Shown in pieces: positions 1-64,000 of a stretch of 64,000 nucleotides of DNA. Positions within the stretch are counted from its first letter, which is position 1. The number at the start of each line of letters is the position of its first letter. A model generated the notes under the pieces. That model did no database searches. It had not been told where the DNA came from and worked only from the letters and a program-made list of their open reading frames with translations. Source of the DNA: Spirochaetia bacterium (GTDB lineage: Bacteria > Spirochaetota > Spirochaetia > SZUA-6 > Bin103). The position numbers and the translations under genes were made by a program. The DNA is taken from NCBI GenBank assembly GCA_965203905.1, contig CBDBDQ010000005.1, forward strand, positions 6,688,001-6,752,000. The letters run 5' to 3'.

Positions 1-324
1 TTCGCCGGCTACGTCTCCGGGCACAGCACGTTCAGCCGCGCCGCGGCCGAGGTGCTGGCGCGCTTTACCGGCAGCGCGTTCTTTCCCGGCGGACTGGGCG
101 AGTTCACGGCGCCGGCCAACGAGTTCCTGGTATTCGAGACCGGCCCCAGCGAGACGATCCGCCTGCAGTGGGCCACCTACTACGACGCCGCGGACGAGGC
201 CGCAATCTCCCGCCTGTACGGCGGCATCCACCCCAGCGTCGACGACCTTCCGGGGCGGATCCTCGGAGCCCGGGTCGGCAGCGCGGCGTTCAACCACGTC
301 CTTGCCTTGTTCGGCGACAACTGA
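1..324 (+). CDS. Vanadium-dependent haloperoxidase / PAP2-superfamily protein, C-terminal part (5' end outside window)
   Basis: Frame 1 is open from base 1: FAGYVSGHSTFSRAAAEVL...AAISRLYGGIH, which are the SGH and SRxxGGxH vanadate/phosphate-binding motifs. Confidence 0.8.
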   Translation, partial: FAGYVSGHSTFSRAAAEVLARFTGSAFFPGGLGEFTAPANEFLVFETGPSETIRLQWATYYDAADEAAISRLYGGIHPSVDDLPGRILGARVGSAAFNHVLALFGDN

Positions 325-364
325 TCTCGAGTACTCACGTTCCCTTGGCAGCCTGAGCAGTCGC

Positions 365-1306
365 TCACTGCGCCGGCCTGGCGCGCCGCGTGGTTCCGAA
401 ACGTCCCGCGCCGCCGCGCAGGCGCGGATCCAGCAGATCGCGCAGCGCGTCGCCGAACATGTTGGCGCCGTACACGACGAGGGCCAGGCACAGACCCGGC
501 CAGAACGCCAGCCACGGCGCCTGCAGCATGTACTGGCGGCCCTCGATGCTGAGCATGCCGCCCCAGCTCGGCTGCGGCGGCGGGATGCCATAGCCGAGAA
601 AGCTCAGCGTCGCCTCGGCGATGATGTTGCCGCCCAGGGACACCGTGAACAGCACGATCATCGGCGCGATCAGTTCCGGCGCGATGTGACGCCACAGGAT
701 CCTGAAGGTGGCCGCGCCGACCGCTCGCGCAGACTGCACGTACATCGCTTCCCTCACGCTCAGCACCACGCTGCGCACGGTACGGGTATTGCCGATCCCG
801 GACGAGATGCCCAGCACCAGGATCACCTGCAGCAGGCCGGGACCGAGAATCGACATCACCGTCAGCACGATGAACAACCAGGGGAACGTCAGCCAGGCAT
901 CGACGAAGCGTTGCACGATGAGATCGAACGCCCCGCCCCAATAGCCGCACAGCAGTCCAAGCGCCATCGCCACGACGATCGTGAGCGCGCTGGAGGCGAT
1001 GCCCACTACCATCGACACCCGTGCGCCATGGATAACGCGGCTCAACTGGTCTCTGCCGAACTGGTCGGTTCCCAGCGGCCACTCGGCCGACGGCGGCAGC
1101 AACCGGCGCGAGAGCTCCTGGTCGCGCAGGCCGTAGGGCGCGAGCAGGTCGGCGAAGATGCCCACGAGCAGGAACAGAAGCACGAGGATGCCACTGATCG
1201 CGCCGATGCACTTCTCGCGGGCAAATCGGCGCAGCAACTCCCAGATTCGGTGCTGTCTCGTGGCCGCGCCTGTCCCGACCCCCGTTATTTCCTCCGGCTG
1301 ACTCAC
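365..1306 (-). CDS. Dpp/Opp ABC transporter permease (DppC-like), operon 1
   Basis: PLGTDQFGRD, EATLSFLGYG, PSWGGML, NMFGDALRDLLDPR; GTG start overlaps the upstream stop (TAGTG). Confidence 0.93.
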   Translation of the reverse strand: MSQPEEITGVGTGAATRQHRIWELLRRFAREKCIGAISGILVLLFLLVGIFADLLAPYGLRDQELSRRLLPPSAEWPLGTDQFGRDQLSRVIHGARVSMVVGIASSALTIVVAMALGLLCGYWGGAFDLIVQRFVDAWLTFPWLFIVLTVMSILGPGLLQVILVLGISSGIGNTRTVRSVVLSVREAMYVQSARAVGAATFRILWRHIAPELIAPMIVLFTVSLGGNIIAEATLSFLGYGIPPPQPSWGGMLSIEGRQYMLQAPWLAFWPGLCLALVVYGANMFGDALRDLLDPRLRGGAGRFGTTRRARPAQ

Positions 1307-2265
1307 TAGTCGTACCGAATGCGGGGGTCGAGGAAGCTGTAGGTCAGGTCGATCAGCAGGTTGACGATCAGCACGAAGCCGGCCACTACCAGGTTGATGC
1401 CGGACACCACGATGTAGTCGCGCCGTTCGATGGCGAACACCAAGAGGCTCCCCAGGCCGGGAAGCTGGAACAGCGTCTCCACGATCACGGCGCCGCCGAC
1501 CATAACCGGCAGCATGAGACCGACCATGGTGACCACCGGCAGCATCGCGTTGCGCAACACGTGACGGACCACCACCACCGGTTCCTGCAGCCCCTTGGAC
1601 CACGCGGTACGGACGTAGTCCTGGCGCAGCACCTCCAGCATCATGGTGCGCGTCAACCGCATCGTCACGCCGGACAGCCACATGCCGAGGATGCTCGCGG
1701 GGATGATCAGCGACGTGAGGTTGCGGATCGGGTTCATCGAGAACCGGGTGTAGATCATCGGCGGCGCCCAGCCCCACCAGAGCGCGGGATACACCCACAC
1801 CATGAGCGCGATCCAGAACCCGGGCACGGTGATCAGCAGGATCGCGAAGCTGCGTAGCAGGTAGTCCCCGACGGTGTCGGGCCGTATGCCGGAGTAGATG
1901 CCGACCGGCAGCGCAATGGCCAGCGATATGAGGATCGCCAGCGCGCCAACCTCGAGGGAGACCGGGAGACGGTTCAGGACCAGGTTGGTGACGGACTCAC
2001 GGCTTACCAGCGCGTCGCCGAGGTCGCCGCGCAGCACGTCCGTCACCCACGTCACGTATTGCGCCACCAGGGGCCGATCCAGCCCGAGCTTGGCCCGGAT
2101 CAGCTCCCTCGGATCCTCTACGCCGGCGCCGCGCGCCATCCCCATCACCATCATGTCCACCACGTCGCCCGGAATCAGCCGAACCGAGAAGAACACGATG
2201 ACGGTTACGATGAAGACCGTCGGCACGATGAGCAGCAGCCGGCGGATGATGTAGGTCTGCATCAA
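1306..2265 (-). CDS. Dpp/Opp ABC transporter permease (DppB-like), operon 1
   Basis: YIIRRLL, PGD, LGLDRP, EVLRQDYVRTAWSKGL (EAA loop), DPRIRY. Confidence 0.93.
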   Translation of the reverse strand: MMQTYIIRRLLLIVPTVFIVTVIVFFSVRLIPGDVVDMMVMGMARGAGVEDPRELIRAKLGLDRPLVAQYVTWVTDVLRGDLGDALVSRESVTNLVLNRLPVSLEVGALAILISLAIALPVGIYSGIRPDTVGDYLLRSFAILLITVPGFWIALMVWVYPALWWGWAPPMIYTRFSMNPIRNLTSLIIPASILGMWLSGVTMRLTRTMMLEVLRQDYVRTAWSKGLQEPVVVVRHVLRNAMLPVVTMVGLMLPVMVGGAVIVETLFQLPGLGSLLVFAIERRDYIVVSGINLVVAGFVLIVNLLIDLTYSFLDPRIRYD

Positions 2266-2272
2266 TGCAGAA

Positions 2273-2327
2273 CGGGGGCGCGTGTGCGGTGCCGCTCGCG
2301 CGACACCACACTAAAGCGCCGCCCCCG
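2273..2327 (-). terminator. Stem-loop between SBP and permease genes
   Basis: CGGGGGCG (2273-2280) pairs with CGCCCCCG (2320-2327), with an inner GTGTG/CACAC stem. Confidence 0.55.
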
Positions 2328-2350
2328 CGCTAGGCTAGTCGTGGGCCGGG

Positions 2351-4186
2351 TTACTCGTTTGGTCCGCGCCCGGACATCTGCTGCTTCATGTCGGTATCGA
2401 CCCAGTAGAACCGGGACAAGGCCAGCCAGCGGTCGACCGCGACGCCCTTCTCGCCGTTGTAGCCCTTGATCCACGGCTGCCAGAACAGGAAGGTCGGCTC
2501 GGCAACCACCGGGATGGTGTCGGAGCGTTCCAGCGCGTACACGAAATACTCGTTGTAGCGCGCGATCCCCTCGGCCGGCGGCAGGCCGGCAATCTCGGCG
2601 CGGAACTGGTCGTACACCGGCGTGGCGGCGCGCGAGTAGTTCCACGAGCTGTTGATGTCGTAGTAGTGGACCAGCGTCGAGAACGCGCTCGGGCCGTTAC
2701 CCCAGTCGTTGGCGACCATCTCCTGATGCTCGCCGTTCACCATGATGGTGGAGTAGACCCCCGACTCCTGCACGTTGATGTTGGCGATCAGGCCGATGTC
2801 GTCCCAGTAGCCGGAGTACAGCTCGGTGAAGTGCTGGAACTCCGGCGGCGTGATCACCTCGAATTCGAAGCCGTCGGGATAGCCGGCGTCCGCCAGCAGC
2901 TTGCGCGCCTTGTCGAGATCGCGACCGATCAATGACTGGGCGCTCGTTCCCGACCCCTCGTGCGCGAGCAGCGGTTCGGTGGGCAGGTCCTCCAGCGGGA
3001 CGAAGAAGGCTCCCGTGGTCGGATACGCCGGCCACGCGTAGGTGAGCCCGTTGCCGGCGTAGAACTGGTCGTTCACCTCCTGGTGCGGAATGGCGAGCAT
3101 GAACGCCTGCCGCACCCGCATGTCGGCGAACTTGCTGCCCGGCAGGTCCTGGCGCATGTGGAATATCGCCTGGCGCCACTGGCCCACGCGGGAGTTGAGC
3201 TCGGGGTTGGTCTCGGCGAGCGACTCTTGCCAGCGCTCCGGGAGGAACGCGAACAAACTGCCGTTGCGGTCGATCTGACCGGTACGCATGCCCGCGCCGA
3301 CCGCCTCGATCTCGGCGAACGGAATCATGCGGAACCCGTCGAGGTACGGTTGCTGATTCTCGGGAAACAGCGGGTCCGTGCCCCAGTAGTTGGGGTTCTT
3401 GACGTACTCGGCGACGCTGCCGTCGACGTAGTTGGACCAGATGAAGGGCCCGGTGCCGAGCGCGTTGCGCCAGTCGACCATGTCCACGCCCTCGGCTTCC
3501 ACCGGACGCAGGGTCATATTGCCCAACAGCCGAAAGTTCTCCCAGGTATAGTCCGCCCCGTGGCCGGCCCAGTCGACGTCCACGGTCCAGTCGTCGCGCG
3601 CGGTCCAGGTGAAGTTGGGCCAGGCGCCCGAGGCCGGGTTCTCCTTCTGCGAGTTGGCCGAGTACACCACGTCGTGGGCGTTCGCCTCCCGCCCGTACGC
3701 CGACTCCAGCTCGGGCACGGGGTTCACGACGTTCTCCTTGTCCCAGAAGTGAATGCCGCGCCGGATTTGGAATACGACGTGGGTGGGGCCGGTCTGCTCG
3801 AAGCTCTCGGCTGCGTCGCCGATCCACCAGACCTGCGGTACGTCGCCCGGCGTGCTGAACTCGCCGGTGCCCGAGACTCCGCGCGCCCAGTCGACCACTA
3901 CGAGTCGATCGTAGGGCGGTTGCGATGGCCAGGCCAGGTGGCTCGGACCGGTCGGGTCGGTGGTAGTGCCACCCAGGACGGCCTCCGTCGCCCAGCCGCC
4001 GTAGCGCGGCTTCTCCACCTCTATGCTCATGGTGGTGCCGTCGGTGCGCGTAAGCTCCACGGTCACCATCTCGACCTCGGCCGCCATCGTCTCGCTGGCC
4101 GGTGACGCCCACAGGGTGGCCGCCGCCAGCGCGAAGGCCAGCGCGAGCGCCAAGGCTCCTAATTTATTAGGGAATGAAAATCTCAC
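2351..4186 (-). CDS. ABC transporter substrate-binding protein, family 5, operon 1
   Basis: Signal peptide, KPRYGG, IRRGIHF, GTGPF, NPNYW, VRQAFMLAI, LADAGYPDGF. Confidence 0.92.
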   Translation of the reverse strand: MRFSFPNKLGALALALAFALAAATLWASPASETMAAEVEMVTVELTRTDGTTMSIEVEKPRYGGWATEAVLGGTTTDPTGPSHLAWPSQPPYDRLVVVDWARGVSGTGEFSTPGDVPQVWWIGDAAESFEQTGPTHVVFQIRRGIHFWDKENVVNPVPELESAYGREANAHDVVYSANSQKENPASGAWPNFTWTARDDWTVDVDWAGHGADYTWENFRLLGNMTLRPVEAEGVDMVDWRNALGTGPFIWSNYVDGSVAEYVKNPNYWGTDPLFPENQQPYLDGFRMIPFAEIEAVGAGMRTGQIDRNGSLFAFLPERWQESLAETNPELNSRVGQWRQAIFHMRQDLPGSKFADMRVRQAFMLAIPHQEVNDQFYAGNGLTYAWPAYPTTGAFFVPLEDLPTEPLLAHEGSGTSAQSLIGRDLDKARKLLADAGYPDGFEFEVITPPEFQHFTELYSGYWDDIGLIANINVQESGVYSTIMVNGEHQEMVANDWGNGPSAFSTLVHYYDINSSWNYSRAATPVYDQFRAEIAGLPPAEGIARYNEYFVYALERSDTIPVVAEPTFLFWQPWIKGYNGEKGVAVDRWLALSRFYWVDTDMKQQMSGRGPNE

Positions 4187-4266
4187 TCGGTTCCTCCCAA
4201 ACTGCCGGATTTGATTTAATGTGGTGACTACCCGCCGGGCATGTCAACCATTCGGATGGCGTTCAG

Positions 4267-4713
4267 ATGACTTCGTACTCAAGAGGACACGCAACAACGG
4301 CCCGCGTCGTGGTCGCCGTGGTAATTGCGTCCGTGACCGCGGCAATCTCCGTATCCGCCGACGTGCCGGCGCAGGAGCAGGACGCCGCTCCGCCGGAAAT
4401 TGCCGGTGAATGGTTTTATCGGCACGCGGGTGGAAGCATCTACGCGTGGACGTTTACCGACTCCGGAGAGTTCGAGTGGACCGTGACCCACGCCGGCGTG
4501 AGCACCATCCCCACCGTGCTCGGACGCGGGAACTACGAGGCCACGGGCGACGATCAGCTCATACTCGTGTTCGTGGGAAAGGACGGTGCCGCGGAGGCTC
4601 CGCAGACGCGCACTTGGCGCAGGTGCGGGGACACGCTGACGTTGTGGCGCGGTGAGTCGGAACGGAGCTACACCAGAACGCGTGACGGGACCTTCGAACA
4701 CTGCGAGGAGTGA
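4267..4713 (+). CDS. Hypothetical secreted protein
   Basis: Signal-peptide-like N-terminus, small beta-rich domain (IAGEW...), host-like codon usage. Confidence 0.6.
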   Translation: MTSYSRGHATTARVVVAVVIASVTAAISVSADVPAQEQDAAPPEIAGEWFYRHAGGSIYAWTFTDSGEFEWTVTHAGVSTIPTVLGRGNYEATGDDQLILVFVGKDGAAEAPQTRTWRRCGDTLTLWRGESERSYTRTRDGTFEHCEE

Positions 4714-4799
4714 GCACCGCCACCCCCCACCGTCTCGTTCACGCAAAGCGCAGCGGCTGCCCGCCTTTCAGCCGCCCGATCAGCGGGTTGCTCTATACC

Positions 4800-4902
4800 G
4801 ACGCACCGCGAATCGGCGTCGAGACGGCCGCCACCGCCGCGCAGCCGCGGGTCGAGCAGGTCGCGCACCGCGGCGCCGAACATGTTCAGGCAGTACACGA
4901 CT
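4800..4902 (-). pseudogene. Isolated dppC 3'-end fragment
   Basis: Translates VVYCLNMFGAAVRDLLDPRLRGGGGRL with no upstream dppC body. Confidence 0.8.
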
Positions 4903-4937
4903 TGTATTGAACATGGGCGGCGACCAGCGCCACCACA

Positions 4938-5258
4938 CCGCCGAAGCCCACCTCCGCGAACCCGACCCCCGCGCCTGCATGATCTCCTCGACGAGGGCAG
5001 CGCCGCCTTCGATTCGATCTTGATGCCCGGAACAACTCGCCGTCGGGATTCCACGGCCACGGGGCGGCCTTCTCGATGCAGGTATCGGCGTCCACACCCC
5101 ACACGTGGACCACGCTGTGCTCCGAGGCGATGCCGCGCAGGCCGGCGCCCATGCCGGTGCCGACGCCGAGACGGTTGATCGGGTAGCGGCTCGCCTCCAC
5201 GAACGCCGCCACCGCGTCGGGCGCTCGTCGGGCGTGTTGGCCTTGCACAGGAACTGCC
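4938..5258 (-). pseudogene. Frameshifted internal fragment of an HpcH/HpaI aldolase-like gene
   Basis: Across frames: FLCKANTP/DAVAAFVEASRYP...WPWNPDGEL/GIKIESKAAL/GVGFAEVG, recognised from memory of the family. Confidence 0.5.
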
Positions 5259-5259
5259 G

Positions 5260-5538
5260 CTACGATCCATAGTGGTATCGTGCCGCGATGAATCGCACGC
5301 TCGCTGTTTCGACTCGATAGACCAGACGGTGTTCCTGGTCGATACGCCGGGACCAGGCGCCGGCGAGCTGTCCTCGGAGCGGTTCCGGTTTACCCGGTCC
5401 GCCGAAGGGATCCCGGAGCACAGCCTCGATCAGTGATAGGATGCGTAGCGCGCGCCGCCGGTCGGTGCGGACCCAGTGCTCCAGGTCGTGCAGACAGTTC
5501 CGGTCGAAGAGCGCATTCCGGCGGCGGCCTTCCTTCAC
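5260..5538 (-). CDS. yoeB: Txe/YoeB family toxin
   Basis: DPFGGPGKPEPLRGQLAGAWSRRIDQEHRLVY...ARYHY; GTGA overlap with the antitoxin. Confidence 0.92.
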   Translation of the reverse strand: MKEGRRRNALFDRNCLHDLEHWVRTDRRRALRILSLIEAVLRDPFGGPGKPEPLRGQLAGAWSRRIDQEHRLVYRVETASVRFIAARYHYGS

Positions 5539-5819
5539 GTGCCATCGAGGCCGAGTCGTTCGCGGAGTTGTTCGATGCTCAGCGGCATGCCTTCCCCTGC
5601 GGCGGCGCGGCGGTTGCCGTCCAACAGGCGCTGCGCATTCCTGGGAGAGCGAAGCAGGTAAGCCGTCTCCATCCACCCCGCGAGATCATCGGCTGCGACC
5701 ATCGCGACCGGTGCCGCTCCGCGCCGGCGAATGAGGATCGGCTCGCGGGTGTCCGTTACCTGGTCCATGAGCGCCGCCAAGTGGGCACGCGCGTTGCTGT
5801 AGGTGGTTTCGTAGATCAT
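5535..5819 (-). CDS. yefM: Phd/YefM family antitoxin
   Basis: TYSNARAHLAALMDQV...PILIRR...ETAYLLRSPRNAQRL. Confidence 0.92.
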   Translation of the reverse strand: MIYETTYSNARAHLAALMDQVTDTREPILIRRRGAAPVAMVAADDLAGWMETAYLLRSPRNAQRLLDGNRRAAAGEGMPLSIEQLRERLGLDGT

Positions 5820-5832
5820 CGCGATTTCTTCC

Positions 5833-5851
5833 TGTACAGCAAAACGGTACA
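5833..5851. promoter_or_regulatory. Putative YefM operator
   Basis: TGTACA (5833-5838) and GGTACA (5846-5851) just upstream of yefM; TGTACA is the known core of the E. coli yefM-yoeB operator. Confidence 0.55.
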
Positions 5852-5859
5852 AGTAACCG

Positions 5860-5885
5860 GCCTGTTCGTCAACGACTACCATTGA
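5860..5885 (+). pseudogene. HigB toxin C-terminal remnant
   Basis: ...FVNDYH* 22 nt upstream of higA; HigB toxins typically end in (E)IVDYH*. Confidence 0.6.
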
Positions 5886-5907
5886 TCCCGTTCGAGGAGG
5901 CATCGAA

Positions 5908-6237
5908 ATGACCCGACTCGATCCGGTTCACCCTGGCGAAGTCCTCAAGCATGACTTTATGGAGCCTCTTGGCTTGTCGGCCACCATGCTTGCGAAGGCG
6001 CTCGGCGTGACGCCGGCGCGAATCAACGAGATCGTGCGCGGACGCCGCGGCATCACGGCCGAGACCGCGCTGCGCCTGGCGCGTTATTTCAACACCGATG
6101 CCCGGAGCTGGATGAACCTTCACGACCGCTACGAGCTCGAAATTGCGGCGCGGGACAAGGCCGAAGCGCTGCGCGCCATCCGTCCGCACGAAGTGGCCGC
6201 GCGCGGGAGCCGGGCGCCTGCTACGCGCCAGGTTTGA
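5908..6237 (+). CDS. higA: HigA family antitoxin (orphan)
   Basis: PVHPGEVLKHDFMEPLGLS...RINEIVRGRRGITAETALRLARYF; GAGGAGG RBS. Confidence 0.92.
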   Translation: MTRLDPVHPGEVLKHDFMEPLGLSATMLAKALGVTPARINEIVRGRRGITAETALRLARYFNTDARSWMNLHDRYELEIAARDKAEALRAIRPHEVAARGSRAPATRQV

Positions 6238-6336
6238 GGTAGCCGGTCAGCTCATGGGCTCTTGTGTGCCGGCTCGGCGTCGCCGCGGTTGTCGGTCAGC
6301 AGTGGCTGAATCAGCGCCAGCTCGTCCGCCGGCAGC
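6231..6336 (-). repeat. Degenerate copy of the 3' end of the PhyH gene (19791-19895)
   Basis: Direct alignment by eye: about 9 differences in 106 nt, including a 1-nt insertion. Confidence 0.9.
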
Positions 6337-6376
6337 AACTAAAACTAAACCCTCGCCCCTTGTGCTGAACCATGGG

Positions 6377-6736
6377 CTAAACGAGAAGGTCGAGATCCAC
6401 GTCCAATGCTTTTGCAATCGCCGCCAGGGTGGCGACAGATCCGTTACGGTTCCCGCGCTCGATCTGCGAAAGATAGAGCGAGCTGACGCCGACAGTCTGC
6501 GCGAGCTGCTTCTGCGTCATCCCACGGTACTCTCGAAACACCCGAATCGGGTTTTCTCCATCGACTATCTGGTCAGCCACTTCGCTCGGGAACATCTCCT
6601 GAGCCTTTGCACGATCACAGAGAGCTGCATCTTCGGCGTCCTCATCGATTGCGGCGAGGCGCTCATAGTCGCTCCACGGAATCACCGCAAACGTTGGGCG
6701 GCCGGTTTCGTCGACGATCACCTGCGGTTCGTTCAT
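6377..6736 (-). CDS. XRE-family HTH antitoxin-like regulator (orphan partner of a deleted RelE)
   Basis: PQVIVDETGRPTFAVIPWSDYERL...ENPIRVFREYRGMTQKQLA...YLSQIERG. Confidence 0.85.
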   Translation of the reverse strand: MNEPQVIVDETGRPTFAVIPWSDYERLAAIDEDAEDAALCDRAKAQEMFPSEVADQIVDGENPIRVFREYRGMTQKQLAQTVGVSSLYLSQIERGNRNGSVATLAAIAKALDVDLDLLV

Positions 6737-7010
6737 GTCATCCTCCTACTTCCGATGGCCAGCACATCGATCAAGCGGGCAGGGTCGTCCCGTATGAGAA
6801 GCACGCGACGGTTACCAACCCTCAGGCGGGGGTCGAGCAGACATCAGCGTTGGGCGGCCGGTTTCGTCGACGATCACCTGCGGTTCGTTCATGTCATCCT
6901 CCTACTTCCGATGGCCAGCACATCGATCAAGCGGGCAGGGTCGTCCCGTATGAGAAGCACGCGACGGTTACCAACCCTCAGGCGGGGGTCGAGCAGACAT
7001 CAGCGTTGGG
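6692..7010. repeat. Exact tandem duplication, 156-bp unit, bounded by 7-bp microhomology CGTTGGG
   Basis: CGTTGGG at 6692, 6848 and 7004; the two units are identical by eye. Confidence 0.92.
6733..6840 (-). pseudogene. RelE/ParE toxin C-terminal remnant fused to a dppC-like LLDPRL (second copy at 6889-6996)
   Basis: LLDPRLRVGNRRVLLIRDDPARLIDVLAIGSRRMT*; ATGA overlap with the HTH gene. Confidence 0.7.
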
Positions 7011-7365
7011 TGTCCGGTATCGCACGCATCCGAATGCGACGTTCGCTGATGACCGAGAAGTGTCCCTCCCACTCCACGTGCGACGCAAGGCTGTCGGCCA
7101 CAAATTGTGGCAGGGTGTCTTTCGACATGCCGGCGAGACGGAATAGCACAATGCCATGAGCCGCCGGCATACGCGCCCGGAACGCCAAGTCTCCGAAATC
7201 CTTGTCGAAGGTCACCAGGAGACGGGACTCTTCCGTAGCGCGGCTCAGTATGTTGGTGTCTGCAGTACCCGGTTCCCCTTCGGACACCCATGCCACGTCG
7301 TGTCCTGCGCTACGCAGCATCTCTACCGCGGCACCCGGCACATTTTCATCGGCGAGTATCCTCAT
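7000..7365 (-). CDS. DUF5615 PIN-like (Mut7-C-like) toxin
   Basis: MRILADENVP...GHDV...D..IL..A..E.RLLVTFDKDFG. Confidence 0.88.
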   Translation of the reverse strand: MRILADENVPGAAVEMLRSAGHDVAWVSEGEPGTADTNILSRATEESRLLVTFDKDFGDLAFRARMPAAHGIVLFRLAGMSKDTLPQFVADSLASHVEWEGHFSVISERRIRMRAIPDTQR

Positions 7366-7377
7366 GCCCACTGAGGG

Positions 7378-7611
7378 TTATGCGATTCCGACTGGAAACA
7401 CCTTCTCCGAACGCAACACATCGCCGGCGTACTGGAGGCAGGCCCTGATGTCATCGGTGCTGAGGCGCGGGTAGTTCGCAAGGATATCGGCTTCGCTCCA
7501 TCCCTGTGCCAGCAGGTCGATGATGAACTCCACGGCGAGCCGGGTTCCCCGTACCACCGGCTTGCCCGTCAGCACAGCCTCGTCAGCGACGATCCGTTCT
7601 TGCCAATTCAT
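7378..7611 (-). CDS. DUF433 antitoxin
   Basis: RIVADEAVLTGKPVVRGTRLAVEFIIDLLAQG...YPRLSTDDIRACLQYA. Confidence 0.9.
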   Translation of the reverse strand: MNWQERIVADEAVLTGKPVVRGTRLAVEFIIDLLAQGWSEADILANYPRLSTDDIRACLQYAGDVLRSEKVFPVGIA

Positions 7612-7737
7612 GTTCCGGTCCTCCCCGCTCTCCTTCAGAACTGCCTCGTGCCGGGACAAAATACCGCGAGTCTGTCGGTGTCACAACAGCCGCCGAAAGG
7701 CGGAGCGGGCTCGATGATTGGCTCCCCAGGGGAGTCG

Positions 7738-7829
7738 TCACTTGCGGGCCGCGGACGGGTGCCTCGGCGCCGAAGCGGCCGATGCCGCCGCGCGGGTGGG
7801 GGTCGAGCAGGTCGCGCAGCGCGTCGCCG
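7738..7829 (-). repeat. Degenerate copy of a dppC 3' end including the stop codon (closest to 11922-12012)
   Basis: About 8 differences in 92 nt versus the operon-3 dppC end; GDALRDLLDPHPRGGIGRFGAEA. Confidence 0.9.
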
Positions 7830-7831
7830 GG

Positions 7832-7960
7832 TACTGATATACGATGCAACGCGATGATCCGCTTGTTGACAGGGCTGGGGTTCTCCGTACGGGACGGCAG
7901 GAAGCAGGCGCACAAAGTTGTCACCCACCCCGGGCTCGCGGCGTTCACGTCCGCGCCATC
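7832..7960 (+). pseudogene. HicA-like toxin fragment
   Basis: DIRCNAMIRLLTGLGFSVRDGRKQAHKVVTHPGL resembles the HicA LxxLGF...GxHxxxxHP pattern; no start codon and no partner. Confidence 0.5.
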
Positions 7961-8004
7961 ACTAGTGAACACGAAGTGGCGTGAGACGTCTGCCGCGGCC
8001 GCGG

Positions 8005-8928
8005 TTACTTGCGGCCGGCGGGCGGGGCCTCTGCTGCCTGCTTCACGTTGGCTGCGCCGATGCGGCCGGCGCCGCCGGTCAGCCTGGGGTCGAGCAGGTC
8101 GCGCAGCGCGTCGCCGAACATGTTGATGCCGTACACCACGATGGCGAGGGACAGGCCGGGCCAGATCGCCAGCAACGGCGCCCGCTCCATGTACCGGCGG
8201 CCCTCGAGGCTCAGCATCCCGCCCCAGCTCGGCTGTGGTGGCGGAATGCCGAAGCCGAGGAAGCTGATGGTCGACTCGCTCAGAATCACCGCACCCAGGG
8301 AGATGGTGAAGACCACGATGATGGGCGGCCACACCTGCGGCAGGACGTGGTTGAGGAGGATCCTCCAGGTGGGGCAGCCGACGGCCCGCGCCGCCTCCAC
8401 GTACGGGTTCTGCTTGGTGCTCAACACCACGCCCCGTACGGTCCGGACGTTGCCGATGCCCGTGAACGCGCCGAGGACGACGATCATGGGCACCATGCCC
8501 TGTCCCAGGAGCGACATCACGGTCAGCACGATGAACAGCCACGGGAAGGTGAGCCAGGCATCGACGAATCGTTGGACGACCAGGTCGAACGTACCACCCC
8601 AGTAACCGGACAACAGACCGAAGAACAGGGCGATGACCAGGCCGATGGCGACGGCTCCCACTCCCACGATCATGGAGACGCGCGCCCCGTGAATGACGCG
8701 AGTCAGCAGGTCGCGGCCAAACTGGTCGGTGCCCAGCGGAAACTCGGCCGATGGTCCTTCGAGCGCGCGCCTGAGATTTTGGTCTCTGAGGTCGTGGGTG
8801 GCGAGCAGGTCGGCAAACACGCCCACCAGGAAGAACACCAGTACGATGATCAAACCGACGGCGCCGAGCTTCTTTTCCCGGAACAGCCGCGGCAGCAGGT
8901 CGCGAAGCGACCCCTTTCTGGCGCTCAC
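8005..8928 (-). CDS. Dpp/Opp ABC permease (DppC-like), operon 2
   Basis: PLGTDQFGRD, ESTISFLGFG, NMFGDALRDLLDPR; GTGA overlap with dppB. Confidence 0.93.
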   Translation of the reverse strand: MSARKGSLRDLLPRLFREKKLGAVGLIIVLVFFLVGVFADLLATHDLRDQNLRRALEGPSAEFPLGTDQFGRDLLTRVIHGARVSMIVGVGAVAIGLVIALFFGLLSGYWGGTFDLVVQRFVDAWLTFPWLFIVLTVMSLLGQGMVPMIVVLGAFTGIGNVRTVRGVVLSTKQNPYVEAARAVGCPTWRILLNHVLPQVWPPIIVVFTISLGAVILSESTISFLGFGIPPPQPSWGGMLSLEGRRYMERAPLLAIWPGLSLAIVVYGINMFGDALRDLLDPRLTGGAGRIGAANVKQAAEAPPAGRK

Positions 8929-9872
8929 TTGTACTGGATCCGCGGGTCGAGCCAGGCGTAGCTGATGTCGACGATGACGTTCACGAGCAACACGAATCCC
9001 GCCATCATCATATTCAGCCCCGCCAGCAGGGGATAGTCGCGCTGCTCCAGCGTTCTTACCACCAGCGAGCCGATACCGGGTATGTTGAATATGTGTTCCA
9101 CCACGACCGCGCCGCCGATCAGGACCGGAAGCTGCAGTCCGATCGTGGTAAGCACCGGGTTCAGCGCATTCTTCAGCGCGTGCCGTAACACGACCGCCCG
9201 CTCCCTGAGCCCCTTCGCCCACGCGGTGCGGATATAGTCCTGCCGCAGCACCTCCAGCATCATCGTGCGGGTCAAGCGCATGGTCACGCCGGACAGCCAC
9301 ATTCCCAGAACGATGGCGGGGATGATGAACATGGCCAGGTTGCCGAGCGGATCCTCCCAGAAGGAGACCCAGTACATGGGCGGCGACCACCGCCACCAGA
9401 CCGCCGGCAGGACCAGGATCATCGTCCCCAGCCAGAAGCTGGGGATGCAGATGAAAGCAATGGCGACGCTGCGCAGTATCTGGTCACCGGCAGACTCCGG
9501 CTTCAGACCGGAGTAGATGCCCACGGGAAGCGCTATCACCAGCGCGAACACCAGGGACAGGGCACCCAGCTCCAGCGACCTCGGCAGCCGCTCCAGGATG
9601 ACCTCTTCGACCGCGAGGTTGGTGAGCAGCGTCTCACCGAAGTCGCCCTGAAAGACGCCGGAAATCCAGCGTCCGTATTGGACGTGAGCGGGCAGATTCA
9701 GGCCAAGCTGCTCCCGCAGAGCCTCCATGGCTCCCGCGGACATGTATCTGAGTGAGACCATGTAATCGAGCACGTCCCCGGGGATGAGGCGCATCGAGAG
9801 GAACACGATAAGACTGACGATCAGCATCGTCGGCACGATCAGCAGCAGTCTTCTGACGATGTAGGCTTGCAT
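8925..9872 (-). CDS. Dpp/Opp ABC permease (DppB-like), operon 2
   Basis: YIVRRLL, EVLRQDYIRTAWAKGL, DPRIQY. Confidence 0.93.
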   Translation of the reverse strand: MQAYIVRRLLLIVPTMLIVSLIVFLSMRLIPGDVLDYMVSLRYMSAGAMEALREQLGLNLPAHVQYGRWISGVFQGDFGETLLTNLAVEEVILERLPRSLELGALSLVFALVIALPVGIYSGLKPESAGDQILRSVAIAFICIPSFWLGTMILVLPAVWWRWSPPMYWVSFWEDPLGNLAMFIIPAIVLGMWLSGVTMRLTRTMMLEVLRQDYIRTAWAKGLRERAVVLRHALKNALNPVLTTIGLQLPVLIGGAVVVEHIFNIPGIGSLVVRTLEQRDYPLLAGLNMMMAGFVLLVNVIVDISYAWLDPRIQYK

Positions 9873-9880
9873 ACGCGAAA

Positions 9881-9912
9881 GCGGGGGCCAGACCAGCCGG
9901 CCCAGCCCCCGC
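9881..9912 (-). terminator. Stem-loop between SBP and permease genes
   Basis: GCGGGGGC (9881-9888) pairs with GCCCCCGC (9905-9912). Confidence 0.5.
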
Positions 9913-9941
9913 GAACGGTCAGATCAGATCAGAGAGGGACG

Positions 9942-11759
9942 CTATTCGTCCGCGTCGCGCCCGCTGAGCTCCTTCTTCAGGGCCGCGTCGATCCAGAAGT
10001 ACTTGGTGAAGTGGTACTGGTAGGTCTGCAACCCGCTCATGCCCTCCATTCCCTTCACCCACGGCTGCCATGCCATGTACTCGTGGACGGCGCCGAAGTC
10101 CAGGAACCACAACTGCTCCTGCCAGTAGAAGACCAGGTCCAGAAGCGCCGCGGTCCACTCGGGAGTGTTGGCCTCCAGCAAGTTGACCGCTTCGAACAAT
10201 CGCTCCACCTCCAGGGCCTCGGGAGAACCCTGGATTCGACCCATGCTGTAGAACGGCCGATACGGTGCGTTCCAGAAGTGTGTGGCCAAGACCGAGAAGC
10301 TCGTGCCGCCGGCATTATGAAACGCCAGGCCGGTAAAGTGCTCGTCGTTCGGCCCGTCCGCACCGCCGATCATGCCCCAGTGGCCGCCATTCGGGATCGG
10401 GTCCATGTTGACCCGGATGCCGACATCCTCGAAGTACGCAAAATACGCCGGGTAGTTCTCATCGAGCCCGGAGTCCGTAATGAAGGTCGTCTCGAAACGG
10501 ATGCCGTCCTCGCCACGCGGGTAGCCGGCCTCGTCGAGCAGCCGCTCGGCCTCGTCGGGATGGTATTCGTACAACCGGGCGAGGTCAGGACGCACCGTGG
10601 CCAGCTCCGCCTTGGTATGGTACTGGGGCTTCCCAGCCGACCGCTTCACCGGGAACCCCGGGTAGTGGTAGTGCTCGGGCGTGAAGAATTCCCGGAGCGC
10701 CTCGTGGTCGACGGCCAGCATTGCTGCCTGACGCACGCGGATGTCGTTCCACGGCGCCAGGTCGGCGCGCAACGCAGCATACTGTCCGTGGGCCCACGTC
10801 TCGTTGGTTCGTATCTCCGGGTTGCTCCGCCTCAGATCGTCTATCTGCGTGGGGGTAAGGCCGTTTTGCACCTGGCGGTCGAGCTTGCCGCTACGCAGCG
10901 CCGCGATCCGCGCCGCGCCATCGGCGAAGGAGATGATCTGCATGGTGTCCAGATACGGCAGCTGGTTACCCGGATTCAGAGGATCCTCCATCCAGTAGTT
11001 GGGGTTCCTGGTGTAGGTAATGTGGCTGCCCTCGACGACGTCGATGGGCCAGAACGGCCCCGATCCCATGTGGCTGCGCCAGTCTTCCCGGTTGATGGAG
11101 TCATCCCGCCACCACTCGGCCGGCAGAACGCCGTTCAGGGCACTGGTGAGATAGACCCACAGACCCAGGCTGTCGGGCGCCGCAAGTTCGACGTTGATCG
11201 CCCAGGGGTCGTTCGGATCGGCCGTCATCTTGAGGAGCTCGTCGCCCTTGTACATCAGGCCGGATCTTGGCTCCGCGGTGACGTGCTCCCACGTGACGAG
11301 CACGTCTTCCACGGTCATCTCTCTGCCGTTGGCCGGCGGCCGGTCGTGGTAGTGGATGCCTCTGCGAATCTTCCACCGCAACTGGGTCGGGCTGATGACT
11401 TCGTTGGACTCGATGACCTGGAACGTGATCACATTTGGATTCTGCCAGTTGAAGTCGTTCAACCCCCACTCGCCGGTGCCCCGAGGCCCCTGGGTGATGT
11501 CGTACTCGAACAACTGATCGTAGATGGCCGGCACCACCTGGATGCCGTGAATCAGCACCGTCGGGTCCCAGACGCTGGACCAAGTGTTGTCGGCGGTGGT
11601 GAGATTGCCGCCGTACACCGGCTTGGTGTCGATGTCCGAGGGCGACATGGCGGCCCCGGAGGACCCTTCCTCTTCTTCTCCGGTGGCCCAGGCGCCGGTT
11701 GCCGCCAGCAACACGGCCGTCACCACGACGAATACTGTCTTCCATTTGCAGATAGTCAC
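9942..11759 (-). CDS. ABC transporter substrate-binding protein, family 5, operon 2
   Basis: GTG start after GGAGG; signal peptide; KPVYGG, IRRGIHY, GSGPF, NPNYW, VRQAAMLAVD. Confidence 0.92.
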   Translation of the reverse strand: MTICKWKTVFVVVTAVLLAATGAWATGEEEEGSSGAAMSPSDIDTKPVYGGNLTTADNTWSSVWDPTVLIHGIQVVPAIYDQLFEYDITQGPRGTGEWGLNDFNWQNPNVITFQVIESNEVISPTQLRWKIRRGIHYHDRPPANGREMTVEDVLVTWEHVTAEPRSGLMYKGDELLKMTADPNDPWAINVELAAPDSLGLWVYLTSALNGVLPAEWWRDDSINREDWRSHMGSGPFWPIDVVEGSHITYTRNPNYWMEDPLNPGNQLPYLDTMQIISFADGAARIAALRSGKLDRQVQNGLTPTQIDDLRRSNPEIRTNETWAHGQYAALRADLAPWNDIRVRQAAMLAVDHEALREFFTPEHYHYPGFPVKRSAGKPQYHTKAELATVRPDLARLYEYHPDEAERLLDEAGYPRGEDGIRFETTFITDSGLDENYPAYFAYFEDVGIRVNMDPIPNGGHWGMIGGADGPNDEHFTGLAFHNAGGTSFSVLATHFWNAPYRPFYSMGRIQGSPEALEVERLFEAVNLLEANTPEWTAALLDLVFYWQEQLWFLDFGAVHEYMAWQPWVKGMEGMSGLQTYQYHFTKYFWIDAALKKELSGRDADE

Positions 11760-11809
11760 GCTATCCACCTCCTGTTCACTCGGGTTTCCGACCCGAAATG
11801 TTAGCTTGA

Positions 11810-11838
11810 ATTGTCTCACGGCCTACAACTCGGGTCAA
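11810..11838 (-). promoter_or_regulatory. Putative sigma70 promoter of operon 2
   Basis: TTGACC-N17-GACAAT on the minus strand. Confidence 0.45.
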
Positions 11839-11921
11839 CCAGCCGCACCGAAATGGACCGAAATGACGGTGCTGCGGCGGCTCAGCCAAGTAGCGTGAGA
11901 ACGTCTGCCGCGGCCGCGCGC

Positions 11922-12863
11922 TTACTTGCGGTCGGCGGGCGGGGCCTTGGCGCCGAAGCGGCCGATGCCGCCGCGCAGGCGGGGGTCGAGCAGGTCGCGC
12001 AGCGCGTCGCCGAACATGTTGATGCCGAACACCACGATCGCCAGGCACAAGCCGGGCCAGAACGCCAACAGCGGCGCCTCCAGCATGTAGGAGCGGCCCT
12101 CTATGCTCAGCATGCTGCCCCAGCTCGGCTGCGGTGGCGGTATGCCGAAGCCGAGGAAGCTCACCGACGCCTCGGCGAGGATGTTGCCGCCCACCGAAAC
12201 GGTGAACAGGACGATCATCGGCGCCACGAGCTGCGGCGCGATGTGGCGCGCGAGGATGCGCAGGGTGCCGCCGCCGGTGGCCCGGGCCGCCTCCACGTAG
12301 GGCAGCTCCTTCACGCTCAGCACGACGCTGCGCACGGTCCTGATGTTGACGATGCCCCAGGGTACGCCGAGGACGATGATCACCTGCGGGATGCCCGGTC
12401 CGAGCAGCGACATGACCGTGATGATCAGGAACAGCCACGGGAACGCCTGCACCGCATCCACCACCCGCTGCCCGATCAGATCCGCCACACCGCCGAAGTA
12501 TCCCAGCAGGAGTCCGAACACGGTCGCGACCGCCACCGCAACCAGGCTGGCGGCGATGCCGACCAGCATCGAGATGCGGGCACCCTGCATCACCCGGCTG
12601 TACACGTCGCGCCCGAACTGATCGGTACCCAGGGGATAGTCGGAGGATGGCCCCTCCAGACGCCGCGGCACGTTCTGCTCGAACATGTCGTGGGTGGCAA
12701 GCACGTCGGCGAAGATGCCGACCAGCAGGAACAGCACCACGATGATCAGCCCGACGGCGCCCAGCTTCTTCTCCCGGAACAACCGGGAGAGGGTCTGACG
12801 CAGGAGTGACGTACGCGCGTGCTGCGCTGCGGCCGGCGCCTTGGGTGCCACGGAGTCAGCCAT
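11922..12863 (-). CDS. Dpp/Opp ABC permease (DppC-like), operon 3
   Basis: PLGTDQFGRD, EASVSFLGFG, NMFGDALRDLLDPR. Confidence 0.93.
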   Translation of the reverse strand: MADSVAPKAPAAAQHARTSLLRQTLSRLFREKKLGAVGLIIVVLFLLVGIFADVLATHDMFEQNVPRRLEGPSSDYPLGTDQFGRDVYSRVMQGARISMLVGIAASLVAVAVATVFGLLLGYFGGVADLIGQRVVDAVQAFPWLFLIITVMSLLGPGIPQVIIVLGVPWGIVNIRTVRSVVLSVKELPYVEAARATGGGTLRILARHIAPQLVAPMIVLFTVSVGGNILAEASVSFLGFGIPPPQPSWGSMLSIEGRSYMLEAPLLAFWPGLCLAIVVFGINMFGDALRDLLDPRLRGGIGRFGAKAPPADRK

Positions 12864-13864
12864 CAGTCGTAGCGGATCCGTGGGTCGAGCCAGGCGTAAC
12901 TGATGTCGATCACGACGTTGACGACGAGCACGACCCCCGCCATGAGCAGGTTTATGGCGGTGACGATGGGGTAGTCACGTTTCTCGAGCGCTTCGATTAT
13001 CAGCGATCCGAGGCCCGGTATGTTGAAGATCTTCTCCACGATCACGGCGCCGCCAATCAGGACCGGCAACTGCAGTCCGATCATCGTGATCACCGGAATC
13101 GTGGCATTCTTGAGGACGTGGCGCATCACCAGCACCCGCTCCCGGAGCCCCTTCGCCCAGGCGGTGCGGACGTAGTCCTGGCGCAGCACCTCCAGCATCA
13201 TGGTGCGCGTAAATCGCATTATGATTCCCGACAGCAGCATCCCCTGGATGAGTGACGGCACGAACATCTGCGCCAGGTTGCCGAGCGGATCGTCGCCGAA
13301 TCGGACGAAGAACAAGGGCGGCGCCCAACGCCACCACAGCGCCGGGTAGACCACCACCATGGTGCCCAGCCAGAAGGCGGGAACGGTGACCAGCAGAATG
13401 GCAAAGCTGCGCAAAACCTGGTCGATGCCCGAGTCAGGCCGGATCCCGGAAATGATGCCCACCGGCAGCGCAATCAACAGCGAGAAGATGATTGCCATCA
13501 GACCGAGCTGGAGAGATATCGGCAGGCGGAACAGGATGTCCGTTCCGACCGGCTGCCTGGTCCACAGCGAATCTCCGAGCCGGCCCTGGAACAGTTCTCC
13601 GAGCCAGCGCACGTACTGAACGTGCGCCGGGACATCCAGTCCAAGCTGTGCGCGTAGCGTCTGCGCCAGTTGCTCCACAACCTCCTCGCTGCTCCCCACC
13701 AGATCCGTGGTCGTGGTTCCAAGGGACACGTACTGCTGCATGATCGCCACCATCAGGTCGATGACGTCCCCGGGAATCCAGCGAATCAGGAAGAACGCCA
13801 GCAGCGAGACGATGAATAGCGTGGGGATGATCAGAACGACCCGTCTGATGATGTAGGCAGTCAT
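12863..13864 (-). CDS. Dpp/Opp ABC permease (DppB-like), operon 3
   Basis: YIIRRVV, EVLRQDYVRTAWAKGL, DPRIRY. Confidence 0.93.
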   Translation of the reverse strand: MTAYIIRRVVLIIPTLFIVSLLAFFLIRWIPGDVIDLMVAIMQQYVSLGTTTTDLVGSSEEVVEQLAQTLRAQLGLDVPAHVQYVRWLGELFQGRLGDSLWTRQPVGTDILFRLPISLQLGLMAIIFSLLIALPVGIISGIRPDSGIDQVLRSFAILLVTVPAFWLGTMVVVYPALWWRWAPPLFFVRFGDDPLGNLAQMFVPSLIQGMLLSGIIMRFTRTMMLEVLRQDYVRTAWAKGLRERVLVMRHVLKNATIPVITMIGLQLPVLIGGAVIVEKIFNIPGLGSLIIEALEKRDYPIVTAINLLMAGVVLVVNVVIDISYAWLDPRIRYD

Positions 13865-13891
13865 CGAGCTATGGTTGCTGCTTCAAAGAAA

Positions 13892-13931
13892 GGGGCTGGC
13901 GACGGTCCCCGAAGGAAACTTCGCCAACCCC
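13892..13931 (-). terminator. Stem-loop between SBP and permease genes
   Basis: GGGGCTGGCGA (13892-13902) pairs with TCGCCAACCCC (13921-13931). Confidence 0.55.
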
Positions 13932-13962
13932 GTGACAGCTTATCGCGGTGCCAATTAGGCCG

Positions 13963-15786
13963 CTACGGCTGCATGTTCGTGTCGATCCAGATGTTCTTGG
14001 CCACCGAGTGCCAGCCCTGGATGCCGACGTTGCTCATCTCTCCGCTGTAGCCCTTCACCCATGGGTTCCAGAACGTCAGCTTATCGAACGCGACGCCGTG
14101 CGGATACGCGCTATCCTCCAGCGCCTTCGGAAAGAACTCCCGATACGCCGCGATCCGCTTCTGTTCGTCGAACTCGGTAGTCACAACCGCGGCGATCGCA
14201 TCGTACATCGGTTCGGTCGTCCGCGCGCTGTTGACCGTGGCGTTGGTGGTCAGCTGATTGAAAAGCAGCTCGTAATGGTGCTGCCACATGCCCGGCGTCC
14301 AACTCGTCAGCCCGAGGTGGTCCTCCCGGTCTTTGACCGACTGCCAGACCGCGCCCTCGACCACCTTGAGGTTGGCGCGGATGCCCACCTCGTTCCAGTA
14401 ACCCTGGTAGAGCTCGTTGAACTCGGCCTCACCCGGGGGACTCCACAGGTCGAACTCGAACCCATCGGGGTACCCGGCTGCGGCGAGACACTCGCGCGCC
14501 TTGTCGGGAAGGTACGTCACCACGTCGCGAGCGCTGGCGCACGAACCGGGTAGCGTGGGCTCGGTCGGCAGATCCTCGTACTCGACAAAGTAATCCGGGA
14601 ACGTCGGAAACGTCGGATACGAGTACTGAAGCGCGAATCCGCCGTAGAAGTCATTGACGACCTCGTCGCGCGGAATGGACATCATCAGCGCCTGCCGCAC
14701 CTTGATGTCACTGAACGGGCTGTCTGGCAGGTCCACGCGTGGCACCCAGACCGTGGGGGTCGGGGCGGCGGGCGCCTGGCCAATCTCGGGGTTCGTGTCC
14801 TTGAGCTGCAGCCCCCACTTGCCCGACGAGCCGAGGCCGTTGGTCAGGTCGATCTGACCAGCCCGCAACGCGGCGACGATCGACGCCTCGTCGTCGAAGT
14901 CGACGATGCGCAGGTTGTCAGCGTAGGGCAGCCGATTCTCGGGGTGAATCGGATCGTTCTCCCAGTAGTTGGGATTGCGCTTGTAGGTGACCGTGCTGCC
15001 AGGTACGTAGTCGGTGGGGATGTAGGCGCCGGTACCGAGTGCGTTTTGCCAGTCCCCCCATTCGCCTTCCGGGATGTTCGCCATCCCGCTGTTGAAGGTG
15101 AACAGGTACATCGATAGTTGGAAAGCCGCCAGGAGTGGGTCCGGCGTGGGCCACGACACCTCCAGGGTGTAGTCGTCGAGGGCGGTATAGGTGGAAACGC
15201 CGGGCAGGCCCTGCTGGTACCAGTTCGACGTGTTCTTGGAGAAGACCACGTCATGGGCAGTCAGCTCGCGCCCGTAGTCAGCCTGCAGCCCGGGATTCGC
15301 CTGCGCTACGTCCTCTTCCTCCCAGAAGTGGATGCCTCTGCGAATCTTGAACACCATCGACGTCTGGTTGGGGATTGTCCAGCTCTCCGCCAGCATGGGA
15401 ACAGCCAGGGCTGGTGGGTTCGCCGCTGTATACTGCCGCACGTCGTATTCACCGGTACCGGACGGACCATGCGCCCAGTCCAGCTGCGAGAGGCGCTGGT
15501 TGGTTATCTGGACATTCGCCAACTCGTGCGGTCCGCCGCCGCTCCGTGGATCCCAGAGCGAGAACGAGACCAGCAGGATCTCGCGGTTCATGGTGATCGT
15601 GCCACCATAGCGCGGTTTCTCGTACTGTCTGGTCATGGTCGTGCCGTCGAGCCTGGTGAGCTCCACGTCGACGAACTCTGCCTCGGCGGCGGCTTCCTCT
15701 GCGGCCGAGGCCCACAGGGCAGTCGACGTCAGCACGAGTCCGAGCCCGAGCATGACTGCCGCCGCCCTCCTGATGGAAAGAATCAA
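13963..15786 (-). CDS. ABC transporter substrate-binding protein, family 5, operon 3
   Basis: TTG start after AAAGGAG; paralog of the operon-1 SBP (VELTR.DGTTM...EKPRYGG); NPNYW, VRQALMMSI. Confidence 0.9.
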   Translation of the reverse strand: MILSIRRAAAVMLGLGLVLTSTALWASAAEEAAAEAEFVDVELTRLDGTTMTRQYEKPRYGGTITMNREILLVSFSLWDPRSGGGPHELANVQITNQRLSQLDWAHGPSGTGEYDVRQYTAANPPALAVPMLAESWTIPNQTSMVFKIRRGIHFWEEEDVAQANPGLQADYGRELTAHDVVFSKNTSNWYQQGLPGVSTYTALDDYTLEVSWPTPDPLLAAFQLSMYLFTFNSGMANIPEGEWGDWQNALGTGAYIPTDYVPGSTVTYKRNPNYWENDPIHPENRLPYADNLRIVDFDDEASIVAALRAGQIDLTNGLGSSGKWGLQLKDTNPEIGQAPAAPTPTVWVPRVDLPDSPFSDIKVRQALMMSIPRDEVVNDFYGGFALQYSYPTFPTFPDYFVEYEDLPTEPTLPGSCASARDVVTYLPDKARECLAAAGYPDGFEFDLWSPPGEAEFNELYQGYWNEVGIRANLKVVEGAVWQSVKDREDHLGLTSWTPGMWQHHYELLFNQLTTNATVNSARTTEPMYDAIAAVVTTEFDEQKRIAAYREFFPKALEDSAYPHGVAFDKLTFWNPWVKGYSGEMSNVGIQGWHSVAKNIWIDTNMQP

Positions 15787-15907
15787 TTCTGACTCCTTTT
15801 CATTCCGCGCATGTTCGACAGTTTCCGTCCCACGCCTGCGCGTCAGCCTGCGCGACCGCCAAGTTCGGACAGTCGGCACCGGGGACGGCAACCTGATTGC
15901 ACCCTGT

Positions 15908-15937
15908 ACTGTAGCTCTCGGCACAGTCCTTGGTCAA
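15908..15937 (-). promoter_or_regulatory. Putative sigma70 promoter of operon 3
   Basis: TTGACC-N18-TACAGT; its spacer GCTCTCGGCACAG recurs at 16019-16031. Confidence 0.4.
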
Positions 15938-16055
15938 TGTGGGGCGGGGCCGGCCTGGGCCGGCCGACGTCCTCGCGCGGCATCGGATAGCGCCCCGAAA
16001 CCGTCGCCTGGTGGCGTCGCTCTCGGCACAGCCCCGCCTATGGTACTGCCACGAG

Positions 16056-17228
16056 TCACTGCGCTCGCTCGTTGAGAATCTCACCGTCCCACAGGGCGGT
16101 AAGGAATTCCGTCACCGGGAGCAGTTCGATGCCATCGACGATTCGCGGCACCGACTCGCCGCACACCACGATGCGCCTCCGCAGCGGCACTTCCTCGGCC
16201 AGCCGGCGGAGTCCGGTCAGGGCGCGCGGTGCAACGGCGCCGCTGGCCTTCACCTCGATCGCCACGCTGTCACCGACCACGAAGTCGACCTCCGAGCCAT
16301 CGATCGTGCGCCAGAACGTGAGTGCACGGGCGTCACGGCTGTATCCGAGCCGGGCTCGCAGCTCGCAGAAGACGAGGTGCTCCAGGGCACGACCGAACGC
16401 GGCGCTGCCTGCCTCGATCCGCGTAATCCCGGCCAGGACGTTGGCTACCCCGACGTCGAACAGGTAGAACTTGGCGTGCGACACGGGCTTGCGGCTCGCA
16501 CGCTTCGGAGTGAACGGCTGCAGCAGCGACCCCAGCAACGTGTCTTCCAGCACCTGGAAATACTCGCGGACCGTGCGCGCCGGCACGGCCGCATCGGAGG
16601 CCAGCCGCTCGAATACCACCTGCTGACCGCAGGCGAGCGCTGCAGCGGTCAGGAAACGCGAGAACGGCTCCACACCGCGCACCAGACCTTCCGCCTGGAT
16701 CTCCAGCTGCAGATAGTTCCCGCAGTAGGCCCGCAGATCCTCGATCGGGTCGTCGGAGAAGTAGATCGAAGGGATACCCCCAACATTGATGGCCCGCATC
16801 AACTCCCAGTTTGGGACTTCCGCCGATACGAACGGGAACAGGCGGCGTGTCCGGGCGCGGCCGCCGAGCAGGTTGACTCCGCCTCGGCGCAGCTTGGCCG
16901 GGCTGCTGGCAGCCAGTATGAACTGCAGGCCCCGGGATTCGATGAGATCGTGCACGTCATCGAGCAGACTGGGCAGTTTCTGAATCTCGTCGATAATCAC
17001 CGGTGCCGAGGTACGAGAGACCGTGGCCAACTCCTGCCGCAGCCGTCCCGGCTCGCGGGACAGCCGGAGGAACACCTCGCCGCGGAGCAGATTGAACACC
17101 GGAGAGTGCGGAAAAAGCGTGCTCAGATAGGTTGTCTTTCCGGTCTGCCGAGGGCCGAACAGGAACACGGACCGGAAGCGAAGGTCGGGAGCGAGATCAA
17201 GACGGCGACGAACGGTCGGCTCGGTCAT
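16056..17228 (-). CDS. AAA_14 ATPase with DUF4143 and C-terminal PD-(D/E)xK-like domain
   Basis: GPRQTGKT (Walker A), IIDEIQK (Walker B), KFYLFDVG, EVDFVV...IEVK. Confidence 0.9.
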   Translation of the reverse strand: MTEPTVRRRLDLAPDLRFRSVFLFGPRQTGKTTYLSTLFPHSPVFNLLRGEVFLRLSREPGRLRQELATVSRTSAPVIIDEIQKLPSLLDDVHDLIESRGLQFILAASSPAKLRRGGVNLLGGRARTRRLFPFVSAEVPNWELMRAINVGGIPSIYFSDDPIEDLRAYCGNYLQLEIQAEGLVRGVEPFSRFLTAAALACGQQVVFERLASDAAVPARTVREYFQVLEDTLLGSLLQPFTPKRASRKPVSHAKFYLFDVGVANVLAGITRIEAGSAAFGRALEHLVFCELRARLGYSRDARALTFWRTIDGSEVDFVVGDSVAIEVKASGAVAPRALTGLRRLAEEVPLRRRIVVCGESVPRIVDGIELLPVTEFLTALWDGEILNERAQ

Positions 17229-17260
17229 ATCTCCGAGTCTACTCTCTCGCTTGAACAATC

Positions 17261-17305
17261 GCAACTATTCTGCGGGAAATATTTATTTTTCCGCAACAGA
17301 GTTGC
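17261..17305. promoter_or_regulatory. Imperfect palindrome upstream of the DUF4143 ATPase (putative operator/promoter)
   Basis: GCAACT-ATTC-TGCGGGAAA...TTTTCCGCA-ACAG-AGTTGC around an AT-rich core. Confidence 0.5.
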
Positions 17306-17337
17306 GGATAATACTCATCAACCCGCATTCGGAGTGC

Positions 17338-17479
17338 CTACCACATCACCTAGGCCGCCGGGGGTGTTGACGTCCTGGCCGGTGAAGCTGCCGGCCTCCT
17401 CGGAGGCGATGAACACCGCCATGGCGGCGGCTTCGTCGGGGGTGCCGTGGTCCTGCACGGAGCCCTCGGTCTGCAGCCA
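17338..17479 (-). repeat. Degenerate direct repeat of the SDR gene 3' end including the stop codon (18896-19036)
   Basis: About 8 differences in 142 nt, including a 1-nt insertion. Confidence 0.93.
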
Positions 17480-17519
17480 CCGGTGCGACGGTTGGCGGAG
17501 CCGCCTCGGCGACGATACG

Positions 17520-18758
17520 TCACCGTAGCCTCCCAAGCAGGAAATCGACGAGATTCCGCCATCGAATGCCGTCACGGTTCGCCGGCTGTGCGGTATCGAG
17601 CGACAGAACCAGCTTGGGATGGTTATCGGGCATCTGCCAGAGTGACCGGTATTCCCGCTCGACCGTCTCCTCGTTCGACAGCGAGTAACACACCTGGACG
17701 TAGAGTCGTTCGGTCCGCCGCTCGGCGACGAAGTCGATTTCGTAGTGCCGGAACTTGCCAACGCTGACCGTGTATCCACGGGCGAGCAGTTCCAGGAAGA
17801 CAACGTTCTCGAGTAACCCGGCAATATCGTTGTCCCGGTAGCCAATCAGGCCGTGACGGATACCGATGTCGGTCATATAGAACTTGTCGTAGAGTTCCAG
17901 GCGGCGCATGCCCTTCAGGTCGTACCTCCGGCAGCGGAATACGAGGTAAGCCTCCTCCAGATATGAGAGGTAGTTCTGAACCCGCGATAGAGAAACGCTC
18001 AGTCCCTGCGCCTTCAGGTAGTCCGTCATGCGCTTGGCCGTCGTGATGTTGCCGCAGTTGTCGAACAGGAAGCGCGTGATGCTGTCCAGTTGAGCCGGCT
18101 CTCTGACTTCGTGCCGATTGACCACGTCCTTCAACACGATCGTATGGTAGAGCGAGTTGAGATAGGTGAATACCGGCTCATCTTCCAGACTCAGGTAGTG
18201 AATGCCGGGGAACCCGCCATAGCGCAGGAAGCTGGTCCAGGCCCCCAAGACGTCCGGTGAGCTCCGTTCTATCCCCTGGAATTCGATGAACTCCGAGAAC
18301 AGCAACGGATACACTGGGATCTCGACATACCGCCCCGTGAGCCGCGTTGCAAGGTCGGACGAAAGCAAGCGCGCGTTCGACCCACTGATCGTGACATCCG
18401 CCAACCCATCGGCAACAACCGACGCGATCGCCCGCTCCCACTCGAAGACATTCTGCACCTCATCCACGAACAGGTAGGACTCTGCGCTGCCTCGAAGGTG
18501 GTGGCGAACATAGTCATAGAGCTTGCGGTAGTCGGCGAGGGCCTCGAACTGCAGCGACTCCATGTTGATGCTCAGAATGTTGGCGGGAGACACCCCGCCT
18601 GCAATGAGCCGGTCGATCAGCAGTTGAATGAGCGCGCTCTTGCCGGCTCTCCTGACCCCGGTAATCACCTTGACGAGAGGCTTGTTCATGAAGGGGAGGA
18701 TGCGTTCGGTATACAGGGGTCGCGGGATCAGCTCCAGAATGGCGCTCCTATATGGCAA
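17520..18758 (-). CDS. AAA_14 ATPase with DUF4143
   Basis: GVRRAGKS, FVDEVQ, SGSNA, LTGRYVEIPVYPL, YGGFP, KFYMTDIG, EIDFV...YVQV; lower GC than flanks. Confidence 0.92.
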   Translation of the reverse strand: MPYRSAILELIPRPLYTERILPFMNKPLVKVITGVRRAGKSALIQLLIDRLIAGGVSPANILSINMESLQFEALADYRKLYDYVRHHLRGSAESYLFVDEVQNVFEWERAIASVVADGLADVTISGSNARLLSSDLATRLTGRYVEIPVYPLLFSEFIEFQGIERSSPDVLGAWTSFLRYGGFPGIHYLSLEDEPVFTYLNSLYHTIVLKDVVNRHEVREPAQLDSITRFLFDNCGNITTAKRMTDYLKAQGLSVSLSRVQNYLSYLEEAYLVFRCRRYDLKGMRRLELYDKFYMTDIGIRHGLIGYRDNDIAGLLENVVFLELLARGYTVSVGKFRHYEIDFVAERRTERLYVQVCYSLSNEETVEREYRSLWQMPDNHPKLVLSLDTAQPANRDGIRWRNLVDFLLGRLR

Positions 18759-18895
18759 TCTTATTCATGCCGGAAGGAAAGATTGTGTCATACAGGTATC
18801 TTTTCGCATAGCCCCGGGGCTCCGGCAGGCGGCCGAACGCGGAGGCCTCTCGACCGGCGTGAGTCAGCCGAGCCGGCCCGGCGGCGCGGTTGCGG

Positions 18896-19732
18896 CTACC
18901 ACATGACGTAGCCGCCGGGGGTGTTGACGTCCTGGCCGGTGAAGCTGCCGGCCTCGTCGGAGGCGATGAACACCGCCATGGCGGCGGCATCGTCGGAGGT
19001 GCCGTGGTCCTGCACGTAGCCCTCGGCCTGCAGCCAGTGGCCGCACAGCACCTTGTTGGCCGGCTTGGGGCCGGGCCGGTAGTTGATGTAGGTATTCTCG
19101 TCGAACGGCTCGCCGACGTACTCCGCGAACGCCTTGGCGAGTTCGTGGTCGCGCGCGCTGTGGCCGCCGGGGCAGATGGCGTTGACGGTGATGTTGTAGC
19201 GGCCCACCTCCGCCGCCAGCGTGCGGGTGAGGCCGATCACCGCCATCTTGCTGGTGGCGTAGGACGAGCGATGCGCCAGCGGCTGCTTGCCGGTGGGCGA
19301 GCTGAACATGATGATCCGGCCCCGCCGCCGTTCGATCATCGATGGCAGCGCCGCCTTGCAGCACAGGAAAATCGAGTCGAGATTGACCGCCAGCACCTGC
19401 TTCCACTCGGCCAGCGAGAGGTCCCACAGGTCCTTGGTCGGGCCGGCGATGCCGACCACCGGTGCGACGATGTCGATGTGACCGTACTCGGCGAGCGTGC
19501 GCTCCACCATCTCGTTCACCTGCCGTTCGTCCGACACGTCGGTCCGGAAGCACAGCGCGCGGCTGCCCGCCTCCCGGACCTGCGCCCCGGTGGTTGCGTC
19601 CAGCTCCTCGGGCGGAATCAGGTCGCAGATGGCCAGCAGCGCGCCCTCGGCGGCGAACCGCCTGGCCATGGCCTCCGCGTGGCCGCGCGCCGCGCCGGTT
19701 ATCAGCGCCACCTTGTCTTGCAAGCGTCCCAT
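18896..19732 (-). CDS. Short-chain dehydrogenase/reductase
   Basis: KVALITGAARG, YATSK (YxxxK), NAICPG, FTGQDV. Confidence 0.9.
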   Translation of the reverse strand: MGRLQDKVALITGAARGHAEAMARRFAAEGALLAICDLIPPEELDATTGAQVREAGSRALCFRTDVSDERQVNEMVERTLAEYGHIDIVAPVVGIAGPTKDLWDLSLAEWKQVLAVNLDSIFLCCKAALPSMIERRRGRIIMFSSPTGKQPLAHRSSYATSKMAVIGLTRTLAAEVGRYNITVNAICPGGHSARDHELAKAFAEYVGEPFDENTYINYRPGPKPANKVLCGHWLQAEGYVQDHGTSDDAAAMAVFIASDEAGSFTGQDVNTPGGYVMW

Positions 19733-19774
19733 GGTCTCTCCTCCTTGTCGGTTCCGTTCGTGTCCGCGTGTCGG

Positions 19775-20626
19775 TTACCCGCGCGCGGCGGGTTTGAGGT
19801 AGCCGCTCAGTTCATAGCTCTTGTACGCCGGCTCGGCGTCGCCGCGGTAGTCGGTCAGCAGCGGCTGAATCAGCGCCAGGTCGTCCGCCGGCAGCGACGC
19901 CGACGGCGGCTGGACAGCCATCTGATAGGAGGCGCGCAGCCGCTCGCTCAGCTCGTCGTAGCGCGGCAGGTACCACGTGGTGAGCACGGTGCGCCGACGG
20001 CCGGTGGTGTTGGCGTGCGCCGCGTGCAGCACGCGCGAGTCGCCGACCACCAGGTCGCCCGCCGTCACCGGCACGTCGACCTCGCCGGGCAGCGTCTGGT
20101 AGCCGGCCGTGGTGGCGGGGTCGCGGTGGCGGATGCCGTCGTCGTGGCTGCCGATCAGGTCGTGGGCCTCCAGGCGGCGCCGGTGCGACTGCGGCAGCAC
20201 CCGCAGGCACCCATTCTCGCGCCGCGTGTCGGTGAGGTACCACATCAGAAACAACTGGTGCGGCACTGGGTCGGCGCTCTCCGGCTCCCTCCACCACACC
20301 CAGTCCTGGTGCCAGTACAGCGACGTGGAGTGCGCCTCCTTGCAGATCACCGAACCGGACCAGTAGCGCGCGCCATCGAAGCCCAGCTCGCGCAACGCGG
20401 CCCAGGTGGGCGGCCAGGCAATCAGCTCGACGAACGCCCGATCCTGGAAGCGGATCGACACCACGCTGCCCTGGTTGCCGCGGCGCTGTCTCTCCTCCTC
20501 CGGGTAGGCGTCGAGCAGCCGGTCGCTTGCCAGCCGCAGGCGTGCCAGCAGGTCGCCGTCGAGCAGTCCGGGAAACACGCAGAATCCGTCGTCCAGCAGT
20601 TGCTGCCGCTTGCTCCGCTCGTTCAT
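19775..20626 (-). CDS. Phytanoyl-CoA dioxygenase (PhyH) family protein
   Basis: DDGFCV, WHQD, ENGCLRVLPQSH, AGDLVV...LHAAHAN...RR. Confidence 0.88.
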   Translation of the reverse strand: MNERSKRQQLLDDGFCVFPGLLDGDLLARLRLASDRLLDAYPEEERQRRGNQGSVVSIRFQDRAFVELIAWPPTWAALRELGFDGARYWSGSVICKEAHSTSLYWHQDWVWWREPESADPVPHQLFLMWYLTDTRRENGCLRVLPQSHRRRLEAHDLIGSHDDGIRHRDPATTAGYQTLPGEVDVPVTAGDLVVGDSRVLHAAHANTTGRRRTVLTTWYLPRYDELSERLRASYQMAVQPPSASLPADDLALIQPLLTDYRGDAEPAYKSYELSGYLKPAARG

Positions 20627-20649
20627 CGCGCGCTCCTCACTCCATTCCC

Positions 20650-21705
20650 CTATTCGTATTCCAGGATGGCGCGGCCCATGATCTCGCCCGCCTTGAGCGC
20701 CGCGCACGCCTCGTTGATCTGCTCCAGGCGGAAGCGGTCGGTCACCAGCTTGTCGAGGGGGAACAGACCCTCGCGGTACCAGCGCAGGAAGATCGGGAAG
20801 TCGCGGTCGGGATGGGAGGCGCCGAAGCTGGTGACGTAGCGGCGGTGTGACGACAGCATGTTGCGCGGATCCAGGGTCATCTCGTTTCCGGGCACCCCGA
20901 TCAGGACCGCGGTGCCGCCCTCGTTGTTGGCGCCCATGGCCCCGGGGCGGGTGACCTGGTTGATGATCTCGGTGGTCTGGCGCACGCCGATCGCGTCGAA
21001 CGCGTAGTCGACGCCGCCGCCGCTCAGATCCACGACCGCCTCCACCGGGTCGACCGCGCTCGCGTTCACGGAGTGCGTGGCACCGAACTCACGGGCCAGC
21101 TCCAGCTTGTCGGCGCGCAGGTCCACCGCGATGATCGGATCGGCGCCCCGGATCGAAGCCGCCCGCACCGCCGAGAGCCCCACCCCGCCGACGCCGAACA
21201 CCGCCACCGACTCACCCGGCTGCACCCGCGTGGTGTGGATCACCGCCCCGGCGCCGGTCAGCACCGCGCAGCCGATGATCGAGCACAGGTCGGCCGGCTC
21301 GTCGGCGCCGACCGGCACCAGGTACTGTTCCGAAACCAGGGCGTGCTCGCTCCAGGTGAACACCGGCCACGGGATGAGGCTGTCCCGGTACGTGGCCCCG
21401 CAGGCCCGGTCGTCCCGCCCGAACGGCAACGCCTGGCGCCGCACCCAGGTGACGATGGCATGGTCGCCCTCCCGTACCCGTGTCACGGCGCTTCCAGTGC
21501 GTAGCACCACGCCGGTGGCCTCGTGGCCGAACGCGGTCGGCCGCGCCCGCGCATCGTGCAACTCGTGGACCTGCGAGTGGCAAATGCCGCTGGCGAGCAG
21601 CTTGACGATTGCCTGGTCGGGACGCGGATCGGCAAGCTGCACCTCGTCGATAATCAGCGGCTCGCCGCTGGCCACCTGGATGGCGGCGCGCGTGGTCATG
21701 GGCAT
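20650..21705 (-). CDS. Zn-dependent alcohol dehydrogenase (MDR family)
   Basis: SGICHS, GHEATG, GCAVLTGAGA, VFGVGGVG; structural-Zn cysteines are absent. Confidence 0.9.
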   Translation of the reverse strand: MPMTTRAAIQVASGEPLIIDEVQLADPRPDQAIVKLLASGICHSQVHELHDARARPTAFGHEATGVVLRTGSAVTRVREGDHAIVTWVRRQALPFGRDDRACGATYRDSLIPWPVFTWSEHALVSEQYLVPVGADEPADLCSIIGCAVLTGAGAVIHTTRVQPGESVAVFGVGGVGLSAVRAASIRGADPIIAVDLRADKLELAREFGATHSVNASAVDPVEAVVDLSGGGVDYAFDAIGVRQTTEIINQVTRPGAMGANNEGGTAVLIGVPGNEMTLDPRNMLSSHRRYVTSFGASHPDRDFPIFLRWYREGLFPLDKLVTDRFRLEQINEACAALKAGEIMGRAILEYE

Positions 21706-22146
21706 GGCGGACTCGCCCCTACCTAACCGCCGACCGCGCAATCCGTCAACCCTCCTCTGCAAGGCCCCAGCAAGGCCCGCACGGCGGAGTTCGACTCGGC
21801 CTCTCGCTCGATGGAACACTGAGGTTGCGGTGCCACCGTCCCGGTCTTGCCGGCGACCACCGGAAGCGGTCTCGCCTGGTGGACGATCGGGACCGGCAGG
21901 GCGACCCGGAGCGAAAGCGAAAATAGTTGAGGAGAGTCGCGATTTTTCCGTCCAGATGGGTTGACAAGATTTCTGCCGGCAAGTCGCGGTTGACGCCGGA
22001 CCCCGCCTGAATCGGTCGCGTTTCCGCCCTCAGTGCCCGCTCCCGGCCCGCCACGACCGAATTGCGTCAGAAACCGCCAAACCAGTCCCAACGGCCAGCC
22101 CAGGGGCCAGGAGGGGGCCTCCGAAAACCGGGTGTACCATGCCCCT

Positions 22147-23847
22147 ATGGCATCCGACACGAGCACCTTGCCACGCCAGCCGACCCCGGCGGCGTGCCCC
22201 GAGCCGCCGATCATCCCGCACCCCGCTCCGCCGCTGGCCGGCGCGCTGGGGGCGTCCGGCGCGGGCGAAACCGAGGCCGCCGCGCCGCCCGACCTGGACC
22301 TGCTCGGCAACCGCATCGCCGAGCGCTCCGCCCGCATCCAGGCCGCCAACTACGAGCTGCTCTGCGACCTGCGCGTGTTCGATCGCCGCCACGGCTGGGA
22401 GGGGTTCCGCTCCTGCGCCCACTGGCTCAACTGGCGCATCGGTCTCGACCTCGGCGCCGCGCGCGAGAAGCTGCGCGTGGCGGCGGCGCTCGCGGACCTG
22501 AACCATCTCAGCGCCGCCATGGCCTGCGGGCGGCTGTCCTACTCGATCGTACGCGCCCTCACGAGGGTGGCGACGCCGGCCACCGAGGCACGCCTGATCG
22601 CGGTCGCCTGTGGTGCCACCGCGGCGCAGGTGGAGCGGCTGGTGCGGGCATGGCGCGAGGCCGACCGGGCGGCGCAGCCCGATGCCGAGAAGCTGCGCCT
22701 GGCGCGGCGCATGCTGAGCACGCGGGTGGATGACGACGGCATGCTGGTGCTGCGCGCGCGGCTGACGCCGGAGGTGGGTGCGGTGGTGCTGCGCGCCCTG
22801 GAGGCGGCGCTGGAGCAGGTGCCGGCGTCCGCGGACGACCAGGACAGCGGCATCGGGCAGCGGCGCGCGGACGCACTGGGGCTGGTGGCCGAGAGTGCGC
22901 TGGCCGGCGGCCTCGATCCGGGCACTGCCGGCGACCGCTTCCAGGTGACGGTGCACGTGGACGCGGCCGGGCTTTCCTCCCCCGAGGCGGCCGCTGGCGC
23001 GCGACACGTTTCAGCGGAAACTGCGCCTGGCAACGAAGCCGCCTCCGAACCCGACGAGCCGGCGGCGGACGCCGCGGACCAGGCACCGATCGAGCGCTCC
23101 GGCGATCCCCACGGCCCGACGACGCACGGTCGCGACCAAGTGGCCTCGGCGGCCGACCTCAATGCCGGTCAGGCGCTGATCGAGCCCACTGGCGGTCTCC
23201 ACCGTGCCGAGGCGACGTGCGGGTGCGACCGGGCCGCCCCGGTGTCCGATCCCGAAGCCGGCCAAGCGGTGATCGAGCAGGCCGGTGGGCTCCACGTCGG
23301 CGCGCGGGCGGCGCGCCGGGTCGCCTGCGATGCGGGCCTCGTGGTGCTGCGCCACAGCGCCGACGGTGAGGTGCTCGACGTGGGCCGGCGCACGCGCACC
23401 ATCCCGACCGCGCTGCGCCGTGCCCTCGAGAGCAGGGATCGCAACCAGTGCCAGTTCCCCGGCTGCACCTCCCGGCACTGCGACGCCCATCACGTCGTGC
23501 ATTGGGCGGACGGCGGAGAGACGAAGCTCGGTAATCTGGTCCAGGTGTGTCGATTCCACCACCGCGCGCTGCACGAGGAGGGCTTTCGGGTGGTCGCTGA
23601 CGGTGCAGGGCAGTTCCAGTTCCTGCGCCCGGATGGCGAGCCAGTGCCGGCGGTGGCGCCGGCGCCGCGCTGGGAGGGAGCCGGGGAGCCGCTGGCGCCG
23701 ACCGTGGCGCGCCTGGAGGCGGACGGCATCAGCATCGGGCCGCACACCGCTACCCCCGATTGGTATGGCGAGCCGCTGGACGTGACGGCGGCGCTCGACG
23801 TGTTGTGGGAGCCGCCGGACCGGGAAGGCCCGGTCGTCGCGGGGTAG
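22147..23847 (+). CDS. DUF222 domain + HNH endonuclease (REP13E12-like)
   Basis: SCAHWLNWRIG...AREKLRVA, RVACDA, DVGRRTR, RD..CQFPGC...DAHHVVHWADGGET..NL..C.FHH..LHE. Confidence 0.9.
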   Translation: MASDTSTLPRQPTPAACPEPPIIPHPAPPLAGALGASGAGETEAAAPPDLDLLGNRIAERSARIQAANYELLCDLRVFDRRHGWEGFRSCAHWLNWRIGLDLGAAREKLRVAAALADLNHLSAAMACGRLSYSIVRALTRVATPATEARLIAVACGATAAQVERLVRAWREADRAAQPDAEKLRLARRMLSTRVDDDGMLVLRARLTPEVGAVVLRALEAALEQVPASADDQDSGIGQRRADALGLVAESALAGGLDPGTAGDRFQVTVHVDAAGLSSPEAAAGARHVSAETAPGNEAASEPDEPAADAADQAPIERSGDPHGPTTHGRDQVASAADLNAGQALIEPTGGLHRAEATCGCDRAAPVSDPEAGQAVIEQAGGLHVGARAARRVACDAGLVVLRHSADGEVLDVGRRTRTIPTALRRALESRDRNQCQFPGCTSRHCDAHHVVHWADGGETKLGNLVQVCRFHHRALHEEGFRVVADGAGQFQFLRPDGEPVPAVAPAPRWEGAGEPLAPTVARLEADGISIGPHTATPDWYGEPLDVTAALDVLWEPPDREGPVVAG

Positions 23848-23858
23848 TGAGGTGGGCG

Positions 23859-24875
23859 CTACAACCGGTAGACGCGGCGCGCGGTGCCGCTGAAGAGGGC
23901 GTTCTTGTCGGCTTCGGAGAAGTCGGCGACCATCAGCTTGAACGCGTTGTAGAGTTCGCGATAGGTTACCGAGACCCGGTCCACCGGAAAGTTGCTCTCG
24001 AACATGCAGCGCTCCGGCCCGAAGCAGTCGATCGCGTGCAGGTAGTAGCAGCGCTGGGCATCCACCAGCTCGCGGGCGGTGGCCGGCACGCCGCGCTCCG
24101 CCCACGGGAAGCCGTTGTCCCACATCGCCAAGCCGCCGAGCTTGGCAACCACGTTGGGACAGGCGGCGGCCGCCGTCATGCTCTCGTTCAGCCGTGCGAA
24201 GACCTCGGCCCGCCGGGAGCGGTAGCGGCCGACCCCGACCGGGGTGCCGAAGTGGTCCAATACCATCACTGTCTCGGGTGCGCTCCGTGCAAGGGCGATG
24301 AACTCGTCCATCTGGTAGTGGAAGTGCCAGCTCTCGTAGGGCAGGCCGCGGCGCCCGAGCAGCCGCACGCCGGCCCGAAACGCGTCATCCTGCGCCAGGC
24401 CGGGTGGCGCAGGGCCAGGGGCCTGCTCCGTGCCCGGGCGATGGTCGCCGTATGCCAGACTGTCGCGGATGCAGCAGAAGCATCCGTCACCGGCCTCCTC
24501 GTGGGCGTCGAGCACCTCTTCCAGCGCCGGGCCGAGCGTCAGGTCGGCGTAGGCGATGATGCCGGCGATTTCCGGCCCGGGGCCGGCCCGCGACTGCCGC
24601 GCGATCCGCGCCACCCACTCGGTTTCGCCGACCGGCCGCAGATGCTCCGGGCCTTCGGTGCGGTAGTGCGCCCCGCACTGGGCGAAGACCGTCTGCACCA
24701 CGTTGTGCCCCGTCCACAGGTCGGCGTACAGCTCCTCGAGCCGGTACCCGTCCGGACCTCCCCCACTGCCCGGCCAGTCCTCCGGCATCCGCGCATGCGG
24801 CCACAGATGATGATGCGGCTCCACGATCTCGCGGCCGGGATCGATGATTTCCGCGCCTGCCTCGGTCTCTTGCAT
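23859..24875 (-). CDS. Amidohydrolase_2 family protein
   Basis: PHHHLW, PVGETEW, VLDHFGTP, KLGGL, MFESNFPVD. Confidence 0.9.
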   Translation of the reverse strand: MQETEAGAEIIDPGREIVEPHHHLWPHARMPEDWPGSGGGPDGYRLEELYADLWTGHNVVQTVFAQCGAHYRTEGPEHLRPVGETEWVARIARQSRAGPGPEIAGIIAYADLTLGPALEEVLDAHEEAGDGCFCCIRDSLAYGDHRPGTEQAPGPAPPGLAQDDAFRAGVRLLGRRGLPYESWHFHYQMDEFIALARSAPETVMVLDHFGTPVGVGRYRSRRAEVFARLNESMTAAAACPNVVAKLGGLAMWDNGFPWAERGVPATARELVDAQRCYYLHAIDCFGPERCMFESNFPVDRVSVTYRELYNAFKLMVADFSEADKNALFSGTARRVYRL

Positions 24876-25094
24876 GGGAGACAGATAGCGCGAATCCTCA
24901 CCGGCGGCAAAGCGGGTGGTCAGGAAGCGCGTCTCCACCGCGGACGGCCCGGCAGCGGTGCGTCCGCACCCCCTCGCCGCACGTGGGCGGGAGACGCGGC
25001 TCGGCCGACTCGGCCGGCTGGTTTCGGTTGCTCCGTCGGTTCGATCCCGCTTACCATCCCTCACCCGCCCCGCGTCAGGAGGATTGGTCACAAA

Positions 25095-25628
25095 TTGTCC
25101 GGGAAGAGATCGGCATCCACGTTCACCGTCGTCGTGCTTGCCGTAGCGCTGGTAATCACGGCGTCGATTCTGGTCCACGTGATGTTTGCCAGCGAGGTCA
25201 CCGATCTGACGGTCGAGTTGCTCGCCGCGATCATCGCCGTCGTTCTCGTGGTCGCCTCGGTCGGCGTGACGATTCACTTTCAAGTTCGCTCCGAGACCGA
25301 GCGCGAGTATCGCGTCGAGCTGTTTCGGCAGAAGCTCGAGCTGTACAAGGACACCATCGCGTGCGTCACGCGGGCCGACGACGACGGCGTGATCGACGCT
25401 CACGAGATCGAGGAGATGCGCAACTACGCGCGCATGACCGCCCTGGTAGGCAATCGCGAGCTGGTAAGCTCGCTGGCCGAGTTCGTTGCGGCGGTGGAGC
25501 AGAGCCGCAGCATCACCCGCGACGAAGAGCAGGGTTCCTTCCGCGCCGTGCTGCAGGAGATGCGCAACGACCTGGGGGTGGTGGAAGGAGACGTACGCGA
25601 GGACGTCAAGCGATTGATGAAGAGCTGA
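25095..25628 (+). CDS. Hypothetical two-TM membrane protein
   Basis: Two hydrophobic helices followed by a helical soluble domain; AGGAGG upstream; start uncertain. Confidence 0.65.
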   Translation: MSGKRSASTFTVVVLAVALVITASILVHVMFASEVTDLTVELLAAIIAVVLVVASVGVTIHFQVRSETEREYRVELFRQKLELYKDTIACVTRADDDGVIDAHEIEEMRNYARMTALVGNRELVSSLAEFVAAVEQSRSITRDEEQGSFRAVLQEMRNDLGVVEGDVREDVKRLMKS

Positions 25629-25653
25629 GCCGGGTCGCGCGCCGCCGCGGTCG

Positions 25654-27096
25654 CTACACGCCGAGGTCGAGGTAGGTGTTGGCGATCTTGCTCAGGGCCA
25701 CCACGTAGGCGGCGGTGCGGTAGTCGTCGATCGCGTCGTTGCGGTGGAAGGTCTCGCTGATCTCGTCGTAGGCCTGCCGCATGGTGTCGTCCAGGCCGGA
25801 GCGGACCAGGGTCAGCTCGTCGGCGCCGGAGATCAGGTCGGCGCGCAACGAGGCGTCGGCCGAGCGGCTGGTCATCACCTCAAGTGCGCGCACGATCCGC
25901 TCGCCCCGGCCCTCGTCCAGGCGGCGGTCCATGCGGCCGAAGCGGATGTGCGACAGGTTCTTGATCCACTCGAAGTAGGAGACGGTCACGCCGCCGGCGT
26001 TCACGTACAGGTCGGGCAGCACCGGGATGCCACGCTGCCGCAGGATCTCGTCGCCGCCGTAGGTGACCGGGCCGTTGGCCGCCTCCACCACCAGCCCGGC
26101 CTGCACGGCGGCGGCGTTGCCGCGGTGGATCTGCCCCTCGATCGCGGCCGGGACCAGCAGGTCGCAGGGGGTCGCCAGAAACTCGTCCGCGTCGAGATCC
26201 GTGCGCCCGCCCGGATATCCCTCCACGCCGCCGTTCTGGTCCAGATGATCGCGCAGCCCGACCACGTCGATGCCGCCGTCATCGAGCACCGCGCCCTCGC
26301 GCGTCATCACGCCGACGATCAGCGCACCGTCCTCCTCGGACAGGTACCGGGCCAGGTGGTAGCCGACGTTGCCGAGCCCCTGCACCACGATCCGCTTGCC
26401 CTCCAGCCCCCCTTCGAGGCCGGCCAGCGCCAGATCCTCCGGGCGGCGGAACAGCTCGCGCACCGCGAACTGCACGCCGCGCCCGGTCGCCTCGGTGCGG
26501 CCCGGGATGCCGCCGATGGTGACCGGCTTGCCGGTCACACACGCCAGCGCGTTGATCTCCTCCGGGTGCATGATCCGGTAGATGTCGGCGATCCAGCCCA
26601 TCTCGCGCGCGCCGGTGCCCATGTCGGGGGCCGGCACGTTGCCGCCGGGGCTGAGATAGCCCCGGGAGATCAGCTCGCGGGCGAAGCGCCGGGTGATCGC
26701 CTCCAGCTCGCGCTCCGAGTAGTCTCCCGGTTCAAGGTTCACGCCGCCCTTCGAGCCGCCGAACGGCACGTCCACCAGCGCGCACTTGTAGGTCATCAGC
26801 GCGGCCAGCGCCTCCACCTCGTCCTGGTCGACGCAGCAGGCATAGCGAATGCCGCCCTTTGCCGGCAGCAGGTGCGAGCTGTGCGTGGCGCGCCAGCCGC
26901 GGAAGATGTGGATCACGCCGTCGTCGAGCCGCACCGGGAAGTGCAGCTGCAGCACCGAGTCGCACGCCTTGATCTGCTCCGGCAACCCGGGCGGCAGGTC
27001 GAGGTGCCGCAGCGCCCGGTCCACGGTCAGCGACAGCCCTTCGTTGAAGCTCGGCTCGGCCTCGGCAGCGACGGTCCGTGTGTCGAGAGTGCTCAT
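25654..27096 (-). CDS. gdhA: Glutamate dehydrogenase (Glu/Leu/Phe/Val family)
   Basis: KGGIRY, MTYKCA, PFGGSKGG, VPAPD, GRTEATG, QGLGNVG, EAANGP, NAGGVTVSYFEW. Confidence 0.93.
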   Translation of the reverse strand: MSTLDTRTVAAEAEPSFNEGLSLTVDRALRHLDLPPGLPEQIKACDSVLQLHFPVRLDDGVIHIFRGWRATHSSHLLPAKGGIRYACCVDQDEVEALAALMTYKCALVDVPFGGSKGGVNLEPGDYSERELEAITRRFARELISRGYLSPGGNVPAPDMGTGAREMGWIADIYRIMHPEEINALACVTGKPVTIGGIPGRTEATGRGVQFAVRELFRRPEDLALAGLEGGLEGKRIVVQGLGNVGYHLARYLSEEDGALIVGVMTREGAVLDDGGIDVVGLRDHLDQNGGVEGYPGGRTDLDADEFLATPCDLLVPAAIEGQIHRGNAAAVQAGLVVEAANGPVTYGGDEILRQRGIPVLPDLYVNAGGVTVSYFEWIKNLSHIRFGRMDRRLDEGRGERIVRALEVMTSRSADASLRADLISGADELTLVRSGLDDTMRQAYDEISETFHRNDAIDDYRTAAYVVALSKIANTYLDLGV

Positions 27097-27225
27097 TCCA
27101 CTGCTCCTACTGTCAACGTACCGTCACCCGTTGGGGGAGAGAAGTCCGCCAGGTTGCCGGGCGCATCCGGCGCATCGGGCACGCCGGCTTGACCGGCGCG
27201 CCGCGTCGGTCGAGTATCGGCTTCC

Positions 27226-28404
27226 ATGGCGAAGACCTATCGCGCCGCATTGCTGGGCTGCGGCAAACGGGGCACACACGCCTCGCGCGCTTATCGCTTC
27301 CACCCGCGCACCGAGGTGGTCGGACTGTGCGACCTGGACCGGGAGCGGCTGCGCCGGCTGGGCGACGAGCTGGGCGTCGACGCCCGCTTCGAGGATGTCG
27401 AGGCGATGCTCGCGGCCGTGGAACCGGATATCGTCATCGTGCCGGTGCAGACCGACCTGCACTTCCCGCTGGCGATGAGGGTGCTGGATTCGCGCGCCTG
27501 TCACCTGGACGTCGAGAAGCCGATGACGGTCGACCTGGCGCAGGCCGACGCGCTGCTGGCGCGGGCCGAGGAGCTCGGCAGGCAGATCGCCGTGCACCAC
27601 CAGGGCGGCTCGCGGCGCTCGCTCGGCGCCGTCAAGCAGGCGCTGGACTCGGGGCGCATCGGCGTGCCGCTGCACGTCACCTGCAACGGCAAGGGCTACT
27701 ACGGTGGCTACGAGCTGATGAACATAGGCACCCACATGCTCAACGCGTTGCTGGCCGTGACCGGGCCGTGCCGGCGGGTCACCGCCTCCCTGCTCACGGA
27801 CGGCCGCCCGATCACCGCGGAGGACGTGGTGCAGTCCCCCGCCGGCATGGGCACCATCGCCGGCCAGCAGATCACTGCCACCCTGGAGTTCGACGAAATG
27901 CTGACCGGCACGCTGCTCCAGCACATGTTCCCCGCCATCGACAAGGTGGCGATGGGCTTCGAGATCGCCGGCACCGAGGGGCGGCTGCGCTGGCACTACG
28001 GCGGCGGCTGGATCCAGCAGGTGCCGTGGGCGCTGCCGGACCGCGCCCGGTGGGAGGCGCTGCCAGAGCAACGCCTTCCGGCACGGTTGCCAAAGGGTGT
28101 CTCGGACGATGAGTACTGGTACGTGGACGACTACGTGAACGCGCTGGACACCGGCGGCAGCCATCCCAGCGACGGACACCGCGGGCGCCACATCATGGAG
28201 ATCATCCTCGCGATCTTCGAATCGGGCGCCTACCGGCGGCCGGTCACGCTGCCGCAGGCCGAACGCGACCACCCGCTGCTGCGCCTGCGCCGCGAAGCCG
28301 GCCTGGGCGCTCCCGACCCCGCCCCGCGGAAGTACCGGGACTGGCTCGCCGTGCAGGCCGCCAGGCATGGCTGGCCCGTCGAGCGCACGGGGGCGCTGCC
28401 ATGA
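27226..28404 (+). CDS. Gfo/Idh/MocA oxidoreductase
   Basis: LLGCGKRG, EKPM, GTHML. Confidence 0.88.
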   Translation: MAKTYRAALLGCGKRGTHASRAYRFHPRTEVVGLCDLDRERLRRLGDELGVDARFEDVEAMLAAVEPDIVIVPVQTDLHFPLAMRVLDSRACHLDVEKPMTVDLAQADALLARAEELGRQIAVHHQGGSRRSLGAVKQALDSGRIGVPLHVTCNGKGYYGGYELMNIGTHMLNALLAVTGPCRRVTASLLTDGRPITAEDVVQSPAGMGTIAGQQITATLEFDEMLTGTLLQHMFPAIDKVAMGFEIAGTEGRLRWHYGGGWIQQVPWALPDRARWEALPEQRLPARLPKGVSDDEYWYVDDYVNALDTGGSHPSDGHRGRHIMEIILAIFESGAYRRPVTLPQAERDHPLLRLRREAGLGAPDPAPRKYRDWLAVQAARHGWPVERTGALP

Positions 28405-28465
28405 TCGTGGGGTGACCGGACCCCGTGCCTTGTGCGAAACGCCGCCTTCATGTGAAACTGTATAT

Positions 28466-28708
28466 GTGAAAAATATCACAGTAGCGGTGGATGACGAGGT
28501 CCATCGCCGGGCCCGGATCAAGGCAGCCGAACGTGCAACGTCCGTGTCGGCGGTAGTTCGAGAGTTCCTCATCAACTGGTCCGGCGAGGAGACCGAGTTC
28601 GAGCGCCGCAAGCGATTGCAGGACGAAACGGTTGCCGCCATCGACACGTTCAGCGCCGGCGATCGGCTGCCGCGAGAGCAGGTGCACCGGGATGCCGGCT
28701 TTCGTTGA
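28466..28708 (+). CDS. Ribbon-helix-helix (VapB-like) antitoxin
   Basis: KNITVAVDDEVHRRARIKAAERATSVSAVVREFL; overlaps the PIN gene. Confidence 0.85.
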   Translation: MKNITVAVDDEVHRRARIKAAERATSVSAVVREFLINWSGEETEFERRKRLQDETVAAIDTFSAGDRLPREQVHRDAGFR

Positions 28709-29060
28709 CACCAACGTGCTCCTGTACTTCGTGAGCACGACGGCGAGCCAGGCGAACAAGCGTTCGACCGCACGCGCCATCCTGGATCGAGACGATCTGG
28801 TGTTGTCGGCGCAGGTGCTGCGGGAGTTCTACGTGCAGGCTACCAGAACGACGAAACCAGACCGCCTCGCGCACTCGCCCGCTGCCGCGCTCATCGAGTC
28901 ATGGCTGCGTTTCCGGATCATCGAAACGACCGTGCCGCTGGTGCAACACGCGCTGGCGACGGCGGAGCGGTCGCAGATCTCCTACTCTGATCCGGCAGTA
29001 GTGGAGGCCGCCCGAACCGGGTAGTTGCTCGACCCATTATTCAGAGTACCTGCACCCGCA
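28692..29060 (+). pseudogene. PIN/VapC toxin, frameshifted near the C-terminus
   Basis: FVDTNVLLY, SAQVLREF; ISYSDP replaces ISYWDA; stop at 29024, then GCSTHYSEYL (GCxxxxSEDL-like) in another frame. Confidence 0.75.
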
Positions 29061-29450
29061 ACGTTCTCCACAGGACGGAGAGTGACCCGCAGCTCGCAGG
29101 TCTCGCCCTCCAGATCCCCGCGCAGGATGTAGGTGTCGGCTTCGCGCAGCCCGGGTAGGCCTCGTGGTCAATCGTTACGTCGGACCGGATGCGGGACGAC
29201 GACTTGATCCGCCGGCGGCCATGGACACGGACTCTGCCCCAGCCGCGGAAGAGCTGCCCGTGGTCGCAGGACAATATCCCACGCGACGACCATGGCACCG
29301 CCGAACCTCTCGGCACCCCGCAGTCACCCAAAGAGACCCCTCCCACCCTACACGGGCAATGTGGCACCGTGGACAACCGCAGCAGGTTAACGACAATGCG
29401 ATGCATTGCCACCAACATCGACGGTGTCAACGGTCTCAAACGACGGTGCG

Positions 29451-29479
29451 TTGACAACCGACGGAATACCGCTTAGTCT
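29451..29479 (+). promoter_or_regulatory. Putative sigma70 promoter of the island dppBC
   Basis: TTGACA-N17-TAGTCT. Confidence 0.5.
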
Positions 29480-29548
29480 ACGACCCGCAACAAGCAGCCG
29501 AGACATCTCGTGAAGTGCGTATTCGCAGAGACAACATAGGCACCTAAA

Positions 29549-30544
29549 ATGAAGCTCAGCAGATATGTACTAGTACGATTTGGCCAAATGCTGCTACTAA
29601 TTATTGTTGTTTCCATATTGAGCTTTTTGATAATCCAACTACCGCCCGGCGATTATCTTACCGTGCTTAAGTCGCAGCTACAAATGGAGTATATGGATGA
29701 GGAAACGATCCAGCGAACCCTTGCGGCAATTAATGAACGATTTTCACTAGATGAACCTCCATACATGCAGTATATCAAGTGGGTCAGCGGGATTCTCAAG
29801 GGAGATCTTGGTTATTCTTTCGCATTACGCGATAAAGTAGGCAAGTTGATCGGGGAAAGGATTGGACTAACCATCCTCATCTCTTTTTGTACCATGCTCT
29901 TCACTTGGTTCGTCGCGATACCAATCGGTGTATACTCTTCGATTCGCCAGTACTCGATTGGTGATTCCATCTTTACATTCATTGGATTCATCGGCCTAGC
30001 TACTCCAAATTTCCTACTTGCTCTGATACTTATGTACATCGCTGTCACGGTATTCGACGCAGCTGGCATAGGAGGACTTTTTTCCAGGGAGTTTGCGCTT
30101 TCACCGTGGTCGATCGCAAAGTTCTGGGACCTGCTCAAACATCTGTGGCTACCGGTAGTAATCGTTGGGACCGCCGGCACCGCAGAAATGATCAGGGTAA
30201 TTAGAGCTAGGATGCTCGATGTTCTCGGCGAGCCCTACATCAACACCGCTCGTATGAAGGGTATTAGCGAACACAAAGTAATCCTGAAACATGCGCTTCG
30301 GGTAGCCTTTAATCCAGTTATAAGCAGAGCCGGAATGAGTCTGCGAGATATCATAAGTGGAGAGCTGATCACCGCTGTGGTTCTTGCTCTACCTACGATA
30401 GGTCCTTTGCTGCTTAGATCTCTACTAGCTGAAGATATGTATCTGGCTTGCACCATTCTAATGATTTTGGCGATTGCTCTTGTGGTGGGCAACTTTGTTG
30501 CTGATCTGCTTCTAGTTTGGTTAGATCCGCGAATACGTTTTTGA
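29549..30544 (+). CDS. ABC permease (DppB-like)
   Basis: LPPGD, GDLGYS, TARMKG, DPRIRF. Confidence 0.92.
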   Translation: MKLSRYVLVRFGQMLLLIIVVSILSFLIIQLPPGDYLTVLKSQLQMEYMDEETIQRTLAAINERFSLDEPPYMQYIKWVSGILKGDLGYSFALRDKVGKLIGERIGLTILISFCTMLFTWFVAIPIGVYSSIRQYSIGDSIFTFIGFIGLATPNFLLALILMYIAVTVFDAAGIGGLFSREFALSPWSIAKFWDLLKHLWLPVVIVGTAGTAEMIRVIRARMLDVLGEPYINTARMKGISEHKVILKHALRVAFNPVISRAGMSLRDIISGELITAVVLALPTIGPLLLRSLLAEDMYLACTILMILAIALVVGNFVADLLLVWLDPRIRF

Positions 30545-30578
30545 TTAGTTGAGAGGTCGGTTAGTCTGTGGAGGCTTG

Positions 30579-31664
30579 ATGAGCTCACGAATTGCGGCTA
30601 TTGACACTACCCAGACTGTATCCTATTGGAGCTTGATCCGACAGAAGTTCCTTAGAAATAGAGCTGCTGTCGCGGGAATCTCAATCATGACGCTTTTCTA
30701 TCTCATAGTGCTCCCCGCTGAGTTCACAGCTCCATACCATCTTCAAGCAAGACATCGTGACCTTGTTGCCGCTCCACCGCAGAAGGTGCACTTCATAGAC
30801 ATGGAGAATGGTTTTAGTCTCCGCCCGTTTGTATATGGATTGAACAAAGCTCGCGATCCTAAGAGCTTTCGGAGAGTTTATACCGTAGATACAAGCCTTA
30901 AGTTTGATATTCGGCTTCTTCATCATGACAGTAAAGGTGTTCTACATTTGTTTGGGGTGAGAGATGGATATGTCTTCCTACTTGGGACCGATCTGCAAGG
31001 ACGCGATATGTTGTCGCGGGTCATATATGGCGGAAGAATATCGCTCACAGTTGGCTTATTGGGTGTTCTTATTTCTTTGACGATCGGCACGGTAATTGGT
31101 TTAGTATCTGGATATTTTGGTGGCCACGTCGATAGCATTATTCAGCGTTCCATCGAGATCTTAATGAGTTTTCCGAGCATCCCATTATGGCTCGCATTAT
31201 CGGCGGCGCTTCCGGCTGAGTGGAATCCAATTAAGGTCTTTTTTGCTGTCACCATAATACTATCGGTGATCGGCTGGGGAGGCTTGGGTCGAGTTGTAAG
31301 AGGCATCACACTAGCTATGAAAACTGAGGAATATGTCGAGGCAGCGAGAATGAATGGTGCTACTACCTGGTGGATCCTGTGGCGACACCTGTTACCTGGC
31401 AACCTCAGCTATATAATCGTGCAAGCTACACTCGCCGTACCTAGCATGATACTCGGCGAGACCGCCCTGAGCTTCTTGGGATTGGGAATCCGGCCTCCCA
31501 TGACAAGTTGGGGAGTGCTGCTTAAGCAGGCTCAGGATACTACGGTCATCGCCCACCAACCTTGGCTGATCCTTCCTGTAGTTTTGGTCGTAATAAGTGT
31601 TCTTTGCCTGAATTTCATCGGAGACGGGATGAGAGATGCGGCGGATCCGTTTTCCCGTCACTAG
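30579..31664 (+). CDS. ABC permease (DppC-like)
   Basis: LGTDLQGRD, EEYVEAAR, ETALSFLGLG, GDGMRDAADP. Confidence 0.92.
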   Translation: MSSRIAAIDTTQTVSYWSLIRQKFLRNRAAVAGISIMTLFYLIVLPAEFTAPYHLQARHRDLVAAPPQKVHFIDMENGFSLRPFVYGLNKARDPKSFRRVYTVDTSLKFDIRLLHHDSKGVLHLFGVRDGYVFLLGTDLQGRDMLSRVIYGGRISLTVGLLGVLISLTIGTVIGLVSGYFGGHVDSIIQRSIEILMSFPSIPLWLALSAALPAEWNPIKVFFAVTIILSVIGWGGLGRVVRGITLAMKTEEYVEAARMNGATTWWILWRHLLPGNLSYIIVQATLAVPSMILGETALSFLGLGIRPPMTSWGVLLKQAQDTTVIAHQPWLILPVVLVVISVLCLNFIGDGMRDAADPFSRH

Positions 31665-31748
31665 TGAAAGCGCAGGAGGGATGTGTAGGCGCCCATTGGC
31701 GATTCGTCTACATCGCGTACCACCGCCAAAATCGAATTCGGAGCAACT

Positions 31749-33632
31749 ATGAATATCACAAAATGCCACGACAGCCAGTACGGAAGGCTCGACGTCACGC
31801 CAACTGGACCGATCCCGGCTGGAGTGAACGAAAAATTCCAGTTCAAATACACTGCAGGGCCTGCCGGGATTTCCGAGGGTGGGAAGATTCACATTCTTGA
31901 GCGTCATGCCAGTGACTGGGGAACCCCTCAAATGGACAACCCGGAAGCGCCCAACTACATGTGGGTAAGCGCTCCTGACGGCCGCGAGTGTGAATTGGAT
32001 TACTTCTATAGCTGGATACACGGACCATACTATCCGTGGAGAAGGGTCACCGAGATCAGACTTTCCAAGGGATCGCTCATTGACGGCGACATTGTTACTC
32101 TACATTGGGGTGGCAAGCTTGGTTTCGAGGTCTCACGGTATTCCGTGCAATACCCATTCTTGGTCGTCGTCGATCCCCACGGCAACGATGAAGAGCGTTA
32201 TGTCTTCTCCGAAAAAATCATCGTGCGTATCGTAGGATATACACCAGCGCGTCTAAAAATTTCTATTCCGTCGGAGATTCGCGATGACACCAGGATCACT
32301 GCCTCACTAAAAGTCGAGGACGAATATGGAAATCCTGTAGATCGGTTCAGTGGACACGTAAGACTCACTGGCGCCGACCACAGCCAAGTACCGGACTTGG
32401 ATCGCGAAATCCATTTTGCAGCGGAGGATGGGGGTCTAAAAAAGGTTGCACTCGATGTCCGCAAGCGAAGCACGTACTTCACCATACAGGGGCAGATTGA
32501 TGGTGGAGCGTTTTTTCGTAGCAACCAAGCCAAACTCATCGACGGGCCCACCGAATACAACCTGGTATGGGGCGATGTGCATGCCCATTGTCTGGATGGA
32601 ATCGGTATGGCCACACTACAGGAATGTTACGAATACGCGCGAGATGCAGCCTGCTTGGACTATATTGCAATTGCTGCCAACGATGCTTTCATTACCGATG
32701 ATTGTTGGGAAAAGTACAAGAAGCTGGCGGATGAAAATCATAGAGACGGAGAATTCGTCACCTTTTTGGCTTATGAATGGCATGGTGTCTCGGCCAAGGG
32801 TGGCGATCATGTGGTGGTCTTCAGGAATACCGACGAGCCTATCCATCGCTCATCCAGATTCTCGGTGGGAATCAACGATGATTTGATTGAGGGCGACCCG
32901 AACCGCAACGAAGACTATACAGATGCCGACACTATCGAGGAACTGTACGAGCTGTTAAAGGACAAACGCGTGTTCTTGGTGCCGCACGTATGTGGATTCA
33001 AGGCAGATCTCGACAGACACTATGAATCGATCGAACCCATTGTCGAGATATGGTCACACCACGGCGACTTCACGGATTTTGGGGAAGACGCGCTGCGTAG
33101 AGGATACCGGGTAGGATTGATTAGCAACTGTGATGATCACACCGGGCATACCGGTGACTCGTATCCCTATTACCGCGATCGTCCCATGATTTATGATTTG
33201 CATGAGGATCCGTATCCCGGAAAGAGGGAGATGCAGCACGGGGGAGTGACGGGCGCCTATATCAGAGGGCCGATGACACGTGATTCGGTTCTTGAGGCTT
33301 ATTATTCGCGCCGTGTGTACGGCACTTCGGGTGTCAAAATATTGTTAAACTTCACTCTAAACTCTTCCCCTATGGGAAGTGTAGTACCACTTACGGATCC
33401 AAGAATGCGAAAGCATCTTGAAATCGAAGCGGCAGGCACCTCAAGAATAACTAAAGTCGAGATCAGTAAGAATCTAGAGATTATTGAGACCGTTGAAGTA
33501 AATGCACTTACAACCAAGGTCGAGTTTGATGATACTCAAGCTGCAAACGAAGGAGACTACTATATCGTCAAAGTGTTTCAGGACGATTACAACTTGGCTT
33601 GGTCTTCTCCGATCTGGTTAAAATCGTCCTGA
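31749..33632 (+). CDS. DUF3604-like PHP-fold metallohydrolase
   Basis: WGDVHAH, LAYEW, GDHVV, PH, EIWSHHG, DDH, AWSSPIW. Confidence 0.75.
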   Translation: MNITKCHDSQYGRLDVTPTGPIPAGVNEKFQFKYTAGPAGISEGGKIHILERHASDWGTPQMDNPEAPNYMWVSAPDGRECELDYFYSWIHGPYYPWRRVTEIRLSKGSLIDGDIVTLHWGGKLGFEVSRYSVQYPFLVVVDPHGNDEERYVFSEKIIVRIVGYTPARLKISIPSEIRDDTRITASLKVEDEYGNPVDRFSGHVRLTGADHSQVPDLDREIHFAAEDGGLKKVALDVRKRSTYFTIQGQIDGGAFFRSNQAKLIDGPTEYNLVWGDVHAHCLDGIGMATLQECYEYARDAACLDYIAIAANDAFITDDCWEKYKKLADENHRDGEFVTFLAYEWHGVSAKGGDHVVVFRNTDEPIHRSSRFSVGINDDLIEGDPNRNEDYTDADTIEELYELLKDKRVFLVPHVCGFKADLDRHYESIEPIVEIWSHHGDFTDFGEDALRRGYRVGLISNCDDHTGHTGDSYPYYRDRPMIYDLHEDPYPGKREMQHGGVTGAYIRGPMTRDSVLEAYYSRRVYGTSGVKILLNFTLNSSPMGSVVPLTDPRMRKHLEIEAAGTSRITKVEISKNLEIIETVEVNALTTKVEFDDTQAANEGDYYIVKVFQDDYNLAWSSPIWLKSS

Positions 33633-33832
33633 TCTGCGCCCAAGACTGCGCGAGTCCTACTCAACCGGGGCCACGGGCGACCAGTTGTTCGCCGTGATCG
33701 ACGATGGCCCCGTCCAGTCAACCACAACTTTGGACCAAACTCAAGGCCGCTGAAGCGACTCCCCAACCGCTCATCGGCTCGGCAGCACAGTTCGCGTACC
33801 TCAAGACTGTGGATGCTTCCCACTGCCGGCTA

Positions 33833-36418
33833 TTAGCCCACGCCGCCTTTAAGCTCCACTATCTTGTACGGCAACTCCTCTTCCCACGATGGCCAAAGCC
33901 ATCCACCACCCTCCGGCGGTAACATCTCAAGGTAGAACATAAGGTCCCAACGATCGGGAATCTCTCGCTTATCTATTACATACAAAAACTGATTCATGAG
34001 ATTTCTCTTCATTGGCGCTTCGATCCAGTCCAGTTTATTGTTTACCGCGCGATAGTGAATAACCACCTGTTCTACCAGGACACCTCCTTCAATGAGGACC
34101 TTTATTGGTATATCGACTGTGCGCTGCACTGACTCTGGATAAATCAGCTTCAATTTCGGAACCGGACGTCGTGCGGTCTCGCCAGCAAAAATGGTGCATG
34201 CCTCATACAATGTCTCATCTCTCTCCAGAAGCTCTACCACATGCCTTACGTCTCGCTCTACGACGGGTACAAAATCCTTCCAATGAGTACCCTGGTATGG
34301 TAGTGCCAACGTCTGCTGCCCAAACACCAGCTTCTTATTGTACACGCCGTCCGTGTGATGAACAATCTCCTTCCATATTGCTGCTGCATTTTCAATGTGC
34401 GTCCTTGCCTGCATCAGACGCCCTTTATTCTCGGTAAACTCGTAGAACCCGAGATGGGTCGCAGCCAACAACTTCTCTGCATGAAATTCAGCCAGGAAAC
34501 CAGCGATTCTAAAGTCCAAAACCGTTGCTTTGAATTCAGCTGAAATCGTTCTAGCATTGATACGCTCAGCATCTGCAACCGCGTGATGCGTCGCACAGCC
34601 TAGTTGTTTAAGGCTTGTGCTAACTTGAAAAGGAGTCCACTTGCCACCAACGGAACCTCGCACCGCATCCTCGACATAGCCTGAAACATCCTCCTGCCAA
34701 CTCTCGCTGTCCCAGGACGGCGTCTCTCTAAAGCTCCTAATGGCGTAGAATTGAGACGTGTCCCCTGGTTGTACCAACGCATATTCCGCAAGTGGATAGC
34801 CCGGCTCCAGTTCATGCCATAGGCGCCACTCGCTAGCCGAAGCCATTCGTGTTGCGGTAATAAGGGGTATAATTTTGCCCGCTACACGATACGCTCTTTC
34901 AATGCTACCAGCAGCCGCCTGAAATCTGCTACCCAGCTCGCGTTGGTAAATCTGCGGCGCGCAGTCCGGATTATATCCAAAGCGCCCGAATACCAAATAG
35001 AACATCCAATAGCGTTCATATTCATGGTGATACGATTCGTAAGTGGGATCCACAAAAATACGCCAATCTCCCGGTGCATCACCATATCCTTTATTACTGA
35101 GGGGTGCGAATACCTCGAATCCGATGCCGCTTCCGAATTTGCAGCTCCTAGCGAAACGCTCAGCATATTCGGGATCACCCCATAGCAGCAAGCGGTGACT
35201 ACCTACGGTCCAAAGTCGATACATAACGTCATAGGAGCGAGGAGTAGCGAGAATGTCTCCATATCCATACCGTGTTTCATCGCGATAGTTACTGTCAATG
35301 GAAGCTGGGTGATACGGCAGTCCCATGTGTTCCTGCCAATACTTGGTCGACACAATCACCTCTAAGCCCTCGCTGAGAGCGGCCTGTATCGTACTCCCTC
35401 TTAATCCCTTCAGCCGCAAGTCTACGCGCATCGGCCGACCACTGTTCCGCATAGCCTTAAATTGTGCCGAAAAAAAATCGGTCTGCAATTGCTCTGATAT
35501 GCCACACTCATTATTGACACGAAATTGCACACACTTTATATTCGGACAAGCAATCAGCAGCTTGTTCAAGGCGATCGCACAGTATTCTTTTGGATATTCA
35601 GGCAGTCCGTCTACGTCTATGTCACTTAATCCCGGAACCTGGCCTAACTCAGGCAACCAGCCGCACTGCATCCATATTGAGAAAGTAAAATCAATACCAT
35701 AATCGCATGCCAGATCTGATATGTACTTTAGCATTTCTAGATTTCGACTCTGTTCATCTTGTCGAAGGTGTCTTGCTCTTATGTAAGGAAACTCTGGCAC
35801 ATCTATAAGATAGGGATAGGGAGGGTTTAGATAGGTTGTGTGATCGGCGAATGTTAAGGCGAAAGTGTTGAACCGATGCACCGCTAGCATTCCAAAATAC
35901 TGCCGCCAGAAGTCCTTATCATAATACCATTGTTTCTCCAAGTCACGATTGAATAGATGAATTGTGACTCCCCGAATCTTAAGAAATGGGGTTTCCGAGG
36001 CATCGCTGATTTTGAGGAACGGATTGATCCCGGTTGCGGCAAGCTCAATGCAACGAGCAACGTCCAGCAACGCATACATCAGGCCCTTAGCATCTCTTCC
36101 AGCGATGATCTTTAGCGTTGCAGGGCCCCTTGTTATGCTCTTAATGCAGTATGCTTCTGCCGTATCGGTTAAACTTCCCGATATTGCGCTTTGAACTTCG
36201 CTACTACAAAAATCAGAATCCGTACCAACAATACCTATGAGCACCGATGGAGTAGTAAGTCCCTCCATATCATGGGCTATGGAATAGCGAACACCTTTAC
36301 TTCTTAGTGCCCGAGTTAGCCTGAGTAAGCCATGCCTGGCTGGAGCGCAGAGATCAGCTTCTGTCATAAGTTTCAGCACGGCCTCTTTAGGCCATGTTCC
36401 GCTCTCGAATACGTCCAT
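33833..36418 (-). CDS. Large uncharacterised glycoside-hydrolase-like protein
   Basis: GH20/67-type N-domain (EAYCI...IAGRDAKGLMYA), then FWRQYFGMLAVHRFN and STKYWQEHMGLPY. Confidence 0.6.
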   Translation of the reverse strand: MDVFESGTWPKEAVLKLMTEADLCAPARHGLLRLTRALRSKGVRYSIAHDMEGLTTPSVLIGIVGTDSDFCSSEVQSAISGSLTDTAEAYCIKSITRGPATLKIIAGRDAKGLMYALLDVARCIELAATGINPFLKISDASETPFLKIRGVTIHLFNRDLEKQWYYDKDFWRQYFGMLAVHRFNTFALTFADHTTYLNPPYPYLIDVPEFPYIRARHLRQDEQSRNLEMLKYISDLACDYGIDFTFSIWMQCGWLPELGQVPGLSDIDVDGLPEYPKEYCAIALNKLLIACPNIKCVQFRVNNECGISEQLQTDFFSAQFKAMRNSGRPMRVDLRLKGLRGSTIQAALSEGLEVIVSTKYWQEHMGLPYHPASIDSNYRDETRYGYGDILATPRSYDVMYRLWTVGSHRLLLWGDPEYAERFARSCKFGSGIGFEVFAPLSNKGYGDAPGDWRIFVDPTYESYHHEYERYWMFYLVFGRFGYNPDCAPQIYQRELGSRFQAAAGSIERAYRVAGKIIPLITATRMASASEWRLWHELEPGYPLAEYALVQPGDTSQFYAIRSFRETPSWDSESWQEDVSGYVEDAVRGSVGGKWTPFQVSTSLKQLGCATHHAVADAERINARTISAEFKATVLDFRIAGFLAEFHAEKLLAATHLGFYEFTENKGRLMQARTHIENAAAIWKEIVHHTDGVYNKKLVFGQQTLALPYQGTHWKDFVPVVERDVRHVVELLERDETLYEACTIFAGETARRPVPKLKLIYPESVQRTVDIPIKVLIEGGVLVEQVVIHYRAVNNKLDWIEAPMKRNLMNQFLYVIDKREIPDRWDLMFYLEMLPPEGGGWLWPSWEEELPYKIVELKGGVG

Positions 36419-36573
36419 GATTTCGCTTTCCGCCTTCTCAACTTCGGAGATGTGTTAGGTTTCGAGTGGCCGCGGCCGCTTTTCTGCGCCGATTGCTCGC
36501 AGCGAGTCGCTGGCGCCCCATCACATCAGGATCGCGACAGCAGCGCACTCAAGTCCTTCGTCATGGATGCCGC

Positions 36574-38547
36574 TTAGCGCCCAGAACCGGAATCGAACGT
36601 AAATAGTCTGCCGTCACGAACAATTCCAAAATCTCTCGCCTTTATCGTATTGTTCTGATAACAAAACTCTTCTCTGCTGAAATTCGCAATTATGGTTGTC
36701 CCATCTTCAAAAACCGTCTTTTGAACTCCATCAGTCCAGTAACATCCATCGTTCGTAGCCACCACTTGCGAATCTGAAATAAATTTGTGCTCGATCATCT
36801 CCGAGCAGAAAGTCTCGCGCAACGTCGTTGAAAGGAATTTTGAGATATTCTCAAGAGAAAACGGAAGCGTGTTATACAGAGCAACATACAGCAAATACTC
36901 GTCGCCGTAGAACATCTGTCTACTCTCCGTAAGAAAATTGAGCACCGAATCATGATACACGAGCTGAAAAAGAGGAATAGGGATGGGCCTCTGAGACCCT
37001 CCAAAGGAATAGTCGAAGAAGTGAACGCGAATAAACGCCCCCAAATCAACCACGCCAGCCAAGAACCCCTTTGGTGTAGACTCCGTCGCCACGGCGCCGA
37101 AATATCTCTTCGCTAATCTGAACACCTGCTCCCTTAACTTAGCATCGGCTTGCCTCGTCAGCGGATGCGCTCCGTCGAAGCACTCATAGAGCGATGTCTT
37201 GCCTCCCATAACATCGATGTAGATGGAGCCCTTGCCCACCATTTCCGCGATCCGGGGCATGTCCCGCTGCGCGAACCTTAGGCTCTCCGCGCTACAAATT
37301 GCGTAGCTCTTGCCACCTGCCCACATTCCTTTGTCAAGAAACTCCCCATGCCGCCCCTTGACAAGATAATCAGCGCTCCACTCCGGTGACCTCTTGTAAG
37401 CCTGCGAATAATTGTCGTGAACCGAAAACGTATAGCCGTCGCTTAAACTCTTTGCCCAGTCAGCTACCGTCCTAAATTCTTGCTCCGGGCCACGCCCCGC
37501 GTCACTCGCGAATCGCGCTGGCAATCCTGCATCGAAGCCTCCTGCCAACCAACCGGTGTTGTATACCACCAGCCTGTCGAACCCGCGCTTCTTAGCGGTC
37601 GTAAATACTTCTTCGGCGGTCCAGTTAGCTGGCTTCCCTTCATACACTGCCTGTCTAGGATCCATCACATACAGGCTGTAGTCCTTGCGTACTCCCGGAG
37701 GTCTTTCTTTGCAGAACACATTATGTTTCCAGACCACCGCTCCAACCAGATTCTCTACTTCGGGATGCTCCGCTATCTTCTCCTTCAAAGAAACGAAGCG
37801 ACGCCCTTCAACTAATCGTTTGCGGTAGGTTTTGGCCACATCAACATGCGTAACTTGCTGCATGAAGACGTATTCAACTGACCGTCTATAGTTAAGTCGG
37901 CCCTGTTCAAAAACAAATACAGGGCTGATTCCTACCTCTCTCTTCGAATTCTGATTGACCGACGTTCGAAACCTACAATCAAAAGGAGTGTCTACGATGC
38001 AGGTCATCCCGTGATTCCCGCGCAATATCCCGAATATTGGCATATTCAAGAAACCGTATATCCAATGATCCAGGCGGCCGCTGTATCCGTGCGGGAACCT
38101 GAGCATGATGCCGGCTCCATAAGGAAGCACAAGCTCACCTGGTTCACAGCTTCTGAATCCACCCAAATCGCATGGGAAGGCTATTTCGAGCTGCTCTTCA
38201 TCCATATTGTCAATGGGATCGATTGCTAGCACCAAAGAATTCTTACGCAGCGCAATCTCCAGATTGACAAGCAAATTTGGTCCGTTTTCAGGGGTTTGAT
38301 AATAGTGTCCCGGCCACCTCTTCCAGTACTTGAAATTATGCAGTGTGATGCTTATGCGATCTTGTGCCTTCGCAAATGCCGCCATGCAGTAACTTGGCGG
38401 CACCACGATGTGTCCGCCGTAGACGATTTGAAATAGATTCCTGCAGCTCCACGCAAAAGAGCTTTGCTTGTCGAAGACTACCAGAGAAAGAGTCTCTCTG
38501 TCGATCCGGACGTCCAACAACTCATTCTCTACGCAAATCGCAGCCAT
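36574..38547 (-). CDS. DUF5696/GH101-like glycoside hydrolase
   Basis: GW..GGFD, SVHDNY, WAGG, IYIDV, PIPLFQLVYHD, FEDGTTIIANF. Confidence 0.65.
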   Translation of the reverse strand: MAAICVENELLDVRIDRETLSLVVFDKQSSFAWSCRNLFQIVYGGHIVVPPSYCMAAFAKAQDRISITLHNFKYWKRWPGHYYQTPENGPNLLVNLEIALRKNSLVLAIDPIDNMDEEQLEIAFPCDLGGFRSCEPGELVLPYGAGIMLRFPHGYSGRLDHWIYGFLNMPIFGILRGNHGMTCIVDTPFDCRFRTSVNQNSKREVGISPVFVFEQGRLNYRRSVEYVFMQQVTHVDVAKTYRKRLVEGRRFVSLKEKIAEHPEVENLVGAVVWKHNVFCKERPPGVRKDYSLYVMDPRQAVYEGKPANWTAEEVFTTAKKRGFDRLVVYNTGWLAGGFDAGLPARFASDAGRGPEQEFRTVADWAKSLSDGYTFSVHDNYSQAYKRSPEWSADYLVKGRHGEFLDKGMWAGGKSYAICSAESLRFAQRDMPRIAEMVGKGSIYIDVMGGKTSLYECFDGAHPLTRQADAKLREQVFRLAKRYFGAVATESTPKGFLAGVVDLGAFIRVHFFDYSFGGSQRPIPIPLFQLVYHDSVLNFLTESRQMFYGDEYLLYVALYNTLPFSLENISKFLSTTLRETFCSEMIEHKFISDSQVVATNDGCYWTDGVQKTVFEDGTTIIANFSREEFCYQNNTIKARDFGIVRDGRLFTFDSGSGR

Positions 38548-38632
38548 CGTTCAGTGCGCCTCCCCAAAACACTGCGGTGATGTGAATCGGGACTGCCATT
38601 CGACCTGCGCCACGTTCTCTCTCCTGACCACC

Positions 38633-41600
38633 TTAGTCCGCCCCAAGGTCTTGCAGAGAAGGCCTCCACCCGGATTCAATTTTCGTGCACAACGCCACGA
38701 TGCTATTGAGATCACACTCCAAGTCTGGCTGCAGACCAGCCTCCAGGTAGCGGAGTGCGTTCGCTTTAATCACATGGAGACGCTGCGTCACGTCAGAGTC
38801 ACCGGCGAGTCGAATTTGCGCCAGCGCGGACCACGGCTGCGTCGGGACGGGATCCGGTTGATTCTCCGTGGCCGCTACGCGAAAGTAAGATTCAGCATCC
38901 GTGAAATTACCTTTAGCTTCCATAATGGTCCCGGCGACATAAAGAGTCATTGCGTCCGACCTCCGCAAGGGTTTTCCAAGGTGAAGATTCGGCGGGTACT
39001 CCAGAGCCTTTTTGACTGCACTACAGGCTTCGTCGTAGTTGCCTGCGAGCGCCTCCTGCACTGCTCTTTTACGATGCAGCCGCGACCACAGGTTGCGAAG
39101 ATCCTGCGACAGCTCGTAAGGATGGAACTCCATTGTGGCCAATAGCTGTTCAGCAAGATCATAGTCCCCTAAATCCACACAGAGCCTTGCTAATGTTTCC
39201 CGTGCTTCTTCGTTTCCCAGTACTTCGTCGGTGGCAGACTTGAATCGTGATAACCACGCGCGGTCTCGCTTTCCGCTCACCTCGAGTGCTCTGTCAAGCT
39301 GAATCCAAGCCGATGGATTGGGAGGACCGACCGAAACCGCTATTCCTAATTCCTTGACTGCTTCGTCCACATTTCCTCTCTCAAGATACACTATTCCAAG
39401 AGTGGTACGAAACAGAGAGTTCTCTGGATCAATCCTGCATGCCACTGAGAGATTAACGATAGCGTCGTCCAGTTGCCCAATCTCGGCCGACAAGCAGCCC
39501 AAACCGAAACATGCCACGGGATCATCACTATTAGCGATAAGCGAAAACTCAAGTGCTCTTTTCATCTGCCGGCCCCAAGCAAAGAAGCTGACATCGGGGG
39601 TGCCTGGAACATCGTATCCCATCCAATTCATGAGATAGTATGCCTGCGACGCCCCAGTCTCTGAAGTTACTCGCTGCAGCACCTGTATGGCTTCTTCCTT
39701 GGCTCCACACTCGTTATACCATAGTGCCACCTGAATGGCATCCGCGTCCTCCGTTTCACTGTCCGAGCGCACATGTAGATCTGTCCCGGGCTTACCTGCG
39801 AGATACATCTCCCACTCTGCTTGCACACTCACACCATGCTCGTCTTGTAACGCCTCACAAGCTACCGTCCAGGCTCTCATGTCTCCCCGAATCCGACTGT
39901 CTAAGGCCCGAAGAAACAAGAAAGTAGCGTTAGCCGGCTCCCGCTCCAGGCCGTAGTCCACAAGCATTCTGGCTTTGCTATGCTTGTCGCCTCTCAGTGC
40001 CTCGAGAGCCAGTTGCACTAGCGCTGGAACCACGTAGTCCACGCCAGTGGCGGCCGTTACGCAGAAGTCGGCGACCGCTTGAGCAGTGTCTCCGCTCCAC
40101 AGCGACGCAAGTCCGTGGAGATACAAAGCTTCATCATTTTGCGGATCTCTTTCAAGTGCTAAGGAGAGCTCCTTGAGAGCATCGCCATAGTCTTCAGTAA
40201 AAATACTTAGTAATCCCAACTGCAAGTGAACTTTCGAAAACCCAGAATCTTTTTCGAGCGCCATCCGGTAGCAGTGTCTCGCCAAGTCTTGTCTCTGCAT
40301 ACGTTGCCAATAGCAGCCTTTCAGATACAGTTGTTCGGCACTCATTTCTTTTGTAGGTTCAAATGAGTCGTACAAGCGGGGAGCACTTTTCGCCAACGGT
40401 GCACCATGCTTTGACCAGAAAAAAACGGTGTCATCTGCACCATAGACCGCTATTTCGTGGATCCTTTCCTTTGGCATCGTAAGCCGTACCTTGCAAGGCT
40501 CGCTGGGATCAAGGTCAAACCTCCCCGCAACTACCTGGTTGATTCTAAGACAACATCCATCTACAGCGGTGGTTGGAGAGATCCTCAGGTAGGTATCTCG
40601 TCCGTCCTCTTCAATGTCTATTGCGCCGTACATTGAAGCCGATCGGACATTTGACATGCTAGAGAACGGCATCCACCACTCTCGATGCGACAAAGTAGAA
40701 TAAGGACGCAGTACGCCTCGGTCCATCTGGGTCTGCGGGCGACCGCTTTGAATCTCCGCGACGGGCAGCGCAATATCAGCACCGATTCGGCCCCATAGTA
40801 GACCTTCTTCGCTGTTTCCCCAGGACCACAGCTTCTGTCCCTGGACCTTCCAGGGTGGCGCCCACCGAACAACGCCAAACCGCCAATCTTCGTAGCATAC
40901 GCCAAACCATCCAGCGACATTAGATGGACTGAACAGCCCTATCGGCTCGGGTATTTCCCGATAACGGCTATAATCGACGCCATGCATCAGCGGATAACCA
41001 TATTTTGTTGCGGTCTCCAGAAATGGCCCTTCATAATGACCAATCATTTGTTCGGTAGGAAAAGCGAATCGCAAAGTATCATGTGGCGTAATACCCGCAT
41101 TGATCCAACACATCCACGGCTGCGATAGCGGTGTCTGATTACTCATGAATTGATCAAGGATTACTCCACGATAGTCGTGTACCAATGTAATTCCAGCAGC
41201 TATGCTAGTTCCGGATCTCCGATCGATATGGTGAAAGAGAGCTTGCACGCCTTCGTTTGTCTTCTTGAGGTAGAGGGGCACCCGGCTCCAAGTTGCCACG
41301 CTATGTCCTATGGGAAAATTCCACTCAACACCTCCTGCGACATAGGCACCGCGAATGGCATTGTGTGCAGGCTTCATAACCTTCGGACAAAAAAACAGAT
41401 CTCTGCCGGTTATGCGATCAACCGCCTTGTATAGATGCATCCCCCAGTCCGGGAGTATGGTAATCTCCATCAGGCCGGAGCTCAACACAATCGCATCGTA
41501 CAGTCTTTCTTCTATCCTCGTAGTAAATGATTTCTGCCACTCATACGGGTATATGGAGCGAACTCCTCTACCAAAAAGCGGTGGGTTTAAATCCCGCGGC

Positions 41601-41680
41601 CCCAGGGCATAGGTTGGAATCGTAACTTGTCTGAAGTGCACATCAATGCCTAAATGAGAAAATGAATGCATTGCTAGCAT
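38633..41680 (-). CDS. DUF5107 domain + TPR repeat protein
   Basis: IPTYALGP.D.NP, IYPY, GGVEWNFP.GH, KLWSWG, EIQSG; C-terminal TPR-like helices. Confidence 0.8.
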   Translation of the reverse strand: MLAMHSFSHLGIDVHFRQVTIPTYALGPRDLNPPLFGRGVRSIYPYEWQKSFTTRIEERLYDAIVLSSGLMEITILPDWGMHLYKAVDRITGRDLFFCPKVMKPAHNAIRGAYVAGGVEWNFPIGHSVATWSRVPLYLKKTNEGVQALFHHIDRRSGTSIAAGITLVHDYRGVILDQFMSNQTPLSQPWMCWINAGITPHDTLRFAFPTEQMIGHYEGPFLETATKYGYPLMHGVDYSRYREIPEPIGLFSPSNVAGWFGVCYEDWRFGVVRWAPPWKVQGQKLWSWGNSEEGLLWGRIGADIALPVAEIQSGRPQTQMDRGVLRPYSTLSHREWWMPFSSMSNVRSASMYGAIDIEEDGRDTYLRISPTTAVDGCCLRINQVVAGRFDLDPSEPCKVRLTMPKERIHEIAVYGADDTVFFWSKHGAPLAKSAPRLYDSFEPTKEMSAEQLYLKGCYWQRMQRQDLARHCYRMALEKDSGFSKVHLQLGLLSIFTEDYGDALKELSLALERDPQNDEALYLHGLASLWSGDTAQAVADFCVTAATGVDYVVPALVQLALEALRGDKHSKARMLVDYGLEREPANATFLFLRALDSRIRGDMRAWTVACEALQDEHGVSVQAEWEMYLAGKPGTDLHVRSDSETEDADAIQVALWYNECGAKEEAIQVLQRVTSETGASQAYYLMNWMGYDVPGTPDVSFFAWGRQMKRALEFSLIANSDDPVACFGLGCLSAEIGQLDDAIVNLSVACRIDPENSLFRTTLGIVYLERGNVDEAVKELGIAVSVGPPNPSAWIQLDRALEVSGKRDRAWLSRFKSATDEVLGNEEARETLARLCVDLGDYDLAEQLLATMEFHPYELSQDLRNLWSRLHRKRAVQEALAGNYDEACSAVKKALEYPPNLHLGKPLRRSDAMTLYVAGTIMEAKGNFTDAESYFRVAATENQPDPVPTQPWSALAQIRLAGDSDVTQRLHVIKANALRYLEAGLQPDLECDLNSIVALCTKIESGWRPSLQDLGAD

Positions 41681-41805
41681 ATCCCATCAACCACGGTAAG
41701 CACTCCGATCTCGAACTCGATCATATAGTGGATTGAGGGCCACCTGATGGATGGCCCACAATCCTCGTTATCTATGGCCACCAAAGCACTCGCATGGCCA
41801 TGGAC

Positions 41806-43773
41806 CTACTCCATCCTTCTTTCTTCGGTCTTCCAGTACCACTGCCAGATTCTGCCACCTTCCTCAGGGTATAGCGACTGTTTTGTACGCCCCCAGACGT
41901 TGCCAAGATCCTTGTGAATTGCCCAACTCCACGGCGGAACTGCGAAGCCCATTTGAAGCATTTCCTGGGCCACAATGGTTCGGTACTCGTTACGCGCGGA
42001 CGCGGCCTCGGCCTCGTCAGTGGTAGCTTGAATGAGATCATAAAGCTCGAATAGTCTGCGATGTAACCCCGCGGGCTCTTCGCCCGGCCTATCAGCAGCT
42101 GGCTTGTCTCTGTTTTGCCACCATTGCCACTGAGCGTTACCCATTCGTGGAGGATTCAACGAAAGCCTGGTGAACTCACTATCGAATCGTCCACTCCACG
42201 GCCACATATAGATTCCGTAGCCTTCTTCGCTATCCATCATAGCAGCTCGCAGTCTGTGCTCTACCGGTTTCGCCAGACTGCGAATACCTATCTCTCTCCA
42301 ATTCTGCGTGGCTATCTCTGCGATCTCATCGGTGCCCATTCCCCATCCTGATACGTACATTAGAATAAGGGTAAACTTATCACCGTTAGGAAGCAGCCTG
42401 TACCCTTCATTGTCCGTCTTGTCCAGGCCTATCTCATCAAGCATATCCTGTGCACGGGACGGTTCATATTCTATCCACTTTCCGTCGATCTCCGGGTCAT
42501 AGACTCCTGGGCCACTGAAGCCGTGGGAGACCATCCCGAGACCTAACAGTGCTGTCTCATTGATGAGATCTCTATCCACGGCAATCGATAGTGCGCGACG
42601 GAAATTGACGTTCCGCAGGATCGCCCGCTCCTCAGGATCAGGATGGTTAACATTGAAAATAAGCGGGCTTATGGATCCGTTGGGGGCGAAGTATGACACC
42701 AGCTCTAGCCCGGTCTCATCGGTGGATTCAGCAATAAGAGGATAGTCGGGTACCGATATGCCCCTGCCAAAAACATCGACCTCGCCAGCCAATGCTTTTA
42801 CTTTCTGCAAGTTGGCAGATGCTCCTGTCAGCATTTGGATATCAAGATAGTCTATATAAGGAAGCTGGTTGCCAGCTTTGTCGACCATCCAGAAATAAGG
42901 ATTACGCTCCATCCGCGCAAATGTTTCCTTTTCGTATGCTACTATCTTCCACGGTGTCAGTACGGGATGGTCATAATCCTCATAGAACCGCGGATAGATG
43001 ATCTTGTCAGTTAACTTAAGAAACTGCTCTTTGGGATCTACACCGTCTTGCGGACTATAATCTGGATGAAATTGCTTCAGGTAGTGGGCAGGTGCGCGGA
43101 ACATCGCGCTGACTTCACCACCAGCAAATCCGCGCGAACGAAAGAGCAGCTTGGGATTCGGCTTTGCCATTACAATGCGCACTGTGTAGTCATCAAGCAT
43201 GACTATGTTATCGTTGCTTGGATTCAACCCACCCGGTGTACCCAGAGGTTCCGTAATGTAACTTGATCTAACCAGATCATTCCACCAGAACATGATGTCA
43301 TTGGCCGTAAAAGGCTCGCCGTCTGACCACTTTATCCCCTCACGGAGATAGAATGTAACGGTCCTGAAATCCGACGAAAACTCCCACTCCTTGGCAAGCA
43401 AAGGTACAAATCCATCGAATTCAAGTTTCGTGAGGCCCATCTGCAAGTACTCGTTTAACATCAGCGGGTAGCGCTCGTGAGCCAACCGAAGTGCGCCTCC
43501 GTACTCTCCAATCCCCTCCTCGTATGCCTCGATCTCTGCAGGCGGCCACACCAAGGGCTCTGTCGGTAGCCGCTCGTCCACCGGCGGCAACTTGCCAGAC
43601 TCCACCAGTTCACCTAACATAGGTGCTTCATTAAACCTGCCCTGCGCCACTTCCACGACTACATTATCTGCACCTTCTGCTGATTCCTCTTCACCAGCAG
43701 GTCTGGCGACTAGCACGGTCCCGCTAACAAACAGCGCGACCAGAGTGATAAGCAATTTCATAACTTGTTTCAT
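41806..43773 (-). CDS. ABC substrate-binding protein, family 5
   Basis: Signal peptide, EAPML.ELV..GKLPPVDERLP, LREGIKWSDGEPFTA, RNPYFW.VD..GNQLPYID. Confidence 0.92.
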   Translation of the reverse strand: MKQVMKLLITLVALFVSGTVLVARPAGEEESAEGADNVVVEVAQGRFNEAPMLGELVESGKLPPVDERLPTEPLVWPPAEIEAYEEGIGEYGGALRLAHERYPLMLNEYLQMGLTKLEFDGFVPLLAKEWEFSSDFRTVTFYLREGIKWSDGEPFTANDIMFWWNDLVRSSYITEPLGTPGGLNPSNDNIVMLDDYTVRIVMAKPNPKLLFRSRGFAGGEVSAMFRAPAHYLKQFHPDYSPQDGVDPKEQFLKLTDKIIYPRFYEDYDHPVLTPWKIVAYEKETFARMERNPYFWMVDKAGNQLPYIDYLDIQMLTGASANLQKVKALAGEVDVFGRGISVPDYPLIAESTDETGLELVSYFAPNGSISPLIFNVNHPDPEERAILRNVNFRRALSIAVDRDLINETALLGLGMVSHGFSGPGVYDPEIDGKWIEYEPSRAQDMLDEIGLDKTDNEGYRLLPNGDKFTLILMYVSGWGMGTDEIAEIATQNWREIGIRSLAKPVEHRLRAAMMDSEEGYGIYMWPWSGRFDSEFTRLSLNPPRMGNAQWQWWQNRDKPAADRPGEEPAGLHRRLFELYDLIQATTDEAEAASARNEYRTIVAQEMLQMGFAVPPWSWAIHKDLGNVWGRTKQSLYPEEGGRIWQWYWKTEERRME

Positions 43774-43846
43774 TACGTAAACCCTCCATCGTAATGACGT
43801 TCTCGGAACACAACACTAACCCACTATCCAAACCACATTCGACTGT

Positions 43847-44893
43847 TCACCCCCTACCCGACACCGTCCCGGTGTCCGAAATCCCGCCTAGCGTAAGATG
43901 TTCTGCCAAGTGACACGCAGATAAATGATCCCGAACAACAGTGCTCTGCTTCAGGCTCGGCTCTTGCTGAACACACAGCTCTTCCCCGTACGCGCACCTT
44001 GAATTGAATCTGCACCCCGAAAGATCTGCCCCTGGGTCACCCACGACGCCCTTGAGTGACCTCCGACTTCGATTCGCATGCGGATCCGGAATAGGAATCG
44101 CAGACAAAAGAGCCTCGGTATAAGGATGCTGCGGGCTCGAACAAACATCCAGCGCTCTGCCCACTTCCACGATCTTCCCCAAGTACATGACGGCAACAAA
44201 GTCGCTGACATGCCGAACCACCCCCAAATCATGTGAAATAAACAAGTAAGTAAGCCCGTGTATTCTCTGAAGTTCCATAAGCAGATTGAGGATCTGCGAT
44301 TGGATAGACACGTCCAGAGCCGAAGTCGGCTCATCACATACGACAAAGCTCGGACTAAGCGCCAATGCCCTCGCTATGGCGATCCGCTGACGCTGCCCGC
44401 CGCTAAACGAATGAGGGAATCTATTCATTACATCGGGCTTCAATCTTACGCTCTCAAGTAACCGAGCAACCCTATCATCGAGTTCCTTGCCCCTTGCCTC
44501 TCTATGCAGCACAATAGGCTCCGCGACGATATTTCTTATGTTCATACGCGGGTTCAGCGACGAATATGGATCTTGATAGATCATATTCATATCGCGTCTA
44601 GCGTATCTCAACTCACGCTTAGTAAGCTCCACCAGTTGCAGGATCGCACCATCATATTCATACTCGATCGTGCCTGCCGTAGGCTCGATCAGCCGCACCA
44701 TGACTCTCCCTAAAGTGGTCTTCCCACAACCACTTTCACCCACAATACCAAGCGTCTGTCCCTTATCGATTTCTAGATCCACGCCGTCTACCGCCGCTAT
44801 TTGTGTACCTGACTCTACGGCGAAAGTTCTAGCCACAGGAAACCATTTCTTTAAGTCCGTGGTCCTGATTTTTACGTCCCTAGGCGTATCCAT
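43847..44893 (-). CDS. Oligopeptide/dipeptide ABC ATPase (DppF/OppF-like)
   Basis: GESGCGKT, FSGGQRQR, CDEPTSALD, HPYT. Confidence 0.93.
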   Translation of the reverse strand: MDTPRDVKIRTTDLKKWFPVARTFAVESGTQIAAVDGVDLEIDKGQTLGIVGESGCGKTTLGRVMVRLIEPTAGTIEYEYDGAILQLVELTKRELRYARRDMNMIYQDPYSSLNPRMNIRNIVAEPIVLHREARGKELDDRVARLLESVRLKPDVMNRFPHSFSGGQRQRIAIARALALSPSFVVCDEPTSALDVSIQSQILNLLMELQRIHGLTYLFISHDLGVVRHVSDFVAVMYLGKIVEVGRALDVCSSPQHPYTEALLSAIPIPDPHANRSRRSLKGVVGDPGADLSGCRFNSRCAYGEELCVQQEPSLKQSTVVRDHLSACHLAEHLTLGGISDTGTVSGRG

Positions 44894-44899
44894 ACAATC

Positions 44900-45994
44900 T
44901 CAAGCAAACAGCCAACATCGTACCTGATGTCCAGAGTCTATCTCAATTCGTGGTGGCAACCGCTCTCTGCATATTCCCATCACTTTGTCGCAGCGTTCCG
45001 AAAACGGACAACTGCTCGGCACTTCGCCTAGTTCTGGCACGATTCCGCTGAGAGACTTCAACTCTGTCTTAGGGGTACTAATCAGACTCGGCATTGATTC
45101 CAAGAGTCCACTAGTATATGGATGTCGTGGATAAGCAAACAAGCTCTTTACGTCAGCGTATTCTGCGACGGTACCGAGATACATTACTAGTACGTTTCTG
45201 GCCATCTCGGCGACTATTCCCAAGCTATGTGTAATTAAGACAATCGCCATTCCTGTTTCAGTCTGGAGATACTTTAGGAGCTCTAGTATCTGAGCTTGAA
45301 TTGTCACATCCAATGCGGTGGTAGGCTCGTCCGCTAACAGAAGTTGAGGACGACATACGATGGCTATTGCAATCATCGCCCTTTGCCTCATGCCACCGCT
45401 CAATTGCCCGGGATATTTTTTTGCCATGTCTTCGGGGTCGGGTAACCCAACTTGTTCAAGGATCTGTACAGCCCGTTGTTGAGCCTCTTTTTTGGACAAC
45501 TTGCTGTGCTCCAGCAAGCCTTCCGTTATCTGGTTGCCAATTGAAAACATGGGGTGAAGGGATCGCATTGGCTCCTGGAAAATCATAGCTACTTCTTTTC
45601 CCCTAATTTTCCTCATTTTTCTTCCATTTGGAGGCAATTTGGTCACATCAACCAATTCGCCGTCATGACTAACCAATATGCTCCCTTGATCGATGCTGCC
45701 AGGGGGCAGTGGGACAAGTCCGAGAGTGGCAAGAGCGGTCACGCTCTTGCCACAACCGCTCTCGCCCACAATTCCCAGGATTTCGTTCCGTCTCACGCTG
45801 AAGCTCACTCCATTTACTGCATGGACTCTCCCAACCGCATGCCTAAAGGATACATGCAGATCCTGAACATCTAAGACTATGTCACTGTCTGTCTGCTTTT
45901 TCTTGGCAGAGGTTTCGCTTTCGTTACTCAATTGACAGTCTACCAATACAGGCCTGGCGCGTGCGATATTCAAAGAGCTCGAACTTCCAGGCAA
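44900..45994 (-). CDS. Oligopeptide/dipeptide ABC ATPase (DppD/OppD-like); start uncertain
   Basis: GESGCGKS, LSGGMRQR, ADEPTTALD, HPYT. Confidence 0.92.
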   Translation of the reverse strand: MPGSSSSLNIARARPVLVDCQLSNESETSAKKKQTDSDIVLDVQDLHVSFRHAVGRVHAVNGVSFSVRRNEILGIVGESGCGKSVTALATLGLVPLPPGSIDQGSILVSHDGELVDVTKLPPNGRKMRKIRGKEVAMIFQEPMRSLHPMFSIGNQITEGLLEHSKLSKKEAQQRAVQILEQVGLPDPEDMAKKYPGQLSGGMRQRAMIAIAIVCRPQLLLADEPTTALDVTIQAQILELLKYLQTETGMAIVLITHSLGIVAEMARNVLVMYLGTVAEYADVKSLFAYPRHPYTSGLLESMPSLISTPKTELKSLSGIVPELGEVPSSCPFSERCDKVMGICRERLPPRIEIDSGHQVRCWLFA

Positions 45995-46860
45995 AGTGTG
46001 TTGAGTCGAGATCCATTGGTAGTGTTAACACTCAGCGCCGGCCGGCAACTCGGCGCTGGGTCTTTTCGGGAGCCAGTCGTGGGCGGGATCCGGTATGTTT
46101 GCGTGCGCTGGAAAGGCCGCGGCTAGGTCCGCCTGCCGGCTCGGCAATGCCGCTACGGCGACGCCTGGGGTCTGCGCGCACACGGCGCGCTCAGTCCTGG
46201 CGGTCGGTGGCGCGACGAGTCTATGAAAGAATGGGTAGAGAGGAGGATGCACCGGCTGCGTCAACGAGAACCGGTCACTGCGCGGACGGCCGTCATGGGG
46301 CGTTTTCAGCATCCGTCGAACCCCGAGTAGAGTACTATCGCACGCACGCGGCATACCGTCAACCGCTCGATGCCGCAATGCCGCAGCGCCGCAGCGTACA
46401 AGAGCAATTACAACTTCGTTGGTGACGGACTCCGTGGTGCCGCCGCTCCGTACAAGTGAGGTTAATCAGATGTATCCGTTGCTGTCGGTCTTCCGGTGGT
46501 ATGTCTCCATCGTCGACTCCCGCCACACTCAATTCGTCGATCGCACTCTAACGTGGTGTCACCGGGTGATCGGCGCGGACCCGCAGGGCGTGGTGAAAAT
46601 CACGAAATCGATGATGATCAGACCGTACGCGGATTGTAGTTCCAGAGCACCCGTATAGAGCGCGAAGCGATGCTTTTCGACGCGCATACGCTTGTCGGGC
46701 AGTGCTTCGACCTTCGCGTGAGAGGCATGCAGGGTTTCACGATGTCCGGTTGGGGCGGGCAACTTGCGGGTGGAATCGACGCCGAGGATTCTTCTGGTAA
46801 CCACACCACTGCGTCGCACCGGCTTGCGGCCGGCTGGTACTGGTGTCACCATGCTGGCGT

Positions 46861-47910
46861 ATGATGCCCCGCACCACCCGAGTGGCCGCCCTCGACGGCA
46901 ACGGCCGTGGCAAGCTGATCGAACGCGACGTGCCGGAGCTTGCCGCCGGACACGTGCTGGTGGAGGTGCGCGCTTCCATGATCAGCCCCGGCACCGAGCT
47001 GGGCCGGGCCAGACGGTTCCGCGGCGCGCCTGACCCCGACTTCGGGTGGCGGCCGTTCGGCTACTCCAACGCCGGCACGGTGGTGGCCGTCGGTGCCGGT
47101 GTTACCCGCCTCGGCGCCGGCGACGGGGTTGCCTGCATGGGCGCCGGGATGGCCTATCACGCGGACTACGCGGTGGTGCCGCAGAACCTGTGCACGCCGA
47201 TTCCCGCGGGGCTGGGGTTCGACCACGCCGCGTCGGTGCACCTGGCCGCCACCGCGGTCAACGCCATACGCCGCACGGTGCCGCTGTTCGGCGAGAACGG
47301 AATCGTGGCGGGGCTCGGCATCGTGGGCCAACTGTGCTGCCAGCTGTTTCAGGCGTCGGGCTGCCACGCCATGGGCATGGATCCGCTGCAGGGGAGACGC
47401 GATATCGCGCTCGCCGCCGGCGCCGCGGGGGTGGTGGACCCGGTGACCGAGGAGGTAGCCGCCGTGGCCCGGCGCTTCTCGCGCGGTCTCGGCATCGACT
47501 TCGGTGTGATCGCGTTCGGTGGCGACGCCTCGGCCGCCTTCCGGCAACTCTACCAGGCGCTGCGCGAACAGCCCGACAGCCACCACACCGGGCGCATCGT
47601 GATCGTCGGCGGCGCCCAGGTCAGCCACGGTTTCGGCGCCTCTCTCGGCAACGTCGACGTGCGCAGTGCCGCGCGCACCGGACCCGGCTACCATGACGGC
47701 GAGTGGGAGGCGGGCCGCGACTACCCGCCGGTGCTGGTGGAGTGGAGCACGCAGCGCAACCTGGCGGAGTCGCTGCGGGCGATGACCGACGGCCGCCTCC
47801 GCATCGAGCCGCTCATCACCCACCGCTTCGCCCTGGAGCGCGTGGCCGAGGCGGTGGACCTGCTGGTCGAGCGACCGGCGGAGGCGGTGGGCGTGGTGCT
47901 GCAGCCGTAG
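46861..47910 (+). CDS. Zinc-binding dehydrogenase (MDR family)
   Basis: SMISPGTE, GYSNAG, GLGIVG, LITHRF. Confidence 0.87.
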   Translation: MMPRTTRVAALDGNGRGKLIERDVPELAAGHVLVEVRASMISPGTELGRARRFRGAPDPDFGWRPFGYSNAGTVVAVGAGVTRLGAGDGVACMGAGMAYHADYAVVPQNLCTPIPAGLGFDHAASVHLAATAVNAIRRTVPLFGENGIVAGLGIVGQLCCQLFQASGCHAMGMDPLQGRRDIALAAGAAGVVDPVTEEVAAVARRFSRGLGIDFGVIAFGGDASAAFRQLYQALREQPDSHHTGRIVIVGGAQVSHGFGASLGNVDVRSAARTGPGYHDGEWEAGRDYPPVLVEWSTQRNLAESLRAMTDGRLRIEPLITHRFALERVAEAVDLLVERPAEAVGVVLQP

Positions 47911-47922
47911 CCGCCACGGGAG

Positions 47923-49113
47923 GTGAGTGACATGGAGAGCGTACCGGGCGGGACACTGTTTCCGACCATCGTCGTGGGCAGCCTGCCGCGACCGCAGTGG
48001 ATCCGGGAGCTGATCGAGGAACGGACCGCGGGAGACATCGGCCTGGCGGACGCGGACCGGTTGCTGGACGATGCGGTGCTCTCGGCGATCCGGCTGCAGG
48101 AGCGCGCGGGACTGGACTTCATCTCCGACGGCGAGTGGCGGCGCACCCACTACTGCCGGGTGTTCACCGAGGCGGTGGCCGGGTTCGTGCCGGGCCTGGT
48201 GCCGACATCCGGCGCGCGTATCGGCGAGCGGCGGGCCGCCCCTTCCGGCTCCTTCGACCCCGGCGTGGTGGCGCGCATGGAGCCCGAGCGTCCGATCGCG
48301 ACCACCGAAGCCGCGTTCCTGCGCGACCACACCGACTCCCGCATCATGGTCGCCCTGCCCTCCCCCTACACCCTGGGGCGGCGCATGTGGAGCGCCGAGC
48401 ACTCCAGCGCCGCCTATCCGACGCGGGAGGGCTTCATGAAGGCGATCGTGCCCATCATCCGTCGCGAGATCGTGGAGCTGGCGCGGCTGGGGGTGGATGC
48501 GGTGCAGTTGGACAACCCGTGGCCGGCGATAGACGTGGACCCCCGGCTCGCCGACTCCACGGCGCCGCCGGCGGCGGACTGGGCCGCCTCGCAGGAGGAG
48601 ATCGCCGCGGACCTGGAGCGCGAGGCGGAGCTGTGCGCCAAATGCATCAACGGCGCCACCGAGGGCATCGAGGGCGTGTTCCTCAACATGCACATCTGCC
48701 ACACCCGCGGCCACACCAGCCGCGCCTCCTATGACGCGATCTTCGGCGTGCTCGGACGCATGAACGTGCACCGCTACGCGCTGGAGTTCGCCACCCCGGA
48801 CGCGGGCGTCACCGAGGTGCTCGCCCACTTTCCCGAGGACAAGATCCTGGGGCTCGGCGTGATCCACCCCTTCGACGCCGCCGTGGAGCCGGTGGAGCAG
48901 GTGGTGGGGCTGGTGGAGCGGGCCATGCGGTTCGTCCCCAAGGAACGAATCAGCCTGAACTCCAACTGCGGCTTCGCCCCCGGGGCCGGCAGCGCCCGTC
49001 CCCGCGCCGGCGGCCCCAAGCCGTTCAACACCATCGTGGAACTGGACGACGCCTACCTCAAGCTGCGCGCCATGTGCCAGGCCGCCGCGGTGCTGCGCGA
49101 GCGCCACGGCTGA
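47923..49113 (+). CDS. Cobalamin-independent methionine synthase II family (single-barrel MetE-like)
   Basis: VVGSLPRP, QERAGLDFISDGEWRR, HIC, LEFA, NCGF. Confidence 0.85.
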   Translation: MSDMESVPGGTLFPTIVVGSLPRPQWIRELIEERTAGDIGLADADRLLDDAVLSAIRLQERAGLDFISDGEWRRTHYCRVFTEAVAGFVPGLVPTSGARIGERRAAPSGSFDPGVVARMEPERPIATTEAAFLRDHTDSRIMVALPSPYTLGRRMWSAEHSSAAYPTREGFMKAIVPIIRREIVELARLGVDAVQLDNPWPAIDVDPRLADSTAPPAADWAASQEEIAADLEREAELCAKCINGATEGIEGVFLNMHICHTRGHTSRASYDAIFGVLGRMNVHRYALEFATPDAGVTEVLAHFPEDKILGLGVIHPFDAAVEPVEQVVGLVERAMRFVPKERISLNSNCGFAPGAGSARPRAGGPKPFNTIVELDDAYLKLRAMCQAAAVLRERHG

Positions 49114-49140
49114 GCCGGGCCGCGGCGCAACCAGCAGCTC

Positions 49141-50247
49141 GTGCAGGCCGACGCGGACAGCGGGGCCGCCCAGCTCCAGCGCTTTGCGCGCGAGTTCGCC
49201 ACGGCGGCGCAGTGGCGGCAGCGCGCCGCGCGCGTACGCCGGGGAGTGCTGTGCGGCATGCAGCTCGCCGCGCCGCCGAAGGCGCCGCTGGACCCGCTCG
49301 TCCACAGCGAGCGGGAGGGCGACGGCTACCGCGTCGCCAACGTGGCCTTCGAGAGCCTGCCGGGCTTCTTCGTCACCGGCAACCTCTACCGGCCGCTGCA
49401 GCCCCCTGCGCCCGGCGGCGCGCATGCCGGAATGCTGTGTCCGCACGGGCACTTCCCCGGCGGAAGGTTCCGCCCCGACCTGCAGCGCCGCTGCGCCGCG
49501 CTGGCGCGCATGGGAGCGGTGGTGTTCGCCTACGACATGGTGGGCTGGGGCGAGTCGCGGCAGGTGGACCACAACCACGACCCGTACGTGCTCACGCTGC
49601 AGTGCTGGAACAGCATCCGTGGCATCGACTTCCTGCTGTCCCTGGGAGAGGTGGACCCCGACCGCATCGGCATCACCGGCGCCTCGGGTGGCGGCACCCA
49701 GACCTTCCTGCTGGCGGCGCTGGACCAACGGGTGCGGGTCTCGATCCCCGTGGTGATGGTATCCGCCCACTTCCCCGGCGGCTGCAACTGCGAGAGCGGC
49801 CTGCCGATTCGCCACGGCCCAAACCACGAGACCAACAACGCCGACATCGCCGCCCTGGCCGCGCCGCGCCCGCAACTCCTGATCTCCGTCACCTGGCGCC
49901 GAGAGGGCACCGGGCGCAGGAAGGACCAATCCTGCAACACCCCCGAGGTCGAGTTCCCCTACCTCCGTCGCGTGTACCGCCTGCTCGGCGCGGAGGACAA
50001 CGTCGCCAACCTGCACCTCGCCGACGAGGGTCACGACTACGGCTTCAACAAGCGAGTGGGTGCCTACGCGTTCTGCGCACAGCACCTGGATCTGGAGCTG
50101 GCCGCCATACAGAACCGCACGGGCCAAGTCGACGAATCGTTCGTCCGCCTCCTGGATGAGACCGACTTGAGGGTGTGGGACGCGGAACACCCGCCTCCGG
50201 CCGCCCCGCTGAGCGGCGCCGCCCTACTGGACCTGCCTCCCGCGTAG
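49141..50247 (+). CDS. Acetylxylan-esterase-like alpha/beta hydrolase
   Basis: ESLPG..VTGNLY.P, CPHGH, GASGGG nucleophile elbow, GCNCE, HDY; start uncertain. Confidence 0.82.
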   Translation: MQADADSGAAQLQRFAREFATAAQWRQRAARVRRGVLCGMQLAAPPKAPLDPLVHSEREGDGYRVANVAFESLPGFFVTGNLYRPLQPPAPGGAHAGMLCPHGHFPGGRFRPDLQRRCAALARMGAVVFAYDMVGWGESRQVDHNHDPYVLTLQCWNSIRGIDFLLSLGEVDPDRIGITGASGGGTQTFLLAALDQRVRVSIPVVMVSAHFPGGCNCESGLPIRHGPNHETNNADIAALAAPRPQLLISVTWRREGTGRRKDQSCNTPEVEFPYLRRVYRLLGAEDNVANLHLADEGHDYGFNKRVGAYAFCAQHLDLELAAIQNRTGQVDESFVRLLDETDLRVWDAEHPPPAAPLSGAALLDLPPA

Positions 50248-50349
50248 CGAGCCATGTCAACTCGGGCCAGCGTCCCGTAGCCGAGTATCACTTGCTACGG
50301 AATCCGCGGAATCGTTGACGAACCACTGGGGATGCGCGACAGTCCCACC

Positions 50350-50583
50350 ATGGCAACTGTCCGAGCTGATGCAAAGAAGCGGGTCGTCATCCCTGCTGCC
50401 CAGCCTGGAGAAACCTTCGAACTCCAGAGTCAGGGGGCGGGACGGTTCCTCCTCGTCCGACTGTCGGCTCCTCAGGAAGCGCCAACGAAGACCAGAGAAG
50501 AGTGCCTTGCGTCCATAGCGGAGAATCCCCTTCGGCTTCGACTTTCGTGGGAGGAACTGCGACGACAGACTCGGGAGCCATGA
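50350..50583 (+). CDS. AbrB/MazE-like antitoxin
   Basis: MATVRADAKKRVVIPAAQPGETF; ATGA overlap with the PIN gene; TGGGA...TCCCA palindrome upstream. Confidence 0.7.
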   Translation: MATVRADAKKRVVIPAAQPGETFELQSQGAGRFLLVRLSAPQEAPTKTREECLASIAENPLRLRLSWEELRRQTREP

Positions 50584-50966
50584 CCCTGCTGGACACCAAC
50601 GTGCTCATCTATGCCTCCCAGGCCGATGCTGTGCATCATGATTGGGCACGCCTCACCGTAGCTGATGCTGTGGCATCAGAAGGCGCCGCCATCAACGCTG
50701 TCAGCGTCGCCGAAATCTGCGTTGGGGCGGACCATGCCGCCACCGAGATCGGACGCGTTCGGGCTTGGGGTGTGGAGATTCTTGATGTACCCGGCGCGGC
50801 AGCAGAAGTATGTGCGGCTGCATATCGCCGATATCGAGAACGAAGGCGGTTGCAGTCAGGACTTGAGTCGCCAGCAATCCCGCCGAGATTATGGATTGGC
50901 CGCTCGCGACCGCAGATCGATCCAGAGTCGCGGCTTATTTCCCATCGGTACGCCTGATCACACCGT
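50580..50966 (+). pseudogene. PIN/VapC toxin with internal deletion and frameshift
   Basis: LLDTNVLIY...AEI; the LPDFFIGAH segment is missing; the C-terminus (IMDWPLATAD...YFPSVRLITP) continues in another frame. Confidence 0.75.
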
Positions 50967-51162
50967 TTCCCGAGCCGGTGCATCCCGAATCACCGACCAT
51001 CTCCGAGCCAACCGGTAGTCCGCGGACAGAAATCGAGGGGAATGGCAATCACGGTGGCAGGGAGTAGTAACCCGTGGCGAACTCGCGCGGCGCTTCAGCT
51101 CAGCTCGGGATGCGACCCGTTCATTTCTGCTCCTCGCCAAACCGTCAGTTTCATGTGACCGG

Positions 51163-52344
51163 CTACGTGGCGGGGCGCCAGCGGATCAGGGCGCCGGCGT
51201 TGCGGTAGTTGCCGTAGGCGGTGAGGATCGAGCCGTCGCCCACGGAGATGGAGAACTGGTGGCCGCACGCCACCTCGTACCACCGCTCCGCGCCGGTGGC
51301 GGCGAAGTCGTCCACCACGTAGCGGTGCTCCAGGTCCCAGGTGACGCCGTGGTCGCGGCTGACGACGGCGTCGCAGCCGCGGCGGTGGGTGGCCAGGTCG
51401 CCGGCCCCGAAGTCGAGGCGGCGGATGACCGTGAGCACCAGGTCGTCATTGGGCAGCCGCAGCAGGGTGGCGTGGTGGCGGCCGGGGCCGAACACGAAGT
51501 CCAGCGGTGTCCAGCTCGCGCCCGCGTCCTTGCTGATGGAGACCGCGGTGCCCTCGAAGTTGTCGTAGTGCAGCGGGATGTAGCGCGCCGGCATATCGGT
51601 GCGCAGGGCGGCGACGATCCAGCCGTTGGCGGCGCGCACCAGGGCACCCTCACCTACCCCGCGCTCCACCCGCTCGCCGTTGAAGCGATCGTACCACACC
51701 CACTCCCGCGGCCAGCTCACCGGACCCCAGGTGCGGCCGCCGTCCTGCGACCAGCGGATGCAGCCGCAGCAGGGGTTCTGCGGCAGCGGGCCCTTGGACA
51801 CCGTCTGGCCGGTCTCCGCGACCAGCGTGGCGTTGCCGGTGGCATCGCGGTCGATCAGGGCGTTGCCCTCACAGTCCATCTGGGTGCCGTCGGGCGCCGG
51901 CGGCAGGCGCTCGCCGCGCTCCCAGGTGTGCCCGCGGTCACGGCTGTAGTAGCGGAAGTTGCCCGCGTCCGACCAACTCGACATGAAGCTGAGCACGCCG
52001 CCGCCGAGATGGGCCAGCAGCATCGGCCGCGTCGAGCAGTCCGGCACCTCGACGTACGTCCAGCTCGCGCCCGCGTCTTCGCTGAGCCCGATCACGGTCT
52101 GGTTGGACTGCGCCAGGGTCATGGAGCCGGCCACGCCGGCCACCGCCCAGTTGCCGTTGTCCAGCACCGCAAGGCCCCAGGGAAACACCGGGCGTTCGCC
52201 GTGCCGCGGCAGGAAGCGGAACGCCGCCGGGTGGCCGATCTGGCCGCCCGCGCCGTCATGCTGCAGCACCCAGTGCTCGCGCCAGCCGAGCTGGTCGCGG
52301 CTCGGGGTGGCCGGAAGCTGGTCGCTGGTCAGGGGTCGCTGCAT
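51163..52344 (-). CDS. BNR/Asp-box sialidase-fold protein
   Basis: Five Asp boxes: SEDAGASW, SRDRGHTW, SQDGGRTW, SKDAGASW, SRDHGVTW. Confidence 0.85.
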   Translation of the reverse strand: MQRPLTSDQLPATPSRDQLGWREHWVLQHDGAGGQIGHPAAFRFLPRHGERPVFPWGLAVLDNGNWAVAGVAGSMTLAQSNQTVIGLSEDAGASWTYVEVPDCSTRPMLLAHLGGGVLSFMSSWSDAGNFRYYSRDRGHTWERGERLPPAPDGTQMDCEGNALIDRDATGNATLVAETGQTVSKGPLPQNPCCGCIRWSQDGGRTWGPVSWPREWVWYDRFNGERVERGVGEGALVRAANGWIVAALRTDMPARYIPLHYDNFEGTAVSISKDAGASWTPLDFVFGPGRHHATLLRLPNDDLVLTVIRRLDFGAGDLATHRRGCDAVVSRDHGVTWDLEHRYVVDDFAATGAERWYEVACGHQFSISVGDGSILTAYGNYRNAGALIRWRPAT

Positions 52345-52432
52345 CGCTCACTCCTCCTGCGGGCCGGTTCAGATACTAGTAACGCGGCCACACACGTCGC
52401 GCAACTGCGCCGCTCGACCAGCGCCGAAGCGC

Positions 52433-54064
52433 TCAGCGGGCGCCGCCGGGAAGGCGGAACGAGTACAGCTCGGCGTCGCGCAGCAGGAAACGGATGCGCC
52501 GGAAGCGGGGCACCTCCGCCGCTCCCGGACCCGCCGGGCCGCGCAACTCGGTACGCCCGTTCCAGCGCAGCACGTGCTCGACCGCGTCGCCGTGGAACGG
52601 GTCGCAGTCGTCCACGGAGTAGCCGGGGATCACCGCCCCCGCCTCATCCAGCAGCTCGGCGCGCAGGGAGCCGCGCCCGCGGCAGGCGGCGTTGACCACC
52701 AGGGTATCGCCCCACGACAACAGCGGCTGCGTCACCAGCACCCCCTCGCGTACCGGGTTCGCGCCGAGGGAGACGAAGCCGTCACGGCGCAGGCGCGCCA
52801 GGCCCAGCCCGTAGCCGACCGCGTCCCAGTCCCACACCTCGGGCACCGCGCGCCACGCCTCCGGATCGTCGCGCGCCTCGTTGCCGCCGGCGAACCACCA
52901 GTCGTGGTGGTTGTGCGAGCCGCCGTGGTACACCCACAACTCGTCTCCCATCGCCACCGGGGGGCTCGGCACCGTGACCATGAACTCGTTCCAGGAACCG
53001 GGGGCACCGCGCCGCAGCCAGGGCCGGCCCGGGGCGATGCGGCGCCACGAGCGCCCGTCCCGGCTGTGCACGAGCTGCACGTCCATGGTGTTGCTCACCA
53101 TGTGGAACACGTTGAGAAAGCCCACCCACTGCCCGTCGAGGCGCAGCGGCGTCATGCCGTAGAACGCGTCGTCGATGTTGTCGAGCGCGGGATCGGGGGC
53201 CAGGATCGGGCGCGGCTCGCTCCAATGCAGGAAGTCGCGGCTCTCGATAAGGAAGATGCGGCGCCGGCCCTGGCGGGTGGCGGCCCCCAGCGCGGCGTCG
53301 AAGCCCGGTTCGCCGCCCACCCCCGGCCAGCCGCGCGGCGGCGGGCGCAGGTGGCCGCGTCCCGGGACCGACCGGTAGTAGGGATGGCGGGTCGCCGCGA
53401 GGTGGGTCCGCGAGTCCGGATCGAACGCCAGGATGGTGACGTCGCCGCGTTCCCGGCCCAGGCGGCCGAACACCGGTGCCTCGGCGTACGGCGTGAGGTG
53501 GATGCCGTCCGCGGAGTAGGCGGCGTGCACGGTGAAGCGGGACTCGTTCTCGGCGACCGGCACGATGCGCGTGTACAGGGTCTTGAAGCGGCGCCGCGGG
53601 TCGCGTTCCAGGGGATCGTCGACGATGCAGATGTCATACACCGAGCCGTAGTCCTCGGTCCCGAACACGATGTTGGTGTCGCGGCCGGCCTCGGGCTGAA
53701 TGCCCATGGGCGGCTTGACCCAGTCGATGCCGTCGTCGGAGCAGGCGTAGAGCTGGCGCAGGCGCGCGTTCTCCCAGCCGTGGGAGCCGCCGCCGCGGCT
53801 CCACAGCCGTTCCCGGTCCAGCTTGAAGTCGGTGTAGAAGCAGTGGAAGCGGCCGCTGTCGGGGTCGCGCCGCAGGTTCCAGGAGTTGCACGAGAAGTAG
53901 GTCACGTGCTCCCACGGCCGGTCGCGGCGGATCAGCGGGCTGCGCGCATCGGGGACCGGATGGTGGATGCTCCTGGTGAGATGGTCGGCGACCTCGACCA
54001 CGACATCGTCGAAGAAGAACTGCGGCTGATCGCCGATGAACAGGACCGTGCTGTCGATTGCCAC
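52433..54064 (-). CDS. Beta-propeller glycoside-hydrolase-like protein (GH32/43/130-like)
   Basis: FFDD, SDDGIDWVKP, SRDFLHWS, SRDGRSW, LARLRRDGFVSL. Confidence 0.7.
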   Translation of the reverse strand: MAIDSTVLFIGDQPQFFFDDVVVEVADHLTRSIHHPVPDARSPLIRRDRPWEHVTYFSCNSWNLRRDPDSGRFHCFYTDFKLDRERLWSRGGGSHGWENARLRQLYACSDDGIDWVKPPMGIQPEAGRDTNIVFGTEDYGSVYDICIVDDPLERDPRRRFKTLYTRIVPVAENESRFTVHAAYSADGIHLTPYAEAPVFGRLGRERGDVTILAFDPDSRTHLAATRHPYYRSVPGRGHLRPPPRGWPGVGGEPGFDAALGAATRQGRRRIFLIESRDFLHWSEPRPILAPDPALDNIDDAFYGMTPLRLDGQWVGFLNVFHMVSNTMDVQLVHSRDGRSWRRIAPGRPWLRRGAPGSWNEFMVTVPSPPVAMGDELWVYHGGSHNHHDWWFAGGNEARDDPEAWRAVPEVWDWDAVGYGLGLARLRRDGFVSLGANPVREGVLVTQPLLSWGDTLVVNAACRGRGSLRAELLDEAGAVIPGYSVDDCDPFHGDAVEHVLRWNGRTELRGPAGPGAAEVPRFRRIRFLLRDAELYSFRLPGGAR

Positions 54065-54160
54065 GCCGCTATCACCTCCCCGCAAGAGTGGCTGCGCCAC
54101 TCCTGGCAGCGCCACCCCACTACTTAGCCACAGCGCGCGCAGTTGGTACAGTTGGATGCC

Positions 54161-55750
54161 GTGACCGACCTGCAGATCGCGACCGCGACCGATCCCGCGC
54201 CACCCTACCTGCTGGGCATCGACATCGGCACCACCAACCTCAAGGCCAACCTGTACGACGTGGCCGGTCGCCGGGTCGCCGCCGCCTCGCGGCCCACGGT
54301 CGCGCGGCATCCGCACCCCGGGAACCCCGACTGGGCGGTGTACTCGCCGGACGACCTGTGGCGCGACACGGTGGCGAACATCCGCCAGGTCACCAGCCAG
54401 GTGGCACAGCCGGAGACGATCGCGGCCCTGGCCATCACCGGCATGGGCGAGCCGATTGTCCCGCTGGACCGCGGCGGCGACTGGCTGCACCCGGCGATCT
54501 GCTGGTTCGACCGCCGCACCGAGCCGCAGGCGCGCTGGTGGCGGGAGCAGTTCGGCGCACGCCGCATCTATTCCATCACCGGCCAGCCGGTGAGCTTCCT
54601 GCTGTCCCTCAACGCCATGCTGTGGTTCCGCGAGCACGAGCCGGAGGTATTCCGGCGGGCGCACCGGTGGCTGGTGGTGGAGGACTATCTCAACTACCGG
54701 CTGACCGGAGCCTGCGCTACGGACTATTCCATCGCCAGCCGCACCATGGGCTTCGACGTCGTCCGCAAGCGCTGGTCGGAGGAGATCTTCGCGGCGGCGG
54801 ACCTCGACCCCGCCGTGATGCCGGACCCCTTCGTAAGCGGTACGCCGCTCGGCAGCGTGCGCCCCGAGGCCGCGGAACTGACCGGATTGGCACCTGAAAC
54901 CATTGTAGCTACTGGTGGCCACGACCATGGATGCGCCAGTTTGCCCGCGGGAGTGCAGCGCCCGGACTCGATCCTGAACTCCACGGGCACCTGCGACGTG
55001 ATGCTCGGGGTGCTCGACGCCCCGCTGCTGAGCGACGCCGCCTACGCGGCGGCAATCCCGGTCTACCCGCACCCGCTGCCGGGGAAATACCAGGTGATGG
55101 ACAGCATCCTGTTCGGCGCCGGCGCCCTGGACTGGTATCTGGACCGCTTCGGAACCGGGTTCAGCGCCGCCGCGAAGCACACCGGAGCCAACGTATACGA
55201 CCTGCTGCTGGAGTCCGCCGCGCAGGCCCCGGCCCGTGCCGGCGGTCTGTTCTGGCTGCCCAACGCACGCGGCGTCCCCACCGACGCGGCCGCCCGCGGC
55301 GCTTTCGTGGGGATCCGCGACTCGCATACCGGCGGCGACTTCGTGCGCGCGCTGGTGGAGGGAATCTGCTACGAGATCCGGCTTCGCATCGACACCTTCG
55401 AACGCCTGTTCGACACCTCCGTGGAGCGCGTGGTGGTGGTGGGCGGGACCTCGCGCTCGGCGTTCTGGACCCAGTTGCGGGCCGACGTGACGGGACGCCC
55501 CGTGGAAGTGCTGGACACCGTGGAGGCCGCCTCGCTCGGCGCGGCGCTGCTGGCCGGCATGGCCGCCGGGGTGTACGCCGACTACGCGGATGCCGCGGCG
55601 CACGCCCACCGCGTACGGCACGTGTTCGAGCCTGAGCGCGACCGCCACGAGCAGTACGACCGGTGCTACCGCCAGGTGTATCGCCACATCGCCGGCGCAT
55701 TGCATGGGGTCGACCGCGCCATCGCCGCAATCTTTCCGCCGCAGGAGTAG
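54161..55750 (+). CDS. FGGY family carbohydrate kinase (xylulokinase-like)
   Basis: LGIDIGTT, CWFDRR, DYSIASRT, GGHDH, GAALLAG. Confidence 0.9.
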   Translation: MTDLQIATATDPAPPYLLGIDIGTTNLKANLYDVAGRRVAAASRPTVARHPHPGNPDWAVYSPDDLWRDTVANIRQVTSQVAQPETIAALAITGMGEPIVPLDRGGDWLHPAICWFDRRTEPQARWWREQFGARRIYSITGQPVSFLLSLNAMLWFREHEPEVFRRAHRWLVVEDYLNYRLTGACATDYSIASRTMGFDVVRKRWSEEIFAAADLDPAVMPDPFVSGTPLGSVRPEAAELTGLAPETIVATGGHDHGCASLPAGVQRPDSILNSTGTCDVMLGVLDAPLLSDAAYAAAIPVYPHPLPGKYQVMDSILFGAGALDWYLDRFGTGFSAAAKHTGANVYDLLLESAAQAPARAGGLFWLPNARGVPTDAAARGAFVGIRDSHTGGDFVRALVEGICYEIRLRIDTFERLFDTSVERVVVVGGTSRSAFWTQLRADVTGRPVEVLDTVEAASLGAALLAGMAAGVYADYADAAAHAHRVRHVFEPERDRHEQYDRCYRQVYRHIAGALHGVDRAIAAIFPPQE

Positions 55751-55809
55751 CCGTCCAACCGTCACCGGCTACTGGCCGAGCCGGGTGGGGAGCGGTAGAG
55801 TGCGCGGCC

Positions 55810-56913
55810 ATGGACGACGTTCGCATCGGCATCATCGGCATCGGCGGAATGGGCAGCCACCACGCGCGCTACCTGCTCGACGGCAAGGTGCGCGGGGCCA
55901 CCCTTGCCGCCGTCTGCGACGCCGCGGCCGAGCGGCTCGCGGCCGCACGCGCGGAGCTGGACCCCAACCTTCAGTGCTTCCTCGATCTGGATGAATTCCT
56001 GGCCGCCGGCGTGGCCGACGCCGTGCTCATCGCCACCACCCATTACCACCATCCCGCCATCGCCGTCCAATGCTTCGAGCACGGCCTGCACGTGCTGACC
56101 GAGAAGCCGGCCGGCGTCTACACCCGCCAAGTACGCGAAATGAACGAGGCCGCGGACGCCAGCGGCAAGGTGTTCGCCATCATGTACAACCAGCGCACCG
56201 ACCCGCTCTATCGCCGGTTGCGCGCGATGGTGGCGGGCGGCGAGCTGGGCGAGCTCAAGCGCAGCAACTGGATCGCCACCTCCTGGTACCGGCCGCAGAG
56301 CTACTACGATTCAGGCGGCTGGCGCGCCACCTGGGCCGGCGAAGGGGGCGGCGTGCTGCTCAACCAGGCCCCCCACCAGCTCGATCTGTGGCAGTGGTGC
56401 TGCGGCATGCCGCGGCGGCTGCGCGCGTTCTGCTACTTCGGCAAGTATCACGCGATCGAGGTGGAGGACGACGTCACCGCCTTCGTGGAGTACCCCAATG
56501 GGGCGACCGGGGTGTTCGTCACCGGTACCGGCGACGCCCCCGGCAGCAACCGCCTGGAGGTGATCGGCGACCGCGGCAAGGTGGTGATCGAGGACGGGAC
56601 GCTGACGTTCTGGAAGCTCACCGTTCCCGAGCGCGAGTTCAACCGTCGTCGCGATGCCGGGATGGGTGGTCCGGAGGCGATCCGCACCGAGTTTCGGCCC
56701 GAGGTCAGGGCCACCGGGCACGCCGGCATCACCCAGAATTTCGTGGACGCGATCAGGGACGGGGCCGGACTGCTGGCGCCCGGAGTGGAGGGGATCCACG
56801 GCCTGGCGCTGGCCAACTCGATGCTGCTCTCGGCGTGGAGCGACGACTGGGTCCCGGTCCCACCGGACGAAGACCGCTACTTCGATAGCCTGCAGGAGCG
56901 GATTCGGAGTTAG
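55810..56913 (+). CDS. Gfo/Idh/MocA oxidoreductase
   Basis: IGIIGIGGMG, EKPAG, GGGVLLNQAPHQLD. Confidence 0.92.
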   Translation: MDDVRIGIIGIGGMGSHHARYLLDGKVRGATLAAVCDAAAERLAAARAELDPNLQCFLDLDEFLAAGVADAVLIATTHYHHPAIAVQCFEHGLHVLTEKPAGVYTRQVREMNEAADASGKVFAIMYNQRTDPLYRRLRAMVAGGELGELKRSNWIATSWYRPQSYYDSGGWRATWAGEGGGVLLNQAPHQLDLWQWCCGMPRRLRAFCYFGKYHAIEVEDDVTAFVEYPNGATGVFVTGTGDAPGSNRLEVIGDRGKVVIEDGTLTFWKLTVPEREFNRRRDAGMGGPEAIRTEFRPEVRATGHAGITQNFVDAIRDGAGLLAPGVEGIHGLALANSMLLSAWSDDWVPVPPDEDRYFDSLQERIRS

Positions 56914-56917
56914 TAGC

Positions 56918-57757
56918 TCAGTTCGCGCTGGCGAAGGTCGACGCCGCGCCGGTCGCCGGCTGGTTCTCCAGCCGCGACAGGTAGTAGCCGAGGTCGAAGG
57001 TGTCGTCGCGGGTGAGGAAGCGCCAGAACCTGATGCGGTTCACGTGCTCCAGCCGATCCTCGTTTCCATACCAGTGGTGATCCCGCATCAGCACCCGGGA
57101 GATCTCCGGATCGTCCAGGTCGCCGGTGTTCCACAGCAACTGCTGCGCCACGGTCGGATTCAGCCGCAGCTTGAACATGTACCGGTTCTGGCGCGTCAGG
57201 TTGGCCTGGGCGCAGTGCCAGATGCCGTGATGGACCACGAACACGGTGCCCGCCTTGCACACGATCGGGTACTGGTTGAGGAAGTTGTGATAGCGGGCGA
57301 TGTCTGATTCGCTGATGCGGCGGTAGTGGCTGCCCGGCAGGATCATGGTGCCGCCCATCTCACGCGGGGTGTCGTGCGGGAAGTAGAAGAACTGGATGTC
57401 GAAGTCGAGCCGCTGATCGAGGATGTTGTCGGCATGCCAGACCTGGGCGATGCCGCGTTCCGGCGCCACGATGTGCACCGCGTGATGGTCGTAGTGCGGG
57501 TTGGGACCCACCAGACTGTGGATCATCCCCTGGATCTCCGGCAGCGAGAACACGGCGCGAATGCCGTCGTTGCGCGGCCAGGCCTTGTCCAGCGTCGCGT
57601 CCGGTCCCCGTTTCAAGGACTCGATCGCATCGCTTTCCATCTCGGCCAGGGCGGCGGCATTGAGGTGGGCCGGCACCAGCTCGTCGAAGCGGAGGAATCC
57701 GTCGGCCACGAAGTTGGCCATCTGGAGACTAGTCAGCAGGTGTTCTTTCGTGACCAT
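56918..57757 (-). CDS. PhyH family 2OG-Fe(II) dioxygenase
   Basis: FVADGF, WHAD, GGTMILPGSH, HHGIWH. Confidence 0.85.
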   Translation of the reverse strand: MVTKEHLLTSLQMANFVADGFLRFDELVPAHLNAAALAEMESDAIESLKRGPDATLDKAWPRNDGIRAVFSLPEIQGMIHSLVGPNPHYDHHAVHIVAPERGIAQVWHADNILDQRLDFDIQFFYFPHDTPREMGGTMILPGSHYRRISESDIARYHNFLNQYPIVCKAGTVFVVHHGIWHCAQANLTRQNRYMFKLRLNPTVAQQLLWNTGDLDDPEISRVLMRDHHWYGNEDRLEHVNRIRFWRFLTRDDTFDLGYYLSRLENQPATGAASTFASAN

Positions 57758-58055
57758 CGGTATCCTCCAGTTTCTCGAGGATGTACTCGTACTTCAGGAA
57801 CGACGTACTGTAACCCATGCCCGGATAGGCGGGGAACTGTTGCGGGAATTGCACCACGCGCCAGCCGTCACGCATCGCGTCGACCGCCGAGTCGTAGGGC
57901 GGGGTCGCAGCGCTGCCCGTGGGTGCCCCGTAGCGGTTGCCCTTCTCGGGCACATCCGGCTGCGCGCTGGTGCCGTCGTAGAGCGACCAAGCCACCACCC
58001 TGCTGTTGAGATCCGGGTTGTGCAGGTAGAGCACCAGGATCTTCTGCTTCCTCAC
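57729..58055 (-). CDS. Small hypothetical protein overlapping the PhyH start
   Basis: GTGA overlap with the aminotransferase stop; KILVLYL...VVAWSLYDGT...PPYDS..DAMRDGWRVVQ...FLKYEYILEK. Confidence 0.72.
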   Translation of the reverse strand: MRKQKILVLYLHNPDLNSRVVAWSLYDGTSAQPDVPEKGNRYGAPTGSAATPPYDSAVDAMRDGWRVVQFPQQFPAYPGMGYSTSFLKYEYILEKLEDTDGHERTPAD

Positions 58056-59371
58056 CGCTGCGCTTCCTCCACGGCATGCTCGAAGGCGGCGACCAGGCCG
58101 TCGACGTGCGCGGGCTGCATCGGCGTGGACAGGCTCGCCATGGTCAGCCCCGCGGGCAGATAGTACCCCCGCTCCAGCAGTGACAGGAACACGCGGCGGG
58201 TGAACTGCTGATCGGTCCCGAGCGCGGCACGGTAGGAGCGCGGTGCGCCGCCGGCGCCGACGCAGACGCCGAACACCGAGCCGGCGTTGAACGCGGCAGC
58301 GGCGAACGCGCGGCGGGCGAACATCGCGTTGAGTCCGGCTACCAGCCGCTCGGCGAGGGCGTTGAGGTCGGCGACCGCTTCCGGGGTCAGCGCGCGCAGG
58401 GTCGCCAGTCCCGCCGCCATGGTGACCGGGTGGGCGCTGTAGGTGCCGCTCTGGCCGCTTCCCTTTCCGCGTGCCGGATCGAGCAGATCCATCAGCTCGG
58501 CGCGCCCGCCGAAGGCCCCGACCGGGAACCCGCCGCCCACGACCTTGCCGAAGGCGGTGAGGTCGGGGTCGATCGCGTAGTGCTGCTGCGCCCCGCCCCA
58601 GGCCATGCGGAACGCCACGATCTCGTCGAAGATGAACGGCACCCCGCAGTCGCGGGCGACCCGGCGCACCTCGCGCACGAACTCCGGCGCCAGGTCCAGG
58701 ACACCGGCGCGAGGCTCGAACAGGATGCAGGCCAGCTCGTCGGCGTGCGCCCGCATCAGGCGCCTCACCGCGGCGGCGTCGTCCAGCGGCAGGATCAGCG
58801 CCTCGGCCAGCGCGCCCGGAGACATGCCCAGCGCCTGGGCGAAGGCGCGCGGCGCGGCGGCGGGACCGGCCCGCTCCGGGGGCGGGCTCACGCTGATCTC
58901 GACCGCGTCGTGGCTGCCGTGGTAGCAGCCCTCGAACTTTGCGATCCGGGGTCTGCCGGTGAAGGCGCGCGCCAGGCGCACCGCGTGCAGGGTCGCCTCG
59001 GTGCCGGAGTTGCAGAAGCGCACCCGCTCCAGGGAAGCGACGCGGCGGCACAGCTCCGCGCACAGCTCGGTCTCGATCCCGACCGGCGCTCCGAGCGCGC
59101 CGCCGCGCGCGAGCTGCCGCTGCACCGCCGCGGCCACCTGCGGGTGGTTGTGCCCCAGCACCAGCGCGGTGTGATGGTTGGCGCAGTCGAGGTAGCGGTG
59201 GCCGTCCACGTCCCACAGGAAGCAACCGTCGCCGCGCTCCATGGCAATCGGGAACGGCGCGAAGTAGTAGGCTCCCTTGGCGAACCCGCCGGGCGTCGCG
59301 TCCCGGTGGCGCTCGAACAGCTCGCGGGAGTTGGGATTGCGTCGGATATAGCGTTCTTCCAGCGCGCCCAT
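58052..59371 (-). CDS. Class III aminotransferase (glutamate-1-semialdehyde aminomutase-like)
   Basis: DVDGHRYLD, NSGTEAT, KFEGCYHG, FDEI, FGKVVGGGFPVG, SGTY. Confidence 0.88.
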   Translation of the reverse strand: MGALEERYIRRNPNSRELFERHRDATPGGFAKGAYYFAPFPIAMERGDGCFLWDVDGHRYLDCANHHTALVLGHNHPQVAAAVQRQLARGGALGAPVGIETELCAELCRRVASLERVRFCNSGTEATLHAVRLARAFTGRPRIAKFEGCYHGSHDAVEISVSPPPERAGPAAAPRAFAQALGMSPGALAEALILPLDDAAAVRRLMRAHADELACILFEPRAGVLDLAPEFVREVRRVARDCGVPFIFDEIVAFRMAWGGAQQHYAIDPDLTAFGKVVGGGFPVGAFGGRAELMDLLDPARGKGSGQSGTYSAHPVTMAAGLATLRALTPEAVADLNALAERLVAGLNAMFARRAFAAAAFNAGSVFGVCVGAGGAPRSYRAALGTDQQFTRRVFLSLLERGYYLPAGLTMASLSTPMQPAHVDGLVAAFEHAVEEAQR

Positions 59372-59523
59372 CACGGCCACCCTACCACGTGCTTCGCAGA
59401 GAGGGGTGGTTGAGCCGGAGGCCGCGTACGCCGACGGCAAGCGACTCGGGATGGTCCACCCCACCGATGTGGACGATCTTCTCGTTCGCGAAGCGGAGCA
59501 CTGCCGGTGTGGGGTGCATGGCG

Positions 59524-60702
59524 TCAGAGCAGTGGCGTGCCGCCGTCGGGCAGCTCGTAGCGCGGGGGGTCGAGCGGCATATGGCCGTCCATCGTCGCGA
59601 GCGCCTCCGCGTCCAACTCGACTCCCAGCCCCGGCCGCCGCTCCAGCTCGTCCACTTCGATGTGGCCGTGCGTTACCGGCAGCGGATCGCGTTGCACGCG
59701 GTCGAACCACGGCTGCAGGGGGCAGTGCTCCAGGATCAGGAAGTTCTGGATCGCGGCTGCCACCTGGGCCGCGGCCGCCAGCGCCACCGGCCCGTACGGG
59801 TTGTGCGGCGCCATGAGGATGCCGTACACCTCCGCGTAGTGGGCGATCCGCAGCAGCTCGCTGATGCCCCCGGCGTGGCAGATGTCGGCTTGGCACACGT
59901 CGATCGCCTGCTGCTCGAACCACGGGCGGAAGTCCCAGCGCGAGACCATGCGCTCGCCCAGGGCGATCCTGATTCCCGGGAAGCGCTGCTTGAGCCGCGC
60001 CGTGGGGGCCACCGTGTCCTGGTTGGTCGGCTCCTCCACGAACAGTGGCGCCAGCGGCTCCAGCCCCTGCAACAGGCGGTGCGCGGCCTGGGGATCGAAC
60101 ATGCCGGCGGCGTCGATCATCAGGGCCGTCCGGTCGCCGAGGACTTGGCGCAGCCGGCGCACCTCGGCCACCGCCACCTCCGCCTGGCGCTGCGCATCGT
60201 ACGGCCGGGTGACGCTGCCGAAGCCGTGCTTGAAGGCATCGAACCCCAGTTCGCGGGCGCGGCGGGCCGCATCCTCCAACGCTACGCCGAAGAACTCCGG
60301 ACCGGAGCGGATGTAGCAGCGCACCCGCTCCCGCACCCTGCCGCCAAGCAGCCTGAACACCGGCAGCCCCGCCGCCTTGCCGGCGATGTCCCACAGGGCC
60401 TGGTCGATGCCGCTCATGGCGCTGCCGTGGACCACCCCGCGCCGCCACCAGAACTCGCGGAAGCCAAGCTGCCAGATGCGCTCGATCACGGTCGGATCCA
60501 TGCCCAGCAGGCGCGGCCGGAGTTCGCTCTCCACGTGCGCCTTGATCGCCAGCTCATGGTGCTCGGTGGTCGCCTCGCCCACCCCCTGCAGCCCGGCATC
60601 CGTGTCGACCTGGACGAACACCCAGTTGCGGTGCGCGCCGCCACCCGAACGCTGCACGGCCACCACCGTGCAGCGCACGTCGGTAATCTTCAGATGGCTC
60701 AC
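59524..60702 (-). CDS. Mandelate racemase / galactonate dehydratase-like enolase
   Basis: NWVFV..TD.G..G.GE, SGIDQALWDI.GK, EEP, GER, PHNP. Confidence 0.9.
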   Translation of the reverse strand: MSHLKITDVRCTVVAVQRSGGGAHRNWVFVQVDTDAGLQGVGEATTEHHELAIKAHVESELRPRLLGMDPTVIERIWQLGFREFWWRRGVVHGSAMSGIDQALWDIAGKAAGLPVFRLLGGRVRERVRCYIRSGPEFFGVALEDAARRARELGFDAFKHGFGSVTRPYDAQRQAEVAVAEVRRLRQVLGDRTALMIDAAGMFDPQAAHRLLQGLEPLAPLFVEEPTNQDTVAPTARLKQRFPGIRIALGERMVSRWDFRPWFEQQAIDVCQADICHAGGISELLRIAHYAEVYGILMAPHNPYGPVALAAAAQVAAAIQNFLILEHCPLQPWFDRVQRDPLPVTHGHIEVDELERRPGLGVELDAEALATMDGHMPLDPPRYELPDGGTPLL

Positions 60703-60730
60703 GTGCCACCTCCGGAGCCGTCCGCCGCGG

Positions 60731-61807
60731 TCACCGCTCCAGCTCCGGATGCAGCGGAAACTCGACCACCCGGCCGTCCTGCTGCGCGGAGCGGTAGGCG
60801 CCCTCCATCATCTCGACGCAGCGCAGTCCCTCGACCCAGGTGAGACACGGCTCGGCACCGCTGCCGATCCAGCGGAAGAAGTCGCCGATCTCGCGGCGGT
60901 AGGCATGGTCGAAGCCCAGGTCGTCGAAACGCTCGTGCCGCGGGGTGGCGGCGTCGAGGCGCTGCCAGTACAGGTCGATGTGGTCGAGCGCCGGCACCAG
61001 CTTGAAGCCCCCGTGAAGGCACTCCGCCCACGGCCCCTGCGACTCGCGGAACGCGTGCAGCGGAAACGACAGGCCGCCGGCGATCGTGGCCACGGCACCC
61101 GAGTGGAACCGGAACGTGGCGTGCACGATGTCGCGGAACCCGTAGCGGGAATCGTGCTGCGGCCCGAACACTGCGTGCACGTCCCGGGCATCGCCGCACA
61201 TGGCGCGAAACCAGTCGATCACGTGCACGCCGTGCATATGGAAGAAGCCGCCGCCGCGCGCCGGGTCCGCCCACCAAGTGTCGAAGAACTCGTAGGGCCG
61301 GTTGTCGGTGTACTGCGCCACCGTGATCGACAGCGGCGGACCGAGCAGGGCGTCCGCGGTCAGCTCCACCAGCCGCGCCCAGGGCGGCCGCAGCCGCCTC
61401 TTGTGCCCGACCATCAACTTGACGCCGTGACGCCGGTACGCCACCACCATGTCCCAGCACTCCCGCACCGTGCGCGCCATCGCCTTCTCGCAGAACACGT
61501 GCACTCCCGCCTCGGCGGCAGCCACGGCAATCTCCGCGTGCACGTGGTTGGCGGCCGTCACCAGCACCGCATCCAGACGTTCGCCCCGCAACAGCTCGCG
61601 GTAGTCCCCGTAGCCCGGCACGTCCGCCTGCAACTCGCTCGCCGTTGCCACGAGGTTGCCGGCAGCGGGATCGCACAGCGCCACCAGCTCGCCACACTCC
61701 CTGGCGTAGCGCGCCAGGTGCTTGCCGAAGTCCCCGCATCCCACCAGCGCAAATGGCGGCCGCCCGGTCCCCGCACCGGACGCCGCGGCAGAGGTCGATC
61801 CGCTCAT
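60731..61807 (-). CDS. Gfo/Idh/MocA oxidoreductase
   Basis: LVGCGDFG, CEKAMA, GGGFF..GVHVID. Confidence 0.88.
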   Translation of the reverse strand: MSGSTSAAASGAGTGRPPFALVGCGDFGKHLARYARECGELVALCDPAAGNLVATASELQADVPGYGDYRELLRGERLDAVLVTAANHVHAEIAVAAAEAGVHVFCEKAMARTVRECWDMVVAYRRHGVKLMVGHKRRLRPPWARLVELTADALLGPPLSITVAQYTDNRPYEFFDTWWADPARGGGFFHMHGVHVIDWFRAMCGDARDVHAVFGPQHDSRYGFRDIVHATFRFHSGAVATIAGGLSFPLHAFRESQGPWAECLHGGFKLVPALDHIDLYWQRLDAATPRHERFDDLGFDHAYRREIGDFFRWIGSGAEPCLTWVEGLRCVEMMEGAYRSAQQDGRVVEFPLHPELER

Positions 61808-61964
61808 GCAAGCGAGATCCTACTGCGGATCGCCGACCGGCGTCATCGCTACACGGCGGTTACGCCTTGCAAAGGCAACCTCCCACCTGCGCCGCAGCAC
61901 GACTTGTCGCTGACATGGTTCAAGATGCGTCTTGATATTCCGAACGGAGGTGCATTCACCGAAG

Positions 61965-63437
61965 TCAGGATCCGCTTGTACGATGGAGATGCTGTTGCGT
62001 AATGGCACTCGCAGCCTCGTCGACTCCTGGATAGAGGACCTCCCGCGTAACGTTCAGTAGCCGGAGTTCGTCGACAATCGCAAGCTTCCTCTCAAAGGGA
62101 ATCCGCAACTCGTGATGCCCATATAGCGGCACTTCAGCGATCCGTTTCGATACTTCTTCGCTTTCGAATCGCTCATGGAATGCTGAAACGAGAAACGCAC
62201 CAGATTGCGCTCTGAGACGGTCGAAAATGTGTTGTGGCTCCACGATAATGACTCTAAAAAAGTCTCGCCAATCGATTTTCGCATCGAAAGATGGACTCTC
62301 GTGCCGGATAAGGGCATACAGACGGGCCTTGGCTCGAGCAAACAGCTCTCGACAAGCGAGAAAATTGCCGGCCTCGGCAAAGAAGCAATCGCCCCGTGCG
62401 TCAGCCTCCGTCTTTCCCAGGAGCAGGTTTTGCTCGCGGCGTGGCAGTTTGGCGAAATTCGAGATGATCCTGACCGTATCGCTATTGAACGGTTTGATCA
62501 GAGACTTGGGAACGGCGAAAACATGTACCTTTCCATCCTCCTGTTCGTTATCAGTGCACGCGTTGAAGAGCGCGACGAGAGGATTGCGGGTAATGTCCAG
62601 CAGGCGTGTCTTCAAACCGTGATGTTGGGCAAAGACCCACTGCGCCAGAGCCGAGTTCACCCCGCCGAAGGCGTCCGGCTGACGGGTCATGAGATCGTTC
62701 AGCATTTCGGATTCTGCTGCTCGAAAAGCGTATACGCCGTCTCGAGTAGCTCGCATTGCGGAAGGGCGCAACTCCCAGGAGCAACAGCCTTCCCCTCTGA
62801 AGTACAGGATAGCGTGCTCTCCGTAAGCATCCCTTAGATCCCGACATGCATCCAGGAGATCGTTGATGCGTTCAACAGTCTTAGGAGGGAACGGAACAGG
62901 CGTGATCGAGTCTTCAACGGGTGGGAAATACAGTCGAGCCGTCCATGGCCTCGACAACATGAAATCACATCCGACGATCTTGGCGCTATACAGGTGTGCC
63001 CCGTCGAGCGTGCAGCGGAAGAACATCGCCGCTTCCAAATCAGCGCCGACTAGCTGGGCCGCGGAAAACTGGGAATCGAGGAACTGTGCCCTTACGAGTC
63101 TCGCTGAATGAAGTACGGCGCGCCTGAAGTCGGCTCCCACTCCAATTGAACCGGACAGATCGGTTCCGATTAGCTTGGAACCTGCTAAGTTGGAACCGAG
63201 AAAATGGGCAGTTGTTACGTTAGTATCCCTGAGCGTGGAATTGCTGAGGTCGGCGCCCGAAAGATTGATACCCTTCAGATTGACAGTGATCTGGCGTATG
63301 TCCTCGCGTTCGTGCCCCCCAAGTGATCTCGATATGTCCTCCGAACTGAGATCGGGGTCAAAGGGAGTCTCTCTTCGCCTGCGGTTCCAAGGTTCGACAC
63401 CTTCTCGCAACCAGTTTACATGTTCAGGGTTTGCCAT
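61965..63437 (-). CDS. Pentapeptide-repeat + FRG domain protein
   Basis: MANPEHVNWLREGVEPWN, then A(D/N)Lxx repeats; YFRGE, AQHHGLKTRLLDIT.NPLVALF, RLRAQSGAF; lower GC. Confidence 0.85.
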   Translation of the reverse strand: MANPEHVNWLREGVEPWNRRRRETPFDPDLSSEDISRSLGGHEREDIRQITVNLKGINLSGADLSNSTLRDTNVTTAHFLGSNLAGSKLIGTDLSGSIGVGADFRRAVLHSARLVRAQFLDSQFSAAQLVGADLEAAMFFRCTLDGAHLYSAKIVGCDFMLSRPWTARLYFPPVEDSITPVPFPPKTVERINDLLDACRDLRDAYGEHAILYFRGEGCCSWELRPSAMRATRDGVYAFRAAESEMLNDLMTRQPDAFGGVNSALAQWVFAQHHGLKTRLLDITRNPLVALFNACTDNEQEDGKVHVFAVPKSLIKPFNSDTVRIISNFAKLPRREQNLLLGKTEADARGDCFFAEAGNFLACRELFARAKARLYALIRHESPSFDAKIDWRDFFRVIIVEPQHIFDRLRAQSGAFLVSAFHERFESEEVSKRIAEVPLYGHHELRIPFERKLAIVDELRLLNVTREVLYPGVDEAASAITQQHLHRTSGS

Positions 63438-63513
63438 CCCGTCTCCGCAGATCGATAGCCGTCGAAATCACTCGTGCCCATCAATCGTCCCAACGACCGG
63501 ACACCGCACAATC

Positions 63514-64000
63514 TCAACGTGGTTTACCGCCTCGGCCACTGCCGCCCGCGCACTCATCATTCGCATGCGGACTCCAGCGCGCGGGTTTCCGGATATTGGT
63601 GCCGGGAATCGGATCCGGGAGCTGGGAACGCCTCAGGGCGTTGGGTCTGACGTGTCTTGAGAAGTGCGCATGCGCCATGAGTTGACGCGACGGGCGACCT
63701 GTTCCGGGCGTCACGAGGCCAATCCTCTTGCCATGATGTTGCCTGACGATGCGCATCGCTTCGGCGATGTCGCTGTCGTTGGTCGCCACGATCGCGCAAT
63801 CGTAGGCGTCGAGCCACCCGTCATTGAGCAACTGCACGGCGAGATTGACGTCCGAGCCCTTCTCCTCGGTCTTGATCACCTCGACCATTCTCCTGCGTCC
63901 GACAGGACGTACCAACGGGGCACGTACCGAATGGCTCAGGAAATGCCCGAAGTACACCTCGACCTGCGGCCGGTAGCGCCGGAGGGCGCGCAGATACACG
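63514..64000 (-). CDS. NYN domain protein (PIN-like fold), 5' end outside window
   Basis: KTEEKGSDVNLAV.LL.D...D.A...NDSD. Confidence 0.85.
   Translation of the reverse strand, partial: VYLRALRRYRPQVEVYFGHFLSHSVRAPLVRPVGRRRMVEVIKTEEKGSDVNLAVQLLNDGWLDAYDCAIVATNDSDIAEAMRIVRQHHGKRIGLVTPGTGRPSRQLMAHAHFSRHVRPNALRRSQLPDPIPGTNIRKPARWSPHANDECAGGSGRGGKPR

What the first reader, a model, noticed from the sequence alone, without database searches (positions are those of the whole stretch)
4800..19895. Integrase-less cassette arrays in which cargo genes are followed by 'echoes' of resident gene 3' ends
Seen, reading the minus strand: dppC2 > HicA fragment > dppC-end echo (7738-7829) > DUF433/DUF5615 > 18-nt dppC echo 3 nt after the stop > RelE remnant/HTH > PhyH-end echo 40 nt after the stop > inverted higA > yefM/yoeB > aldolase fragment directly after the stop > dppC-end echo (4800-4902). 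Separately: SDR > DUF4143 ATPase > SDR-end echo 40 nt after the stop > second DUF4143 ATPase. The three longer echoes with a match in the window are about 90-94% identical to intact genes and run to or near a stop codon. No integrase, transposase, attC or terminal inverted repeat is visible. Inference: circular or linear DNA carrying [gene 3' end + cargo] integrates Campbell-style at the 3' end of ordinary genes. This restores the gene, leaves the old end downstream and builds integron-like arrays of TA/defence-type cargo with coding-sequence anchors.
Basis: partly seen in the sequence, partly recalled or inferred. Interest (0 to 1): 0.82.

Follow-up and report, generated by a model that had tools for sequence, protein, structure and literature searches.

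The report
Gene-end echoes flank inserted defence cargo
Short decaying copies of ordinary genes' ends sit behind inserted toxin-antitoxin and defence genes all over this sponge-associated spirochaete genome, and they look like scars of recombinase-free insertion by the cell's own recombination, a kind of event already described for restriction-modification genes.

Summary
The echoes are real. The "aldolase" piece is internal to its gene, and the HicA and RelE labels were not confirmed.

The pattern is genome-wide. There are 31 cases of gene > cargo > copy of that gene's own 3' end within 15 kb. Cargo is often TA or defence genes.

Congeners hold empty sites behind SDR, FTHFS and Pyr_redox. Echo-versus-gene mismatches fall 107:100:220 by codon position, so many copy pairs diverged as working genes in separate lineages. 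The last 142 nt of SDR are 0-2.8% divergent among the five genomes with an occupied site, against 1.4-8.8% (1.4% only for the near-identical G004/G006 pair) upstream. The gene end therefore appears to travel with cargo.

Best reading: additive integration of DNA from relatives by one homologous crossover plus one illegitimate join, followed by deletion decay.

It is not integron-like. 5' ends and internal pieces are also duplicated, and part of the 4.8-8 kb array is deletion debris.

The signature matches "insertion with long target duplication" (Furuta et al. 2010). This scan has also found it on other DNA.

The parts
18896..19732 (-). SDR (adh_short) gene, the host gene of the cleanest site. 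Homology with all congeners stops at its stop codon (18896).
   Evidence: Pfam
17520..18758 (-). Cargo 1: AAA_14+DUF4143 ATPase 'a', GC 0.58-0.59. Found at other places in G001, G004 and G006 at 89-90%.
17338..17479 (-). Echo of the last 142 nt of SDR, through the stop, with a 1-nt insertion. Six of its 7 differences are unique to the echo.
17310..17337 (-). About 25 nt of presumed native SDR-downstream spacer. It shares only a short motif (GGGTTGA) with the spacer of G008, so the assignment is weak.
   Evidence: inference
16056..17309 (-). Cargo 2 (older): AAA_14+DUF4143 ATPase 'b' with an AT-rich upstream region. Only 24% aa identity to 'a'.
19775..20626 (-). PhyH gene, the best match (89.7%) of the echo at 6224-6339.
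11922..15785 (-). ABC operon 3 (SBP_bac_5, dppB-type, dppC-type). Its dppC end is the best match for the echo at 7740-7829.
8005..11768 (-). ABC operon 2. It lies between dppC3 and the dppC3-type echo. Its own last ~24 nt plus ~35 nt downstream are dppC3-type, whereas relatives' dppC2 tails differ.
7830..8004 (-). That label was not confirmed.
7740..7829 (-). Echo of a dppC3-type 3' end (92.2%, 1-nt indel). It has a sharp 5' break at 7829/7830.
7000..7659 (-). DUF433 (7378-7659) and DUF5615/PIN-like (7000-7371) pair. Also present at this locus in G006 and G007, absent in G001, G004, G009 and G010.
6692..7022 (-). 2.1 copies of a 156-nt perfect tandem duplication, joined at a CCCAACG microhomology. 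Each full copy holds the 20-nt dppC3-like piece.
6377..6736 (-). HTH_3 protein with a weak RelB/Phd-like N-terminus. In run X18 a contig joins its start region to the DUF4143a end.
6224..6339 (-). Echo of the PhyH 3' end (89.7%).
5908..6237 (+). HigA-like HTH_3 gene, inverted. Found elsewhere in G001 at 90%.
5260..5882 (-). yefM/yoeB toxin-antitoxin pair. Found at other loci in G001, G006 and G008 at 89-92%.
4940..5252 (-). Internal fragment (residues 137-233 of 314) of an HpcH aldolase. In relatives a matching aldolase segment lies 460-520 nt from dppC2 (only the ~280 nt matching the G000 fragment was aligned).
4909..4943 (-). 33-nt internal dppB piece (94% to 9374-9406).
4571..4913 (-). dppC 3' end (4794-4913) plus its own downstream flank (to 4571). 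It is a remnant of another copy of the operon family that is amplified just upstream of the window.
365..4153 (-). ABC operon 1 (SBP_bac_5, dppB-type, dppC-type), downstream of the array.

Best explanation
The echoes are scars of recombinase-free, additive acquisition of DNA from related lineages.

Proposed mechanism (inferred):
1. A donor fragment carries the end of a conserved gene (sometimes also the start of the next gene) together with neighbouring accessory cargo.
2. It enters the chromosome by one homologous crossover inside that gene and one illegitimate join. This can happen either as a circularised fragment integrating Campbell-style, or as a linear fragment by homology-facilitated illegitimate recombination.
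3. Nothing of the recipient is lost, so the gene stays intact. Its displaced original end stays downstream, next to the native spacer or to older cargo.
4. The redundant copy then decays and is whittled by deletions.

Repeats of this process at the same gene end stack cargo, with the newest nearest the gene. Retention of older cargo because it is addictive (toxin-antitoxin) is plausible but untested.

Shown here: the repeats, the empty sites, the foreign orthologue pieces, the codon-position bias and the near-identity of the SDR end.
Inferred: the crossover and join themselves, the route of DNA entry and the role of addiction.
For: 1. Recurrence. 31 direct, downstream 3' echoes lie within 15 kb of their own source gene. 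The other three direct terminal classes number 11-14, and only 5 near-source fragments of any class are inverted.

2. Cargo. In the 18 loci scanned by Pfam, the genes between gene and echo include HicAB, HTH/Gp49, MNT/HepT, M78+DUF4411, Phd/PIN, DUF433/DUF5615, NYN and AAA-ATPase_like/PDDEXK_9. They also include unknowns and ABC operons.

3. Empty sites in congeners.
- SDR stop, then 144-181 nt, then SBP3 in G010 and G009.
- FTHFS stop, then 21-47 nt, then the next gene in G003, G008, G009 and G010.
- G001 has Pyr_redox followed by the older RelE-type region, without HicAB or an echo.

4. FTHFS site. The order is FTHFS, spacer', D'(1-35), cargo, D'(34-180), FTHFS echo (166 nt), spacer, D. D' is 85% identical to the genome's own D. 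It is 80-85% identical over its longer part, and 83-94% over its 35-nt part, to relatives' D. The FTHFS echo is 95.8% identical to the current end. D' is therefore a foreign orthologue piece that came with the cargo.

5. Codon positions. Over the 31 echo-gene pairs (4850 aligned nt), mismatches fall 107:100:220 by codon position, with 209 synonymous and 218 non-synonymous.

6. SDR end. The last 142 nt differ by 0-2.8% among G000, G001, G004, G006 and G007 (occupied sites), against 5.6-8.8% in the first 695 nt (1.4% for the near-identical G004/G006 pair). Against the empty-site genomes G009 and G010 the last 142 nt differ by 4.9-9.2% (5.6-7.0% for G000).

7. The two DUF4143 proteins are only 24% identical, so this is not a tandem gene duplication.

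8. Strain-level variants in public contigs have joints at the SDR stop and at dppC ends. One contig lacks the whole 4809-7980 array. A unitig in a second run bridges echo to DUF4143a with 0 differences.

9. Precedent. Donor DNA circles integrate by a single crossover without loss of recipient DNA, and are later trimmed by deletions (PMC9551528, abstract and section 8 read).

10. The genome encodes Ku, ComEC and DprA. This is circumstantial.
Against: - No circular form, excision product or donor was observed. Only contigs, not raw reads, could be laid.
- At SDR, 6 of the 7 echo-gene differences are unique to the echo, so the pair could equally have started identical in situ.
- At PhyH-HEAT the echo, not the current end, is the more divergent copy. 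This fits the model only if the crossover lay near the stop.
- Genome-wide, the 3' bias vanishes when 60 nt of slack is allowed at 5' ends (161:157).
- The perfect 156-nt tandem duplication shows that local duplication does occur here without foreign DNA.
- Gene calls are from my own codon-usage caller, and the relatives are MAGs.
- The stop-codon-precise loss of homology (15 of 20) is expected from coding constraint alone and is not evidence of site choice.
Confidence: 0.6

Rival explanations
1. Purely local turnover. Segmental or tandem duplications arise by microhomology or by recombination between the many paralogous ABC operons. Deletions then leave gene-end remnants, and cargo arrives independently.
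For: - Perfect 156-nt tandem duplication at a CCCAACG microhomology.
- Four operon copies whose dppC genes are mostly 92-100% identical to reference operon B, in 50-nt windows over the coding part (lowest window 86%), within 60 kb upstream.
- Composite remnants: aldolase internal + dppB 33 nt + dppC end; internal 57 nt + 3' 108 nt at Pyr_redox; 5' 121 nt + 3' 173 nt at AKR.
- Differences between the SDR echo and the gene are mostly unique decay.
Against: - D' at the FTHFS site is as far from the genome's own D as from relatives' D, while the adjacent FTHFS echo is 95.8% identical.
- Excess of third-position and synonymous differences.
- The SDR end is near-identical across species with occupied sites only.
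- The two DUF4143 proteins are 24% identical.
- Cargo is absent from the same site in relatives and present at other loci.
Confidence: 0.2
2. True long target-site duplication. A staggered double-strand break (nicks 45-500 nt apart) is filled in, and foreign DNA is captured by end joining.
For: - Ku is present (it rings in 1 of 14 control genomes).
- Variable repeat lengths of 45-522 nt.
- The published signature left the mechanism open and suggested double-strand breakage (PMC2853133).
Against: - It predicts two recipient-derived copies identical at birth. That does not fit the synonymous-biased differences or the foreign D' pieces and unequal spacers at FTHFS.
- Cargo at FTHFS lies inside one repeat copy, not between the copies.
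Confidence: 0.1
3. Site-specific integration by recombinases acting in trans, giving accretion of recombinase-less elements at att sites inside gene 3' ends, as with CIME or pseudo-SCC arrays.
For: - Stacked cargo beside gene ends.
- Integrase fragments, an IS110 and a DDE transposase lie 15-40 kb upstream of the window.
Against: - At least 14 different host genes are involved.
- Repeat lengths run from 45 to 1364 nt.
- Composite and 5'-end repeats occur.
- No shared motif was seen by eye in the 20 junction pairs printed.
- No inverted repeats.
Confidence: 0.05
4. Assembly artefact: false partial duplications created when a strain mixture was assembled into one MAG.
For: - The genome's relatives are titled MAGs.
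- Contamination estimate 7.9%.
- Several strains are visible in the runs.
Against: - Echoes carry indels and internal deletions and are 80-96% identical, not allele-like.
- k-mer unitigs with 0 differences cover echo junctions. X15 contigs cover 16266-17383 and 4000-4849. X17 contig 17402-18330 bridges echo to DUF4143a.
- Like structures occur in three other genomes.
Confidence: 0.05

Closest known systems
Insertion with long target duplication of restriction-modification gene units (Nobusato et al. 2000, recalled via citation; Furuta, Abe & Kobayashi 2010, PMC2853133, passages read)
   Same: - The insert is flanked by long, variable direct repeats (30 to >400 bp) that are single-copy in an empty-site genome.
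- No transposase or integrase is present.
- The repeat may overlap a gene's 3' end.
   Different: - Cargo here is toxin-antitoxin pairs, DUF4143 and PDDEXK-type ATPases, unknown genes and even whole ABC operons, not R-M genes.
- There are dozens of cases in one genome.
- Repeats are often decayed or composite.
- The evidence here points to import of the repeat from another lineage, rather than to breakage by the cargo's own nuclease.
Integration of donor DNA circles by a single crossover after conjugation, then trimming deletions (Bartke et al. 2022, PMC9551528; abstract and section 8 read)
   Same: - Diverged orthologous DNA is added without loss of recipient DNA.
- Partial duplicates result.
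- Later deletions remove donor and recipient DNA alike.
   Different: - That work was a laboratory Hfr cross with 0.16-1.3 Mb circles formed between repeated genes.
- Here the pieces are 0.7-10 kb and natural, and the circle is only inferred.
Homology-facilitated illegitimate recombination in natural transformation (de Vries & Wackernagel 2002; Prudhomme et al. 2002; both recalled, not read here)
   Same: One homologous anchor plus one illegitimate join brings in foreign DNA.
   Different: As I recall it, the laboratory events usually delete recipient DNA. Here recipient DNA is retained and duplicated.
Accretion of integrative elements at the 3' end of a gene (SCCmec and pseudo-SCC at rlmH/orfX; ICESt/CIME at fda; tRNA-targeting islands). 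Recalled.
   Same: - The gene end is restored by the incoming element.
- The old end or att copy is displaced.
- Tandem stacks form, including members without a recombinase.
   Different: Those use a dedicated site-specific recombinase and a short constant core. Here there are many target genes, variable repeat lengths and no core.
Integron cassette arrays
   Same: Stacked small cargo, often toxin-antitoxin, in one orientation beside a fixed point.
   Different: No IntI, no attI/attC structure, and no constant cassette boundary.

Membership tests
Insertion with long target duplication (criteria of Furuta et al. 2010) | Insert flanked by direct repeats longer than 30 bp | tested here: met
   SDR end and its echo, 142 nt at 94-96%. 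Thirty further near-source cases of 45-575 nt alignment length.
Insertion with long target duplication (criteria of Furuta et al. 2010) | The repeat aligns to a single copy in a related genome that lacks the insert (empty site) | tested here: met
   G009 and G010 for SDR. G003, G008, G009 and G010 for FTHFS. G001 for Pyr_redox/HicAB.
Insertion with long target duplication (criteria of Furuta et al. 2010) | No other mobile element (transposase, integrase, phage genes) in or beside the insert; insert under 20 kb | tested here: met
   Pfam of the ORFs in 4100-8100 and of the called genes in 365-23847 shows none. No terminal inverted repeats. Inserts are 0.7-13 kb.
Insertion with long target duplication (criteria of Furuta et al. 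2010) | Insert contains both R and M gene homologues | tested here: not met
   Cargo is AAA_14+DUF4143, TA pairs and the like. The signature is shared, the R-M link is not.
Integron | IntI-type tyrosine recombinase next to the array | tested here: not met
   No Phage_integrase hit among the ORFs scanned in 4100-8100 or the 16 called genes submitted from 365-23847. Only integrase fragments about 22 kb upstream of the window. The whole genome was not searched for IntI.
Integron | attC imperfect inverted repeats at each cassette boundary | tested here: not met
   Only 4 weak inverted pairs were found, none at cassette ends.
Site-specific integrative element at a gene 3' end (ICE/CIME, SCC) | Constant short att core shared by all junctions of an array | tested here: not met
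   The 20 junction pairs share no motif by eye. Repeat lengths are 45-522 nt.
Campbell-type / HFIR additive integration | One repeat copy, or flanking pieces, derived from a different lineage than the recipient | tested here: met
   D' pieces at FTHFS. Codon-position bias 107:100:220. SDR end near-identical across species.
Campbell-type / HFIR additive integration | Circular intermediate or direct observation of the event | not testable with these tools
   Only assembled contigs of public runs could be laid.
Type II toxin-antitoxin modules (the cargo) | Adjacent small toxin and antitoxin genes with family domains above the curated cut-off | tested here: met
   YoeB_toxin 107 bits and PhdYeFM 65 bits; DUF433 80 bits and DUF5615 86 bits. 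Toxicity and neutralisation were not tested.

The most novel reading that the evidence does not exclude
The very numerous, conserved 3' ends of dppC-type permease genes (167 strong copies) may act in this lineage as portable homologous 'attachment sites'. Anything lying between two such ends (TA pairs, defence genes, whole ABC operons) could loop out as a circle by RecA and re-enter at any other dppC end, in the same cell or after transfer. That would be an integrase-free, integron-like cassette economy, and it would also explain the tandem amplification of the ABC operons.

Hints:
- dppC-type genes give 76 of 683 orphan fragments, against 12 for the equally numerous dppB-type genes.
- G000's dppC2 carries a dppC3-type tail.
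- Inverted dppC ends sit right after the SDR stop in G004, G006 and one strain of run X17.
- Four operon copies are mostly 92-100% identical and interleaved with cargo.
Probability: 0.15. Interest if true: 0.8.

Novelty: new variant of a known kind. Interest (0 to 1): 0.5.

Why it matters
How small defence and toxin-antitoxin modules spread without any mobility gene is a standing question. The published "long target duplication" signature was tied to restriction enzymes and left without a mechanism.

This one genome gives dozens of dated scars, with many cargo types. It also gives three lines of evidence that the duplicated gene end comes in with the cargo from another lineage: foreign orthologue pieces, the codon-position bias and a near-identical gene end across species. 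That would make ordinary homologous recombination the vehicle.

If this holds, echoes could serve as a simple genomic marker for recent recombinase-free acquisitions and for the order in which cargo was stacked.

The case is still another instance of a known kind. It rests on comparative inference in MAGs, not on an observed event.

Tried and rejected
- Stop-codon precision as a sign of site choice. In 15 of the 20 nearest cases, homology between the gene end and its echo ends within -10 to +5 nt of the stop. Orthologous empty-site spacers of G008, G009 and G010 are also unalignable right after the stop. Coding constraint therefore explains it, and I rejected it as evidence of targeting.
- Genome-wide 3' bias. 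It is 167:91 at 12-nt tolerance but 161:157 with 60 nt of slack at 5' ends, so I did not use it as support.
- Tandem duplication of [SDR end + DUF4143]. Rejected because the two proteins are 24% identical.
- tRNA next to the PhyH-HEAT echo. ARAGORN found none, and Rfam found none at E<=0.01.
- Which copy is native. At PhyH-HEAT the echo is the more divergent copy. At FTHFS there is no difference. At SDR one informative site only. Unresolved.
- Elevated mismatches in the last 100 nt of Pyr_redox proved to be only the last ~10 nt.
- Laid contigs. No circular or excised form was seen, and contigs cannot show rare forms. Parts without cover mean nothing.
- Literature. No paper was found that links long target duplication to TA cargo. 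Supplements were not consulted.
- The search of earlier findings for this genome returned nothing.
- One search had a strand-labelling bug, corrected.

Full report
**Setting.** The window is C5:6688001-6752000 of a 7.99-Mb, ~65% GC genome. Relatives found with the SDR protein are titled "MAG: Spirochaetia bacterium". Public runs that hold the region are mostly sponge and coral metagenomes. On the minus strand of window 365-15785 lie three paralogous SBP_bac_5/dppB/dppC operons with no ATPase genes between them, followed upstream by two AAA_14+DUF4143 genes, an SDR and a PhyH gene. The 70 kb upstream of the window hold about eight more such operons, all in the same orientation. They are interleaved with MazF, AbiEii, ParE/Phd, PIN and HigB modules, AAA ATPases, an IS110, a DDE transposase and integrase fragments.

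**Checking the observation.**
- The dppC3-type echo at 7740-7829 (92.2%).
- The PhyH echo at 6224-6339 (89.7%).
- The SDR echo at 17338-17479 (94-96%).
- The dppC end at 4794-4901.
- The 20-nt dppC3-like piece 3 nt after the DUF5615 stop (19 of 20 matches).

The cargo families are confirmed by Pfam.

Three details needed correction:
- The "HicA fragment" and "RelE remnant" labels found no support.
- The aldolase piece is internal to its gene (residues 137-233 of 314).
- The dppC end at 4794-4901 is only 82-83% identical to the window's dppC genes, but 95-98% identical to dppC ends of an operon family just upstream. Members of that family are mostly 92-100% identical to each other along the whole dppC coding sequence.

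That last echo continues into its own downstream flank (to 4571). It is preceded by a 33-nt dppB piece and then the aldolase piece. The block therefore looks like what deletions left of another [aldolase ... operon] copy.

**Is it general?** I called genes with a codon log-odds model (7,196 calls). I then blasted the 3,332 gaps between 5,362 strong CDS against those CDS.
- 683 orphan fragments remained: 403 internal, 167 3'-terminal, 91 5'-terminal and 22 full.
- Fragment midpoints are U-shaped along genes. 149 fragments end within 2 nt of a gene's end.
- The 3' excess over 5' ends is not robust. It falls to 161:157 if 60 nt of slack is allowed for my start calls.

The clear signal lies near the source gene. 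Within 15 kb there are 31 direct, downstream 3' echoes, against 11 (3', upstream), 14 (5', upstream) and 13 (5', downstream). Only 5 near-source fragments are inverted (which corrects a strand bug).

Pfam of 86 called genes in 18 such loci shows what lies between gene and echo:
- Recognised TA or defence-type cargo: HicB/HicA, HTH_3/Gp49, Polbeta-NTase/HepT, Peptidase_M78+DUF4411, NYN, AAA-ATPase_like/PDDEXK_9, DUF2971, and Phd/PIN with DUF433/DUF5615.
- Seven loci with proteins of no family.
- Two inverted ABC operons.
- One transporter duplicate.

As an internal control for detectability, dppC-type permeases (167 CDS) yield 76 orphan fragments, while the equally numerous and related dppB-type permeases (172 CDS) yield 12. 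The operon-terminal gene is the one that leaves scars.

**Empty and filled sites.**
- *SDR.* Homology with every congener stops at the SDR stop codon. G010 and G009 have 144 and 181 nt between SDR and SBP3. G007 has 715 nt. G006 and G004 have 3.1-4.5 kb and then DUF4143a. After the echo's stop come about 25 nt that share only a short motif with the G008 spacer. DUF4143b homology with other genomes starts just beyond that.
- *FTHFS.* G003, G008, G009 and G010 have 21-47 nt between FTHFS and the next gene D.
- *Pyr_redox.* G001 lacks HicAB and the echo, and goes straight on to the RelE-type region that follows the echo in G000. The HicAB junction lies about 10 nt before the original stop, and the echo keeps the native-length end.
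- *Cargo elsewhere.* The cargo units themselves occur at other loci in relatives at 85-95% identity.
- *Same signature in relatives.* Those other loci include cases where cargo is again flanked by long direct repeats of local gene ends: 1364 nt at 87%, 128 nt at 87% and 286 nt at 96%.
- *Public contigs.* One contig joins 4808 to 7981, so it lacks the whole array. One joins an inverted dppC end to the SDR stop. One joins the DUF4143a end to the HTH gene. A unitig from a second run bridges echo to DUF4143a without a difference.

**What the copies say about origin.**
1. At FTHFS the order is FTHFS, spacer', D'(1-35), cargo, D'(34-180), FTHFS echo, spacer, D. D' is 85% identical to the genome's own D, and about as close to relatives' D. 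The adjoining FTHFS echo is 95.8% identical to the current end. The cargo therefore came with flanks of a foreign orthologous locus. One homologous crossover of a circularised donor piece reproduces this order exactly. So does a homologous crossover plus an illegitimate join of a linear piece.
2. Over the 31 echo-gene pairs, mismatches fall 107:100:220 by codon position, and 209 of 427 are synonymous. A good part of the divergence therefore arose while both copies were working genes. Individual pairs range from purely synonymous (0:0:6 and 0:2:12) to decay-like (SDR 2:1:4).
3. The last 142 nt of SDR differ by 0-2.8% among the five genomes with an occupied site, against 5.6-8.8% in the first 695 nt (1.4% for the near-identical G004/G006 pair). 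Against the two empty-site genomes the same 142 nt differ by 4.9-9.2%. The tract of near-identity to G000 has different lengths in different genomes, roughly 93-186 nt. G008 could not be placed because its contigs break in this repeat.
4. The single informative site between echo and current end groups the current end with G004 and G006, the two genomes that carry DUF4143a near SDR. This is a hint only.
5. Composite echoes show that the duplicated stretch was often much longer at first and was then whittled by deletion. Examples are an internal 57 nt + 3' 108 nt at Pyr_redox, 5' 121 nt + 3' 173 nt at an aldo-keto reductase, and a copy of a 73-nt element that natively lies 1-1.7 kb upstream of the gene, placed next to the PhyH-HEAT echo.

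**The in-window arrays re-read.**
- *SDR site.* The likeliest history is a first insertion of DUF4143b into the spacer about 25 nt after the stop, without duplication. A later additive insertion of [SDR end + DUF4143a] then left the 142-nt echo.
- *Site between operons 2 and 1.* The dppC3-type echo brackets operon 2 itself. G009, G010, G001, G004 and G006 have operon 3 followed by operon 2. G007 has a dppC3 end, a 59-nt piece of SBP2 (98%) and then DUF433/DUF5615. G000's dppC2 ends in a dppC3-type tail. Recombination between dppC ends has evidently moved an operon here, but the order of events is not resolved.
- *DUF433/DUF5615.* The pair is at this locus in G000, G006 and G007, and absent in four others.
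- *Other pieces.* The yefM/yoeB and higA units sit elsewhere in relatives. The 156-nt perfect tandem duplication joins at CCCAACG, which is shared by the DUF5615 end and the HTH gene start. That is a purely local event.

**Comparison with what is known.** The signature fits "insertion with long target duplication". That class is defined by repeats over 30 bp, an empty site in a relative and no mobility genes. It was described for restriction-modification units, with the mechanism left open and double-strand breakage by the cargo suggested (PMC2853133, passages read). The R-M criterion is not met here. I found no paper that ties the signature to TA cargo. Integration of donor circles by a single crossover without loss of recipient DNA, followed by trimming deletions, has been shown at megabase scale in the laboratory (PMC9551528). 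Merodiploids made by transformation are on record (PMC3784515, search listing only). HFIR and SCC/CIME accretion are recalled from memory, not read.

This scan has met the same kind of scar on other DNA at least 13 times, with the same closest-known assignment. Those notes agree with my reading but were not tested here.

**Verdict.** Parts of the array are plain deletion debris. What this case adds is the cargo range, the density of cases and the evidence that the gene end comes in with the cargo.

**Limits.** Gene calls are my own. The relatives are MAGs. No raw reads were available. No event was observed.

Noticed in passing
window 6692-7022: Perfect 156-nt tandem duplication (2.1 copies), joined at a CCCAACG microhomology between the DUF5615 3' end and codons 14-16 of the HTH gene. 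The first copy carries a truncated 16-codon start of that gene.
   Followed up: partly
G000 C5:6622000-6688000 (L001-L004): About eight SBP_bac_5/dppB/dppC operons lie on one strand without ATPase genes. Four have dppC copies mostly 92-100% identical to each other, and several are truncated. They are interleaved with TA/defence genes, IS110, a DDE transposase and integrase fragments.
   Followed up: partly
window 4309-4713 (+): 134-aa ORF with coding-like codon usage and no Pfam family. It has a 54%-identical paralogue at C5:7571572-7571991.
   Followed up: no
L044:3237-3309 and G000 C5:2664603-2664676: A 73-nt element conserved at 82-92% lies within about 2.1 kb upstream of the PhyH-HEAT gene (about 0.8-1.2 kb in most congeners, 1.7 kb in G000). 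It is duplicated next to the echo. It is not a tRNA (ARAGORN) and has no Rfam match.
   Followed up: partly
L044:1558-1644 and L044:2697-2925: An 87-nt element upstream of the MNT/HepT pair recurs at 91-95% in G000, G001, G004 and G006. A ~200-nt element has more than ten copies in G000. Both are unclassified repeats.
   Followed up: no
G000 C5:2123944-2124831: The last ~95 nt of this gene occur seven times as orphan fragments around the genome (82-87% identity), as if the gene end overlaps a dispersed repeat family.
   Followed up: no
L023 and L024 (G008 contigs C40, C255): Two contigs of a short-contig relative end exactly inside the SDR 3' end (96-99% identity). The SDR end is therefore probably repeated in that genome too.
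   Followed up: no
window 22132-23847 (+): 571-aa DUF222 protein just beyond the finding. Not examined further.
   Followed up: no
L053 (G000 C5:1577542-1581471): Two 511-aa Na/Pi-cotransporter genes with identical Pfam scores lie 860 nt apart, between a dksA/traR-type gene and its 3' echo. This looks like a recent tandem duplicate.
   Followed up: no
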